From: Raillietiella orientalis | Taxonomy: Eukaryota | Direction: 5' to 3' | Length of the DNA stretch: 64,000 nt | NCBI GenBank assembly: GCA_036172245.1 | Contig: JAYWIR010000041.1 | Location: 1,674,001-1,738,000 of the forward strand | Shown here: positions 1 through 64,000 of the stretch, one piece after another | How positions within the stretch are numbered: the stretch's first letter is position 1 | Layout of the letters: each line of letters begins with the position of its first letter | Translations under genes and position numbers: made by a program | The notes under the pieces: generated by a model | The model's input: only the letters and a program-made list of their open reading frames with translations | Databases searched by the model: none | What the model was told of the DNA's origin: nothing

Positions 1-3000
1 TCGCGCCGGGAGGGTCAGCCTCGCGATTTTTCCCTTGGGAATTTGGCCGGGTTCCGCACCGCCACAGGGTCTCCCCCCCTCCCCAATGACCTACTTCCTC
101 CCGTCTCTCTCTCTCTCCGTGAGACTTCCAAGGCGAGCGCGTGAGTGGGAGGGGCGCTCCGTTCCGCTTGAGGCATCTCTTGTCCAGATGCGAGGGGGCA
201 GAGGAAACGTCCCTCAAAGTTCGCTTCCCGATCCCATGCCAGGAGCTTTCTCGACCTCGAGGTCCTGGCTGCTGCACTCCAGGGTTGGGAGCGGGGAAAG
301 GACAACCATTCTTCCTTTGGAGAGCGCCTCCCTTGCGAAGATGCTTGCAGGACGCAGCGGCACAGCATCGCGGCTTCTGGTTTGCTTGCCCTCGGTTCTC
401 AGGAGGATATTCTTACGGGAGGAAGGGAGAAGGGGCGGAGAGGTGGGGAGAAGAAGGTGAAAAGTCCTTGTCCTCCTGGGTGCCAGTGAGAAGGTGCGCG
501 CATCTCTGGCCTGCGATATACAGAGACGACGTGCGGAAAGGCCGTCCGCCCTCGCCGCGCTTGCCGCTGAGGCCGTCTCCTCTTTGCGAGACTTTTGCGA
601 GGCGGAGTGCTGGAGGGAGGGCCTGCACTAGGTAAGGAGGGGTGGACGATCCGAGGTCCCTCAGGATGCTGGGTTCTTCCTCCCCTCTGAAAGAATCTTT
701 CGTCTGGCGGCGTCAGCAGCTCCCTTCGGCTCCTGTCTATCCCGCGGGTTCGCCTCTGGGTCTTTCTGAGCCTCTGCTCCTCCAGAAGGACGCAGGAAGC
801 ACGAGGGGGAGGTTAGCTTGCGTCTCAGCTCGGCTTCACCCCAAGAGAAGCTTGAGAGAGGAGGGGGAGAGGTTACGAACCGAAGGGCATTTCCGGGTCT
901 CGAGAAGGTCACTCGACCTCTTCCCCTACCCCCTGGGCCGGAAGGTCGTTTCTAGTGGGAACAAGACCTTAGTGACGCGGGGATTCTGCGCGTCCGGAAG
1001 GGCAGCGCGAGGGCCGCTGTATTTCTGGAGCATCAGGTGGTCTCCCGAGAAGACTACAAGGGAACATTGCCCCTCCGCGTTTGCCCTCCTCAGAGGATGT
1101 GGAGGGGAAGGAAACCCCACCGGAGGAGCTGGCTGCCAAGCGGATCCTTCCTCAGCAGCAGCCTCTCCGGCAGTCATTTGTAGGGCCAAGACGGGCAGAT
1201 GCTCACGAAATCACGAGGAGGGGGGATTCCCCCTGCCCGTCTGCCCGTCTTGGCTCTGCTGCTCCTGAGGGAGCCGGCTCAGCTCTCCCCACAGGCAGGA
1301 GGACAGCGCTGTGCACGGGTTCGGTTGCAGGGATCTCCACAGCTTCCCCCCTCACGTGTGCTCCTCCTCCCCTGACTTTTCTCTCGCTTTCCGCCTTCAA
1401 ATCCCTTCGTACATCCTTTCCTCGGTCGTTCCGCAATTCCCTGGCAACCTCCGAGTTTGCATTCCAGGCTCTCTTCAAAGTGCACCGTCCAAAACCAAAT
1501 GAGCGGTTCAAAAGATTTTTTTTTTGTTTCTTTTCTTACCTAGTTTCCTTCGAGCTCTCTGCTGAACGGTTGCCTCGTCCTTTCCGTCGACAGGAGAGAG
1601 GGCAAGAACGGGGAAACCAAAACTCCAGGGACTCGACCCTGCGGCTGGTAATGCACAAAATCGAAGCCTCGAAACGCATAGGATCGAAAGATTCAACGAT
1701 CGCGTTGGGAACAGCAGCGGATTCAAAGGTTTCAAAGTATGGCGCACGGGAAGAATCGCTGAGGTGCATTCTCAACAGATGCAACAAACAAACCATGGTT
1801 TCTGGGAGGTGTGACGAGCTGATGGAATAGCTCAAGCGGTCCACTGAAACCGAACCCGGTACTCCATGGAGGAGGAAAAGCACTCGCATCGGAAGTCGCC
1901 TCTATGGCTGAGGTAGAAGAGGTGCAGCAGAAGAAGGAGAGCAAGTTGGACCTTCACTTTGCCTCCAAGGAGCACTCACTCTAGGATCTCTGGGATCTGG
2001 AGAATGAAGGGGTATGGAGGAAGATGAGGATTTCGAAGAGGCAAGCAGAGCGCATCAGAAAGGCTGCGTTCGAGCATTCCATGCTTCTGAGCTACAAGAA
2101 GCTTCTTTGAGACCAACTAGCAAGCAGTCCGCATTATGGAATCACAAGATAGGTCATCCTGCATTTTTTGCATGACAGAGAGGGGTCCGAACCATTTCCA
2201 AAGAAACTCGGACAAGTCCGTCTCTCGAGAAGACACCGAGCCTTTCTTTCGTCCTTGAACTGCCGATGTGGTAACATCCGTTCGCTCTCCACTAGAAGTT
2301 GGTTCATAAGTTTGGCCATGACCAATTCCTGGTAGCTCTCGGCGTGAACTTCCCTGAAAGCAGCTGTCTCGGGAGCGGAAACAGCTGCCTCGGAAGTTTC
2401 ATTTCTCGTCAGCGTTCCCTGGAATTCCTCCACGAACTCCAGCTTCACGAATAAGGTCAAATGTCATTCTGGAGGGTGCTCTCCCTTCTGTTTTTTTTCT
2501 TCGACGGGGGGCAGTCGCTCGAAAACGCTGGAAACCCTTTCTTACTCCGAGCTCATAAAAACAGGTGAAATCGGGACCCCGGCGCAACTGGATGAGGAAG
2601 CGCTCCGGAGCAATATCTTCCGACGCCGCGTTAATTTAAAATTTATTATGGTTCCTTCTTTTCAGGGGGGGGGGGGGGAAACGAGGAAGAGAATGGCTGG
2701 GGAGAGGGTATCGTCTCCCCGAAATTGTTAATGATGCCAGCATTCAATTGAATTTTTTCTCATCCACTTCACTCCTCTGTATCCGAAAAGGGAGCAGAGA
2801 ATGGTACCAAGAAACCGTAACTAATCATCTCCCGTATAAATACGTCAATTTAATGAATCTGTGGCGCGTGTGCTCAGCGGCTTGTTAAGAAAGCGGAGCT
2901 GCAGACAAAGGGCTCCTAATAATGCTGGATGTACTCGTTCGCTCGGAAACACTCTTGCATTTTGCAACCGATAAAGATGCCAAAACATTTGTCGGAACGC

Positions 3001-3495
3001 GACGGAGAAGCCCGGCGACAAAGCAAGCGGAGACCAAAAGATCGAGTCGCCGAGGTGATGAAGTATAAAGAGCGCTTATTTGGCGTGACGCTGCTGCTGC
3101 GGCTTCGGGAGCAGCTTGGCGAACATCGCAGGAAGGCTGTTCCGTTCAGGAAGTGCGGCACCGCATGCGCATCCTGGAAACGATGAGCGTGCCGCCCGGA
3201 GACAACTTCTGCGGGTTGCGCCCCCAGTCCGGGTTCGTTTCCCCGAGCCGACGTCCAGGTGTCCAAGGATCGCTGACTCTTGCGAGCGACTCTTCTCTTG
3301 CGAACGAAATCCAACCTCGGAGGTGTGCAGGACCCGAAGGAGAAGAAATGCCAGTACCGAAAGAGAGGGATTTAGTCTAGAGTTCTCATGGATGAGAAAC
3401 GTTCCTGTTTCGAGCGTGCGGGATAAGGGAAGGGGGAAAGAATTAAGCCTTGGGTTTCCTTCAGCTATGTTCCAGGCGCAGGTCACAGGTTGGAG

Positions 3496-3879
3496 ACGGC
3501 GGCGACGCGCGGAACAGAATGCGTGCAAGAACACTGGTCATGAAGTGCCAGGAAGCAGATAGAAACGCAGGCAGCTGGCGAGAGTTCCGTGGACATAGGA
3601 AGTGAAAAGAAGCCTCGCTGCTGCCTACCAAGAACGGTGGTTTCTACGGGAGATTTGTGTACCAGAAGAGAACGGAGCCGTCCCAATGCCGTCACGTTTG
3701 TGAAGTGGCAGAAAATTTCAAGCCAAGGAGTCTCCGGAGCTCGGAGGTGCTAGCCAGGAGATCATTTTTCGTTGGTCTCTTCGAAAACACAAATCCGTGC
3801 GCTGTCCATGAGGGACGCATGAACGATCATCATGCCGAAGAACGTACGGCTGGCCCACAGCATCTGCAGCAAGCATGCC
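3496..3879 (+). pseudogene. His3: Histone H3 pseudogene, near full-length and highly degenerate
   Basis: Translation across frameshifts gives RAEQNACKNTGHEVP / RKQIETQAAGESSVDIGSEKKPRCCLPRTVV / LREI / YQKRTE..VCEVAENFK..RSSEVLA..FVGLFENTNPCAVH / IMPKNVRLAHSICSKHA. This is colinear with canonical H3: [58 protein letters not shown]...VREIAQDFK...VGLFEDTNLCAIH...IMPKDIQLARRIRGERA. Confidence 0.9.
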
Positions 3880-5789
3880 TCCGAAAACAAAAGCAAACAA
3901 AAGCATGTACTGCGGAAAACGCATCTGCTGCGTCTCTCGATGAGAGAAAACGGTGAAAACCACAATCCGGAAGCAAGATGCGAAGCATGAAGAATTCGCT
4001 GCTTCTGGAAGCAGACCAAGGAATAGAGAACCCACATTGCAGCAGACACTTATGACGGAAAAAGAGGGAAAGCAATGGTCACCCGTCAACGCCATGAGCA
4101 TCAACGCGTTACGCCGATCTCTGGAAACATCTCAGTTGCTTCAGAGCCCCGTGCATCTCGACATTCTGTGTCCGGAGAGTCCCGGAGACGACCCGCCCCA
4201 TTATCGACCACATCTCCAAGTTGTAGGCAGCGGTCATGAGACGGCATAAGCAGCAGTTCATAGGCTGCTTTTCTACAACTACACCTGCTGTGTGGTACCC
4301 ACCACCTAGCTGTGCGCCCTACTTTTTCCGACCTACGATATTGCGTAACCACGTGGTGCACCTCAAACCAGATGTTTTGACTGGGAATTCTCAGCTATCG
4401 AAACGTTTCTAGCTGAATTTCTTTGCGCTCTCTCAAGTAGATGATAGGCGTATCTCCAAATGCCAGATCCATTCTTCTGGCAAAGTATTCTCTCGCCTGT
4501 GAATTCCGGATACTGTGGACAGCCGGACGTTTTTTTTTTCTAAAAAGCAGCCTCACTTTAGAAATGTTGGGTGAAGAACCGTGTACTCATGCTTTTTCTG
4601 GAGTTAAAGACACGCGTCTACCTCTGCAGTTCTATATCTGCATTGATGGTGGTTTCAGATCTTTTTGGTTTCTCACGCGTCCACCACCGAAGATCTCTTT
4701 TTGATGATTTCTGAGAAAAGCGACTCCAGTGTTGTAGAAATCGTCGTGGTCCACATCATGGAGAACTTCTCCATGGAAACGTCTCCTTCACTTCTGCTAA
4801 GTGCTCTTACCTCGATCTAGCCGCCGAGTCAATGTGTAGTTGCACCAATGCTCAAGAATCTGAGGTCCTTGTGAGCTTCTTTTCCTTGGAATCTTCCCGT
4901 CGATAAGTAATCCTGCTGGATTATGGGAGGGGCTTCCTTCCTTGTGCTTCCCCCCTCTTCCCTCGATGACCAGCGCTTTTGTGTTCTTCAAGTCCCTTCC
5001 CATCTCCGTGAGAGTTGCAGGTCATTTTCAGATGAATCTCGAGGGAGTGTGGATGTTTCACAAGGCCACTTGAGATCAGGAATGGCACCGTCAAGGAAGT
5101 AACGCCAATTGTTTTTGTTATTGTGCCTCTTTCTATTGCCTTTCGTTGTGCGCTCCGTCGTTGTCAACAGGAGTGTTTCCGGTGCTTTCGGATGTTTCGG
5201 ATGCTTCCTCTTCGACAGGTGTTTTGCAAGCTTTCCGGCCACGAGAGACGAGCTTTCAGGAGATGGCGATGATCGTTTGTTCACCAGTTTGTCACATCGC
5301 TCATTGCAGGAGAAAACGGAGTTCCGGTGAGGGAATGGAGTTTTTCAGACGGCTAAACAAATTTTCACATGTGACGCGGCACCAATGAGGAACGTTTTTC
5401 TCTCTTTATTTTCAAGCACCATCAGAGTTGTTGAAGACACAGATCATTCAACACTTTTAATCCTTCAGGGATGAAACGGGGAAGGCGGAGCGAAGAACCA
5501 CCCACATATTTTTGCAAGAGTCTCTATCCTGAAGAACGTCCTGATTTTTGCTATCCTGATCCTGAAAAAGAGGGAAAAGACAGGATCTCCGTCTTTTCCC
5601 TATCCAACTGCATCTGGATGATGGGAAGGCATCTGGAGAAGGCATTCAAGATCACACACTGAGGACTCACATTGGACGTGCACTGAAAAGAAAAATCCCC
5701 TCATGCCGAACGCACGACCGGACGACTCCAGGCAGCGTGGACACCCCTTTTTGCCATGTCCAGCCTTCGGAGCCATCGCATTTCAGGAC

Positions 5790-6090
5790 GTTCGCTACTC
5801 AACGGGGAGCACCTTGAGCTCTCCGAGCTGCAAAGACGGGCACGCTGACCTTCTGCCAGAGCACGCATCCTTCACCAAGGCCGGCGTCGGTCGTCTCTGC
5901 AGGAAGTGCGGAAGATCGTATGTTCCTCAACAGATGCGTCAGCAATCGGACGAGGATTACGGACGGGCATGACGAGCTGGCGACCCGAATCAACGGAACT
6001 ACCCTGGAACATCGAGAGCTGGCGGTCTTCGACCGGACTCTCTTCCGCTACGACCATCAGCAGCGTTGGAAGAAGCGAGACAGGAGAAGC
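5790..6090 (+). mobile_element. Possible CxC5-like cysteine cluster of a KDZ/Zisupton-type transposon (remnant)
   Basis: SPSCKDG..HASFTKAGVGRLCRKCGRSYVP, then after a frameshift LAVFDRTLFRY. This resembles the CxC5 pattern (C..A.FT..GV...C..C..Y.P). Motif-level similarity only. Confidence 0.3.
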
Positions 6091-7459
6091 ATCGACCTCT
6101 GCCCCAAAGGAGTGTCCGCCACCCTAATGGCAATCGTCGTAGGACGTCTGGCATTCCGGCAGACCCGGCAAGCGGTGGAGTGTTCAGGGAACCGAAGATT
6201 CCCAAGAAGCAGGCGGAGTACATCGGGAAACGGACGGTATGCTTAAACGTATGGGATGACAGGTGATGTAGAGGTTGAGACACCGCCCTAATGGAGGAGG
6301 ATTTGAAGAAAAGAGATGCGAAACTCTCCCTTCATCTGGATACGAACACGTGTTTTTTTGTGTGTGTACCATGGCTGTCGTTAACAAAATTTTTAACAAA
6401 TGTGCTCCACTGAGGAGGAAATTTTGCAATTCGTTGTGGGAAAAAGAAAAAAAAAAAACACGATTGAAATCTCTTCCTGTGGCGGGGAAACCGGAAGTCT
6501 CATGCAAATAATGGCGACGCGAGAGGCAGTTCCCTCTGCTCTGTCAAGCGGAAAGCAGTTCCGGACTTTGGGAGTCGCGTCTCTTGCAGTTCGCTTCCTC
6601 CTGACGCGAACGCGGAAACTGCAGACGAACAGGTTTTAAGCAGCGCACTGTTGTAGGTCGATAGATGATCAACAGCCACCCAAAGACTGCAGACCGAAGA
6701 AGGGGGGGGGGGGGAAGCAAGGGAACAGCAACGCGTCTCTTATCACCTGCCCGAGAGAGAGGGATCTCTTGCGTGGTGAAGGGAAACGGATGTCCCTGCA
6801 GAGGACAACGGTCTCCCCTTCCAGCGTGACACCCCCTAGCAGCAGGACCTGCTCTGTGCTGTCGCACCTCCCGCGACGAGCGGCTACATCGGGACGCCTT
6901 CCAGTTCAGTACGCGTGGGGGGATGCAAGCGCGCCCCATCGCGCGTCTAATCGCTGCACGCATGCATCATCCAGAGAGGGCACAGCGCGGATGTGTCAAA
7001 CCGTGCGTGCGCGTGTTGTCAGCCCCGCCACCTTGGGGTGCGCGCGCGGGCACGCTTGCCGGCCTTTGCAGTCTGCAGGCGGGGAGGGGCACGGCACACG
7101 ATAAGATAGCGCGCATGTACGCACGCATGCGTTCCCGCAGGCGTGTTTCACACGATTATGTGTGAGCGCGCGCTGTTGCCGGATCGGGTTGCCAGGGCGA
7201 TGTGCTCTCGCGTGCCCCCTTCCGAGCCACGCCGCTTTGCGTGCTGACGAAAAGAAGCGAGGGCACACAACCCGGACGCGCTCCATGCCTGATGGGGGAA
7301 TAGAGGGAGGAGGGTCGCGTACACGTTTCCAGAAACTCGGAAAACTCCTTCTGCCTTCCCCTTCCCCCCTACCTGTGTCCCCTTCCAGCGGAAACTGTGG
7401 AGCTCAGAGAGGTTCTCTTTCCGATAGAGACGTGATGATGGAAATCCTTCTTTTCGATC

Positions 7460-8079
7460 TTCGCTGTTTTCGCAGCTCTTTAACACGGTTCCACGCCACC
7501 CGAGGGTGCGTGTAATTCCTCAAGATAGAGGATTACCCCGGGAGGGCTCCGCTCCATTTTTTCTTCTCCGAAGGGAACCCGGAAAGGATCTGCTAGTAGG
7601 AATTTCTTCTCCGGAGGAAACCTGCAAGGGAATCGCTCCTGTTGCCTCCTCCTCTGAAGCGAACCCCAAAGGGACGCTTCCGAAATTCAGAAGAGCTCTT
7701 TCCCAAAGGGAGCGGCACGCTTCTCTGCACTCTCTGGACAGGTGGCTACAGATCCTACTTCGTCAGTACGACGCGGAAGACCCCTCCCGAAATGGGGGGT
7801 CCGCTGCTTCACAACCAGAGGAGAAACTACCCATTCTTTGATTCTGTTTCCTGGTCATTACCCGGATGTCGACTCCCAATCCCGGCCACTCATCAGGGGC
7901 ATCCGGTTTTAACCACTACCAGTGCCTCATACGGGTGAATAAAGGCCAACCAGCGTCATCTTGCGGAAAGAACTCGAGCCCACGACTCACTGAGTCGATT
8001 TCTGTCGGGGTATTCGAACCCGCGACGCCTGGTATCACGCACGGAACCCTCGGCAACCACAAGGCCTCACGACGTGGGG
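7460..8079 (-). mobile_element. tRNA-derived SINE, diverged copy of the family at 59011-59602
   Basis: The minus-strand head has an A-box-like gaggccttgtggtt and the B box ggttcgaatacc. The body gaagggaacccggaaaggatctgctagtaggaatttcttctccggagg...gggacgcttccgaaattcagaag matches 59130-59250, and the 3' portion matches 31540-31600 in reverse. Confidence 0.8.
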
Positions 8080-10924
8080 TGGCGCCGAGTTCTGGCCGAG
8101 CAGGGGTTGCCGGGAACACGCAGAGTCACCTCCTTTCTCTTTGACGAGTTCGGCTTGGTCCTGTGAGGATAAACGCAGCGGGAAGGAATAAGGAGGAAAG
8201 CAAGAAGAAAATAAAGGAGGGACACGTAGAAGAGGAAAGGGCGCTGCCCTCCCTCCGCGACGATGGAAACGGGATCTCCTCTTCCGCTTTCCCGGTTCGC
8301 GGGCGGAGGCGAATCTGGACGGAACGGGCGGCGGAGGAAAGAGAAATTTCCATCTGGACGAAGCGATTCGGGAGGGCGCGGAAGGAGGAGGAGGCGAAGG
8401 AGAGAAGCAGCGGCGGTGTGAATCTGGCCAATCTGAACGAGTACCAGTGAAGTGACGGAGGATGAAAGATAATCTCGTTAGGAAGGCGAGCATGGACCGA
8501 GCCGAGGAGGGTACGACACGCCAAATAGAGGTTACGGCTTGCAACATCCACGCTCGATTTCCTCTCCTCCGTTTATGATGATTTATTGCCCCGCGCCAAG
8601 AGCTCAGCGGCTCGCGGGAGTCGGAGGAGGGTCGGGAGAAGAGCGATCGGCGAAAGGGAAGCATATGAATGAAACAGTGCATCATCATCGCCGCTCCGGA
8701 GAGCAGCCGTTCCTCGAGGAGGATGATTGATCCGTCAGGAGAGGACGTCCGCGCGGTCCGCCTGTCGGGCGGAGGGGAGGGGGGGCAGCAAGGGAGGAGA
8801 AGGAGGAGGACTGCGTCACACCGACTGGCGTCCCGCGCTTCCAAGATGGAGTCTCTCGCCGTCTTGCGCCGAACGCGCTCGTTCCCTGTTCCTCTTCTGC
8901 CCCCCCCCCCTCCGCCTCCATCCTTCCGCCGCCCATCGGGCGCAGCACCGGCAAAAGGAAAAAAAATGGAAACAAAGAGAAGACAACAAGATGAGGAACC
9001 GCTTCCGTTTCCGATCCTCTGTTTCGCAGTTTCTTCGGGCGACTATCCGTCGCCGGATGGTGGAGGCGCTGCCTAATGTCCTCGAGGAGGAATCCCGGAT
9101 CCGACCCGAGGATGCTAGACTCCGCTTCCCGGAAGCCGAGGAGAAGCCATCTGCATAAAATCCCTATTTGAGACTCCAGGGGAAGAAAAACGGCAGCGAA
9201 GATGACCCGAGATGATCGCTCGGCGGATGCTGCGGCCGCCGAAAGGAAACGGATCATCTCGTGAGCCTCGCGATGCGCGTCACCGGATCAGCAAGTCCGA
9301 AGGGCATGATCGGAACCGGAGGCGGAAGTCCATGCCCTTCGTCCTCTCCCCGCCATCTTTCCCGAGTTTCTGGCGGGAGAGCCGTCCCTGCAGCTTCCCC
9401 CAGAACCGTCAGCAGCCGCCGCCAACGCTCGCTGGCTGCTGCGCGCCCACCACAACCGCTTTCTCTACCGTCTCGCCCTCACCAAGCGACCCTCTTTCGT
9501 CTGCGAAACTCCAAAGGACGCGCCTGAGGGGGAGTGCTCTCTTCTGCTGCTCGTCCGGGACGTGGAATGTGACCGTTACCTGCTCGCGGTCACGTCCCAA
9601 GGGTGAAGAAGGAGGGACCAAAGGAGGAGGAGGAGAAAGGAGGAGGGAAAGAGGGAGAATATCATTTCCAGAATTTCCACTCTCCTCACGAATGCTGTGA
9701 GAGAGCGGAAGAAGAAGAAGAGGGGGATGCCCTCGGGTGGACCTCGCCTCAGGTGGATCTTACCAAAATACCCGCTGCAGCACATGGGATGCCTCGGTCA
9801 GGATCTGTCCTGTTCAGATGGCAGTCATAGGTGCTCCGCTCGTAGGTCGATTACGGAAAATTCTCCGGGAAGTCCCTTCGGCCTGAGAGATTCAACCGTG
9901 GCAGCGGGCAGGGCATGAGGAGCTGCTGCAAACGCCTCCAGGAGATGGACTGTCGGAAAGAGGGAAAGGGGGGTTTCAAGTGCAGCAGAATCTCTAGCAA
10001 CTCCTCCCTTCCCATCCTCCCGTAAATTCGAATTACTTGGAGGCTCTGGCGGGGTGCCCTCATCGAGTCGAAGATTTACCGAAAAGACAGAAAAGGGGGG
10101 AGGGGGAACCGAAGGGAATGGAGGGAAACGAAGGTTGCTCCCCTTCTCGGGGAGGTGGATCAGGATGCACGCCTCGGGGAGGGGACGAAGAGCCTTCCTG
10201 GGCGCGCCGAACGAGAGGGCCCCACTTCAGGAGAGCGTCCCTGTCCCGCTGGAATCTGCAGGAAGGCTCCTTGAGAATGGATGAGCAGAAGAAATCATGG
10301 GCGCGTCCCATGGTTTCTCCTGTTGCCAGTCTTAATCAAACTGCTGTCAGACAGCGGAGAGCCGATTGCGTCATTATCATAATTGACGGATTAAGCGCAA
10401 TGGCGCGTGGCGCTGCCGGCTTCATAGAATGGACCATTTTCCTCAAGCAAGACGGAGAGAGCTCCTTGAGAAAAATGCAAAGCGCGGAGCATCAAACGAG
10501 TGTGCCACACAGGAGACAACGCCATGCTTCAGGCAAAGATGCAACTACTGCTCTCCTCCCGGGAACTTCTCTTCCAATCCTCGCTTCGTTCTTGAGGACC
10601 GGCTCGAAGAAGCGTCTTTCCTGGAAAAGGCTGCGGCACTTTAACGGAAAGCCCTCCCACCGCCCAAGAAAAGGAAAAGTCACCTAGCAGCCGGTTCGAG
10701 CCACGCCTCTGAACCGCCGTTTCCGGAACAAAGGGGCCGTTCCTAATTTCAGCTTCTGTCTCGGACTTTGGATCGTAGGGAATGGAGGATGACTCCCGTA
10801 AGGACAGTGGGGGGAACGACTCAGGAGACATGCCGCTTCCGTATGTAGTCGGCCAAGTGACACCCGATGCAGATCAAAAGATTCTGTAGACCGGTGCGAT
10901 CGTCAGTGCGCTCCCCCCAGGAAT

Positions 10925-11130
10925 CTGTCCGTTGCGGTATCTGCGTGATTCGCAAGGATCACGCGAAGCCAACTGGACTTGCACCGTCATGGCGGAAGTC
11001 CAGTTGATTGAACCAGCAGCAGTGGTGCTGGAGAACGTTCGTATTTACCGGAAATTGCGTTAATCATACGCACCATTTTAAAGAGCCTCAGGGATTGCTT
11101 TTATTGACCACGGGAAAAATTTCTTTCCAA
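10925..11130 (+). pseudogene. Possible MATH-domain gene fragment
   Basis: NLSVAV..QGSREANWTCTVMAEVQLI/LNQQ resembles the MATH beta-strand motif (WSC...AEL.LLNQ). The match is short and frameshifted. Confidence 0.3.
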
Positions 11131-11321
11131 GATCTACCCCAACAACCTTGGTCTCCACAAAGGACGAATTCGGAGATCTGTAAGGAGCATTCGGATGGTT
11201 TCGAGTGAGATGATCTCCGCCCGTTTCGCTTCCCAGATCTCCCTGACTCGGAATCGGAGCAGTGCAATAGAATCTCGCGATTCCGGTCATCGTCAATTTT
11301 TTGCTGATTCCTTTGTATTCC

Positions 11322-11382
11322 CCCGAAGATGGCACTACGTAGCAAACGCGCAAAAGCTTTGCTACGTAGTGCCATCTTCGGG
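11322..11382. repeat. Perfect 25-bp inverted repeat with 11-nt loop (hairpin)
   Basis: cccgaagatggcactacgtagcaaa (11322-11346) is the exact reverse complement of tttgctacgtagtgccatcttcggg (11358-11382). Confidence 0.97.
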
Positions 11383-11652
11383 AATGCTTGACTTCCTTTG
11401 AACAGAATACCAAGCTGCTTTCCTTCGGATGCAGCTCTCCAATGCACTTCTGGAGCCCACTGTCCCATATAAAAGAAGCCTTCGTTTGCTACTCTTGAAT
11501 CGTACCCGCTTTATTTCCATCCAGGAGGGCGATAAAAAAGAAACTACATGGACTGATTGCCGTTCATGGTGGTCGCCTATTGGTCATCGACCAGTTTCAA
11601 CCGTATCTTATCATCTTATTCTTCACGAGGGAGTGCTGCATTTTCTAAAGGA

Positions 11653-11678
11653 CCTTTTAGCTAAGATCAAAGTGTAGT
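11653..11678 (+). pseudogene. U2: Truncated U2 snRNA 5' fragment flanked by 10-bp direct repeats
   Basis: ccttttagctaagatcaaagtgtagt matches the conserved 5' region of U2 snRNA (CCUU.UGGCUAAGAUCAAAGUGUAGU, about nt 13-38). It is flanked by ttctaaagga at 11643-11652 and 11678-11687. Confidence 0.8.
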
Positions 11679-12329
11679 TCTAAAGGAAACACTTGTGTTG
11701 TTTTCGTGCCAACATTGCCGTGATGTTCGATGGGATCAGGTCATCAACGAGTCCGACACTCGTCTGAAATATCGCAACACCGAGTGAGTGTTCGCGTGGG
11801 GCAGACTTAGCTTCGTTCGCTTCCTGGGTCGCTCTGAAAGGCTTCAGAGTGGAGTTTGCACCTTGACTCCTCCGCAAACTCATCACTGAAGGATTTTGTA
11901 AGAAAGCGCAATTCATAAAACTGGGCTCTGCCCTGGTGCTCTCTTCCTCCGATCCAAAACTCAGTCTCAAGAGAAAGTTTGTCTTGGAGAAACTTAGCCT
12001 GCTTCCAAGAAAACAGAATCCCTACTTGAAAAATCCTTGAACACTGAAATATGTCGATAGACATGTTAGAAACACCTCTGCAATGCAACCACAAGGTTGT
12101 TGATTCATGCTTTCCTTATTGATTACGGCGAATGTTTCCATGATTCACGTCAGTGAACGTGGGAGGAGTTCCCTGATAATCATGAGATGGAGTACGATGG
12201 AGTGTCATTGTATGAAGGGATGTTGGGAGGTACGACCCGTGCAGATGGAAAAGAATCCACTCTCTCCACCTTCGGATCATCTGGACATGATCTTTAGGAA
12301 GGATGGGGAAAAGGAGTCCCGGTGACCCG

Positions 12330-12960
12330 ACAGTGCATGCAAAATGCATTTGGCGAGTGTTGGATGTTGTTCTCAAGTGCTCCACTCAGCATCCAGGGGA
12401 TCTTCAACCTCTTCAGAGCTTCCTGGTTTTTTTTGATCCTCTGAGTGCTCGCACTGGCTTAGACACTCCTCTGGTGAAGAATCCACTCACTTTCTTTCCC
12501 ATTTTTGGCCCGCGTTCTCCTGCGTTGTCAAGGAGTTCTCAAAGGGAGGGATACGCTAACCATGATGAGCTCTCGGGTATCAAAGTCAGATCACAATCTT
12601 CAATCGACGTGCGACGTTGGCTGAAGGTCACCAGCTCCCAGTGTTTTCAAGGGCCTCTTTGAATTCCGTCCACTGAGTCATCATGCCTTCGGGTCACAGG
12701 ACGGGAGTTGTTCTTTCAGTGGTTAAGGATGTGCAGGAGCGACTCTTCTCAGATCTGCACATGAGATCTGCGTCCTTCCTGGCAGCTACATGAGGACTCT
12801 GATCGATGCTGTTTGCTGCTGAGGAAGTGTCAAGCACATGGTGTTGCTAAACGTAGGTCATGACCTTCCCTCGATACGAGTATTTCTTTAGAAAACGATG
12901 CCATGCTTCTCCGCTCTGGATTGCTCAAGCCGCAGGTGAACTTGGCTCATTTCTCCGATC
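12330..12960 (-). mobile_element. NeSL/Utopia-like non-LTR retrotransposon, C-terminal CCHC + RLE remnant
   Basis: The minus strand reads RGKVM...EESLLHILNH*KNNSRPVTRRHDDSVDGI...IMVSVSLP/FEN...EALKRLKIP..IQHS. These correspond to the ETL.H.LNHC/RH and D...PFEN motifs of R2-superfamily restriction-like endonucleases. Confidence 0.75.
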
Positions 12961-13189
12961 GCAGTGACAGACATGGGGGGCTGCGCATATCAGGAATCCA
13001 TGCAAGAAAAGTCTCCACACGAGAAAAACGCAACTCTTTTTGCCCTTTTGTCACTCCGTTTGCTTAAGTGATTGTTCTTTCAGATGACTTGAAGATGGGA
13101 CTTGAGCAAAGCGACCTCTAGAGGGCCTCCTCCTGCTACAGACCCTGTGGGGGCGCTTGCTAGCAGTAATCGCCTCTCAAGGGAACTTG

Positions 13190-14330
13190 TACCGAAGCAC
13201 TGGTATTCTTCCACTATGGAGGAATGAGCTTCTTTTATAATTTTACTGTGACAGTTCATTTCTAAATGGGTCTTTTCTTTTCTTTTTATATTAAACTCTC
13301 CTGCACGACAGGGCCAGGATTCCCACTTCGGGTAGATTTTGGGGGGGCAAGCAGTTTTATTTCGATCCCCGTCCAGTCTAATGCCTTTTTTTCGTTTTCT
13401 CATTTGCAAACCTCGGCCGCAACTGGTTCTGGTATAGGAGACATTTGAACAGAGTCCAGAATGACTCGAAATCTTTAAGGAGTACATTTCGTGGTGTTAC
13501 TTTTGATCCTGCTGGTTGTTCCATCGTGAGCTGCTATCAGCAAGCGGTTTCATCGATGACTGCAGAGGCTTTGAAAGGACCAACTTGAAAAAAGACCGGA
13601 AATCTCCCAGAAAGTCTGGTCTGTATAGTTATTTAGCTTCTTTCATAATCTTTCATGGAGCCAGCAGTTGTGAACAACAGTTAATCTCTTTTCCTGAGCC
13701 CAAGAAGGAACAGCTTCTGAATGATGAAACAGAAAACGAGAGTCGGTAGTTGGTCTCACAAGATAGGTCGCCTGTTGACCCATTGGCCATTTTCTGAGCT
13801 AAATAGCTTGGATCCTGAATTCCTGTGAACCCTAAACACAGGATAATTTTCAATCAAATTTTCTTTCGTTAAACCGGCATTCCTTCCGTCATCCAGCTTC
13901 CAACCTTTCGGTATTTCGAATCCACTTGCGGACTTTGTAGTATGCATCATACCAGTTGTCAACATACCGTCTATTTCAGGGACTCTCTCAGTCTCTATTT
14001 AAGGATAACTTGATCTGGAGACCAAACTTCCTCCACGAACAGTAGTTGTAGGAAGCAACGCAAACTATATACATACTCACACCTCTCACTCCAACATTCC
14101 TATACAGCAAACCAGGCTTGCTTTCATACCACTCCATTCCCTTCTCAAATTCATCCGAGTCATAAGATGTCGTATCATCAATTATCTCGTCTTGCACGGG
14201 CGTGAAAGATTGGTTCCAAAACACAGGCTAAATTTATCCAATTACAAGTTTTCAGCGTAGCTAGAGAGGAGTGGTCTGAAGGGGATGGCACATGTGTACC
14301 AGTGTGTGAACTTGCTCCGTATAGCGTGCT
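13190..14330 (-). other. Probable endogenous viral element or env relic: class II (bunyavirus/phlebovirus Gc-like) glycoprotein
   Basis: Cys-rich broken frames: KTCNWINLACVFG; WYESKPG..GVSMYIVCVASYNYCSWRKF; ANGSTGDLSCETNY..SFRSCSFLGSGKEINC (compare phlebovirus G.LG[DE]I.C...SC); HLEMNCHSKIIKE..C. Motif order fits Gc. No database confirmation. Confidence 0.45.
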
Positions 14331-14526
14331 GGGCCTTTGACTCATACGTTTTCTGGGACGGAATCAGATTTTGATTGAAAGTATTATGATCTGACGCTGA
14401 AGAGCATCACGTGTATTAGAAAGAGCGTGCAAGGTGAGGTAATGAGAGTCGATAGTGTGTCTCACAAGATTGGGTGTTTTGATTCTCGAGCGTTTTCCCA
14501 TTTGCATCCATGCCTGCCCCCCCCCT

Positions 14527-14551
14527 CACACACACACACTCACACACACAC
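14527..14551. repeat. Imperfect (CA)n microsatellite
   Basis: cacacacacacactcacacacacaca, preceded by a C run. Confidence 0.9.
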
Positions 14552-14579
14552 AAAAAGAATACCCATGGAGCATGAAAAC

Positions 14580-14970
14580 CAATGGACTATGGCCAGTGAT
14601 CTGGAAATTCAGCCTGAATCCTCTCGATCATCGAAACGGTTCGCTTCCTTCGCGAGGACCCCAGGCTGCTCAAGTGAAAGTTTCTCCAAGGACAGTCAGA
14701 GGAGATGGACCTAAAACTCTGGGATTGTGGGAACCCATTCAATTGCTCGACTACCTGCCATCCCTGTTAAAGAAGCAAAGTGATGGAGAGCTATGAAGAA
14801 TATAATGCAATCATCGTGAGTAAGTGGTGTGAATCACTAAGAAATGATGAGATTACACTCTTTGGCGAATTACTGAATCTTGGTGGGTTCCCTTACAATG
14901 GTAGACCTCTGGTAGACCTTCCTTTGAAAGAACAGTGTGTCGTTTCCAAGATGTGATCTTTCTGTTTCAC
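14580..14970 (+). mobile_element. Possible Tc1-like transposase remnant
   Basis: AAQVKVSPRTVR..TLGL resembles the second HTH motif (VS.RTV.R.L...G). Downstream FQDVIF resembles W..VIFSDE. Confidence 0.3.
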
Positions 14971-15094
14971 TCTGTTTTCTTTTGTTCCTTTCCTATTTGC
15001 CTGTCTTAGGGGAAACCTTCGAGAGTTTACGAGTGCCCATACTTAACTAACAAAGTTCCAACTCTTTGACAGGTTTTTTAAATCAATTCTGCTA

Positions 15095-15930
15095 TTCCTG
15101 CGGGGGTGAAAGTTCTTGCCCTTGTTGTTGCCCCGCTAAGACGTTTCAAATACCAGATACAATTGGTGATACGCCAATTTAGGCATGCTGCGGCTGATCT
15201 TGAGAATTCTTCACTCCGCAGCACAAGTGCCACTGTCGAGAGGGACGTCTCGTCCCGATTTCTCGTTCGGACAGAGAGAACTCCGAACGTCTGGGACAGT
15301 TTTGCTCCTGTGAGCCATTTGAGTGCCTATTCTATGGATGTGATCTTCATCTGCTGCAAGACTCCATTTCAAGTGCATCGTTCAATTTCCTTCCCGTTGC
15401 ATAATAAACCCTGAGGAGGAATGGGGCAGAGGGATTTTCCAAGCAAGGAGACCTGCCACCTGAAGTCCAGCATTCAGAATTAACCCTTCCTCCAATGCTG
15501 CGTTCCGATGAGCCGCTCGTAAACACGGGTCTCCATGGTCAAGACCTCTATGCGAAACACATGAGAGTATGACACCTGTTTTCTTCGACTCGTTTCACTT
15601 CATCAGCCACGCCGTCGGTGGATGCTTAGGAACAACACAACGCGCCTCCGAGACTGAGAAAGAATCAGCTTGACTGGGTTCCTCTATTTCTAAGCTCCAT
15701 GGATGCGGTGATGTGATGCCCTGCCTGCATCCAGTTGTGCCCTTATGCCGACAGCTGCTTTGCTACTCCAAGTTGACTTGGAAAATGTATCTTTGCTCGC
15801 GCTTCTTTCCTCTGTTGAATGGCATTTTTTCTCTTAATCCATCCAGCGTAGCCCATTCCAACAGTTCACGAAGTGATCTTATGAAATCAGACCTACTGGT
15901 GCTCTGCCTTCAACGTCCGAGAAACTAAAA
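15095..15930 (-). mobile_element. LINE RT-end plus RNase H remnant (I/R1-like)
   Basis: LRELLEWATLDGL (RT end), then WRPVFTSGS (cf. FTDGS), SIE*ALKWL and CIW...GNNK in RNase H motif order. Confidence 0.4.
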
Positions 15931-16014
15931 AATTCTCCTCCTCTCTTGTCAGACAGTTCGCGTGGATCCTTAACTTAGGTTGCTGTGTCTTATTGCCGGA
16001 GCATTGGAGTTGGG

Positions 16015-16915
16015 ATGGCATCACAGACAGTCATTCCTCAATCAGTTCCAAATCTGATAATGGATGGTCGTCTTTGTCTTCTAATGCTTATGGATTTTTT
16101 CCTTTTTTTTCCCTTTTTCTGACACAACATGTGCGTTTGCCTCATCCTTTTCAAAGTTCATTAACATTGAAATTTTTCACAAGGATGGACGCATTTCCCA
16201 GATTGGAGGGTTGTTGGTTTCGGATCTCGAACCCTGCTCCAGAAGCATCAAGGATTTTTTTCCGCTGAGTCATGACACAGAACCATATAAAGCTCATCAT
16301 CAATACTTCTTAATGCATGAGCGGTGTCAGATATTCTTTGTTTATTGCTCCAGTGAGCTTCGTTTCGCTCATGTATTTTTTGACCTCGAAGCAAGAAGTT
16401 GAGAACTTCTTTGGTAGAAGGGGATGGCGAAGATCTAGCTCCATCCAAGCAGGAAGATTTCGAGACAGATCGAGAATCAGAGTTCTGCAAACCTTTGGGG
16501 TTGTCGAGGAAAACAGAACGCAGAATGGTCCCGTTCTTTGTGCAGGCTGATCACTCTTCCCATTCTAAAGCTCTGAAACCTTCTCTGTCGAAAATGTTTG
16601 GGGAGATCCATAGTCTGGGACAGGTGTCCCGACGCCGGGCGTGGCAACACCAGCAGCGCTTTTGTGTTTTTGAAAACGGCATGGGAGATACTCGATTTAC
16701 CATGAGCGTGCCAGCGAGTGCATCCATTTTATTTTCATTTTTTTTCACTTTGATGGTTCATCTTCACTTATCCCATCGCAGCGATGAATCCACCTACTTT
16801 ACGGATGCCTCCCTCGCAAATCTGCGGGCATCCTCTTCAAGCTGCTCCACCGCGCAGCTCTGCTCATGCATGCTGAAAGAAAAATCCCGAAGAGATTCGA
16901 AGAAATCCGAGGGGT
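16015..16915 (-). mobile_element. piggyBac-like transposase remnant (N-terminal half)
   Basis: Ordered motifs PSDFFE, EDARRFA, KMDALAGTLMVNRVSPMP..KRCW, NIFDREGFRAL, SVFLDN, LRSIDDE, RFG..TVCDA. These match piggyBac P.DFF / TN.YA / E..AF.G....P....W / M.R.RF / HF.DN / SIDE / YG.K...CD. Confidence 0.7.
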
Positions 16916-17419
16916 GTGTGAAAATAATGGACTGCCTAACGAGCGGGCCACCGTATCTGAATAAACATCCCATTTAATTCAACCGACTGTCGTTACCAAT
17001 ACAATCATGAAATACAACATGCTAATTATTTTTTGATCCATTTGAATGTATTTGTATTGCACCCCATATGATATTCATGAACATCATCTCAGGAGGTGGA
17101 ATTCAGATATATCTTGATTCATGAACACCACAAATAGACAGAATTATCATTACCGCATGCATGATTTGGATAGTGTGAAGTATGTAGAAAGATATTTTAG
17201 TTAGTGTGCAGCCTAAGCTTGTACAAGATATTTTACGAGTATCAAAAGCTAAGTGGAAGGTGAATAATTATTACGAATCAGATCTTTCGATATTCCTCGA
17301 ACTGTTGCGGAAGAGATGAGGGGTAGAGAAAAGGAACAGACTTTGTCGTTGCCCTGGGTCAATTCACCAGAAACGGTCTCCGAATCTTAGGGGCAACGGG
17401 CTAAGGCACATTTCGCATT

Positions 17420-18210
17420 GCAGAGTTGGTCGGAATGCGAAAGACTAGCGTCAGAACTTGCAAATCCAGTCAGCTTGGAAGTTCATATGCGGACACACAT
17501 GAACTTGGGTTCAAATTTAGGTACGATGATTCAGAGCCTTGAAGACTTGCTCACGGAACGCATCACGTGGATTCCAACACGTTTTCTACCGCTCCAACAG
17601 ATCCACTGTTTTGCGCTGGGAAGAGAAGCTCTCCCCGAATAGCGGTAGGCATGATGCCGTTCTCATAATATACTCTTTCAACTCCACCAAGGGATTCAGA
17701 GGCTCCAAAGTAGGAAGAGCCCCTATGATGGAAGCGCGTTTGCTCGTCCACATGCTAAATAGGTGCAAGAAACACGTTCCTCTGACACGAGGCACGCCAC
17801 GACGCGATTTAAGAAGTAATCAGGAAGGCCACAGTGGATGAAGCAAAGTAAAGTCTTATGTCAAGAAACCAGAGAGTGCCAGGAACAACTTTCATTCTAA
17901 AACCGGATCTGGTCATGCAAAAAGGAAACTGGATATGTGTGCTAGACTTCTGCTGCTCGTACGAAAATGGAAAGGAGGCGTTCAGCACGGCCAGGAAGAA
18001 CAAGGAAGGAAAACAGATGGACGAGAGAGAGGGGGGAAGCAAAGCAACGTACACGCGGTCATCGTTGGCTCTCTGGGAGCATGAGATCCTGGTAGTGAAG
18101 AAGTATTACAACATATAGGAATACCAAAAAAGAAACTGGTGTAACTGAGGCACCGAATGGCGACTGCATGTATCCAGTATTCAAGTGATGTACATGCAGC
18201 CCACATCAAA
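17420..18210 (+). mobile_element. NeSL/Utopia-like retrotransposon remnant (N-terminal zinc finger plus RLE domain, internally deleted)
   Basis: ECERL..PVSLEVHMRTH (C2H2-like); GRHDAVL; NQRVPGT..LKPDLVMQKGNWICVLDFCCSYENGKEAFSTARKNKEGK; VGSLGA*DPGSEEVLQHIGIP...IQYSSDVHAAH. Confidence 0.88.
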
Positions 18211-18449
18211 AGTAAACCCGACAGCCAGCCGGAGAATCCTCACAATCTTCTTTCACCACACGAAAGTGGGGGAAGCATCACGAAGAGGGGTGAAGAGCAT
18301 CCCAAGTAAACAGAGGTTCAACTGCGAAAGAATGTCCAGAGCCCCCCTGCGATCTAAATGCACACATAGGCAATAAAAAGTTTGCTCATTCAGAAAGAAA
18401 TTCTTCACTTCCTCCAGCTTTCCAAGGGGTAGAAAGTGATCCGCGAATA

Positions 18450-18900
18450 AAGACGCCGCTTGCTGTGCCAGCGGAAACCACCGATCGTTCCGACGCTTGG
18501 CACAGATCCACCAGCATCAAACGCCGGACCACGAATGGAGAGGCAATCTCCCCTGCCCGTGAGGGTTTCGCACTGAGGCTGTAGCTGCTGAGAGAAGCGC
18601 CATTAGCATGCGCGGATTTCACTCACATATCACTTCGAAAAGAGCCTGGTCGCCGTGGCAACCTCCCACTGCAGGCAGTTTTGACAGGCACGAAACACAG
18701 AGGAATCCGAACTTCTCCCAGGTTGCCACTAATCCAGCAGCCCTTATTCATAAAAGAGAGTAACATATCATTCGAAGATTCTGCATGCTCCGTTCGTGGC
18801 TTTTTGTATAGGTCTCGCTGGTGTGTGGTTCGAAACGATAGTCTTCCAAAAAGCATCCTTCGTTCCCTTTAACAGTGCTAACCATTTTCCAATAAATAAG
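18450..18900 (+). mobile_element. pogo/Tigger-like (DDE_1) transposase remnant
   Basis: ACCASG, AISMRGFHSHIT (cf. L.MDG..SHIT), QQPL..SNISF, VFQKASFVPFN (cf. GF.K.GI.PFN). Nucleotide similarity to 21410-21470. Confidence 0.6.
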
Positions 18901-19799
18901 TACCACAGCAAAAGCTTCCCCATGCACCTGACTTCCCACAATACCGCAGAGATAAAGGTGCACGCTTCATCCGTCACGAACATTTCTTCTGTTCGACAAA
19001 ACTGTCAAAGGACTGCAAATAAAGGGCGAAAATTTCCATTCCGGTTGAACGTCTCCCCTTTTCTGACACATGACTGAACGTTTCAATCCAAAGGATGATG
19101 GAAAGAAGCAGCGAGATGACAATTTAAAAATTCCAAATCACTCTATACACCCATTACCCATCTATTTATTTATACATACGTACACGTATTTATGTGGGTA
19201 TAAATGGACGGATAGGCTGCAAAGTATCTCAGATGCTATAAGGCCTTCATTAGCAAAATGAAAAAGCTCCCTAGATTTGGAGAATTCATCTCCGTGTTTG
19301 CCTTTCATACACCCATCCCGACGTGTCCTGATGAGGACAAACGGGTCACTTTCGCCTAGCTGAGGGCTGCACAGATTTCCAGACACGGCTCCTCTGTATG
19401 CTTTGACGTTATCACTGTGATGCTTAGATTAATTGAGTGCCTGCATTGCCCGAATAATCTGCTTTGAGGAATCTAGCTGGGAATCTAGCTGAAAATCTTC
19501 TCGGGAGAGAAGCCTCTCTGTGCGGAGAGCAAGTCCGAGGAGCATGGAGGATTTCCCAGCCATCAGAAGATTGATATTTTAGACAGAAACTTGCTTTTTC
19601 ACTTCTTCTTCGCTTCTTAAGGGGGATTCTGGAAATTTACGCAGCACAGATCTTCCGAAAAGAATCATCCATCGAGACCGTTGAGTGCATTATAAGGATG
19701 TGCTACTTACTGAGGAAATGGAAAACTTGCGCAATAGCGCGAAAGGGAAAAGTCGGAAGCTGAAACCTTGGAAACTGTTCGGTGCATATCTTCCACGAT

Positions 19800-19960
19800 A
19801 GGCGCAAAGGCAGAAACTGCTTGGGGTGTGGCTCTACTCCCTTTGGAAGCGTAGGAAGCACACTCCCAAGTGAAGTGACGGAATGAATAGCGCTAGCAAC
19901 TCGACAGCAACCCAAAACGCGAACTGCTAATCCGCTTCTTTGTACGGACCTGCCCGCAGA
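19800..19960 (+). mobile_element. LINE RT thumb fragment
   Basis: KLLGVWLYSLWKRRKH resembles K.LGV.LD..L.W..H. Confidence 0.35.
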
Positions 19961-21179
19961 TTGGATCGACCCGATGAAAAAGCTGTCGCGTTGCTACTGT
20001 TTGCTGTAGGGATGCTGGTGTGCAAGGGAGACGACCTGCCAATGTTGTCGTCAGCGAATACTAACTAGCTTAACTCTAATACAGCGAACACTTTCAATAC
20101 CACTGAGAAACCCACACACTTTGCCCGATTCCCTTTATCCCGTGATTAAGCCGGACAACATGCCCTAGATTTTGCGGACACGCGTGGTGGGCGGCATTGT
20201 TCTCGGGTCCCGCTGGTGACATTTAACTTGTAAACCAAAGCAAAGTTTCAGCTTCGGTCACCGTGCAGGTTTCGTGGTGATCGTTTCTAGGGAACTCAGC
20301 TTGTTTCGGGAAATTCAGCGTTTTCGCGAACTATTCCCTGGACTCTCCAAAGCAGCCGTAGTAGGGTCCAAGTGAGGAAGGTAGCAGTCCCCTAAAAAAA
20401 AAATCCCACCGCAGAACGGCACTTTTCTAGGGAAACGGTGCATGTGCTCCTGAGAAGAATGTCGATGCATTCTGAGTTGATGTGCCGCATCGGTGCAGGC
20501 AGCAGATGATGTGCGCTGCAATCATGGGAATTGCTCACGGGCAACGATGTGAATTCTGAGTGACCATCCTGGAGTCACGAAAGAGGTCAAGGAGGACGGG
20601 CCCATTTCCATGTTTCGAACAAAGATGAAGCCATTGCAACCGGATTAGCCAGGCAGACAGAGAACTGTAGTGTTCATCATCAAGAGGCACTATGACCGAA
20701 CTTTAGAAGCGGTGCAGTGAGCAGTGGGAAACGGTGGCTTCCGACTAGCGGGTCCCAAAGGACGATGCCAAACTCCGGCCGGATCTGTTTTCAGAAAGGG
20801 ATCCAAGTCTTCCTGCTCGGTGTTCCCTGACGATGCGGCAAGTCGGCGAAGGTTCTGGAAGAAGTACGACAAATCGACGACGGAGCAAGAATCCGGAGTC
20901 GACCCGGAGAAAAGAAGAGAATGACAAGGATCAGAGGATGAAGCGGAGGATGGTGCGCAGCATAGCTGAGATGTGCATCCGACTCGCTTTCTGGAACAAC
21001 CGGCCAAGGCAAGTACTGCTTGCGGCATCACCGTTCTTCTATGTCATCTCGACAGACCATAGGGATGGTGAGAGAATCTCCGTGAATGGTATGCAACTGA
21101 ACTCCTGCGTTTACCATTCAAGAGGAGCAAGCGTCTGCCATGTTCGCCTGCTCGTGGACCGCAATCCGGCTTTTCCAAA

Positions 21180-21560
21180 GGAGTTATTGGAAATGAAGAC
21201 TCGGGTCTTCGAACGCAGTAGACCAACATGGTCCATAGGACGTGATGGATACGTGTCGGCCTACGAGTTGTGCGTTGAGCTCCTAGCATGTGTACAGGAT
21301 CTGATGCATGGCGCAGATCCCAGCACGAACACCGAATCCCGAATAGCGGAACAGTCCTCCTTGCCCAGTGACAGTTTCCCACCGAATTTGTGGCTGCTTG
21401 GAGGACCGCCATCATCATGAGCGGATTTCGCTCACATATCACTCCGAAACGAGCCCGATCGCCATAGCAAGAGCTTCCAGGGTGCTCTTGCTTCATGTGC
21501 TTACCTCGGTGAGAGCGGATGCACGAAGAATTGGTTGACCGAGACACGGAAGACTGCACA
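21180..21560 (+). mobile_element. pogo/Tigger-like (DDE_1) transposase remnant, second copy
   Basis: IGNEDSGL (cf. N.DETGL), VELLACV, AIIMSGFRSHIT, ESGCTK. The stretch gcggatttcgctcacatatcactccgaaacgagcc is similar to gcggatttcactcacatatcacttcgaaaagagcc at ~18611. Confidence 0.55.
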
Positions 21561-23129
21561 ACTTCTCTGCGATGCTGAGCGTGGGATTCCAAACATCTCC
21601 GGCAGCTCAAGAGGTATTGTCACTCCTACGAAACCCGCAAAATAAAAAGGCTGAAAGGAAGGAAGAAGAGAAAAACAGCTGACTTGTAACTGATCTTCAA
21701 AAAAGAAAAAAAAATAAAAGTGCAAAAACATGGTATGGACGACTCCGTGATTCCGCACTTGTACCAGAAGGCATGTACACCCTGACAGTGAGCATAGTAT
21801 ATCGAATCCTGGAACTCTCCAGGGAAGATGGGAACTCAATGGAGGAGGGAGTGTTGCACAGCATGTCTTTCGAAAATTAATCGTTTTTTTTTTTTTTGAA
21901 GAAAAAAGGGGAGGTAAGGGAAGTCGTAAGAGATGATGAAGCTGCTAGGCACTGAGAGAGGTGTACAGACGTACAATAAACGTGAAGAGCAACATGGAAA
22001 CAAGAGAGAACAAAATATTAGGTTGTGAAATAGTTAATCTGACAGAGGATTAAAGTTGATACTCTCTCGTAGAACGCACTGTCATTATAGAATGTAGACA
22101 TAGAGAAATTTGCTGAGTCAGTTTTGGCGCACTAGTCAAAGTGAAATTTTCATTTGTTTCGTACTAAAGTAAACAACAGTTCGTGTTGTCCTGGAACTAC
22201 CCCAGAGATCAAAGTCGCTCTGGAGCGTATTGTGAGGACTCATCTCAAACCAGCTGGCAGGAGCAGCTCGCCGCTATTCTTCTTTAAAATATTTTAAATG
22301 CCATTTGAAATTAGCAAAAATCTCTATTTGTAAGCACGAATTACGAACGGATTCCTAGAGTAATTAGTTCTTGTTTCTCGACAGACCACAAATGGACTTC
22401 TTTCTTTCAGAAAGCAACCGATTACTCTTTGGCATTTCTGTTTTCAGAATAGGATAGCGCGCAAAAGAATAGCAGCATCGGAGACGAACATATGTTTGAT
22501 TGCCACTGGAGGAGGCCTTGTGAGTAAATTTTGGCTTCACCGAAAACTAGAGGGATTAATGGACCAATGGGACGGCCAGATGTCAGTAACCACTGTTTAA
22601 CTAGCTGTGCTCATTCTGGAGCAGATGTACCGAGGGGTTTTAAATGCATTATCGTTCTTGGGTTACACCTGCTAAGAGAATGCAGTGCCAGATTTTCATA
22701 AAGACCGTATGGTCTGGTACCTGCTTCAATGCTTTGCGGCTGGGGAGAGCTCAATACGAATTCAATTGGAGTTGGTCTGAAAATCCCCGATGACTAAATC
22801 GTTTTATTAAAGAGAATTCTATGAACCATTAAGCGGTCTCTATGCGCATGTCCCATTTCTCTTCCCAATCAGCAAATGCACTCGGAGAATGGAGACCCAA
22901 TTAATCAGGTACTCTTAATAAAGTTTGATGGAAGGAAGGATTCGAGCTCCGATCATAGGATTCCTCTTAAAAAAGTTTCAGGCATCGAATTTCCGCTAAA
23001 AAATTTTGCCTCCCAGCAAAATCACGTCCTCTGTGCGCTCTCTCAGCGCCTTTTCCAAGATCGCCTCCAAACCGACCAAACTGAAGCTTCGCTGATACTG
23101 CTGAAGTACTTAAGGAGGTTTCCTGCATC

Positions 23130-23560
23130 GTTCTGGAGGTCATCTTTGAGGGTTTTTTTCGTAGTACTCGCAGTTACATCATGAGCGTTGAAGAAAAACA
23201 CACTCCCTTCCTGGCAAATTCAAAGGCTCTGGGGTGTTTTGGCACTTCGAATCTCCAGCTGGAGGCATCGATTTCGTGCAGGAGAGATGGATCCGGATGA
23301 AACCGCTCACTTTCCTCTTCATGCCTCAGAATCTTGCAAGCTGCGCTGCAGAATTCCGATAGCAGCTTCTTTGAACTTTGTCTCGTGGCTCCCATATCAG
23401 TGAAGAGTCGGCTTCTTGAACCCGCTTCCAAAATACTGGCACCTCAATCTTTCGTTTCCATTGCCTTCAGGGATGAGTTTCCATATGAATCTCACCCCTG
23501 AAGGGATCTGCCGCAAAAGAAATGGACCCTCGGTAGCATTTCTTCTGATCGAGGAGGAAT
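23130..23560 (-). pseudogene. TRAF-type MATH domain gene fragment
   Basis: GPFLL..PSGVRFIWKLIPEGNGNE (cf. SPPFYT..GYK.CL..YPNG.G), ERFHPDPS (cf. F.PDP), GVFFF...TLKDD (cf. G...F....Y..DD), in TRAF-C order. Confidence 0.45.
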
Positions 23561-23809
23561 TGATCCTTCCGCTTTCTATGTTTGATTCTGACGCGCGAAG
23601 GAGCAAGAATGTTCGCCATGTCAGTTCGGAAGTGGCTCCTGACGACGTTGGATGATGCTGTCCAGCATCCAATACATCCCTGACATTTCCTGGATACCCT
23701 CCGGGAATGCGACTATGTGAGTCGCCGGACGACCGCCGACGTTTAGACTCGCACAACACCTAAGCCCAGAATGCCTACAGAAACTCAACAGCGAAAACCT
23801 CCGTTTTAA

Positions 23810-24900
23810 CCCGGACATGCCGGGGCATTTATTTAAGAAAATAAAAATACATAAACATTTTTCTTGTGGTGAGCATAAGAGCTCGCCACGTCACTGCAGC
23901 TTTCTGGCAGCCAGTGCACAGACTGGAGAGGTCCATCTTACGCGCTGGGATATAGGAAAAACAAACAAAAGGAAACAAAAAGTTAAACCTCGGGGGGGCG
24001 AAGAAAGGTCCATGGGTGGGGAGGGGCTTGGGAAGGGATCACATTGCGCTTTGCTGAGTCTTCTATATCCTTTTTAGGATCCTAACAAGCTGCGTCCTTG
24101 CTGCACCCAAGTGGCGCCACCTGCAGATGTTTCGCACGAAAAGGCGAGTCCACTGTATTCCTGCTATTTTGACGTCTTCTGGTCGCATTCCAAGCCGCCA
24201 CTATACCTCGAATGCAACAGAGCACTGCTACAGAAGCGGGCAGGGGTAAGGCGTCACGAGAAAAGAGGCGCCTGAAAATGTCCTTGGGGTCGCCCCCGCG
24301 AATGTCAAGGATCGCAGCAAGACGATTCCACTTCCACGAGTCCAATGGGTGAGTCCCCAATGCAAGACTAGCAACGCCACTTCCTGCCATTCCATGGGAA
24401 GGGTTCCAAGACTCTGGGGGTCAATTCACCTCCTCCGGAGGTAGTCCGAGTAGCTCGCCCCACGAAAACCTCCGATGTCGAGTGGAGGAACACTGAGGGT
24501 TCGATCCGCAGCGGTGAACCCGAAAAGCCCCCACCCAAACTGGGAGCACCTCCTCATTCTTGAATACCTTTCGCGGACTAGTCCTTCAGCAACAAAGGAA
24601 ACTCTTCACCCTCAAGGATTCTGGACCGCGACCCAACCCGGCTATCCTGAGTTTCATCTGTGCAGCAGTGGTGGCTCGACACTAGGTGGAACAGCAGCGG
24701 CACCGAAAGACGACCAAACACTCCATCACAGAATGGATGAGGAAGGAAACAAGCTGATCTCAGTTCTGCAAATAAACTCAAGAGAGCGTCGCTCGCATCA
24801 CAGGCAGGAAGACAAACAGCCGGTGATCTTCCTCACTCCTCCTCACTCCTGTCCCAATCCCGGTGCCACAAGCACTGTAGCTGGCTAATCCCCAATCTTC
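23810..24900 (-). mobile_element. Tx1/L1-like LINE 3' fragment
   Basis: WNRLAAILDIRGGDPKDIFRRLFSRDALP..SVAVLCCIRGIVAAWNA is homologous to the C-termini at 28583-29020 and 43096-43683. It has a T-rich 3' UTR, AATAAA and a terminal cccgg..ccggg. Confidence 0.8.
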
Positions 24901-25785
24901 ATAAAATCAACTCATCCATCTATTTTTGTTTTCTTTTTGTTCCTCCTGTTTGCCGCACCATTTTACCCGTTTTTTTGTTTTCGTTTTTTCTCTCGCTGCT
25001 GACTTGCGTCCCAGAGTTCAATGTAATTAATGTATGAAAAGATTCCTCATATGCATGTTTATTTAATTCCCTCAGGGATTCCGCTGTGACCGGGTTACAA
25101 ACGACAAAGACCAACGAACAGGTGGAGGAGGCAGTGGAATCTGCGTAAAGTTCCAGGCACATATCCGCCTCCGGACGTCCGCGGTTGAAATGTTCCAGGA
25201 AGGGTCGATGAAAAACTCGCTCATTCGTAGGTCCTTAAACCCATCGGCGTGCTTCCGCATTGCCACCCATAGGAACCGCATTTCACTTCTAATTCGAGGC
25301 CCTAACCGGTTGTAAACCAATTATTGAAAGGGGAAAAAAAAGAGAGAGAAAAAAAAAAACACGCATCGAGTAAAGATCTGAGGGAACTCAAAACAGTATG
25401 CCTCGTTGATCTTCCGACGCATGTAATGCTGCGTGTGCTCTGATCGATGTAACCATTATTTTCTCTCGATTTGCTTTTGGAAATTCTAGAAATTATGCAA
25501 ATAGGTGAATTATAATTGGTAATGCCATTGTTTTTTTTTTTCTTGTTTGCGCCAGCAGCAACTGCTTCCGAAAAAAGAACAGATTATGGTCTCTAGCTCT
25601 TCTCTCATCCGTTGTCAGCCAGTGATATCCCTGCAAAATGGCTTCCCTGGCAAAGAAATAGTGGAAGACTTTTGACAAATGGGATGCATTTCTTCTGTTG
25701 GTGAGGATGTTGGATTCTTAAAACTAAGTCGTTAAATTCATGTCTTCCAATTAAAAAAGATTGTCAGGCACGCTGATGGGGGAGG

Positions 25786-25810
25786 GTGTGTGTGTGTGTG
25801 TGTGTGTGTG
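25786..25810. repeat. (GT)n microsatellite
   Basis: Run of about 12 gt units. Confidence 0.95.
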
Positions 25811-25899
25811 TTTTCCTTTTGGAAAAGGACTAAAAATGGTCTTCATTAGCGGAATTTCTGGAAATTTGTTGCCTGAATTTTTCGAAGGATTCAAGGCAA

Positions 25900-26560
25900 C
25901 AGCGCTGGAAAGGATCGCACGATCCTCCTGAAAAGACGCAGCCGAGTTCCGCAAAGTCAAGTCGGTCGGGAACACGCGCTGACACAGGATTCGAGCACTA
26001 GGGATAAACGAACCGGGTTTGGCAATGCGGCCCTTTTCGGATCCTTGAGATGATCCTGGGACGCAGCCAACGACAAAGTGATGAAAGAACTGATCATAAT
26101 AAAAGACAGGCGGAGCGCATCCGAAAAGAAGTGATGTGATCGAGCAACTAATATTTCCTGGACATGGATCGGAAGAATCGCTTAAGTCACTGGTCATGAT
26201 GACCTTCTGAAGACAGGTGCCTACCCCTAAGACACCCTGCTTTTTAGAGGGAAGCTGAAGACCAGATGGAGAAAATAACTAAACCTGGTGGATGGCGGAA
26301 AACCCTCATTGTTTGCTTGCATTTCCCATGAAAGTGGCAAAAGACCAGTGGTGAATAAGTGGTCATCTTTTTAAGCAGCAAGCCCACTGGAGTCTGGACC
26401 CGTTCACCGGCTTCTTCCAGGCTATCCGTGCTCGTGTTTCGTGCTACATCACTCTCACATTCACTTTCACTCGTGTACATTCATGTGAAAAACCCTTTTC
26501 CCGGACAACACCTCTGCTCGCATAGATGCATTCTTTTCCGGGTTCCTTCCTTCAGGATTC
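25900..26560 (-). mobile_element. piggyBac-like transposase remnant (catalytic region)
   Basis: AEVLSGKRVF, FHGKCKQTMR..PPGLVIF (cf. F.G...KQY..KP..G.K), VFYYDQFF/ITLSLA (cf. VY.DNFFTS..L). Confidence 0.45.
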
Positions 26561-26639
26561 TGAATAAGAGGACATAGAGACTTCTTAGATGATTTAGGAT
26601 GAATGCTTGCTGTTTTCGCCTCCACTGAGCCTTGGAAAT

Positions 26640-27130
26640 TCCTCTGTCCCTCATGTTCTTCGATTTCAATGGGAGAATCGCGCCCGCTCTGTTGTTGGCC
26701 TGCGTTCCTCCGGAGCGTCCCGGCATCCAGGAAGGCAAGAAAGCAGGGCATGCCGACGTGGGAGTTGGTAACGGCGCTCAGGAGCACGCCGTTATGCTCT
26801 GCCCCAGTCCGGGGGCTGGCAGAAGTACCGACTCCCTGGAGCACGCATGATCTCCATCCTTTTGCAGTCCGCCTTGTGCCGGTGAGTAGGTCAACCTTGA
26901 CTTGCGAGCTGGGGAGGTTCCTGCGATCATAGACCCCACTGTCCCAGACGAAGTGGTAGGGCTTGCTTTGCTGGGCCGCGTTCACATTGCCTTCGCAGTC
27001 CAGGTCTTCCGGAGGACTGCAGCGGAGCAGCTCTCCCCTCCGGGAGGAGTGCGTAGCTCGACACAGCAGGTGGGGGCAAACGGAATCACTGAGCCGAGGA
27101 CGGCGTGTGGCGAGTGTGGCGGGCAGTCCG
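26640..27130 (-). mobile_element. Tx1/L1-like ORF2 post-RT fragment
   Basis: YHFVWD followed by RLTYSPAQGGL, matching the F.W...L..P...GGL motif of L1/Tx1 ORF2. Confidence 0.55.
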
Positions 27131-27559
27131 CATCGTTGTCGGGGAGAAATCGTAGATGACGAACGGGATGGGATATGCGACGACGCCGACGACTACCTCC
27201 GCCACAAGGCTGAAGAATTCCTTTGTGGCCTCACAAGGGAATCCCAGAGGCAGTGGTGCTAGCATGATCAGTTAGCTAAACGCGTTCCTTTGGGATTCTT
27301 GCATACACCGCGTACACTCCACTTTGCTTGAGTTTCTCTCACAGCTTGCACTCTCGCCCCGCACGGCGTGCGTTTACGTCTTTTTCTCCATGGTTTCAGC
27401 ATGCAGGAAGAAGAATGTGGGCTGAATTGAAAGTTCCATTTTTTCTTTGCGATGGAAAGGCTTCAGGATCTGTGGCGAAGTCTGACTTAAGCTCTGTTGC
27501 ATCCTAAGGAGACTTGGTTGCGACGTTTCTTCGCACGCGAGGAGTTTCCTTTGGTGTAG

Positions 27560-27980
27560 AGCGGTGATCTCAGCGTTGAGTAGCGTGGTGCACCATCTTG
27601 GCCTCCTGGGTCGCCCTGGAGCCACACTATGCAGCAACGGAAAGTCACTTATCCAGCAGGTGCCTTTGCGAGGGCTGCAACGAGGCGGCCCTACTTGTCA
27701 CGAGAAAGAAATCTCCAGGGAGTCTACCCGCATCTCGGGAAGACTGAAGAGAGGAAGGAACAGACTATAACAAAGATTCTTGTCTCCTCCCCCTTTATCT
27801 TTTTTTTAATGTATCTATTGTCTCCTCCTTTTTGTTCCGGACTCTCTGCTTGCCCATCTGCGTGTCGGTGAACCCTCGTCGTGGACTTTTATTTGCTTCC
27901 CTTGGAAACTCGTCTCCCAAGTTTTTGCAAGTTTCTTTTTAGAGAGAGAAGCACCCCGGAGTGATCAGGCAAGAAAGGAA
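27560..27980 (+). mobile_element. Tx1/L1-like LINE 3' end, diverged
   Basis: ARAATRRPYLSRERNLQGV aligns with LRMATRWPHLDRMQRELTSI of the other copies. A pyrimidine-rich 3' UTR follows. Confidence 0.5.
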
Positions 27981-28370
27981 AACCCCCTGCAGTCATCGCA
28001 TTTTCGAACTACGAACAGAGGGAAGTAACCACCAGGCTAGAAGAAACTGATTTCAGGAGAGCAGGTTCCGTTGCAGCTGCCGTGGAGCGGCTGTGAAGCA
28101 GGTTAAGGACCCCTTCCTTCTAGTCTGATGGTTTCGTGCTGTTGAGTCACTGCCTCAAGCTTCTTGGACCTGCTTCTTACAGTCGGTATCACAGTTAAAG
28201 AGAGTGATCGTCGGTTCAGTTCATCATCAGATGACGAGATTCCACCATGAAACAAAGAAATTTCCCCAGAGGACTCGAGCGAGGATGCTAAGAGCACTCT
28301 CATACCAATTCTTCGGAGCAGTGGATTTTAAACCTTCCGAGTTAATTGTGATCACCTCTGCAGAGTTGTC

Positions 28371-29480
28371 ACCCGGTACTCCGGGACGTTTATTCAGTAC
28401 AAAAATAAACGTTCACAATTTTTGTGGTATAACCAGTGGTCCAATTACGCCCATTTCAAAGGGAGCCTGCCGGATTGCCGGCACGCACACCGGTGGGGTT
28501 CCTCTCGGCAGCAAAGGAGAGGGGGCAAACAAAAAGAAACAAAAATAAAAAATAAATAAACTTGGGAGGGTGCGGGAGGAAATCACATTCTGCTGAGGGC
28601 GGTACTCTGCATCCTTTCGAGGATGCTGGTAAGTTCGCGCTGCATACGATCCAGGTGAGGCCATCTTGTTGCCATCCTCAGGAAGCGGACGGCAAAGTGA
28701 ATGGCATCTCTGTCGCTCCGTCCTCTTGCATTGCTCCAGGCCCTTACAATCCTGCGTAGACAGCGGAGAGCTGCTAGCGAGGCTGCTGGACCAAGGGCGT
28801 CGCGTACGAGGAAGGTTCTTAATGCGTCCCTGGGGTTGCCGCCGGGGGCTCCTAGGGTCGCGGCAAAGCGTTTCCAGAGGGGCTGGAGAGCAACACAATC
28901 TACAAGCAGGTTCAAGAGGGATTCAAGTTCCCCGCAACTGACACAGTTCGGGTATACACGCACCCGGGTCCAGTGATGCCTGCGGGCGCTGCATGGGAGA
29001 CCCCAGTGCAGCTGCATCAACGCAGACTCCTACTACTCGAAAGGGAGGGTACGAGTGTCTAAGGGCACTGGGGGCCACTGTAGATTTTTTACTGGAACAT
29101 CCAGCAGCTCACTCCAATGCAGAGTCCTCGTGGTGTGGCTCTCGGGGTCGCAGCGTCTGTAAGCTCGCCCGTCGTCCACTCACGCAGTTCTTTTCTCCTG
29201 CCGGAGATCTCTATGGATACAACCCAGCTTGCCGGAATGCTTCTGCCCCTGTGTTCCCTCAGAGAAGGAAGCGCTGCGGCAAGGGAGATTGTTCCTGTCC
29301 ATGCACTCTTCCCGGGATGTTTAAGGATCTCCCGGAGAGAGCAACTCCTGTAAGATCCGTACAGGAATCGCTAGGCAACACCTCTGCAATGTCTGTACAC
29401 CGTCTGACTCTGGTTCAAACCGTTGTCGGCACTGACTTTGCTGTCCTGAAATCAAATCTCACCTAAGGGGAGTAATATTA
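28371..29480 (-). mobile_element. Tx1/L1-like LINE 3' fragment (zf-RVT/CCHC region + 3' UTR), copy A
   Basis: LHWGLP..RHHWTRVRVYPNCVSCGELESLLNLLVDCVALQPLWKRF. Bases ~28400-29112 are near-identical to ~45546-46292. Confidence 0.9.
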
Positions 29481-29889
29481 TACTCTTGGGAAGCATAGGC
29501 TCTAGTATCCAAGTCCATCTCCTCATCTCTGCGTGGGCTGAGAACGCGCGAGACGGGCTCTCCTCTGCAGGAAAAGGAGCCAGTGGTCAGACAAGACCGA
29601 GTGCCTGCTCTCTTTGCTTTTCCTGGAGCCTTATAAAACCATTTGCCTCTATTCGAAAGGACAGTTCCCGTCGATTAGGATAACCCAACCTTTGCTTTGG
29701 TGTCAAGGTATTCAATCAGCCCATCCCTTGGAGGAACTCCAAGGGATGGGCTGACTTGGCCGACTTGGCTTGAAAGGCTGACTCGGAGTGACGCTTCGTG
29801 ATTGTATGGGCACTATGAAACGGCAAGACAAGCCTATGTTCCCCCTCCTGTATCCTAGGGATCTGTCGCTATGCTGCGAGAGATCTATG

Positions 29890-31000
29890 AAGCCGGCTCG
29901 TTCCAGCGCTACAGAGGCTCTTCCTCTAGTGAAGAAATGGAGAGCGAATCCGTGGTAGATGTTCTTGTGTTGTCTTGCCTCTTTCGAATCTGCGGCTGAT
30001 GGTTTGTAGGGACTAGGGAGTCCTCCAGAAGCCAAACGACTCTTTCGTTTTTTCCAAAGAGGAAAAGGGAGGGAAAAGGGAAATAAACAAAAAACAAATA
30101 AACCAAAAAAGGGCCAAAATGTGGGGGAAGCAAGGGAAGGGATCACTGCTATCTCCCTCGCGTCCTCTACATCCTTTGCAGGGTGCCGGTAAGTTCCTCC
30201 TTCTGTTGAGGGAGATGTGGCCATTCCGTAATCACCTTCAAAAAGATCACTAATGGAAAGAAGTCTATCATCGTGGTAGCTTTTAGGCGTTACGACCCCA
30301 AGTAAGTAGCACGGAGCTGCAGCGATTGACGCCGCAAGCGAAGAGACCTCTCAGAATGCGTCTCTCGTCAACTCTCGGTGAGCTCGGGGACGAAGGCAAA
30401 CGTTCCCAAACACTCTGGAGGGGAAACGCACTCGAAATGCAGGTGCAGGAAGATTTCTTCCTCACCACACCTGGCACAGTGAGAGGCTCCACCTCCCCTG
30501 GTCCAGTGGTGGACGCGTGTGTTGCGTGGGATAGCCCAATGCAGCAGTGGCAGCCCCAAATCCTGTCACTCCAAGGGAAGCACGGAACTGTTTAAAATAC
30601 CTCGGGGATCTCTGCTTCATCCCACGGGATTCCAGGAGATCCGCCTAGTGGAAAAGTTCTTTTGGGGAAGGAGGACAGCGGGGGTGGAAGTATCAGCTAG
30701 CTGATGCTCCTCCCATCAACCCAAGAGTATCTTCTTTCCTGCTATTTGGTGGCAGGACGGCGGCCAATTTGCCAATGTCTTGATTTTCCTGTAGGAACAT
30801 CAGCGCCGTAGAGATGTTGTTGAGACCATGTGGTTTTCCCGGAGCATTCCAAAATCTTCTTTAACAAGGACGAAGCGTAAATGCCACAGGCATGTCGTTC
30901 CCTCCTGTTGCAGTTTGGAATCGCTTTCCAGCATTGGTCTATACTAGCGCTATCAGCTCCCAATTTTCCTAGACAGTGCTTGGTCGAAGCTGCCACTTCA
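29890..31000 (-). mobile_element. Tx1/L1-like LINE 3' fragment, diverged
   Basis: LHWAIP..RVHHWT..HCARCGEEEIFLHLHFEC..VWERL. The 3' UTR is similar to those of the other copies. Confidence 0.75.
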
Positions 31001-31029
31001 ACATGATCCCTCACTCCGAGTTGCCAGCA

Positions 31030-31660
31030 CGGTGGCTGAGAATGGGGTTGAGAAGTTCCTGTTACCCCACGCATCTCCTGCACATGAGACCGCCACTCTC
31101 CCTGGTGGGTGCCTCTCACACAGTGTGAGGGACCCCTTCGGTTCGTTCAGGTAGAGTAGGTGTGTAGCTACCTCTACAGATGCTGAAGGAGCAGGCTCCC
31201 CATCCGGGAGGAACTCTCCAAGCCGCACTGATGGAGCAGATGTGTAGCCACCTCTCCAGAGAGTGCAAAGAAGCGAACCGATTTCTTCGAGGAAGCAGTG
31301 CCCTTCTGAATTTCGGAAGCGTCCTTCCGGAGTTCCTTTCAGAGGAGTAAACAGGAGTGGTCCACTTTCCGGGAGGTTCCTCCAGAGAGAATGAGGGAGG
31401 GGTGATTTTGTTCGGGGTTCCCTTCAGAGACAACCAGAGGGGAGGTTCCCTTGCGATATCCCTTTCCAGGCGTGAGGACAGACTCCGATCCCTTCCTGGA
31501 TTTATGAAGCGAACCTCTTCCGGGTACCTTCCGGGTATCTTGAAGAATTGCATGCACCCTCGGGTGGCGTGGAGCAGTGTGAAAGAGTTGTGCGAGCCGC
31601 GACGCTCTTGAGGTACTGAGCTAACCAAAAAAAATAAAACCCGAGAAAAAAAAGAAAAAA
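31030..31660 (+). mobile_element. SINE-family copy lacking a recognisable tRNA head
   Basis: Reverse-complement match to the 7470-7790 and 59130-59290 bodies (ttctgaatttcggaagcgtcc; gcaccctcgggtggcgtgga). A-rich tail at ~31627-31660. Confidence 0.75.
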
Positions 31661-32749
31661 ACTGGAAGGAAAACAGCGAAGACAGAATAAGAACCCAAAA
31701 GTTTTCCATCATCCTCGTGAGCAAATGGAAAAGTTCCCAACCCTTAATTATCCTTCTTTAAACGCAAAGAGTCCTCAGATCGATCCTGTCCTTTGTAGGC
31801 CATGGCCCACCCTTAGTACGGGCACGTTGTGACAGGAAAGGCTAGTGCTTCCTTGAAGTCGATCATTCGCAGAATCCGCACCAGAAGTTGCAGGTGTGGA
31901 TGACCTCGACAACCATCCAGCATATCAGGGTCTCACCGGTTGGCCTGCTCCTTCGACTAAGTACAGGTGTTCCCACTCTCCCGCTCTCTGGAATCGCGCG
32001 CGGAGCAACAAGACCGATGACACAGCAAATTTCTGAAGCCAGAACCTGGTGGTTAGTGGATGACTAACCAAGCTGCATTAATCTCGAAGATGTTCGAGGT
32101 TGTCGAGTTCCCAGTTCCTACGTTTATGTTCCTTAATTCGTTCATATTCCTGCCCACAAATTGAGATGAGCATCCGCGCGACCAGGAGGATTACTGAGAC
32201 CCTTTCAAAGTGGTGCCTCGAGAAAGGAATTGTCCATGTGTAAGATACTGTTGTTTATAGTCTCCGAGACAAGCTATGATCCTGCACGCGTCTCCTTGAT
32301 TCTCCAGCTGCAAAGCTTATGAGGAAATCTGCCGTTCAACACGCGACTGCGTTGCCTATTTGTTTTCATATCTTCCCATGATACATGGAAAGTGCTCTTT
32401 GAGGACCTAACCGTTTGTTTCACTTGGGGGAAGGATGGTATCTGCCTTATCTCCAGTCTTCACGCGCTCCGTTGATAGAGAGAGAGAGAGTCAGCCGAAG
32501 AGTTTCTTGCTCACTCCATTCCAGGATTCCCATCTCCTGAGATCCATACGGTCACGTCGTTTCCTCTGCGATGGTCATCGGACCTTCCGCGTTTCTCTTT
32601 CCTCTTTGTCTTCCAGCCGCAAAGGACGATCGGAAGAGGTTGCCTTCCTCTCTTCCATCCCGACGAATCTGCACGGGCACTCTCTTGGCGGTTTGGCTGA
32701 AGCAAGAAGGGAACCAATATTCTCCGGAAGAATCAGATAGGGATAAGGG

Positions 32750-33880
32750 AGAGGGGAACGAGGCGAAGACACCTGAGCGTGCATCTCGAAAGTGGCGATA
32801 CAGCCTTGAGCGGCAGCATCCCTGCGTGGAAGTGTGTGACGTTTCCTCCGCAAAGGCGTGGCCCGACTTCCATCATTTCTCCCCTCGCCGCAGAGCTGTC
32901 TGCCCTCAGGGCAAGCTACGACAGTAGCCAACCGGCGAGGTGGGAGTTCTGCGTCGTTGCGGGAAGAAACAAACTCTTGGCGACTGGAAGACGCGCGAGC
33001 TGGTGGATACTTCCACTCCGCGTGCCATGGCTACGGGACTCCTTCTGTGGAGCGAACTTTCGAGTCTTGTCCCCGAAGAACTTGTGATCCCCCCTCCCCC
33101 CATTGCTTGAACACTCCAGTGTTTCCTCTCTTCTGGAAACAGGCCGTGCTGCTCTTCCTCCGCTGGGGATTCCAGTGCAACGAGAGGCGACACTGCGTGT
33201 CCTCAAGGGTTGCCACCCCCCTGCGAAGCAGGTGCGGGTCGGCGCGGAGTCGATCCCGCCGCACCTGCTTTTGGACGGCGGTGTCCTCCAGGAATCGTGG
33301 CGGATGCTGGCATCAACACTCCTGCACCGGGAAGACACCGCCTGAGATGTGCTGCCACGCTTCTTCGCTCCGGGAGGACTCTCGACTGTAGCGGTGGTAG
33401 CTCGCCATGTGCTCGAGACAACCACGTAGCGAAGGGAGGTCACTGAAGTGGCAGCCACCTACATGAGGACGGCTGCAAGGTGACCTCACCTGGAACAGGA
33501 ACTGAAGGAAGAGATCCGCTGGCATCCAGCGTTGGTTTGAGGACAGTTAGGAACGGCGGAAACCTCTGACCCTTGTCCCCTGACTCCCTTTATTTTTTCC
33601 TCATTCTCCATTCCTCATCCCTCTTAGTTTTTTGTTTTGATCCCGGTGCACACGGAACGAATTCAAAGATCCCTGTCCTATCCCACCATATTTGTTTTAT
33701 TTATTGATTTTTTGTGTGTGTGTTTTCCCCCTTCCCTCTCCTTGCCGGACTTTTGGTTATCCCTGCCTGTGTTCTGCGTGTCGATGGACCTTCTTCTTGG
33801 AGTTCTTTTGTCGTCGGTTGGGAACCAGCGTGTTCCCGACTGGTTTATTTTTCACCCGGGGGTGACCGGGTGAAAAACTT
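32750..33880 (+). mobile_element. Tx1/L1-like APE endonuclease fragment followed by a family 3' UTR
   Basis: AGDSSA (cf. GDFN) and LTWNR in APE order. A T-rich UTR follows and ends in tttttcacccgg-gggtga-ccgggtgaaaaa. Confidence 0.5.
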
Positions 33881-34749
33881 CCATCATTTGCACAGAGGCG
33901 ACTTCCACCATTTGGAAGCGCATGGAAAAGAGCCGCGGTCACCTCTGCGCGCGCTCTCCGAGACGTCTCCAGTCGCCGCATGCCTAAGTACATCGCGCTG
34001 ATCTGATTGCCCGACCTACAGCTCGTGTCCCCAGGCAAGTACCGGCGTAATGGGGGGAAAACGCTTACCGAAAATACCGGCTCGCGCTTTCCTCGCTTTC
34101 CGCTCGAGGCATCCGCGAAACGCGGTCATGTGATCTCTGGCGTCACGCCGTGTGGAGCGACTGGGGAGGAGTTGAAGCTCGTGGGGCTCCGAACAACCAG
34201 GAGGAAGGCACCGTCCCCCCCCCTCCTCCTCCCCCTTCCCGCTGCGGTAACCGCACCGCTTTGCAGCAGGTCCGAGCATCTGAAAAATTCCTGGAGAGCC
34301 GCTCTCTGATCCTGCTCGGAGAGGGATTGCGCGCGCGCACGTGGCTTGCAGAAATTCATTGGTCCAGGGCGTACTCGGCCACCGATCGACGCCATTCCCA
34401 TCGAGGGAAACAAGCTCGCTCGTCCCGATCGACACAGAGCACATTTTTATCATCAACAATCCACTTTCACAAATTGGAAACCCCGTGGAGGGAGAAGAAA
34501 AAAAAAACGTGGATGGCTTCATTTTTCTTTCGAATACGCGACGGCTCTCTGAATCAGCAAAAGATGACTGAAAGATATGAATACCATTTAATAAGCTGGG
34601 AGATGAAATAAGCTCTGAGCTCTCTGGATAGGAAAAGCAATCTCGCATCCAATTTTTCCGATTAGAACCTGATTTGGGAGCAGCAGGAAAATCACTCCGG
34701 AAACGCGGGCGCATCCGGGAAGCTTCTGGAGGAGGCGCGGGATCGGAGA

Positions 34750-35220
34750 AAGGAGGCAGGAAAAGGAAGGAAACGTGGAATCCGAGCCGCTTGGCGACTC
34801 CGCAGTGGGAAACTGGCTCTCTGCCGGGAACGAAGGCCACCCGGAGGTGGAGTCTGGTGATGGACGGTTCGTCGTCACCCTCGGTCCTTTGCAGATCCCG
34901 GATCAGGTCCGACAGGTCTTCGCGGGGATCTTGGACAAAGGGATGCAGCAAGGAAGGATCGTCGTGATTTGATCTCTCCCGCGGTGGTCGGTGTAGCCGG
35001 GCTGCGGTGTTTTTGTGCCTCCTTTTGCTCGCCTGCCTGTGGGAAGGCCGCATACAGGGAAAGCAGACCTTCGTGCTGACCGCGCCGCAACAGCAGCAGC
35101 AGACACCGAGAGGGGAGGTCACGGAAGAACCGGTCCTCCCAATCTCTCACCGCCGAATTTCCTCTTGGAGACTTTCAGAGCATGGCGAACAGGGAGGTCC
35201 CGATGGAGCGTCCTTCGTAG
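34750..35220 (+). mobile_element. L1/Tx1 ORF2 linker / RT N-terminal fragment
   Basis: DGRFVVT..IPDQVRQVFAGIL, then PIS..FLLETFRAWRTGR / GGPDG (cf. KSPGPDG). Confidence 0.55.
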
Positions 35221-38099
35221 GTGACGACGTTGACGAGGTACGCCGCTTGGGGAAATAGTAGAAAAGATCGGAATATCTTGAGGAAGTAAAGAGCAGGATG
35301 AGAAAGATGTAAAGGGGATAGAAACTCCCTCAGCTAGTGTCTGCAGAGATGCACAACTTCATCAGCCCACCTTACCGTTCACAGCTGGAGGCTATGACTT
35401 TCGCGTCTTCCCCTACGAGAAGCGAACAGGGATTTGCCTCGCTTTCCTGGATGACTTGGCTGTTTTCCTGTACTTTGGGAGTGAAGAGGTTGTCCTCAGC
35501 ATGTTCCAGACAGCTTCTCTATGCTGCCAGGAGGGACCTCATGCAAGGAGCTTCCATCCTTTTTATATTTCCACCTTTTTTGCTTTCTTTTACAGCAGCA
35601 TTTGGTGGGCTGGGAGTTCCTCGACGACTGTTCCTCTGAGTGAACAAGCGGAAACAAAATTTCCGGATCTTAGGAACCTAAGAAACTATGCATCACCCTT
35701 CCTCCCGTCTTCATCACACATACACATACACACATGCAAGACGTAGGAGCTATGGCAAGGAGAGCACCTGCAACATCGAAATGCATGCTTGCATCGAACG
35801 CAAAGTCTTGCCTCCGGTAAGCTGGAACAGAACTCGAAAGAATGGAAGAAAACATCGTCAAAAATGGTGTTGAAGAAGAGAAAGTATCGATCCCTCTAAA
35901 TCCGCGTCACTGACAGTCATGTCACAATGTCATAACGCCATCACCATGACAGTGTAACATCTTAGTATTGTGTGAATCCTCTGTATCTATCGCTGCTTCA
36001 TCTCTTATGCAGGCTCCACTGATGTACGCACTTTGTGCCCCCTTTCTTGCAATGCAGTGGCCACCCTTTTGCTTGACAAGAAGCCACCAAAGAATGGCTG
36101 ATGCAGAGGAACGAAAGCAAAGGTGTGTGTGTACGTGTCACGATCGTGGGAAGTGTAGCGCCAGGAAGGCATCCAGGTTGCAACGGAATGGCCCTTTCTT
36201 CGCACAGTCTTTAACTTTGCGTTCCCTGGAAACTGGTCTCCGAGGATATGAGTTTCCTCGCCCGGTACCCCTTTTTTGGAATGCCAGAAAGAGTTCCAAA
36301 GCAGCACTATCCTGTCTTCCTTTTGCAGTTGTTTCGTCGTTCCTGTTTTCCCATCCCGCAAACAACCCGTTTATCCATCATAAGTGATTTCCCAGATGAG
36401 CTTTATCTACGACTCATAGCATTTTCCGGGAAGTTTCCACAGCAGATTTGTGGGCCTGAGTCTCTGTATAAATATATCTATCAGGTAGTCGTTTTACTGC
36501 AAACAGTCTGGAGAAATTCCGGAGACGCATGAGCCTTTCAAGCCACGTTTCACTCTTAGAGCTGCATTATCTATCAAATGTACCTTCCGGAAGAGAAGAG
36601 CTCTTCCAGGTCGGGACCTCGTGGAGAAGCTTGTCAAGTGGATCTCGCGAATGGAATGCCTGCTTCTGTTATGTTCTACGATCCCAGGAACGTTCTGGGT
36701 AGGACAACCTTCGTTGCACTCGCACAATGTTCTTTCACCCCTTACTCTTCTCCAGCGAAATGCTCCTCTAGTAGGATGCAGGGAAGTCGCGAGTTCTTTC
36801 AGTATACGCAACTTTTATTCCAGGTATGGATGGATTACATAAAAGGCTAGGGACATTGTGTTTATCTTCCAAAGGTAAAACCATGTGGTATTTTTGAGAG
36901 ACATGAACTTCTGACATTCAGTCTTCAGAATAAAGACGAAAGAATTTCATAGTCCCCAAGTCCAACAAGCAGTGAGGGGACTTTATTAAGCACACGTTAA
37001 ACGAGAGTGTTTCATTTGCATTCCTGAATAAATGCAAAATGTTCTGGCATCCCAAAGCGACTTTTTCTGGAGAGCTGCTTTTCATGATCGCCGACAGGGA
37101 ATCGCATTTCGTTTAGCAGTTCGAAAATGACACCGATCAGAAGGAATCTCATTCCCAAGACTTTCAAAGACCCACTTCGAAAAGGTCCTCTTCAAATTCG
37201 CCAATGTGCTCCAGAAAGTGAGAAATCAACCTCATCCATAACCCGACTCTTTCATTCGGAGCAATCAATCTGAAACATCTAACCAGCAGTTGGAAGTGGT
37301 GCAAGAGATTTTCACTCTTCAGCTCTCGACACACATTCCGAATCTACTTTTTTCTCCCAGAGAGATGAATCGGAATTCCTACCAGAAGCGAGCACATCCA
37401 AGAGAACGATGCAACTGGCTTTGCCGTCAGAGCAAACGCCCTGTATTCCTCATTTACACAAACCAAGAAAAAAATGCAGGACACCTGACGGGACTCGGGT
37501 ATCCTGTAGCACCGAATTTGAAAACTCGGAACCACGCGTTCTCGTTCGAAACAGCGCATTTCACAGGTGCGCTTCATCAAGGATGAATCAGGAAATGTGA
37601 AGAACACGGAGAAGGACTGGCCGGGTGCGATTCCTTCCTCGAAGTATGTACAGTTGTTCCCTGTTAGAGTGAGTAGGCAAGAGCCACGACGCACAACCAC
37701 ACAGACTGTTACAACAACTGTTACAACGTAAGGACAAGGAGAAATACTGCACAGGTCCAGGAAGCGAAGGCTAAACGAAAACAGAACATTCTTCAGGGAT
37801 TCCTCATGCTTCTGAATCTTTAAAGATTCTGTGGGAGTGTTTCCGGTTGAAGCTTCAATATTTTCCCAACGCAGAGATGGAAAAAATACACATCAAGAAA
37901 ACGAGGCGAAGGAACTGCAGAGAAGAAATAAGAGAAGCCATCTTTCAAGAGCTGGTAGACGTCTTCTGTAGGTCAGATTTTATCTGATAAGACTCACAAG
38001 TTGCATCAGGACTCCATAGCTCATGATTAGAACTGGATGCACTGGCAAAGCAAAGGAAGAATGTACGTTCTTGCAAGAGGAGTCTCAATTGCAGGAACA

Positions 38100-38420
38100 G
38101 GCACACTTGAGACAAATCTGGAAAAGATGCTGGAAGAGTTTTTTTTACTGCTCATGAAATCAGTTTCTATAATATGAACTCTGTGAAAGAATGAGAAAAA
38201 ATACCAGATAAGGTGGGGTACCTCTTCTAAAAGTAGATCTTTTTGAAATTGATGATGATGCTTGGGTAAACGCTCTCTGGATACTCGATTTACCTTCCAT
38301 TCAGTTAGCAGAGCCAACTGTGATTCCCCCAAAAATTGGAATCTCCAGATAAAAGGCAAAATGGATGCTGAGCTGCCTCTCATGACTGTGAACGATCTCA
38401 ATGCCCTCGGAACTAGTTAT
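38100..38420 (-). mobile_element. LINE APE endonuclease remnant
   Basis: HPFCLLSGDSNFWG..NGR*IE resembles PF.L.GDFN....WG....GR.IE. Confidence 0.4.
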
Positions 38421-39325
38421 AAAAATCCCTTACCCTGATTTTCTGAAAATCGACATAATTAGTAGGTGCTCGTTCCCACTCCAGGGCACCTTCCAGAATA
38501 TATTTTCACACCTTTCTAAGCAGTTCCCTCCCTCCCTCCCCCACTAATGTCTGTGCTCTGATAAGAATCTTTATCAGGTCTCCGACTTTGGATGAAAGCG
38601 AAAGGCGTTGGAAACTCATTACTCGCCTAAGCGATAACCCTATTACATGGTAACAAATCCAAATGTGTTGACTAACAGGAAAAAATGTTCACAATGATTT
38701 TTTCATCTTTGCAATTTAAGGATCAGAATTTTAGTGGGAAAACAGCGGCCACTCGAATAGAAGAGGCTGGAAAGCACGCACCAAGCCCTACGGCTTTGAT
38801 TCTGCAAAGTGGTTGACATTTCGTTCGAGTTCAAGGAAAAAGGAATGGGAGTAACTCAGTTTCGAGCATTGGTATCTTTTTTCTTGGCATCCGGAATAAC
38901 ATTTAGTGTTTGCGTTTTGTGTGTATTGCATCTTATTTACTTCTCTTCTCGAGCAATGTTCTTCGGTGAATGAGTGAAAAAAACCAAGTTAAGAGTACCA
39001 AAAGTAGTGCAAAGATCAAATTTTATTTGTTTGAGCCGTTTCTTTTGCTGATGCTTTAGCAGTGCCGTCAGCTCTCAGAAGGCTTCGTTGACCTTCGTTG
39101 ATCAATGCTCCAGAAATGTGTTCTCCAAGTTCAAAAAGCAAAAGCAAAGACTGTTTGAGAAGTTCGAGATCCATTTACTAAGTATTTGGAACAGGGGCTG
39201 AAGATGACCAGAAGAATTCGTCAGGAGGAATTAGTTAATATTCTGGGAAACAAACATGCTTATGTTTAGATTGTGACAGAAGGATGCAATTTTCAGAATG
39301 GTTCTCGCGGGCATCTCTACGACAG

Positions 39326-39448
39326 ATAGCTGATGCGATACTTCGTGATGGTGATGTCATAACAGGAAGCGATTGCATAATAGAACAAGAAACTGGTAAA
39401 ACCACACTTGAAGCAGGAAAAATCTATCTTCGTGGAGCGGTTAGAAGG
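39326..39448 (+). other. Bacterial endosymbiont-derived fragment: Wolbachia phage WO DUF4815-like protein
   Basis: IADAILRDGDVITGSDCIIEQETGKTTLEAGKIYLRGAVR is recognised from memory as close to the N-terminal part of Wolbachia prophage DUF4815 proteins (IGDAIFRDGDVITGSNCIID.ETGKVTLE.GKIYLRGAVR). The frame is uninterrupted, the sequence is A-rich, and similarity stops abruptly on both sides. Confidence 0.85.
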
Positions 39449-39759
39449 GCGTATCTGTGTGCAGGAAGTTGGTTTGCTGGTCGGACTGTTTAAAGCCTCA
39501 TTTCGGCTTCAAAATCTGTATTCTACTTTCCCAAGAGAAGTCCGAAACTCAGGCAGTTTGGTGTTTTTGTACGATGTGAAGCTCCGTTCTGTTTCACCGA
39601 ACTTCAGCTATTGTTTTCATCTTTTTCACAGCTGAAAAAAATGGGCCAAAATTTGGGTGGCGGGCTGTTGCTAAATTTTCATTCATCGCTTGAAATCCCG
39701 CAAGCGTGGAAACATTTTCGCTGACAGGAGTTCATGAATGTGAGTCAAGTAATTATCCT

Positions 39760-40790
39760 CAAGACATTCTCTTCTTGGAAATAATGTCTGCATAAACTTT
39801 AGAAAAAGGTCTTCCTGAAAGGACACGAGCTCAAACACATCCCTCCGTAAGCTACAGTTAGTTCTATATCCAACCAGCTGTGAGCTTATCCTATCCTGTC
39901 TGCTGCCATGGAGCGTTCTTCCATAGATGAACCAACATGGATTTAATAACAGGATGCTAAAAATATGGGCGAGATTCTCTTCACTTGTCTCAACTCTGTA
40001 CTTACATGACCTCGTAAGTCATATCTGCGGGTTTGCAGCAGATGCACTCGCAATCAGAGATACCAAATAAAAAGGAAGCATACGTAGCACAATTCTTCGA
40101 AGTACGAATCCTGAACCTTGTCAGATACTTTTATGCCAACTACAGAATGCAAAAATGGCATCGGAAGTATCAGGTAGGATAGCCTCAAGCTATCCTTCTT
40201 GATTGCTAACATTTGCTTATCACTGCTGCGAGAGTTCTTCATCGTTTTTCGTGACAAATTCGTCCTACCCTGAAGAGAACATCAAGTAGGGTATGAGAAA
40301 TACTCTGGAAATGGTTGGAGAGCTTTTGAAGAAGCATAGTAACAGGAGAATAACGTTTAACATAATGAAAGGATAATGGTGAGGTTCCAGTAAGAAGAGT
40401 TTTATCAGTGGTAAGAGAAAATGGCCCCATCCTCAACTTGACAACCCAAATTACCAAGGAAAAAGGAAGAATACGATAAGGTGGAACGACGAATGAAAGC
40501 GAAAACTCTTCTGAATTTTCTTGAAGATAAACCAGGGAACTAAATTGCAGCACCACAAAATACTGTGCTTCCTAGATAGCAGAAAAGTAGATTGGTCTCC
40601 TGGGAATCTCAGAATAGGGTACGAGTTCTAGTTGATAAAGATATCATGTTGATGAGACGTCATCGCCATGTACCTCTTCAGCGATTAGAAAAGCGTTCGC
40701 AGAAGCGGTGGGTTGTCCAAAACCACGGGGTGAGCTCAAGAACAGGGAAAAAAAACAGAAACTTTCAAAGTCTCGAGTGTATCGTGGATG
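39760..40790 (-). mobile_element. I-like LINE ORF2 remnant (APE to RT start)
   Basis: FFLGNL (cf. LGDFN), LLTGTSP.SFH, SNHF (cf. SDH), PIFLASC (cf. RPISLTSC), QLVGYR (cf. Q.GFR), in order. Confidence 0.55.
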
Positions 40791-41849
40791 TTTCCTAGCA
40801 ACCAACTGTTTTTTTTTTTTTTTTTTTTTTCAGATAAATGAGGAAAGAGCACAAACACAGGTTTGATCTCTAGGCCAGCACTTTTAGATATGCCGTCACC
40901 TTGCTGAGGATGTTTGTTCTTCGATGGGAGAGATGAAAATCCGCTTTCATCGCTGATCATTTAGGAATCATACTGAAAGCAGATTGCTGTAAGATAGATG
41001 ATAGTATTTAAGCAAAGAATCCAATTAGTCAAGGCATTTCCGCCGGACAAATGGGTTCTTCTTTACGATTGGCTGACCAAAACTCTTAGGCCGAAGGAAG
41101 AACACCGTGAGTGAAGACGAAGACAGAAGTCACCACTTGATCTTGCTTGCAGATGTGAGTTTACTGTTTTGTTGGACAACCTTGTGCAATTTTCCTTTTT
41201 TTTTTTTGGCCTTTACCTAATGTGGGAATATTTGTAAATGAAAAGGGATGCAGCGCAGAGGTTCATCATCATCATAACTTCAAACTTTTAGACAAAAGCA
41301 AACCCGGCCATTTATAAACAACTGAGTCTCCTCGATAAGACGTGTAACTTCTTCAACAATTTCAGCATAATTTGTTTGAAACGGCAGTAAAAGTTGGCTT
41401 CCAGCCTGCCAACGCAGATTAAGACCACTGAGTTTCTGTCCAGTGAAATGTTTCGCAAGGAAACATAGATATTCACAAATTCTTTTGGCTAGATGGGTCT
41501 TTGACTGTGGCAAGCACTACCCTCCATATCACCATCACTCCATCACGTTCTTTTTCTTTCTTCCTTTCCATTGCATACCTCAATGGTGAATCTCTGTCAT
41601 CGAATTCTGCCCTCAAGCGTTTGTGAATCTTTCAAGAATGTTTGCTTGGGATCATTCGTGATCATTATACTTTGTGAATACCACCAGGTGATTCTATCAA
41701 AGTGCGTGCGGGTGAATGGAATTAATTTCCCTCACTGCCGTTTTTGACTTTTCCTCTGAGGGTCTCCCAGCATAAATGTGAAACCATTTTTAAAGTATAA
41801 GATTTAAAAGATTCAAGATTACATAGAGAAATGCATGGAAGGATCTCCA

Positions 41850-42560
41850 GAAGTTTCATTGACCTGTCTCGCTTCATCCTTGTATTTAACCCTGTTAAGT
41901 GGGGAGCATACGGGATTTCCCTCTTGTCCTCCGGCGAACAGCTTCGACGTTTCTTTGAGCTACCGTAGTGACTTATTTTCTGTAGAGGTCGTTGACCTTA
42001 GCGTGCCTTGGATGCTTGACAGAGAACTGCTCCACATCCCTAGCAAAAGATATCATGTGGTCTTTTCGTCAAAACCCCAAAAGTAAAGCCAGTTCCCTGA
42101 AAGTAAAGCCAGTTGTTGAGGGCGACGGTCTCCTGAGGAGAAAGACGCATTGAGTAGCTCCTCGAAGGCAGGGACCACCACCTCGTCGAACCAAGCCAAT
42201 TATGAAATGGAGACCAGAACCTGAGTGGTCCAGAGGTATAAACCCACCCTTCTTTATAAGGTGGGGCATATTTCGAAGTCTGAATACATGAAGTTTGTCA
42301 AAGAGTTCCATCGTCCCGAGGTGCGCTCCGACGATCTATGTGCACTTGCAATTCTCGATGGAGACGAGAGCTTAACTCCATACCGCAAGAATGCAGTGCT
42401 CATCCACCGCCTACTTCAACTGCCAGTGAACCTCAAAGAGTGGAAGATTTTCCCACCCGGAAGGATAAGGCAATGGTGCTCACATCTAACAGGAATCAAC
42501 TTTCCTCTACATCGTCAAGGATACCATGGTCGTGGAATGTAGTCGGCAATGTCTACGTGA
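41850..42560 (-). mobile_element. LINE reverse transcriptase remnant
   Basis: TIALSF..GK, LFDKL, PQETV (cf. PQGSV), SFARDV (cf. FADD), in RT order. Confidence 0.5.
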
Positions 42561-42599
42561 TTTAGAGGAAAATAATACTCCACTGTTCTCATAAGGTAT

Positions 42600-42890
42600 T
42601 CAGTGCGTTAGCTGGAGCGCGGATGGTAGTGCCAGGCAGGTCGGTCTATCCCAGACGAACGCTCCACAGCTCACGACATCGGGAAGCGCCACCGGGAAGT
42701 CTTCTCCATGGAGATGACCGCCCAGTGAATGGCATTCTGCTGTTGTGGCCTGACACAGATGCAGACCATTTCGCCAGGATTCCTCGTATGCAACAGAGAA
42801 CTGCGACACACGCGGCTGCTGCATGGGCGTCCTGCATCAAGAAGCGACGGAAAGTGTTTCTTGGGTCGCCAACCGGAATATTCATTTACA
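42600..42890 (-). mobile_element. Tx1/L1-like ORF2 C-terminal fragment
   Basis: NIPVGDPRNTFRRFLMQDA..CVAVLCCIRGILAKW is homologous to 24082-24390. Confidence 0.75.
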
Positions 42891-43830
42891 CCCGGGTGCG
42901 TCAGGGCGTTTATTCTTGCGAACAAAACTTATATAAATTCTGTGTCTTGACCAGTGGTCCAGCCACGCCCTAAATGTTTGCAGCCTGACGGGTAACCGGA
43001 GTATGCAGACCGGTGCAGTCCACCTCGGCAGCAGAGGGGAGCAAAAAACAAAAAGAAAAAAAAATAAACAAAACTGGGGAGGGAGCAGGAAGGGATCACA
43101 GTCTGCTGAGAGGATCCGTCATCCTCTGGAATATGCCGGCAAGCTGTTGCTGGATGTTCGATTCCAGATGGGGCCATCGCGTCGCCATCCTCAGGAAGCG
43201 GGCGGCATATTCGCAGGCATCCCTGTCTGTTGGGTCCTCCCGTCGCCTTGCTCCATGCAGCGACGATCCCGCGTAGGCAGCACATGGCTGCAAGCGAAGC
43301 CGCTGCGGCAGAGCGTCACGGACGAAGAGGGGTCGCAAAGCGTCTCTGGGGTTGCCTCCGGGGATTCCCAGGGCCGCGGCAAAGCGTTTCCACAGGGGCC
43401 GGAGGGCAACACAATCCACTAAGAGGTGGGAGAGGGATTCCCTCCCCCCGCACCTAACACAATTTGGGTTCACACACACCCGCGTCCCTGGTGCTGAGAG
43501 CGTAAACCTGCCACCTTGGAACGGGCCGATCGCCGTCTCTACCTTCTGAAGGCAGCTGGACCACGCATCCGAAGGGAGATAATCCTCCAACGGTGCACTG
43601 AAGTACTTGAAGTACCGTACCGTGGGGATCCCCAAGCGGATCCAGTCCAGCTGCCCTGCCCACGCCGCTCCAACTGGCATCACGGACGACTTCGCCCTGT
43701 TTACCCTTAGCCTGTTCCCGACTCAGAAAGTCGAAGAACTCCTCGACCACGGGAAGCCGGAGTGGACATGGGGAGCAGCAGCAGAAGGTCGTCCGCGTAT
43801 GCTGAACGGCGTATCGGGACAATCGCTCGG
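42891..43830 (-). mobile_element. Tx1/L1-like LINE: RT core to 3' end with a large internal deletion
   Basis: SAYADDLLLLL (YADD at 43788-43799), LRVNRAKSSVM and VRYFKYF..WSSCLQKVE run directly into NPNCVRCGGRESLSHLLVDC. A 3' UTR with AATAAA follows. Confidence 0.92.
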
Positions 43831-44360
43831 CAGGTGAGCCAGAGTTTCCCTCTACGCTCTCAATACCAATTGGAAGTAGGTCATGAAGAGCAAGGGACTC
43901 AGGCTGTCACCCTGCCGTGTGCCGCGTCGCACCAGTACGCCATGCACGGTGTGCCCGCTGAAAGAAATGAGCGCGTCGCGCCAGCAGGAGCACAGGTAGA
44001 CCATCAAAGAGAACGGAAATCCCAAGCGTTCCAGGAGCTCCAGAAGGAGTCGGAATGTTCAGGATGGACGACAGTCCATTCCACATTGGGAGGAGGGAGA
44101 CATACTCGATTAGCAAGTGGGGAAAGGTTTCCCTTTCCCTGCAGCCTGCACAACTGGCATCCACATTCTCTAGTGTCCAATGAGAGAGACATGCTCTGCA
44201 AAGGAGTCCCCAATGCAACACGAGCAACGCCGTCTCTTGCCACTCCTAGGAGAGGGTGCCATTGTCCCAACGCGCTGGGGGCCACTTCACCTCCTCCGGA
44301 GGTATGCCAAGCAGCTCACGATGAAGTAGTGACATGGTTTCCATGGTTGAAGACGTGATG
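43831..44360 (-). mobile_element. Tx1/L1-like zf-RVT fragment
   Basis: LHWGLL..HWT..DASCAGCRERETFPHLLIE..MWN. Nucleotide similarity to 24350-24460. Confidence 0.8.
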
Positions 44361-44699
44361 CATCTTCCATCGTTCAGGTCTTGTGCCACATGGAGGTGCT
44401 GGGAGCAGTCCCTTTCCCGGTATGGGAACCACGGCAGTCTACCTCTAGGCCAGGAATGAGGATCAGTAACTGCGAACAGTTCGCCACGAGTGGCAATAGC
44501 CACAGAATGCGACGGTATCGTTGCATCACGAAAATGAAGGGAAGATTTCGCCGCAGGACCCTCGAGCTCTAGAAGCATCAAGAGACCACTGCTGATCAGC
44601 AGGGCCAGCATCCGCGAGGAAATGAAGAAAAACATAAACGAAGACGAACTGGATGAGGCCGCCAACTGCTACGGGGTACGCAATGTGAGCCTGCGAGCG

Positions 44700-45210
44700 G
44701 TTGGCACGATATGCTGAAGAACAATTTGCCACCAGATTCTCAGGATAACCTCCTGAGGCACTACCATGGAGGCATCGTGAGTGGCTCCCGACTGAAACAC
44801 TGGACAAGCAACAGCCAGGACGAGCTCTGGAAGTCTTGTGGAGATAGGGAAACCCAGATCCACGTTTTCACCTGCTTCACGCTGGGCCAGGATTTGAAAA
44901 CTCTGAAGGCGGTCACCGGTCTGCAGGCGAAGACGTGGATGGAGATTTTGGCGGGTATGCTTGAAGGGGATGGGAACATTCTCCGATACAATCCCATAAT
45001 TCGAACCACCATCGCCCTCTTCACGAACATCGCGAGAAGGGCAAAGATGCGGAACACCGGAACGAAGGTGCCTGCCATGAACATCATCCAAGGAGTGCTT
45101 AAGGATGAGAGGAATCAGGAACTGCTGCAGGATACTCTCCTGGACTTACTGCTACATCTTGAAGAATATGGCGGACGATGTCCGCGTGAGTGGATTACAT
45201 TGCCCACCTG
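44700..45210 (+). mobile_element. L1/Tx1-like ORF2 C-terminal fragment, different family
   Basis: RHYHGGIVSGSRLKHW...KSCGDRETQIHVFTC matches the zf-RVT pattern, in a 166-codon open frame. Confidence 0.65.
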
Positions 45211-45520
45211 ACTCTATTCCCAACCACCACCAAAAGAAAAGATTTTTCCAAAAGCGAACAGAGAAAGTGCCAATTGGTGACTTGAAGTGTTGTGTGAAGG
45301 AAGACTCGAGAAAGTGTCTGCAAAAATGTATCATTGTAATTCTTAATTGAATGTTGCTTAATAAATATACCCATCCGATGGTCGATCTGAGGACAATGCG
45401 AGAAGATTCCTGATGCCGTCAGTGGTCGTGGTTGCTAGAAGCTGCCCTCTAGAAACGCTTTCTTCGCCTGGCCAGCCTGGCACACCACGAAACGCAGAGA
45501 AGTGAAGGAGCTGCCTTCCC

Positions 45521-46292
45521 ACCCGGGTAAGCAAGTTTACTTAATGAAAATAAACATTTACAATTTTTGTGGTATAACCAGTGGTTATACTACAAAAATG
45601 GGCGTAATTGGACCAGTGGTCCAATTACGCCCATTTCAAAGGGCACCTGCCGGATTGCCGGCACGCACACCGGTGAGGTTCCTCTCGGCAGCAAAGGGGA
45701 GGGGGCAAACAAAAAGAAACAAAAATAAAAAATAAATAAACTTGGGAGGGTGCGGGAGGAAATCACATTCTGCTGAGGGCGGTACTCTGCATCCTTTCGA
45801 GGATGCTGGTAAGTTCGCGCTGCATATGATCCAGGTGAGGCCATCTTGTTGCCATCCTCAGGAAGCGGACGGCAAAGTGAATGGCATCTCTGTCGCTCCG
45901 TCCTCTTGCATTGCTCCAGGCCCTTACAATCCTGCGTAGACAGCGGAGAGCTGCTAGCGAGGCTGCTGGACCAAGGGCGTCGCGTACGAGGAAGGTTCTT
46001 AATGTGTCCCTGGGGTTGCCGCCGGGGGCTCCTAGGGTCGCGGCAAAGCGTTTCCAGAGGGGCTGGAGAGTAACACAATCTACAAGCAGGTTCAAGAGGG
46101 ATTCAAGTTCCTCGCAACTGACACAGTTCGGGTATACACGCACCCGGTTCCAGTGATGCCTGCGGGCGCTGCATGGGAGACCCCAGTGCAGCTGCATCAA
46201 CGCAGACTCCTACTACTCGAAAGGGAGGGTACGAGTGTCTAAGGGCACTGGGGGCCACTGTAGATTTTCCACCAGAATATCCAGCAGCTCAC
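45521..46292 (-). mobile_element. Tx1/L1-like LINE 3' fragment, copy B (near-identical to copy A)
   Basis: Matches ~28400-29112 with scattered substitutions, plus a ~35-bp palindromic insertion near 45586-45620. Confidence 0.92.
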
Positions 46293-46319
46293 CCCAGCTC
46301 AGAGCTGTCGGTACATGAG

Positions 46320-46495
46320 GAAACCGGCATGTGCGGTACCTGCGGGAAAAATGGGCATCCAACAAGAAAGTGCCCTCTTGTCGACTCTCGCTACCGCGAT
46401 CAGCTCGGGTGTACTGGGCAAGTGTCTCCGAAGCTGACAAATACGTGCTGCTACGGTCTGCGTGCGGTAAGGGCACCGTGTCCGCGTTTGCGAAG
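46320..46495 (+). mobile_element. LINE ORF1/gag-like CCHC zinc-knuckle fragment
   Basis: CGTCGKNGHPTRKC is a perfect CX2CX4HX4C. A second, broken knuckle follows (..VCVR*GHRVRVC). Confidence 0.75.
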
Positions 46496-46876
46496 AGCGG
46501 TAAAGTCCGCGACGGCAAGACCGGAAGCTGCAGCGTTGACCGGAAAAACGACAACATGGGCGTCCGCGAGACTGTCGGTCTCAGCTCCGGAAACGCTCTC
46601 CCCTTCGCTAGGGAAGAATTCCGGCGAGTCTCGCAGGGCTGGAAGGAGGTAAGCAAAAAGGATTCCCCGCAGCCTGCCTCCCCAAAGGCGAGTGGAAAGA
46701 GAACAGACCTCGCGACGGAAAGAGGCGCGCGAAAGGGTCCTCCCCTTCACCCAGGAGGGCGCCGTCATACCTCCACAAGGAGCAGCAGAGAGTGCCGGAG
46801 GAAGCGCTGCAGGAGGAAACGGAATGGAGGAAAGGAGGAAACGCGCGCCACGCGGAAGGCAGTGGGACTTTTCCGA

Positions 46877-48010
46877 CCCGGTTGCGCTGGGGAGTATAGT
46901 GGTCTCTATAAACTCACAAGAAAAAAAGCAGTATTAGGACGCTTTGTCCTACCACCCCCAAATGTACCTCGAAAGTACTGGCATGCCGGCTCGCGGACCG
47001 GCAAGTTCCTCCTCAAGGACAGAAGAAAACAAAGAAAAAAAAAACACAGAAAGCGAAACGAAAATAAAAAGATATATAAACATATTGATATATAACTTGT
47101 GTGTGTGTGTGGAGGGGACTCGGAAAGGGATCACTGCTTGTTGCAGGAGGTCCTCTGTGTCCTCAGAAGGATGTCGGCAAGTTCCATCCGAATATTCCTC
47201 GGATGTGATCCGAGAAATATACGAATCCCATAGGGCGAATATTGGCATGAGGCGAATCACGAAGCCGATGGACTCTCTTTCGTCCTGACCTCCTTCGGTT
47301 GAGCTCCAGGCCGCCACAAGCTCACCAAGTCAACTAACGATGTAACTAGAGACAGTGCTTCTCACACGAGGAGGCTCTTAAGAACACCTCTGGATGAGAT
47401 ACTATAAGATTGCGTGCAGGAGGAAACCACTTCGTTGTCCACCGGAATTCGAAGGACCGTTACAAAAACGTTCCCAGACGGATCGGAGGGCAGCACAATC
47501 CACAAGCGCGTGGGGCATCTTGGAACTGAAAACGGAAATACTGAACTTTCCTCGCACTTGCCACAGTTCGGGTCCTCCCCCTAGGCGAGTAATGCCAGCG
47601 GGCGTGGCATAAGAGACCCGAGTGAGAGGTAAGCAGCTCCGATTTCTGCCACCTTAGGAAAAGGGCGAACATATCTCTGAGTACTGCTGGAAGCAACAGA
47701 TCTTCCAGGAAGATATCCAGGAGCTGGATCCGGCAGATTAGTCATGAGGACTCAGCATCGCTGAGCAGCCCCGTTGTCCATCCAACAACCAAGTGGCTTC
47801 CTCCTGCACTAAGAATCTCACAGCTGATTTCCCACATCGCCGGTAAGCAACCGCCACTTGCCTCATTTAAGGAAGGCAGCGCTGCAGCAAATGGGGGTTT
47901 TGATGCCCACGCAGTCTTCCTAGCTATGCTTTCAGCCTTCCCCAACGGGCTAAGAGCGTAGGCGCTGCGATTGCTCCCCCCACTTCTGGACTGTTTGCTA
48001 AAGCCAGGCA
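46877..48010 (-). mobile_element. Tx1/L1-like LINE 3' fragment, diverged
   Basis: DPNCGKCEE..HALVDCAALRSVWERF, upstream LPS..SGGCLP, a T-rich 3' UTR and a degenerate terminal stem. Confidence 0.7.
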
Positions 48011-48049
48011 TTACCGTGGGGAGAAGGGAAATCCGGGCGTTAAAGAACT

Positions 48050-48240
48050 AAGAAGAGCAGAGAGAAGAGACCATCTGCCGAACGGCTGATACCCGCAACG
48101 GAGCATGCTTCGGTGCTCGCACACGAAGAAACATTGCTAATCCCTCGGAACCGACTGCTTTCTTGGAGCGGACGTGCTCGGGAACTCACTGGGGTGTCGG
48201 CCGATTTTTCGCCACCAGAGCAAATCTTCTGAACTGCAGC
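48050..48240 (-). mobile_element. hAT transposase dimerisation-domain remnant
   Basis: EDLLWWRK..SEFP, then SVAGISRSADGLFS (cf. WW....FP.L....S...ER.FS). Confidence 0.5.
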
Positions 48241-48839
48241 TGACGCTCCATTCTTCCAGCGTCAGGAGGCTCCTATATCTCGACGTGGAGCCACTAGATC
48301 TTTCAGACGGACACATGACCTTTCCTTGCTCCACAGAGCGTTCCTCAGGAGGTCCGCTGTCATTTTTTTTTTTCCGTTTTTCTGGGAAAGGGACAAGCAG
48401 AAATCAGGAGACGAGATAGTCGGACTCCGAATTTGAGTCCCTATTAGTAAGGAACGAGTACAACACAGCATGAAAACGGGTGGGACCCTATCAAAGCGTG
48501 CGGGAAGTGAACTGGCTGCCGGCGACGGCGCTGAGCTTTATTCGAGGGCGGAATTCTCTTGTCTCCGATGATTCGGAAAGGTGCTGCACGTGAGAGGGAA
48601 GGCGTAATGTCTCTTTCCAATCACCTGTGCTGCCGGACGACTACCCGTCGGGCGAGGTGCTCCCCACTTTATTGCCTTCTCAGCTGTAACGCAGAGGATC
48701 GCTTCCTCTCATCTTCCCAGTGTTGCCTGCTGGAATGTCGACGGACTTCACGACGGCGATGCGCTGTGCCCATTCCGCCTCGCACTCCAGCAGGGGATTC
48801 GCATCATATCCTACCATGAGATTGCAGAGGTCGAGAGAA

Positions 48840-49330
48840 GCACAGAAAGGAAGTTTCATCGAAGTTGCGAACGATCAAGCGGGGTCACACTGCTCACAAA
48901 GAGCCGAGAGCAAAGGAAGCAAGGAGTAGCATTCCTCTCACGATGACAGACGAGTGGACCAACTGGTCATGGAACTTGTCGCAACGAACGCCACCCTTCA
49001 AATTCCTTCGGAAGGGTTGAAGTTGCAGGATGAATTCTTTACGACAAGGTGGGTGGGCGAGGACGAATACCGTCAAACCTATTGGATCGCCTCGTCATAG
49101 ATAGTGAGCTGCTTCCTCCTGGAGGTACCCAAAACAAAGATTTGGAGGATGACTGATGGCTGCGTCGGCCACTGGGAAGCATAAAAAGAACTTCGAACCT
49201 TCCCAGAGGGCTGCTTCATGCACAAAGTGAAAGACTCAAACCACATCGAAGATTGGCGCACGTCTCTTTTGCGAGTGACAGCCTTTCCATCTTCTCCTGG
49301 CAAACTTTGTCGGAATGCAGGCGTCTTGAG
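48840..49330 (-). mobile_element. piggyBac-like transposase C-terminal remnant
   Basis: W..KFFLCF..DAAISH (cf. W..KLFF...D.A..N), RKEFILQL, VRCD..H, CEQCD. Confidence 0.45.
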
Positions 49331-49599
49331 GAGTGCACTACATTGGCTCTGCATAAGGCCAACCTGTCATTTGAATGCAACAGTCCTGCGAAACTTCGAG
49401 GACAACAAGGTACGCATTTCGCCGGAGCATGAACTCTACGCACTGGGCAAATATTCCATCTATTCACGGGAGTGTCATCTGACGAGGACAGCTATGCCTC
49501 ACAGGGGCCTCGAGCTTCGCGTGCACAGTCTGTTGTAAGAGGTTTCTAGCGGTCTTGATAAGTCCTTCACAGGCAGATCAATCGTAGCCACTAGCAGAA

Positions 49600-51960
49600 A
49601 GCTCAAAAGTAAAGATGCTCCAGATGTAGAGAGTCTGCCTACGGAGTTTTACCACTCTTTGCGACAGAGCTGGTTCTCTTGATGGTACTGCTGATTCGGT
49701 AGACGGACCAAGTGCAAAAAAAGAGATTCGCTCTGCCTGAGCTAACTGGAGTCCCCTCAGACTCATGAATGAAAACATCAAGCTGCACTCCAAGGTGCCG
49801 AACGTAAAAATAGGACAGTTGGCAGGATCCAAAATCAGCCCGAAGGAAACCTACGCGGTCCCAGGTCGAACCATGGATACCATGGTTCGACCTGGGACCA
49901 TGGTATCCATGAATGAACCATGAATACCAACCTGCTTCACGCCCACACCTAATTCAGGCTGACCATAAGAAGAAGCCATAACTGCTTCTAAAAAGAGTGC
50001 AGGGTGCGCGGGAGGTTCACACGGTGTTTCACTTGAGAAAGGAGTACTGACTTTTGCAGTCGATCATCAGAAGGCTCTGGGCTGCATCCATCAGGAGCTC
50101 CTTCTCAAGCTACTGGAACTGTGACTCTCAAGCCAGCCTCCTCAGTTACCTGAGCTTGCTGTGGCACAAAGTCAAAATTACCGTTCTCTTCAGCGGTCTG
50201 CTCATCAAAGACAACAAAGTCGAAAGAGGAACCAGGAATGCGGACAGATTGAGCAGGATACTCTTCAGTCTCTGTACTAGTGCTGAACACGTACCGGCAC
50301 ACTCTAGCCTGTCTCCCGTCCAGCTCCTATGACAAGCCTGGTGCAGCGGCCTATGCGTACGGATTGCTCATCCTGGTGCCCATGAGGATTTCAGTAATCG
50401 CACGCGAAACCTTCTTCGAGCTGAAACGAATCTCCTAGAGCGACGAGGAGAGCAAGCATTCCAGAGAAAACAAAACAGGAGCTCCGAGAGCACTTCCTGC
50501 CTGACACAGTCGAAAACCTTTGCAAGACCAACCGACATAGCCAAGGTTCCTGGCTCTTCCTTTCGTTTGTGTCTTCCCCTGCTCAAGTCGGACTGCACAT
50601 TCAAAGGCCGGCTTCTTTTGAGCGCGACTCAATTCTGTGGCCTGAACTCGGTCTGTGTGCACAAGTTGCTTTCAATGTTCCGTCCAGGAACAGCTAAATT
50701 CCGGGTTAATGACAGAGTCCTCCATCCTCCCCAGTCACGCAGTGTTCACAGTTTGGAAAGCAATTTGACGTCCAAATTCACGACGTAATCGGACACCAAT
50801 TTCTCAGTCTGCGAAATTCTTTATTGAGGGCAAACGAACCCTCGCCGATCGGAAGGATGCAGGCAAGTCGGCCGCCTCCCTGATCACTTATGCCAGCTAC
50901 AGCAGTGGGAGCTCATTTTCGCTGCGAAGCACTGATAAAGTGATAAAGTGCCAGCAGGCCGTTCTCCTTCGATGCTGTTCGCCTCTTGACTTTTGCCATG
51001 GCAGCCAAAATTTCGGCTATCGCGAAAGGCTGGTCAAGAATTATTCATGGCTCCTTCTATATGGCGAGTGTCTTCCAGCAGCAATTGCTATGCGGGGTCT
51101 CGCTCCATGGGTTCATGCTTATACAAGGAAGAGCAGGAAGTCTCTGCAAAACCGATGGCTCATGACCTTGCTCGTCCAGCACGCATAGTACTCCGGACTG
51201 CCCAGTCTGCTTCTCGGCCCTGGACCGATATTCCTCCAGCCGCTCGCCAGCAGAGGAGGCGTGACCCGCAAGAGATGCTACTGTTGAGAACTGCCTCCTC
51301 AGAGGTTGTGGAAAGTTGATAGATGGAAAAATAGAGATAGAACTTTGGGAGCTCCTGGGTAACAAAGTCACTCAGGAACCTGAAGTTCGTCCTTCTTTCG
51401 AAATGACTTAAGCCAGTCCTCTGGTAGCCGCTAGATGTGCATTGGCATTTCTTTCCCAGGAAGCACTAGCTTCAGCTCGATTCCTGTGTTGATAGGAAAA
51501 AAGATTGACCTCCGACTTACTCTGCACCCGACCTAGACCGGCAGGAACAGAGGGAAGTGGTCAACGGAGTCCATCATCTGAAGTTCGTGGGCCAACAAGT
51601 TCGATGCGTTCACGGACGCGCACAACTCGTTGACCTGAGCCCGCTGATTCCAACTTTGAAGCCATTTGATAACAAGAGGATGTTAAAGCCGCCCTCTGTC
51701 AGATGCATAGTCTGGAGGCCAGAAGTGGTGAGTCACTGCGTACGGAGGGCATCAATGAATGGACGACGCCCCGCATAAGCGCGCGAGCAGCTCGGAGCGT
51801 AAACATCCGTGACAATCAAACTGAAAGGGTCCAACTGGCTCGATCACCGACCGTCCCTCTCGAAGTGAACGCTTACCCACCGCTCCTAGTTTTGGGTTTC
51901 ACTAGAAATGCGACTCCGCAGGGCTGTGCAGGTATTTGCACTTCCAGTGTGATATCGCGT
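49600..51960 (-). mobile_element. Decayed LINE ORF2 (APE + RT), CR1/L2/Jockey-like
   Basis: CGVAFLV (APE), RTLSL, QTEFR, VGLAKVFDCV (cf. D..KAFD.V), LDGRQARV, YVRHLGVQLD, in canonical order. Confidence 0.7.
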
Positions 51961-52299
51961 CCATGACGTAACACTGGAAGTGCTCCCCGTTCGATTTCTA
52001 TAGCATTGCTGTCAGATCTGGCGGGTCTCTAGCAGATGGACGACATCAAAGGGGAGCAGGGAGCTAGCTGCCATCGTCGTAGTACGCAAGAAAGGAGTGT
52101 TCCTTGTTTGGGTGAAGGCCTTGCGTCCGAAAGAAAGGGTTCACCTCGACCGTTTCGAACCCTCAGCCTTTTTTCTCGCCGCTAGGGAGTTCTTTCTGTT
52201 GTGTTACGCTTGCTTGATCTCTGACGTCGCTTATGAACCTAAGACTTATTCTGCCGATGTGACTGTCTAGGTCTTCGCTAGGTCGTTCGGAGGATGTCT

Positions 52300-52950
52300 C
52301 AGACAATGAACCCGGTAGATGTCGCGACTGTGTTGAATGATAGAAGACACTGGTTTGCACGCCCTCTTGGATTTCCAGCTTTTTCGGGACATGGTCATTC
52401 CTGGAATCCTAGGATCTCGATGGGCTTACGACAACCCCTGTGGACAATGTGGGCTGAACCTTGTTTTCTGGGAGTGAGACAACAGGAGTATCGTTCCAAT
52501 TGAATTTTACGCTTCTCATTCAGACTACTTGATGAGCGCTGCCGTAGTGCTTTCAAACAGGCAGTAGCACATGCGATGACGCAGTTCACCTCTTTCAGGA
52601 CGAGGTGAGGTCGCAGCAAAAGCTCGACACCGGTGTCATCCTTGGTTGCTGGCCAAGATTTCCCCCATCATCCGTGTGTCGCGTTTTTGATATAGTTGCT
52701 CAAGGCGTACTGGCTCCTGGTGCAGATGTGACAATGTCTCATGCAATGATTTAAAATGTGCAGCCGCGTTCCATCTCATTTCGGGCACCTGAGGCAAGAG
52801 CGATCCCCTCATGTTTTCTAGCTGCTGCTCGGGCGGACGAGCGGTACTAACGAGTTTGTAGTTCGCAAAGCGTAGGTGATCTCCGCTGTAAGAAAATGGC
52901 CAGAGGCCCAGTGCAATACCACTCAGAACACGGTCCTTCCCTGATAGAAA
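52300..52950 (-). mobile_element. Utopia-like (NeSL clade) retrotransposon C-terminal remnant
   Basis: QGRTV..ASGHF..SGDHLRFANYKLVSTAR (cf. QGK..S.HF..G...RFADWRF..RAR), CPK..TRLHILNHC, LRPHLVL (cf. LRPDLV), RS*DSRND (cf. GSWDP.ND), HSRDIYRVH (cf. SRDIY.EH). Confidence 0.9.
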
Positions 52951-53469
52951 TGCTCATCATTTGGTGATTGCCATGCCTTACTTCATTGGATGGTGAGAGA
53001 GCTGGAAGTTGCATAACAGTTTCGGTGCGTTTTTCTGTTCATGTCCATCGGAGTGTTTGCACGAGATAGCCTGCCCACAGCTTTAATTCCTTCCTAGTTC
53101 TAAGCCCACAGTTTTCTAGTTCTTTTCCCTGTTTTGAGAAGCACAAAGAAGAAATGGAACTTTTTGAAATTTGTTAGATTTTCAGAGTTTGTTTCCTTCC
53201 AGGCTGAGAAACTGAACTTCAAATCGAGCCATTTCCTGGAAATTTCAGTTTACAGTCGTATGAGCGGCCAGTCAGGATTTGTGAACCACAGAATCGGTTC
53301 CTCTCTCGTTCTCAGGAAATCAGGAACTCTCTAAACGCATTCTCTTGACATCTTGTGTGTTCTCACTATTTGCTGAGAAGAATGGAAATTTTTTTTTAAG
53401 ATCGTGGGTCTCTTGGACTTGTCTTGTAGACTCAAGAACAATTTTCTTTGTCAATCACAACATACGTTT

Positions 53470-54300
53470 TAAAGTTTTCTTCGTATTTAACTTTTAGGTG
53501 CAAAGTTAACTGAAATTTTGCTCCCCTGTCGAGGAATATTCAGGAATAAGTTCTCTCCCCTCTTCCCCAGATCTGATCCAAATTAGAATCTCGCTTCTTT
53601 CGAACAAGGAAATGCTCATCTCGATTTATGAGTTTCCGAACACAGAGATGTTCATTCCTTGTTAACAAGTTATTTTCCGTTTAGGATTGATAAAGAATAA
53701 TGCCCTTAAGATTGTAAGAACTAGACTACATAGGGAGACATCAGTTTCGATGTTTACTTGTTACGAGTTGATTCCTTATTAACAGGGAACAAGCTTTACC
53801 ACATCACGAGGATATTAGCCAGCAATTATCTTCCTATCATTCTGAAGAATGAACCAGATGTTTCTGATTCCAAGCTAAGTTACAGCTGATATCCCTCTGA
53901 AGTATCAAGTTTTATAAAGATCTGATAATAATCATTAGGAAACAATAGGTACTGAGAATATCTTCCAGAATGTATGAAGTTTTAATATTCAGTAATAATT
54001 TATTGCATCTTTATCCCTTGAAAATTATCCCTGAAGTAACAGAGACATGCTTTGACTTCAAGTTATCCATCTTCGGATAATAAGCATAATCTTGAACATT
54101 ACATAAAATATCCTCATGGAACAGCTGTTGAAAGAAACAACGCAAGCATTACCGAATTCCTTCTCTGTATGTTCCCATTCTGGAATTATTGGTGACAATT
54201 TCCATAGGCGTTTTGGTTCTTCGAACCCAGTTTTGTGATGCATCACAGTTCCCTTGGAAATAGGTACAAATGTTCTCTGGAACAGGCTGGACGTCCATGA
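53470..54300 (-). mobile_element. Old LINE RT remnant
   Basis: LWKLSPIIP, VVSFNSC, SDLYKT*, RQGSKIS (cf. PQGS.LS), in RT order. Confidence 0.55.
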
Positions 54301-57300
54301 CTAGATCGAATACTGAAAAAACCGTTCTCTTGCCAGGAAGGCGCCGACCGCTCTTTCTCTGTATTATATCCTTAAATAGTGAGGTGCTTAAAAGAACTCC
54401 ATGAATGGTTCTGTCCAGCTATCTTGGTGGAAAGGAAAACCATGCAGCCTGCTGTTCATCACATGCAGCTGAATCACCAAGAATCTGTGATAAAAAAAAA
54501 AAAAAAAAATTCCCTTGTTGCGTGATTTAGTATTTTTTAAATTTTAGCTGGCGCAAAAACTTTGCTGTCCATAGTAAACTCACTAATCAGAACGAAACAG
54601 ACTCTTTGTTTCCCGAATATCAGGTTTAGTTATTCACTTGACCGTAGTTACTGTGTTACACCTTTTAACTGAATCTTAAAGTCGATTTACTTGGGACTCG
54701 ATTCAGACGTGCACCAAGGCATTTCCCATTGCAAGACGTACGCAACGTGAATCACCTCCGCGCGTAACATACCGAAGGGTAAAGAACACTTCCCACTTAA
54801 AACCATAGGTCAGCAAAATCTTCGTTGCTTTCCAGACTTGTTTTTTGTTTTTCAGATGTATAAGTGGGTCGTTTATGAATCGAATAGTTTCCTTTTACCG
54901 AGATGGATTCTTTTAGGAAAAAAGAATCCATCTCAATTCCAATGATATTTTTTTCTCTTTACATCACATGGGTTTTCCTATTATTTTATTTCGCTGGAAA
55001 AATCGAAGGATTTTTCGCAATTAATTTCTTGCCCTAAAAGGAATTTGCATCTCATTCAGCTCCTATTCTTCCTAATAAAACAAATAATTTCTTTCGTTCA
55101 AGGAGCCAGACATGCAAAAGGCTGCATAATGCAAGCATGATTTGGCTTTTCAGGGTGGTTACAATTTTTACAAGTTCTGAAATTCAGGTTTCAAAAGTAA
55201 TCAAAATTATTGATTTGGTTGCTCGTTTCATACTTCTTTTTCTCTTTAAAAGTTTGCATCTTTTTATTCGATTTTGTTTGCTCAAAAGAAAACCAAAGCA
55301 TGCTTGTTTGTTTTCTTTTGATGCTACTTACGGAAATATTTAGCACAGTTTATTCCAATGCTAACACATTTAATAAGATTACTCCTTCGGTGTAAGTGAT
55401 TCATTTTCCGCATTCAAAATCAGTCTCTAAACATTCATGTTCTGCTGATTTCGAGATGTCTCTGGAGCTTTTCTAACGAAGAATGTCTCGGAAAAAGCAC
55501 AACTGAGAACCTTTTTAAACGAGTCTTCTTTTCTCTGTCTCTAAAAGCCCCCAACATAACCTTTGACCAATTTGGTTCCCAATTAAAAGAAACCTATCTT
55601 GATTTCAACGGTGACTTTCAATACAGCACATTAACAATGTAGCCTCAAGTTTTATGTCACTCACTTATTATTTAGGTGCAGCCTTTTGATGTACATTTCT
55701 CCCAATACTGTAATGATATACCAAGAATCCAAGACAAAAAACTTCAACTGTGGACAACATTATAACTACTCCCCAAATAAGCACCACATAAGCCTTGGTT
55801 TGAGTACTCCAATAGAAATAGAATCTAAATAGAAGTTTGTCAATAATTAAGGTCTACAAGCTGAAATGTTTAGAGTTTCTCTTAAAGTAACAAGAAATAT
55901 TAGAAAAAAATAATGAATGTACTTTGCATTCAATTTAAAACAGTGGATGCTTAAAGTTCCTAAGCACTTTCGTGTTTATTCTAGAGTTCCAACACATTCT
56001 CACCTTAAATCATTTAGAAATACTATATTGCACTTCAAACAGCTGTCACAGAAAACTGCAGTTGAATGCCATATACTTCTGAAAAAAAGGAATGGCAATC
56101 TACTTCATTCAAGGAAATAGGGAAGGGTTCTCAAATATTTCTTTGAAAATCACAATTTCAATCCAACAGTCAAAAGTCAAATATTCTTCTCTGAAAGAAG
56201 TCCATATGCACTCATTCTTTAGCTGTTAGTATTAGCTTAGAATAGTGAATCAGCCATGTACAGTTAGAACAGAACCTGGATGCACAAAAATGAAACATCT
56301 GTCTTGAATACAGCAATTATTATTTCCATTCAATGAGTGTGTTTCAAACAGAGGTTATTATATGCTTCAAATTTCTTTTGCATTTATAGGGATAATGAAT
56401 CCACAAGTTCTCCATTGATACTACAAAAACCAATTCTCTGTTATTTTCCCTCAGAGCATTTAGTGTTAAGAGGTTCTTGGTATGGAGATTTTACATGAAA
56501 AAATCTGAGAGGCTGCTTAACTAGAGCTGCAAATTACAAAAGAAATACTAACAAAATTCTTAACTTCTAATGCTTTGGAGAATGAGTTTCAGAGTACTAA
56601 CACAACAAGCATACACTGCTGAAGAGATGGCAACAGCAAAAAAAAAAAAAATTTCAAGATACCCTCGAAAAAAAGAAAGCCCACTCAGATGTTTTATTGG
56701 TAAGCTATGTTCTCATTCATACAGCTAAAACCAGAAATCAATTCATTTGCATTGAGACAGCATCTTTGCCTGAAGAGAAACACATATTCGCTGTACAAAG
56801 TTTCTATTAGACCTGAAAGGGAAAACTCATTCACAAAAATCATTAGCTTATATCCTTATGGACATGAATTAGAAAAATTCTTTTTTCTCATGTCAAGTTT
56901 AGTACAAGCGCTTTTTTTTTTTTTGCAGTCTTTTATGAAATTTACGCCTCTTAATTGAAGAGGTACTCATTCAGAAGGTATCTAGTTCATTTAATAAAGC
57001 AAGATGAAATAACAAAACAAGACGGACATCTTCAACTAGAGATGTTTAAAAAATTTCATGGAATACAAAACTGATGCACTTGTGACACGTTATTTCACAA
57101 GTTACGACTAAGTTAACATGGAAGTACTATCCATTGGAAAGAGGCAATCTGAAAATTAAACAGCTAGGAAATATTAGCAGCTATAGACTATGAGCATTCG
57201 AGTCGAACTGCATAAAATTCTTTTAACATAAAACATGTATGCCTATCTTAAAAGCTTTTAGTTTATACCTGTTTAATAAAAACATCAAAATAAACGGCCA

Positions 57301-58349
57301 CTTAATTGCCCGTTACTCATTTAAGTCAAAAGTAGCATCAATATGATTGTACATCAACAGCCATGTAAGGGATGTGTAGATACGAAGTGTAACGGTTAAA
57401 TATATATTTTTGTGATGCATTCAATTAATACGTCAGCGGGAGAAATTTCGATTTCAAGTAAAAAACACTGTTACTGCAAAAGAAATCTGATTACCTTTTG
57501 AATCATTTAAATATTCTTTTTGGGTATTGCGTGGATTTTACTGTTTTGCCATGCGGAGCCACTTGGCGCAAATTGTAACGGAAGTTTTTCTCGCATATGG
57601 ATTGCCATCTCCACTTACCAAAGGGAGTAATTGAAATAGTCTCCCAACAGTGTATATTGCACAAAGTTGTTTTGCCAATCTGTTTGCGCAGATGATGTAG
57701 AAGCGATATGGTGAAACAAAATAATATCTTAAGTTAACAATTCAAATGAAATGGAAGCTAAAAACTTTCCGAATCTAAGCATGGCTCTAGAATGCAGTCA
57801 CGCGCAAAATAAAAAACAGACAACGGCATTCCACGTAAAGTCAATAATGCATTTTTAGTTCTTAATTGACTAGGAACATACTCAAATACTGAACACTCGA
57901 AAAACGAAGATATCAATTCAAAAATTGCTCAGGAAGAACAAAACAAACTTTTCTGCATTCGATTTTCAATGAATGCTTTTCTTAAGGAAGGTTCAGCTTT
58001 CCGAGAATGTATGTTACTTCATTTCATCAAAGAAATTTAAGAGATGCACTTGATTTACTTAAAATTCCAAAAACATGTTATAAAATGCTTCGAAGACATG
58101 AAAATAGACTCGATGCTGTAGTTCAAGTGCGCCTTATAAATCACGAGCTCTTCGAACCACTTCTCGTTAAAATGCAGCGCACTTAGTTGCTATTGAAAGC
58201 ATTCGTAGAACTGAAAAGCAATGACCATCATAGATTTCAGTGTAAAGTCATTAAGTGAAATTTAAACTTGTTGCATAATTTTTTCGCCGTATAACTATGA
58301 AGATGAATTTCTTGATATTACAGTATTCAAGAAATATTAAAATTTAGTC

Positions 58350-58470
58350 ACTCAGTTTGAGACAGAAACTCATGACGCACGGTTTAATGTGAAATCCTAC
58401 TTTCCATGTGGATTTCAAAGCTTTTTCCAAATCAACAAATATACTGCGGTGGTTTTGTTGAGTCTTGACC
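58350..58470 (-). mobile_element. Old LINE RT fragment
   Basis: SIFVDLEKALKSTW resembles F.DLEKAFD.VW. Confidence 0.6.
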
Positions 58471-59010
58471 GACTTTCCACGCGCAGAAGCTGGAAAAAAA
58501 GTAGCATATCTATTCACACTCATGTCCACTGTAAGACTAAGCTATGTTCACAGTAGTCATTATTCATTTTCGATAATATTAACTCAAATTAAAGTGTCTT
58601 TGATCTGCACAAAAATAAAGGACAATTCTACATTCGTAAAATCATTATTTATTTTTGTACTACAAAAATGCCCTTTTCATCTTAAAGGCATTAAAATCAT
58701 ATTGTGGATTTATTTTTGCAATTGAACTAGTGGAATTGAGCAGATCAGCTGTAGCACTATTGACCTCATTAAAAAGTTTTACCATAAAAATACAGCGATC
58801 ACACTTAGCAAACTGATCTTTATTATTGAATGTTCTCTGTGCTTATGCTGTTTTTATGCAAAAAGCTGTTCGGTTTAAAAGTTGAATATAAGAACATCCC
58901 CGATATAATGTGTCTTTCAGAGTACAATGATTTGTTACACATAAAACGAAACATCGTGTTTGGAAATCATTTATCAGATGTTGCTATATCCGTAAGGCAG
59001 ATCTCAGAAG

Positions 59011-59602
59011 TTTTTTTTTTTTTTTTTTAATTGTTGTCTCCGAAGGGGAACCTCGAAGGGAATCTCCTTCCTCATTCTCTCCGGAGGGACACCCCCATAA
59101 TAGGGGTGGTCCCCTCCATTTCAACTTCTCCGAAGGGAACCCGGGAAAGGATCCGCTAGTAGGAATTTCTTCTCCGGAGGGAACCCTCAAGGGAACCGCT
59201 CTGTTCACTCCTCTGAAGAGAACCCCGAAGGGACGCTTCCGAAACTCAGAAGGGGCGCTGCACCTTCCCGCAGGGAATCGCTCTCGCTTCCTTGTGCACT
59301 CTGTGAAGAGGCGACGACTCGGGGGGGTCCGCTCTCCTTTGCACGACAGGAGGGGGAACTCCCCACTCCTTGATTCCTGGGAGGACCCGAAGGTCGACTC
59401 CCACTGCTCCGACGGTCATCGGGGGCTTCCGGCTTAATCCACCTCCGGTGCCACGCCCGAATGTCTCGGCCAACCAGAGCCATTACAGGAGAAACTCGGA
59501 ACCCGATGACGTTGTGGCGTCAGAGTTTCTGCCGAAGTATTCGAACCCGCGACTCATGATGCCACACGCGGAAGCCTTAACTACAAGGCCTCCGACGCGG
59601 GC
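59011..59602 (-). mobile_element. Full-length tRNA-derived SINE with poly(A) tail and 9-bp TSD
   Basis: The head gcccgcgtcggaggccttgtagttaagg..gcgtgtggc..gtcgcgggttcgaatac contains Pol III A- and B-box-like motifs. T18 at 59011-59028 is the poly(A) tail. The TSD tctcagaag lies at 59002-59010 and 59603-59611. It is a GC-rich insert in AT-rich DNA. Confidence 0.93.
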
Positions 59603-62600
59603 TCTCAGAAGCTTTTAGGACCGTAAAGCCACCACTTCGCCTTGTCTGGACTTCATACTCTTCCCTCCTCTCAATAATGTCTTCCCTCGGGTGCTGTTTT
59701 AAAATACTAGAGTCATCGCATGCTTAACGGCGCTCTTGTTTTGGGATCGTGATCACCGTATAAGAAAGTATACTCTGATGTATGCATGATTAAAAATACT
59801 AATTAACTATAAATTCCGTCACATATGCCGTCATTAATTCAATGTCCATCTATATATTTTTCATTCACATTTTTTTTCCTTCATCACTGTGCCAAGAAAT
59901 AAAAACAGTATGCTCTTTCAGTATTGACGGTTCATATCTCACCTGCTCGATTATTGCAATCTTAATAAGTCCTTTCGTTTTTTACTCAGCATGAACGGAG
60001 CACATGGACTTTCAAAATGAATCGCACCACCACTGAAGACGAACTTTTTGGAGAGCATAAAAAAAAAAATGCTGCTGTGTGCCTGCTATCCTTTACTACT
60101 GTGAACATTCTTAAAAGGTATGGTGCAAGAAGACACAACTCTGCTGTCAGTGCAAGTTCCCTTCCCTATCAATCTTCAGTGAATTCTTAAGAGACCAAAA
60201 GCATTGCATTTTTTTTTTTTAAAAAAACCTGTATCTCAGGACGAACACCATTACTTGTTCTGTAAGTGAACTTAATAATGAAAGGCATGCTATAAGAGGT
60301 AGATGGGATTACTGCCGTGCATCCCGAAGTGCTTTGGTAATTCCTTGCTCTATTTGGCACTGTCTAAGAATCTATTAAACGGTAAGCATCCGTAGGAAAA
60401 CCTGGCTATTACACTGGCTGAATATCTGTTCTGCAGTTGGCACATCAATGTGTCATCATAAAGCAATACTTTTGTCTTCCTGGGAATTGAAGATTATTTC
60501 AACAAAACATAAATCTAAAACAATAAAGCTGAAGTTTAAAGATGGATACCTAGCTTATAAGCAAGAATCTACAAGAATGAAGTTATTAAAACTTTTGCAT
60601 GTTTCGAATTCAGAATGAGGATTGATGGATTGGACTTACTTTAGCTTGTTCATGACATTATTTGGAAATTATTATAACAGCACTATTTGCAGTTTACAGA
60701 AAGTATCAACGATGCATTAAAAACGTATTAGATGCTGGAGCATATCCGCCTTTCAAACCATTTTGAATGAAAATTTCCTAGTTTCTGATTTTAGATGCAA
60801 ATCTATGTTGCTGTAAAAATAATGCTGTGAAGATATGAAAGCAAGTACAAGAATTTCAGTTTAATGGCTCTGAAATCTTGGAATATTTGGTTAATGCATG
60901 TATTAGATGTTTTCATCCATTGGCGATAAATCAGTGCATGTATGTGTCCATACAACATTTCTGGTCATAAATTCTCGTATCTACTTTTATTTTTGAAGGG
61001 CGCTTTTATGGAAGGAATATGTGTATTCGTTTGGGAGACACAAATACATGCATACGTATAATTTGTTCATGATACATATGAACAAATTAGTGCTAAAATT
61101 TAGTGAATTCTGAAAATATGAAAAATCTGAGTTTTCATACAGGTTCCCTTTCTGCTTAAGAGATCACGTCTTCGTTTTTCTTTTACATAACGTATTGCAC
61201 TTTATTTGAGCATTCATTACATAATTTTTTCTATTCGCCACGTATTTTAGCAGTCAATCTTGAACATATCTTTTATTTCTAAAATCGGTATTAACCATTT
61301 CTTTTGCCTCGTCTTATTGTGGGTAAAAGTAGATACAAGGGATGAAAATCATAAAATGATAAATGCCGAATGTAATGCTTTTGTTATTGGAATTCCTGAC
61401 AATATCGTGGCGAAGTGCAGAATTGTGGGATGAACATTGAATTGGCCTTCTATCACAAAACCGTTATCAATTGATATAAAGTGGCGAAATCTATGCCTCC
61501 GTATATTGAAGAACTATATTCTCAATAAATTAATTGTTTTGTGATAGTTTTTTGTACTTGTTGTTTCTAAGTGCTCTAATAATTTTGCCATGGAGAAGTA
61601 GGTTGTGCCATGTCACAGCTGATACAACAGAAATGTATTTAATGTAGTTTTGATGTAGCCTTGAGAGGTTGAATGAAACACACAAAAAAAATGTGGATAA
61701 AGTGAGAAATTCTTGCTTGCAAAGCACGTTGAGAAATTGTGAAGGTATTTAAAAAAATCAAAAAGTATCATGCATTCAGGCGTGATACAGTTTTGTAACC
61801 ATTCATCTTGAATAGTTGATGTTACAAGATAATTTTTCATGACAATGATTTCGCAAAATGCGATTAATGTTATCCATGGTGAAATCACAATAATATTGTC
61901 AGGAATGAAGAAAGGGAGCCGATGGTCAATACATTCTACTAATGTGAGTCTAGATATGTCTTGAAAATTCCTCCACAATTTCGAAAAATTTCATATTTAC
62001 TGAAATTCTCGTACAATACTTTTTTTCGAACCTTAATTGGTTATGTCAATTTGACAGAAACCTTCCTGGAGTAGAATGAAGTTAACTAAACTAAAATTGG
62101 GCAGTGTTAAGAAGTCAGAGACATTTCCATGATAGTGTGCAATTCAAGCCCATGTAGGATGCATGCGAGGTTTTCATATTCTTAATTCATCCTGTGCTTT
62201 CATTTGGTTTACCTTTGCGAAACTAGGTTATATTGATTTGTGTTTTTAAGTGCAACCCCAGTATTTAGATTTGTTTTGCTTGGATTTCATTCTCTTATGT
62301 TGAAATTTGCATTTGGAAACTCAATACTCCTCTCAAGGAACATACAGTTTTGAAGTTTGTTTTGGGGAAACTATTGATTTCATTAAGATATGTTAAAAAG
62401 TACTCATAATTTGTTAGAAATTATCTACAAAGCTGCATTTGTTTTTGTTTTTTTGTACCATGTTGTCTGAATTCTGTTCTTGTAGATTACTGAAACTTTT
62501 ACAAGATCCTTTTTGTACTTGTAATTTCTAGTACATGAGTAGTTTGCAGACTACACTTGTTTGTGGTGATGGGCATTCTCATTTTTCGTTTCCAATGTTT

Positions 62601-64000
62601 CATGGCTTCTTGTGAACCTGACTGAAGTATGTTTTTAAAATTCAAATCTTGAAAATTTACAAATTAAAGTAATAGTTTGAACATAATAGGTTGTTATGAA
62701 TTTGGAAAGAATCCATTGTTATGATGAAGTGTATTATTGCATTTCCATTGTTTCATCCATTTTGGAAAGATGAAACTAGACATGCTGGCAAAAAAAATTC
62801 ACTGACATTTGATTGGATTTATCTTATTTGTTTTTTACAATAAAGAAATCCATCTGTGGGAACAAGCATTCAAAAAATATTCCAAATCCCTCTATTTTGT
62901 TTTATTTGAATTTTATGTTTTATACTTCAAGCAGTTGAATTTCCCAGGTATAAGTGTATCTTTACAAAAATTTTGGTTGTATTGTTTTAGAAAAAAAGCA
63001 AAATTGATAATGATATTTTTAAGCATCAAGGACCAATCATGTAAGCTCAAAATTAAGTAGCAGAGTTTTTGAATCGGCACAGCAAAGCCATTGCATTAGT
63101 AGAAATGTAAAAGAGATTGAAGTTCATTAAAGAATCTAATAATAAATTCTTTTTGTTAAAAATTAAAACCAGTCTACAGTGCTTTGTTTGCATTTTGCAA
63201 GTAGCAGAAAGACTCACCAAAATAAGTCCCTTAGAAAAAGACATAGTAATCTAATTATCAAATGAAATGAAGATTTCACTACTGACTTACATGATAAGCA
63301 TGAAAATGGAAACTGATGCAATAGCATTGGTTTATTTAAAACTTGTTATGTTTTATGCATATAATGTATCAGAACAAGAAAAGTGTGTTTAAATATGTAT
63401 TTATGTTATGGGCAAACATGAAGCTATCATTTTTTACAACAACCCAATAAGTAGTTTATATCAATCATAATGCAATACATCTCATTTTTCTATGTAGAAT
63501 TATGTATCTGCCCTCCTTGGTTTCATAATATTCTTTGCCAGAAATACGTCAGAAAAAAGAAAGGAGTTTTCATTTTCATTCCAAGTTGCTGTCTGGGAAG
63601 AAAACATAATTATGAAATAAATGGATTTTAGTGATCAGTCCTTTCAAGTGTTGGTAAAATTCATGAATTTCTAATGATCCAGTTAAAGGCTGTCATCCAG
63701 ATTACTATTTACACATTTATGATTATGTAGCTTGACTTTTATCATGTAGGGCTTATTAGTCATGTGCTGCATTTATGGGGAATTATGTTGTGTTCACTTA
63801 AAAGAAAAAAGTTAGATAAATGAATCATAAATAGCCCTTTAGAAATAGAAATCTTAGAATGAGATTGCTGGTTATTTCATTGATGATATGGTTGGTTTTT
63901 TTTCCTCTTCTATCAAATCAATCTTTATTTTTACAAAGCTGCTTTATTTCTCTTAAAACATTTTTGTAATATACTTGCTCTTTTCAGAATTTTTTAAATT

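What the first reader, a model, noticed from the sequence alone, without database searches (positions are those of the whole stretch)
1..53100. Dense catalogue of unrelated transposon, viral, endosymbiont and host-gene fragments: candidate piRNA-cluster-like locus
Seen: about 53 kb of closely packed short fragments from many element types (Tx1/L1, NeSL/Utopia, I- and CR1-like LINEs, SINE, piggyBac, pogo, hAT, possibly Tc1 and KDZ). A Gc-like relic, a Wolbachia-like piece and H3/TRAF/U2 pseudogene fragments lie among them, on both strands, with no intact gene. Known: arthropod piRNA clusters accumulate TE fragments and non-retroviral EVEs. Inference: this may be a dual-strand piRNA source locus that also archives endosymbiont and host-gene sequence.
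Basis: partly seen in the sequence, partly recalled or inferred. Interest (0 to 1): 0.8.

Follow-up and report, generated by a model that had tools for sequence, protein, structure and literature searches.

The report
Decayed LINE graveyard with Wolbachia-phage scrap
A GC-rich 53-kb stretch of an arthropod-type genome holds old, broken retrotransposon copies, a 120-base scrap of Wolbachia-phage DNA and no working gene; it looks like ordinary repeat-derived DNA, and sequence alone cannot show whether it makes piRNAs.

Summary
Window 1-53,000 is a compositionally distinct block (GC about 0.50, against 0.35 beyond 53 kb) with no intact gene. I could verify:
- about 12 decayed, 5'-truncated fragments of L1/Tx1-like LINEs, from at least two families, on both strands but mostly minus, crowded into 23.9-33.8 kb and 42.7-51.1 kb;
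- two copies of a SINE-like retroposon, with a third outside the block;
- one genuine but tiny Wolbachia prophage WO piece (39,326-39,446; 88% nucleotide identity);
- one weak carotenoid-oxygenase-like relic.

These cover 9.8 of 53.1 kb (18%). Windows 1-23.9 kb and 33.8-42.7 kb are almost unannotatable.

Exhaustive Pfam and Rfam scans did not detect piggyBac, pogo, hAT, Tc1, KDZ, a bunyavirus Gc, H3, TRAF or U2. These scans also missed most of the real LINE pieces, so very decayed relics cannot be excluded.

The piRNA-cluster reading could not be tested: no sequencing run was listed and no genome is held. The best reading is an ordinary old TE graveyard containing a small nuclear Wolbachia transfer. 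A piRNA source locus remains possible at about 10%. Interest is low.

The parts
1..53000 (.). GC-richer block (GC about 0.50, CpG o/e 0.82) without an intact gene; it contains all the parts below except the third SINE-like copy
   Evidence: composition; GC steps 0.51 to 0.40 at 53,000. (Pfam).
7473..8078 (-). SINE-like retroposon copy with a tRNA B-box-like head
   Evidence: 68% identity to 59,110-59,601. Alignment A2.
23912..24465 (-). LINE ORF2 C-terminal / 3' end fragment
   Evidence: tblastn with P0007; tblastx self-hits to the 28.7, 42.7 and 45.9 kb copies.
26707..26991 (-). Carotenoid-oxygenase (RPE65/CCD family) C-terminal relic inside a 241-aa ORF; weak
   Evidence: Pfam RPE65 at 23.2 bits, E 4.2e-5, below the cut-off of 27; 17.4 bits in read-through. 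PDB 6vcf at E 0.025, aa 75-162 against 367-452 of 472.
28370..29310 (-). LINE 3' part (end of ORF2, stop, about 270-nt 3' UTR); 97.4% identical over 693 nt to the 45.6 kb copy
   Evidence: (A1).
30107..30595 (-). LINE ORF2 C-terminal fragment
   Evidence: tblastx self; profile positions 964-1077, 18 bits.
31184..31607 (+). SINE-like retroposon copy, 5'-truncated, with an A-rich tail
32919..33800 (+). LINE tail fragment in the opposite orientation
   Evidence: tblastn with P0007 at 33,346-33,492(+); inverted tblastx hits.
39302..39448 (+). Nuclear Wolbachia transfer: N-terminal scrap (about aa 38-86 of 643) of the phage WO 'virulence-associated protein / VrlC.1' gene (DUF4815)
   Evidence: Pfam DUF4815 at 40.7 bits, E 1.3e-10..
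42736..42885 (-). Short LINE tail fragment
42889..44058 (-). Most complete LINE piece: second half of the RT, thumb, CCHC knuckle and 3' UTR, with stops and frameshifts
   Evidence: RVT_1 at 18.8 bits; 43.2 bits.
44051..44338 (-). LINE ORF2 C-terminal fragment
   Evidence: (26.9 bits).
44489..45208 (+). Tail of a second LINE family; the only ORF in the window that still shows codon periodicity
   Evidence: Periodicity p = 1.4e-5, the only locus of 395 ORFs to pass Bonferroni. Atlas scores 0.95-0.96, with one cluster 25% zf-RVT. Weak profile hit. Knuckle aligned. No database relative.
45532..46317 (-). LINE 3' part, twin of the 28.4 kb copy, with a 41-nt palindromic insertion at 45,596-45,636
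47115..48366 (-). LINE fragment: co-linear tail HSPs plus P0005 aa 457-538
49539..50429 (+). LINE RT fragment (P0005 aa 51-352, 34-44% identity)
50476..51038 (-). LINE RT fragment (P0005 aa 56-245), head-to-head with the previous part
51679..53258 (-). Tentative further LINE pieces: endonuclease-like at 51,679-52,119 and C-terminal at 52,560-53,258
   Evidence: Profile hits of only 9.9-13.1 bits; not counted in the 18% coverage.
59033..59601 (-). Third SINE-like copy, outside the block, with a poly-A tail (T-run at 59,007-59,031 on the + strand)

Best explanation
The block is ordinary, old, repeat-derived non-coding DNA of a Wolbachia-exposed invertebrate, most likely an arthropod. It is a 'TE graveyard'.

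How it arose:
- Shown: L1/Tx1-like LINEs inserted repeatedly and are now 5'-truncated copies. This pattern is what target-primed reverse transcription produces (established knowledge).
- Shown: a tRNA-related, A-tailed SINE-like element also inserted.
- Inferred: new insertions landed among older ones, and everything then decayed neutrally. That would explain why only one ORF keeps codon periodicity and why most of the block is no longer recognisable.
- Inferred: a short piece of Wolbachia prophage WO DNA and a piece of a carotenoid-oxygenase gene were caught in the same way as other filler DNA, probably at double-strand-break repair.
- Inferred: the block is GC-richer than its AT-rich flank because its elements are. 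The SINE-like copy at 59 kb raises local GC in the flank in the same way.

No function needs to be assumed. Whether the block is also transcribed into piRNA precursors is open.
For: - No gene. Of 702 ORFs of 50 aa or more and 30 read-through pieces, only the DUF4815 scrap passes a Pfam cut-off.
- LINE identity. One search gives 7 hits, the best at 59% identity. Six of 7 have RVT_1 and one has the full APE+RT+zf-RVT architecture. The best solved relative of P0005 is human LINE-1 ORF2p at E 7e-40, against R2 at 7e-17. There are 171 longer relatives, with RVT_1 precomputed in all 120 listed, together with Exo_endo_phos and/or zf-RVT in most of them, and one is named 'Transposon TX1' by its source.
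- All LINE pieces are partial: 3' tails or RT parts, and none has a clear endonuclease.
- Age. Copies are 68-75% identical to each other, except one pair at 97.4%. Only 1 locus of 395 ORFs keeps codon periodicity.
- The SINE-like repeat has a B-box-like head and a poly-A tail, and occurs outside the block too.
- The Wolbachia piece is 121-147 bp. It is 88% rather than 100% identical to any Wolbachia, and its flanks match no Wolbachia DNA.
Against: - 82% of the block is unassigned, so 'TE-derived' is an extrapolation for most of it.
- Long ORFs are in excess over a first-order Markov resampling: 155 observed against 96 +/- 8.5 at 100 aa or more, reached in 0 of 200 resamplings. Yet they lack codon periodicity. 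This is unexplained, and could reflect composition below the 1-kb scale.
- LINE fragments lean to the minus strand, 9 of 12. That would fit a uni-strand piRNA cluster or an intron.
- The boundary at 53 kb is sharp.
- None of this was compared with the genome background, because no genome is held.
Confidence: 0.65

Rival explanations
1. The block, or its LINE-dense parts at 23.9-33.8 and 42.7-53 kb, is a piRNA cluster. It would be transcribed mainly from the + strand, so that the minus-strand LINE fragments give antisense piRNAs. The WO scrap and the host-gene relic would be passively included.
For: - TE fragments are nested, truncated and old, with one younger pair.
- 9 of 12 LINE fragments are on the minus strand.
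- Foreign DNA is embedded.
- There is no gene in 53 kb.
- Mosquito piRNA clusters are enriched in antisense endogenous viral elements (10.1101/2022.08.22.504762, abstract start seen in the listing).
Against: - There are no small-RNA data.
- The strand bias is not significant: two-sided binomial about 0.15 for 9 of 12, and 0.065 for 9 of 11.
- Only 18% is recognisable TE, from few families.
- Most fragments are too diverged (68-75% identity) to target active elements.
- From my own knowledge, in large TE-rich arthropod genomes only a small share of TE-rich DNA belongs to piRNA clusters.
Confidence: 0.12
2. The block is a large intron, or the UTR-flanking region, of a + strand host gene whose exons lie outside the window or are too short to detect. 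LINEs survive preferentially antisense to the gene.
For: - LINE fragments lean to the minus strand.
- Antisense bias of retroelements in introns is established knowledge.
- A carotenoid-oxygenase-like stretch exists at 26.7-27.0 kb.
Against: - No exon-like Pfam hit on the + strand anywhere in 64 kb.
- The oxygenase-like piece is on the minus strand, scores below cut-off and sits in an ORF without codon periodicity.
- The bias is not significant.
Confidence: 0.12
3. The Wolbachia-like piece, or the whole mosaic, is an assembly artefact: a chimeric contig or endosymbiont contamination.
For: Endosymbiont reads commonly contaminate arthropod assemblies (own knowledge).
Against: - The piece is only 121-147 bp.
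- It is 73-88% rather than about 100% identical to the five genomes searched.
- It sits inside a continuous 41% GC stretch.
- Its flanks match no Wolbachia DNA.
- The window contains no N.
Confidence: 0.03

Closest known systems
Arthropod piRNA clusters (Drosophila flamenco and 42AB; Aedes clusters rich in non-retroviral endogenous viral elements)
   Same: A gene-free stretch tens of kb long, holding truncated and nested TE fragments plus a piece of foreign DNA. The LINE fragments lean to one strand.
   Different: No small-RNA, transcript or chromatin evidence. Few element families are recognisable. No viral relic was detected. Most fragments are very old. Half of the block holds no recognisable TE.
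Nuclear Wolbachia transfers (nuwts), as described in Drosophila ananassae, Brugia and many other hosts
   Same: Wolbachia/prophage WO DNA embedded in host sequence, diverged from living Wolbachia (88% identity) and non-functional.
   Different: It is very small, 121-147 bp of one gene, whereas the well-known cases reach kilobases to whole genomes. No further Wolbachia DNA lies within 64 kb.
L1/Tx1-type non-LTR retrotransposons
   Same: The RT is closest to LINE-1 ORF2p among solved structures. Relatives have the APE+RT+zf-RVT architecture. There is a CCHC knuckle near the C-terminus, and the copies are 5'-truncated.
   Different: The aligned 3' ends show no poly-A tail (A1). No endonuclease part was securely found in the window. 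The clade (L1 or Tx1) was not resolved by a tree.
tRNA-derived SINEs
   Same: A unit of about 600-700 bp with a B-box-like motif near the 5' end, an A-rich or poly-A tail, dispersed copies and one 5'-truncated copy.
   Different: ARAGORN finds no tRNA and Rfam finds no tRNA-like match at E<=1. The unit is long for a SINE. Only 3 copies were seen.

Membership tests
piRNA cluster | Dense, uniquely mapping 24-31-nt small RNAs with a 1U bias (plus a ping-pong 10-nt overlap for dual-strand clusters) | not testable with these tools
   No run holding the DNA was listed, and read laying therefore could not be used.
piRNA cluster | High density and diversity of TE fragments relative to the genome background | tested here: inconclusive
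   18.4% of the block is assignable, against 5% of the 11-kb flank, from two LINE lineages and one SINE-like repeat. There is no genome for a background, and Pfam is insensitive to the decayed pieces.
piRNA cluster | Orientation bias of the fragments (uni-strand), or bidirectional transcription with H3K9me3/Rhino-type chromatin (dual-strand) | tested here: inconclusive
   9 minus against 3 plus LINE fragments, two-sided p about 0.15. Chromatin is not testable.
Nuclear Wolbachia transfer (nuwt) | Sequence derived from Wolbachia or its prophage | tested here: met
   The 10 best of 32 phage records are phage WO. Identity is 88.4% over 121 nt. The best of 10 genome loci are Wolbachia at 67-75% aa identity.
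Nuclear Wolbachia transfer (nuwt) | Flanked by non-Wolbachia (host) DNA on the same molecule | tested here: met
   The whole window was searched against 5 Wolbachia/Rickettsiales genomes, and only 39,326-39,449 matches. LINE and SINE-like repeats lie on both sides.
Nuclear Wolbachia transfer (nuwt) | Junctions supported by reads or PCR (not an assembly chimera) | not testable with these tools
   No runs were listed.
L1/Tx1-like LINE | Reverse transcriptase of the non-LTR type | tested here: met
   6 of 7 relatives have RVT_1; LINE-1 ORF2p at E 7e-40; 43.2-bit profile hit at 43,843-44,049.
L1/Tx1-like LINE | APE-type endonuclease N-terminal to the RT | tested here: inconclusive
   It is present in relatives. 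In the window there is only a 9.9-bit hit at 51,679-52,119. The copies are 5'-truncated.
L1/Tx1-like LINE | Poly-A or simple-repeat 3' end | tested here: not met
   The three aligned 3' ends lose similarity after a shared A/T-rich stretch, without a poly-A run (A1). The family is therefore called L1/Tx1-like, not a typed member.
tRNA-derived SINE | tRNA-related head with A and B boxes | tested here: inconclusive
   A B-box-like motif is conserved in 2 of 2 copies that keep the head (A2; motif recognised by eye). ARAGORN gives 0 and Rfam gives no tRNA match.
tRNA-derived SINE | A-rich tail and dispersed copies | tested here: met
   The 59 kb copy has poly-A and the 31 kb copy has an A-rich tail. 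There are 3 copies on both strands.
DNA transposons (piggyBac, pogo, hAT, Tc1, KDZ), bunyavirus Gc, histone H3, TRAF, U2 snRNA | Recognisable domain or RNA-family match | tested here: not met
   No such Pfam family in 702 ORFs (E<=0.01) or in 30 read-through pieces (E<=0.01 or 0.1). Rfam gives 0 at gathering score and no U2 at E<=1. No TIR-bounded element was found. Sensitivity for very decayed relics is low.

The most novel reading that the evidence does not exclude
The LINE-dense part of the block is a uni-strand piRNA cluster read from the + strand, and it has trapped a fragment of Wolbachia prophage WO. The host would then make small RNAs matching a phage/endosymbiont gene, extending the 'genomic archive' idea from viruses and transposons to a bacterial symbiont. 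(The WO fragment lies in sense orientation on the + strand, so its piRNAs would be sense to the phage gene.)
Probability: 0.05. Interest if true: 0.6.

Novelty: new member of a known kind. Interest (0 to 1): 0.2.

Why it matters
As it stands, little. It is one more repeat-derived block with one more small nuclear Wolbachia transfer, and both kinds are well known.

It is useful as a calibration. A tool-free reading named about ten element types plus H3, TRAF, U2 and Gc relics. Of these, only the LINE (L1/Tx1-like), the SINE and the Wolbachia piece could be reproduced.

If small-RNA data showed piRNAs from 39.3 kb, it would be an example of endosymbiont-phage DNA inside a piRNA source. My two literature searches (listings only) did not turn up such a case. 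In the second listing, 10 of the 12 listed papers show no occurrence of 'piRNAs', and neither of the 2 that do mentions nuwts.

Tried and rejected
- Whole genome for a background comparison: none held.
- Sequencing runs for window:31001-41000, kind 'any': none was listed and no RNA holder was listed.
- Earlier findings of this scan: nothing by place or for two sequences.
- Word-indexed protein search with two window ORFs, 43,099-43,722(-) and 44,657-45,208(+), lengths 'longer': no hit. This is weak evidence.
- Metagenome scan with P0005: 7 loci, only 22-61% identical over short stretches, and no tblastx hit of 40 bits or more to the window.
- Cluster look-up of the 7 relatives: 6 unnamed, the seventh (P0010) named by NCBI as a plant protein unrelated to the locus; from metagenome, ENA, Logan or NCBI sources.
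- Small 9-protein LINE profile: found fewer pieces than tblastn with P0005.
- tblastn with 120 distant LINE ORF2s: 31 HSPs at only two places.
- Search for TIR-bounded DNA transposons: 45 inverted pairs, mostly A/T runs or short hairpins, and no convincing element. One 25-nt pair 346 nt apart at 47,414-47,809 lies inside a LINE fragment.
- Tandem repeats: 3 trivial arrays.
- The long ORFs P0001-P0003 (376, 335 and 284 aa) were considered as genes and rejected. They have no Pfam hit, an S/R/P/G-rich composition and no codon periodicity.
- A large decayed Wolbachia insertion was considered and rejected: only 121-124 nt match.
It was re-sent as six calls of 5 references each.

Full report
WHAT THE WINDOW LOOKS LIKE

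The window has no N. GC is 0.44-0.59 in 2-kb steps over 1-53 kb, apart from a dip to 0.41 at 38-42 kb. It falls to 0.29-0.41 over 54-64 kb. At 250-bp resolution the step from 0.51 to 0.40 lies at 53,000. CpG o/e is 0.82 in the block and 0.66 in the flank. No whole genome is held, so no genome-wide background could be computed.

IS THERE A GENE?

No.
- I scanned every stop-to-stop ORF of 80 aa or more against Pfam: 290 ORFs.
- I scanned every ORF of 50-79 aa: 412 ORFs.
- I scanned all six frames read through stops as X, in 30 pieces of about 4,265 aa (at E<=0.01; at E<=0.1).

One hit passes its curated cut-off: DUF4815 at 39,239-39,490(+), 40.7 bits.

Three hits below cut-off are meaningful in hindsight:
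- RPE65 at 26,470-27,192(-): 23.2 bits as an ORF, 17.4 bits in read-through.
- RVT_1 at 43,855-44,058(-): 18.8 bits as an ORF, 12.8 bits in read-through.

The remaining weak hits are isolated, below cut-off and unsupported by anything else: Sex_peptide, Topo_C_assoc, HTH_21, Phage_zn_bind_7, Mucin and CecR_C.

Rfam gives 0 matches at gathering score and 3 unrelated ones at E<=1. ARAGORN finds no tRNA.

THE LINE FRAGMENTS

Direct repeats pointed to a family with copies at 28.4-29.1, 42.9-43.5 and 45.6-46.3 kb.

An exhaustive phmmer search with the read-through of 43,099-44,100(-) found 7 proteins at E<=1e-3. The best, P0005, has 619 aa, 59% identity and E 1.2e-57. Six of the 7 have RVT_1 above cut-off. 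P0008 also has Exo_endo_phos and zf-RVT, the architecture of a non-LTR ORF2.

Against solved structures, P0005 matches human LINE-1 ORF2p best (E 7e-40), with R2 proteins far behind (E 7e-17 and weaker). Of its 171 longer relatives, 120 are listed. All 120 carry RVT_1, most together with Exo_endo_phos and/or zf-RVT, at 23-31% identity. The named ones come from ticks, a pseudoscorpion, a lizard, frogs and plants, and one source calls its protein 'Transposon TX1'. 'L1/Tx1-like' is therefore supported, but I did not build a tree and the clade is not typed.

I mapped the fragments in four ways:
- tblastn with P0005-P0011;
- tblastx of the window against itself;
- tblastn with the 120 relatives, which gave 31 HSPs at two places only;
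- a 1,159-position profile built from the 120 relatives.

Fragments on the minus strand:
- 23.9-24.5 kb
- 28.4-29.3 kb
- 30.1-30.6 kb
- 42.74-42.89 kb
- 42.89-44.06 kb
- 44.05-44.34 kb
- 45.5-46.3 kb
- 47.1-48.4 kb
- 50.5-51.0 kb

Fragments on the plus strand:
- 32.9-33.8 kb
- 49.5-50.4 kb

Two further weak places on the minus strand, at 51.7-52.1 and 52.6-53.3 kb, score only 9.9-13.1 bits. I treat them as tentative.

All fragments are partial, being tails or RT parts. The aligned tails show the ORF2 stop, an about 270-nt 3' UTR and no poly-A (A1).

Copies are 68-75% identical at the DNA level. The exception is the 693-nt pair 28,432-29,124 and 45,612-46,304, at 97.4%.

A SECOND LINE LINEAGE

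A test of base-by-codon-position association was run over all 395 ORFs of 70 aa or more. Only one locus passes Bonferroni: 44,657-45,208(+) and its antisense frames, with p from 1.4e-5 to 6.7e-7.

That ORF has no Pfam hit and no word-indexed relative. The protein-atlas features place it at 0.95-0.96 next to unnamed eukaryotic clusters, in one of which 25% of members carry zf-RVT. The LINE profile touches 44,489-44,878(+) weakly. BLASTP aligns its cysteine-histidine knuckle with that of the 43 kb LINE at E 0.037 for the single comparison.

I read it as the tail of a second, younger LINE family on the plus strand. This is a lead, not a proof. With it, the count is 9 minus to 3 plus.

THE SINE-LIKE REPEAT

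Three copies exist: 7,473-8,078(-), 59,033-59,601(-) and 31,184-31,607(+).
- The two minus copies share a conserved head containing a tRNA B-box-like motif, which I recognised by eye.
- The 59 kb copy ends in a run of about 17 A.
- The 31 kb copy lacks the head and has an A-rich tail (A2; T-run).

One copy lies outside the block, so the repeat is dispersed and not specific to the block.

THE WOLBACHIA PIECE

- tblastn with the 84-aa ORF against 50,697 phage records hits 32. The 10 best are all Wolbachia phage WO, at 63-67% identity over aa 19-70. The gene under the match is annotated 'virulence-associated protein' or 'VrlC.1'.
- Against 19 kb of one WO record (L001), only 39,302-39,448 matches by tblastx. 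blastn gives 88.4% identity over 121 nt, at about aa 38-86 of a 643-aa protein.
- In one genome per prokaryote species, 10 loci encode a relative. The best are Wolbachia, at 67-75% aa identity.
- The whole window was searched as DNA in four overlapping stretches against five of those genomes. It matches only at 39,326-39,449, at 73-88% identity.

It is therefore a genuine, small, diverged nuclear Wolbachia/prophage transfer with non-Wolbachia flanks. It is not contamination and not a large insertion.

HOST-GENE RELICS

I did find a weak carotenoid-oxygenase-like stretch at about 26,707-26,991(-). It aligns to the C-terminal 85-95 residues of the family in Pfam and to a solved carotenoid cleavage dioxygenase at E 0.025. 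Its ORF has no codon periodicity. It is probably a pseudogene scrap, but the evidence is marginal.

HOW DENSE IS THE 'CATALOGUE'?

The secure features add up to 9,764 of 53,100 nt, or 18.4%.

| Region | Share assigned |
|---|---|
| 42.7-51.1 kb | 61% |
| 23.9-33.8 kb | 36% |
| 1-23.9 kb | 4% |
| 33.8-42.7 kb | 1.7% |
| 53.1-64 kb (flank) | 5% |

Intra-window repeats cover 4,231 nt.

The picture of about 53 kb of closely packed fragments of many types is not reproduced. There are two LINE-rich sub-blocks, and large stretches in which my tools recognise nothing.

Two cautions work against my own reading.
- First, Pfam detected only one of the roughly 12 LINE pieces, and only weakly. A missing Pfam hit therefore does not exclude equally decayed transposase, glycoprotein or host-gene relics.
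- Second, the block has more long ORFs than a first-order Markov resampling within 1-kb blocks: 155 against 96 +/- 8.5 at 100 aa or more, 40 against 19.5 at 150 aa or more, and none of 200 resamplings reaches the observed counts. These ORFs show no codon periodicity. This may be a trace of long-decayed coding sequence or only fine-scale composition. I cannot tell which.

THE PIRNA QUESTION

Nothing I could run bears on small-RNA output. No run was listed for 31,001-41,000, and that blank is not evidence either way.

Sequence features often cited for clusters are present only in a weak form:
- truncated and nested TE pieces;
- a foreign insert;
- no genes;
- a lean to one strand. This is 9 of 12, two-sided binomial about 0.15. 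For 9 of 11 without the second lineage it is 0.065.

The same features describe ordinary TE-rich intergenic DNA, heterochromatin or a large intron. From my own knowledge, only a small share of TE-rich DNA in large arthropod genomes belongs to piRNA clusters. I therefore put the cluster reading at about 0.1, and the plain 'graveyard' reading at about 0.65.

The literature searches (I saw only listings and the starts of abstracts) show two things:
- endogenous viral elements in mosquito piRNA clusters are well described;
- nuwts are common.

In the second listing, 10 of the 12 listed papers show no occurrence of the term 'piRNAs', and neither of the 2 that do mentions nuwts. I read no paper in full and saw no supplements.

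VERDICT

Most of the named element types and the claimed density are not. The interpretation cannot be judged without small-RNA data. The locus is best filed as an ordinary old LINE/SINE graveyard with a small nuwt. It is a new member of known kinds and of low interest.

Noticed in passing
window 28,432-29,124 and 45,612-46,304: Two LINE 3' parts are 97.4% identical over 693 nt and lose similarity at the same element position on the 5' side, while their flanks are unrelated. All other copies are 68-75% alike. This could be a recent duplication or gene conversion, or a short non-autonomous derivative with a fixed 5' end.
   Followed up: partly
window 45,596-45,636: A 41-nt perfect-arm palindrome (20-nt arms, 1 nt between) forms an insertion in the 3' UTR of the 45.6 kb LINE copy relative to its 28.4 kb twin. 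It looks like a local inverted duplication of the adjacent UTR sequence.
   Followed up: partly
window 49,539-50,429 (+) and 50,476-51,038 (-): Two RT fragments covering the same part of the RT (P0005 aa 51-352 and 56-245) lie head-to-head only about 50 nt apart. A 20-nt-arm palindrome at 49,857-49,899 sits inside the first. This may be an inverted duplication rather than two separate insertions.
   Followed up: no
window 44,657-45,208 (+): This is the only ORF in the window with significant codon periodicity (GC1/2/3 = 0.55/0.41/0.64). It has no Pfam hit and no word-indexed relative. It may be the tail of a younger LINE family.
   Followed up: partly
window 1-53,000: Long ORFs on both strands are in excess over a Markov-1 resampling (155 against 96 at 100 aa or more; reached in 0 of 200), yet they lack codon periodicity. 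This is unexplained.
   Followed up: partly
window 53,000: GC steps sharply from 0.51 to 0.40 within 250 bp, then stays at 0.29-0.41. A tentative LINE C-terminal piece (52,560-53,258, minus strand) straddles the step.
   Followed up: no
window 11,322-11,382: A perfect 25-nt inverted repeat with an 11-nt loop lies in an otherwise unannotated stretch.
   Followed up: no
window 18,489-18,661 and 21,300-21,470: A pair of direct repeats, 75% identical over 174 nt (52% at the protein level in one frame), of unknown nature. They are the only repeats found in 8-24 kb.
   Followed up: no
window 26,470-27,192 (-): A 241-aa ORF whose middle aligns weakly to the C-terminal blade of carotenoid oxygenases (RPE65/CCD family).
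   Followed up: partly

Follow-up and report, generated by a model that had tools for sequence, protein, structure and literature searches.

A 121-bp fragment of a Wolbachia phage WO gene as a probable nuclear Wolbachia transfer in eukaryote-like DNA

The window analysed here, a 64-kb stretch of DNA, encodes IADAILRDGDVITGSDCIIEQETGKTTLEAGKIYLRGAVR on the plus strand at 39326-39448. The original prediction had read this short stretch as a capture of Wolbachia prophage WO DNA embedded in host DNA. The locus raises the question of whether so small a piece can be traced to its donor, where exactly it begins and ends, and whether it is a relic, an error of assembly or a sequence that the host has put to use.

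The assignment to a DUF4815 gene of phage WO held in all comparisons. The frame matched the Pfam DUF4815 profile (PF16075) with 40.7 bits (E 1.3e-10; gathering threshold: 30 bits) and also matched PHROG 17266, a family with unassigned function (E 1.8e-16). When 50,697 phage records were searched by tblastn, the top ten matches were all Wolbachia phage WO, with 63.5-67.3% over 52 residues and E values down to 3e-17. A BLAST comparison, of the kind that had been proposed as a check on the prediction, gave the same answer at the DNA level: blastn against the same phage records matched only 10 records, all of them WO and all over exactly 39326-39446 (83.5-88.4%; E values down to 7e-36), which is far beyond chance. 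The WO record MW788656 was identical to the fragment at 107 of 121 positions without gaps. Among 60 Wolbachia genomes, 31 were matched by the fragment with at most 88% DNA identity, nearly all of them with the same edges.

Searches of broader collections yielded a consistent picture. Eight loci were confirmed in species-representative genomes, comprising four from Wolbachia (67-69% over 48-49 residues) and those from Holospora and from a Pedobacter, an alphaproteobacterial and a cyanobacterial MAG (49-58% over 43-48 residues). In a collection of 5.8 billion proteins, all 30 matches were DUF4815 proteins, and those carrying an organism name were from Wolbachia (67-77% over 50 residues) except for one listed under the spider Nephila pilipes. 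Within the 40-residue core, identity was highest for the protein of the Wolbachia of Folsomia candida (36/40), followed by wCfeT and an unnamed JGI protein (35/40 each) and the remaining 27 proteins (28-34/40). The claim that WO proteins carry an 'almost identical' peptide was thus overstated. IMG/VR contained 80 further loci, none above 88% DNA identity. The closest copy of all was found in an insect gut metagenome (run X1, share 0.04), where a 293-nt contig spans 39326-39446 with nine differences (92.6%). This contig departs from the window sequence exactly at 39446 and continues as WO-type sequence, so that it represents a bacterial copy and not the host locus. Neither the 60 Wolbachia species genomes nor the 80 IMG/VR loci contain a copy this close to the fragment, which makes an unsampled donor variant plausible. 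In every collection searched, the nearest relatives of the fragment are DUF4815 genes of Wolbachia or phage WO.

Some of the proteins retrieved in these searches deserve mention. The protein under Nephila pilipes (P0009; NCBI; 346 aa) is a DUF4815 protein that agrees with the window core at 32 of 40 residues, and it represents either Wolbachia contamination of the assembly or another symbiont-to-host transfer. Several short DUF4815 proteins found in assemblies of Logan, NCBI and JGI (P0001, P0007 and P0021) end in tails that look out of frame, and the tail ...NFTQFITLKMEY is common to P0001 and P0007. The appearance of these tails suggests frameshifted or pseudogenised DUF4815 copies elsewhere.

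The WO-derived fragment (39326-39446, plus strand) is homologous to approximately codons 46-85, in the 5' region of the ~640-aa DUF4815 gene, a gene of the tail-proximal module that is known in phage WO as VrlC.1 (gp15 of WOcauB1). The gene has been deposited as VrlC.1 or gp15 and elsewhere as 'virulence-associated protein'. The 'virulence' label is the depositors' own and is based on similarity to a Dichelobacter locus. In WOVitA1, the DUF4815/VrlC.1 gene lies just upstream of VrlC.2 and of the tail sheath and tail tube genes. PMC3173496 reports VrlC in all tailed WO prophages. Unlike the WO gene, the window copy retains only 40 of ~640 codons and lacks the start, the rest of the domain and any adjacent phage genes. 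Since only profile positions 35-82 of 570 are present and nothing more of the gene occurs in the window, we regard the sequence as a gene fragment and not as a member protein of the DUF4815 family.

The original prediction had described the fragment as about 120 bp long and sharply bounded, and both statements proved accurate. Matches to natural copies started at base 1 of the 121 bp in 52 of 52 cases and ended at base 121 in 51 of 52; a few genome comparisons would allow a 3' edge as far as 39449. The flank at the 5' junction (39300-39325) is non-Wolbachia sequence ending in ...CTACGACAG directly before the fragment, and no Wolbachia match was found upstream between 34000 and 39325. At the 3' junction (39447-39475), the non-Wolbachia flank starts with GGGCGTATCTG, where WO copies continue with AAGTCGAAAAAGAAG... 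past the edge. The gene's own flanks are nearly invariant among WO copies, and those of the window have no counterpart to them on either side. The edges are therefore true breakpoints; they do not mark where a longer insert fades out through decay. An extension of the similarity upstream to 39302, seen at the protein level by tblastn, was rejected because DNA similarity is absent 5' of 39326. A search of metagenome contigs for exact 24-nt strings that cross either junction gave no match, a result that is uninformative. No direct or inverted repeats flank 39326-39446 and no direct-repeat array of the kind that surrounds CRISPR-like spacers lies around the piece, so that the notion of a 'spacer-like capture' was not borne out.

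We also asked whether the window holds any further Wolbachia DNA. Comparison of Wolbachia genomes with window segments 1-20000, 20001-40000, 34000-45000 and 44001-64000 returned nothing beyond the 121 bp. With 11 proteins of a WO module as tblastn queries, there was one significant match in the window (residues 38-87 of the 643-aa protein, E 2.5e-17), and all other matches had E values of at least 0.12. Nineteen full-length Wolbachia DUF4815 proteins were combined into a profile, which was run against all 2,818 stop-free window segments of at least 12 residues and likewise matched once (E 3.2e-20, profile positions 40-86), the next E value being 2.6. The 121 bp are the only Wolbachia-like DNA in the 64 kb. 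Non-Wolbachia DNA thus lies on both sides of the piece, in this assembly only, with 39 kb upstream and 24.5 kb downstream free of Wolbachia matches.

Judging from its composition and gene content, the window resembles eukaryotic DNA that is poor in genes and lacks the CpG depletion typical of vertebrates (CpG o/e 0.82), and the host chromosome is probably eukaryotic and invertebrate. GC content ranges from 29 to 62% per kb. Neither tRNA genes nor Rfam families were detected in the window; three small tandem repeats are present, including a (GT)13 microsatellite, and there are no tandem arrays near the fragment. A Pfam scan covered 383 stop-free frames: 135 of 105 aa or more across the whole window, 98 with 55-104 aa within 33-46 kb and, outside that interval, 150 of 189 frames with 72-104 aa. 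None of them reached a family cut-off, including that of any transposon protein, and the sole transposon-like protein signal found in the window was a weak RVT_1 trace on the minus strand at 43855-44058, 4.4 kb from the fragment (18.8 bits; cut-off: 29.6). These data do not sustain the description of the region as a 'TE-trap locus'.

Several other features of the window were recorded. A unit of ~690 bp occurs at 28432-29124 and again in direct orientation at 45612-46304 (97.4%), with a third copy at 42889-43487 (~72%); its frames have no Pfam domain, and either a non-autonomous repeat or a recent segmental duplication could account for it. A second dispersed family is found at 7473-8078, 31184-31590 (inverted) and 59110-59601, with 68-87% identity (68% between 7548-8078 and 59110-59601). 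Its copy at 59-60 kb forms a GC-rich island (49%) in an AT-rich block (29-38% GC) that extends from ~53 kb to the end of the window. On the minus strand, a 241-codon open frame at 26470-27192 gave a sub-threshold match to RPE65/carotenoid oxygenase (23.2 bits; cut-off: 27). Its protein-atlas features and clusters were of RPE65 type from mixed taxa, an exhaustive representative search gave one match (E 5.1e-4) to a 'carotenoid cleavage dioxygenase-like enzyme', and a word-indexed protein search gave none; the frame may be a diverged exon or a pseudogene. Also on the minus strand, 24085-24420 matched the Pfam family Sex_peptide below threshold (22.9 bits; cut-off: 25; E 9.7e-5), which could be due to chance.

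The original prediction had pointed to the absence of stop codons. The stop-free stretch is real: the ORF list contains an 84-codon frame at 39239-39493 (plus strand) that includes the fragment. It is not remarkable, since 21 of 578 stop-free runs between 36 and 43 kb are at least 84 codons long, and the open frame therefore carries no weight. The frame is an incidental one, in which the 29 codons before the fragment and the 15 codons after it belong to the flanks and lack DUF4815 similarity at the DNA level. The frame contains an in-frame ATG at 39284; an AG dinucleotide immediately precedes 39326 and a GT is located at 39440. This 84-aa frame, which spans both junctions, was absent as a called protein from the collection of 5.8 billion proteins. 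Neither strand of the fragment is predicted to form an unusual RNA structure (z -1.27 and -0.26).

Divergence from natural copies provides a second view of the state of the fragment. Thirty distinct natural copies align to the fragment without gaps, and it differs from them at 14-21 sites; among themselves, they differ at a median of 7 and a maximum of 21 sites. Only one of the 30 stands as far from its closest neighbour as the fragment does. Much of the 12% divergence may therefore pre-date the transfer, and no age can be derived from it. From the majority state of the natural copies, the window departs at 15 sites. Nine of these departures are common to at least one natural copy, including those that give 'SDC' and 'KTT' as in the wFol and wCfeT types, and six are private. 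The private changes amount to ~5% of sites, a figure from which no date is derivable without the host's mutation rate. Changes from AT to GC outnumbered the opposite (10 W>S versus 2 S>W), but the excess is not significant (p = 0.17) and the pattern recurs in some natural copies, so that 'amelioration' of the insert was discarded as evidence.

At the protein level, four residues are private to the window copy. At three of these positions, where 29-30 natural proteins carry G, F and D without exception, the window copy has A2, L6 and E20; its fourth private residue, Q21, falls on a hypervariable site. Constraint has been lost at the three invariant positions, and these changes fit decay of a sequence freed from protein constraint. 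Relative to typical WO there are six replacements, each of them chemically conservative, as could equally be expected if the sequence had diverged under protein constraint in a bacterial lineage that has not been sampled. The counts are also small, and third codon positions account for 7 of the 15 departures from the natural majority. We therefore consider it likely, but not proven, that the fragment evolves neutrally.

These findings have to be weighed against other ways in which WO-like DNA could have come to stand in this contig. In our judgement, it is unlikely that a host repeat or transposable element once captured WO DNA and now carries the fragment, the window copy being one of many in the genome. 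Repeat families do exist in the window (28432-29124/45612-46304, 97.4%; 42889-43487, 72%) and so does the sub-threshold RVT_1 trace, but the 6.7 kb around the fragment (36000-42700) have no second copy within the window, no terminal repeats flank the piece and no TE domain is found less than 4 kb from it. An assembly artefact, in which host DNA was chimerically joined with reads of a live Wolbachia infection or a contaminant, would require two chimeric joins 121 bp apart within a contig of at least 64 kb. It is true that a single assembly attests both junctions and that the junction strings are absent from metagenome contigs. However, at least 14 of the 121 bases differ from each of the 30 distinct natural copies, and the altered invariant residues are unlike live symbiont DNA with an intact gene, which renders an artefact quite unlikely. 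We consider it very improbable that the donor was another intracellular bacterium, or its phage, with a WO-like DUF4815 gene. DUF4815 genes do occur in Holospora, in alphaproteobacterial and Pedobacter MAGs and on many IMG/VR contigs, and sampled Wolbachia never exceeded 88% DNA identity. Nevertheless, non-Wolbachia proteins reach 49-58% whereas those of Wolbachia reach 67-77% over 50 residues, matches at the DNA level are confined to Wolbachia and WO records, and the 92.6% contig from X1 runs on as WO-type sequence.

Functional co-option would make the fragment a host exon or short ORF, or a source of piRNAs or siRNAs directed against Wolbachia or phage WO. The 84-codon open frame with its ATG, the AG and GT dinucleotides and the conservative nature of the amino-acid replacements are compatible with this explanation, but open frames of such size are common locally, no other exon of a DUF4815 gene is present in the window, three invariant residues are altered and the RNA structure is ordinary on both strands. 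Nor are there nested TE fragments as in a cluster, and a bacterium dwelling in a vacuole would be no obvious target for host small RNAs. Co-option therefore has, in our estimate, very little probability. Its small-RNA form had been suggested by analogy: foreign sequences become captured in piRNA clusters, as endogenous viral elements do in those of mosquitoes, and the locus could be likened to them as a short foreign fragment in non-coding host DNA. Unlike such captures, the source is the prophage of a bacterium and not a virus of the host. Dense nested TE remnants, by which a piRNA cluster or TE trap would be recognised, were not found in the 383 frames, although non-autonomous or heavily decayed elements are possible. 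We consider it extremely unlikely that the fragment lies in a germline small-RNA locus producing piRNAs or siRNAs complementary to a WO structural gene, with its sharp bounds resulting from selection for precisely this piece and not from random breakage. If this were true, the locus would be a heritable record of the symbiont's phage and possibly a brake on it.

The explanation that we favour, and regard as probable, is that the 121-bp piece of the WO DUF4815 gene is a nuclear Wolbachia transfer (nuwt) in a eukaryotic chromosome, a non-functional fossil that drifts neutrally. The donor would have been a WO variant of the wFol/wCfeT type outside the sampled collections, and its DNA may have been released from lysed Wolbachia or from phage particles inside germline cells. 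Ligation into a chromosomal double-strand break via end joining could then have introduced the piece, either as short filler or as part of a longer insert that was trimmed later by deletions. After insertion, roughly 5% private substitutions would have accumulated. The data show where the fragment comes from, how far it extends, that it stands alone, that its edges are breakpoints and that constraint is lost at invariant residues; integration into the genome of a living host, as represented by this assembly only, the end-joining mechanism and the absence of function are inferred.

As a nuwt, the fragment resembles those known from arthropod and nematode genomes in that Wolbachia DNA is located in host sequence, is truncated, contains no intact gene and apparently drifts. 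In PMC5541319, most nuwts are described as neutrally evolving fossils, and according to PMC12693587 the genomes of filarial nematodes each contain hundreds of NUWTs, short ones among them. We found no published size distribution of nuwts. Unlike the best-studied examples, the window holds a single 121-bp piece and no other Wolbachia DNA within 64 kb; the nuwts of Drosophila ananassae and Brugia malayi are described in PMC4299567 and PMC3849323 as large or multi-copy. Small dead Wolbachia inserts are already well documented in invertebrate genomes. The fragment is thus a new instance of an already known type of feature and reveals no new mechanism.

The original prediction had also held that the locus records a past or present infection, and it is reasonable to infer that this is so. 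If the insert is genuine, Wolbachia with a WO prophage of the wFol/wCfeT type has infected this host lineage in the past or does so to this day, and the fragment would be a useful marker of infection history. Such inserts can also mislead PCR- or read-based screening for Wolbachia.
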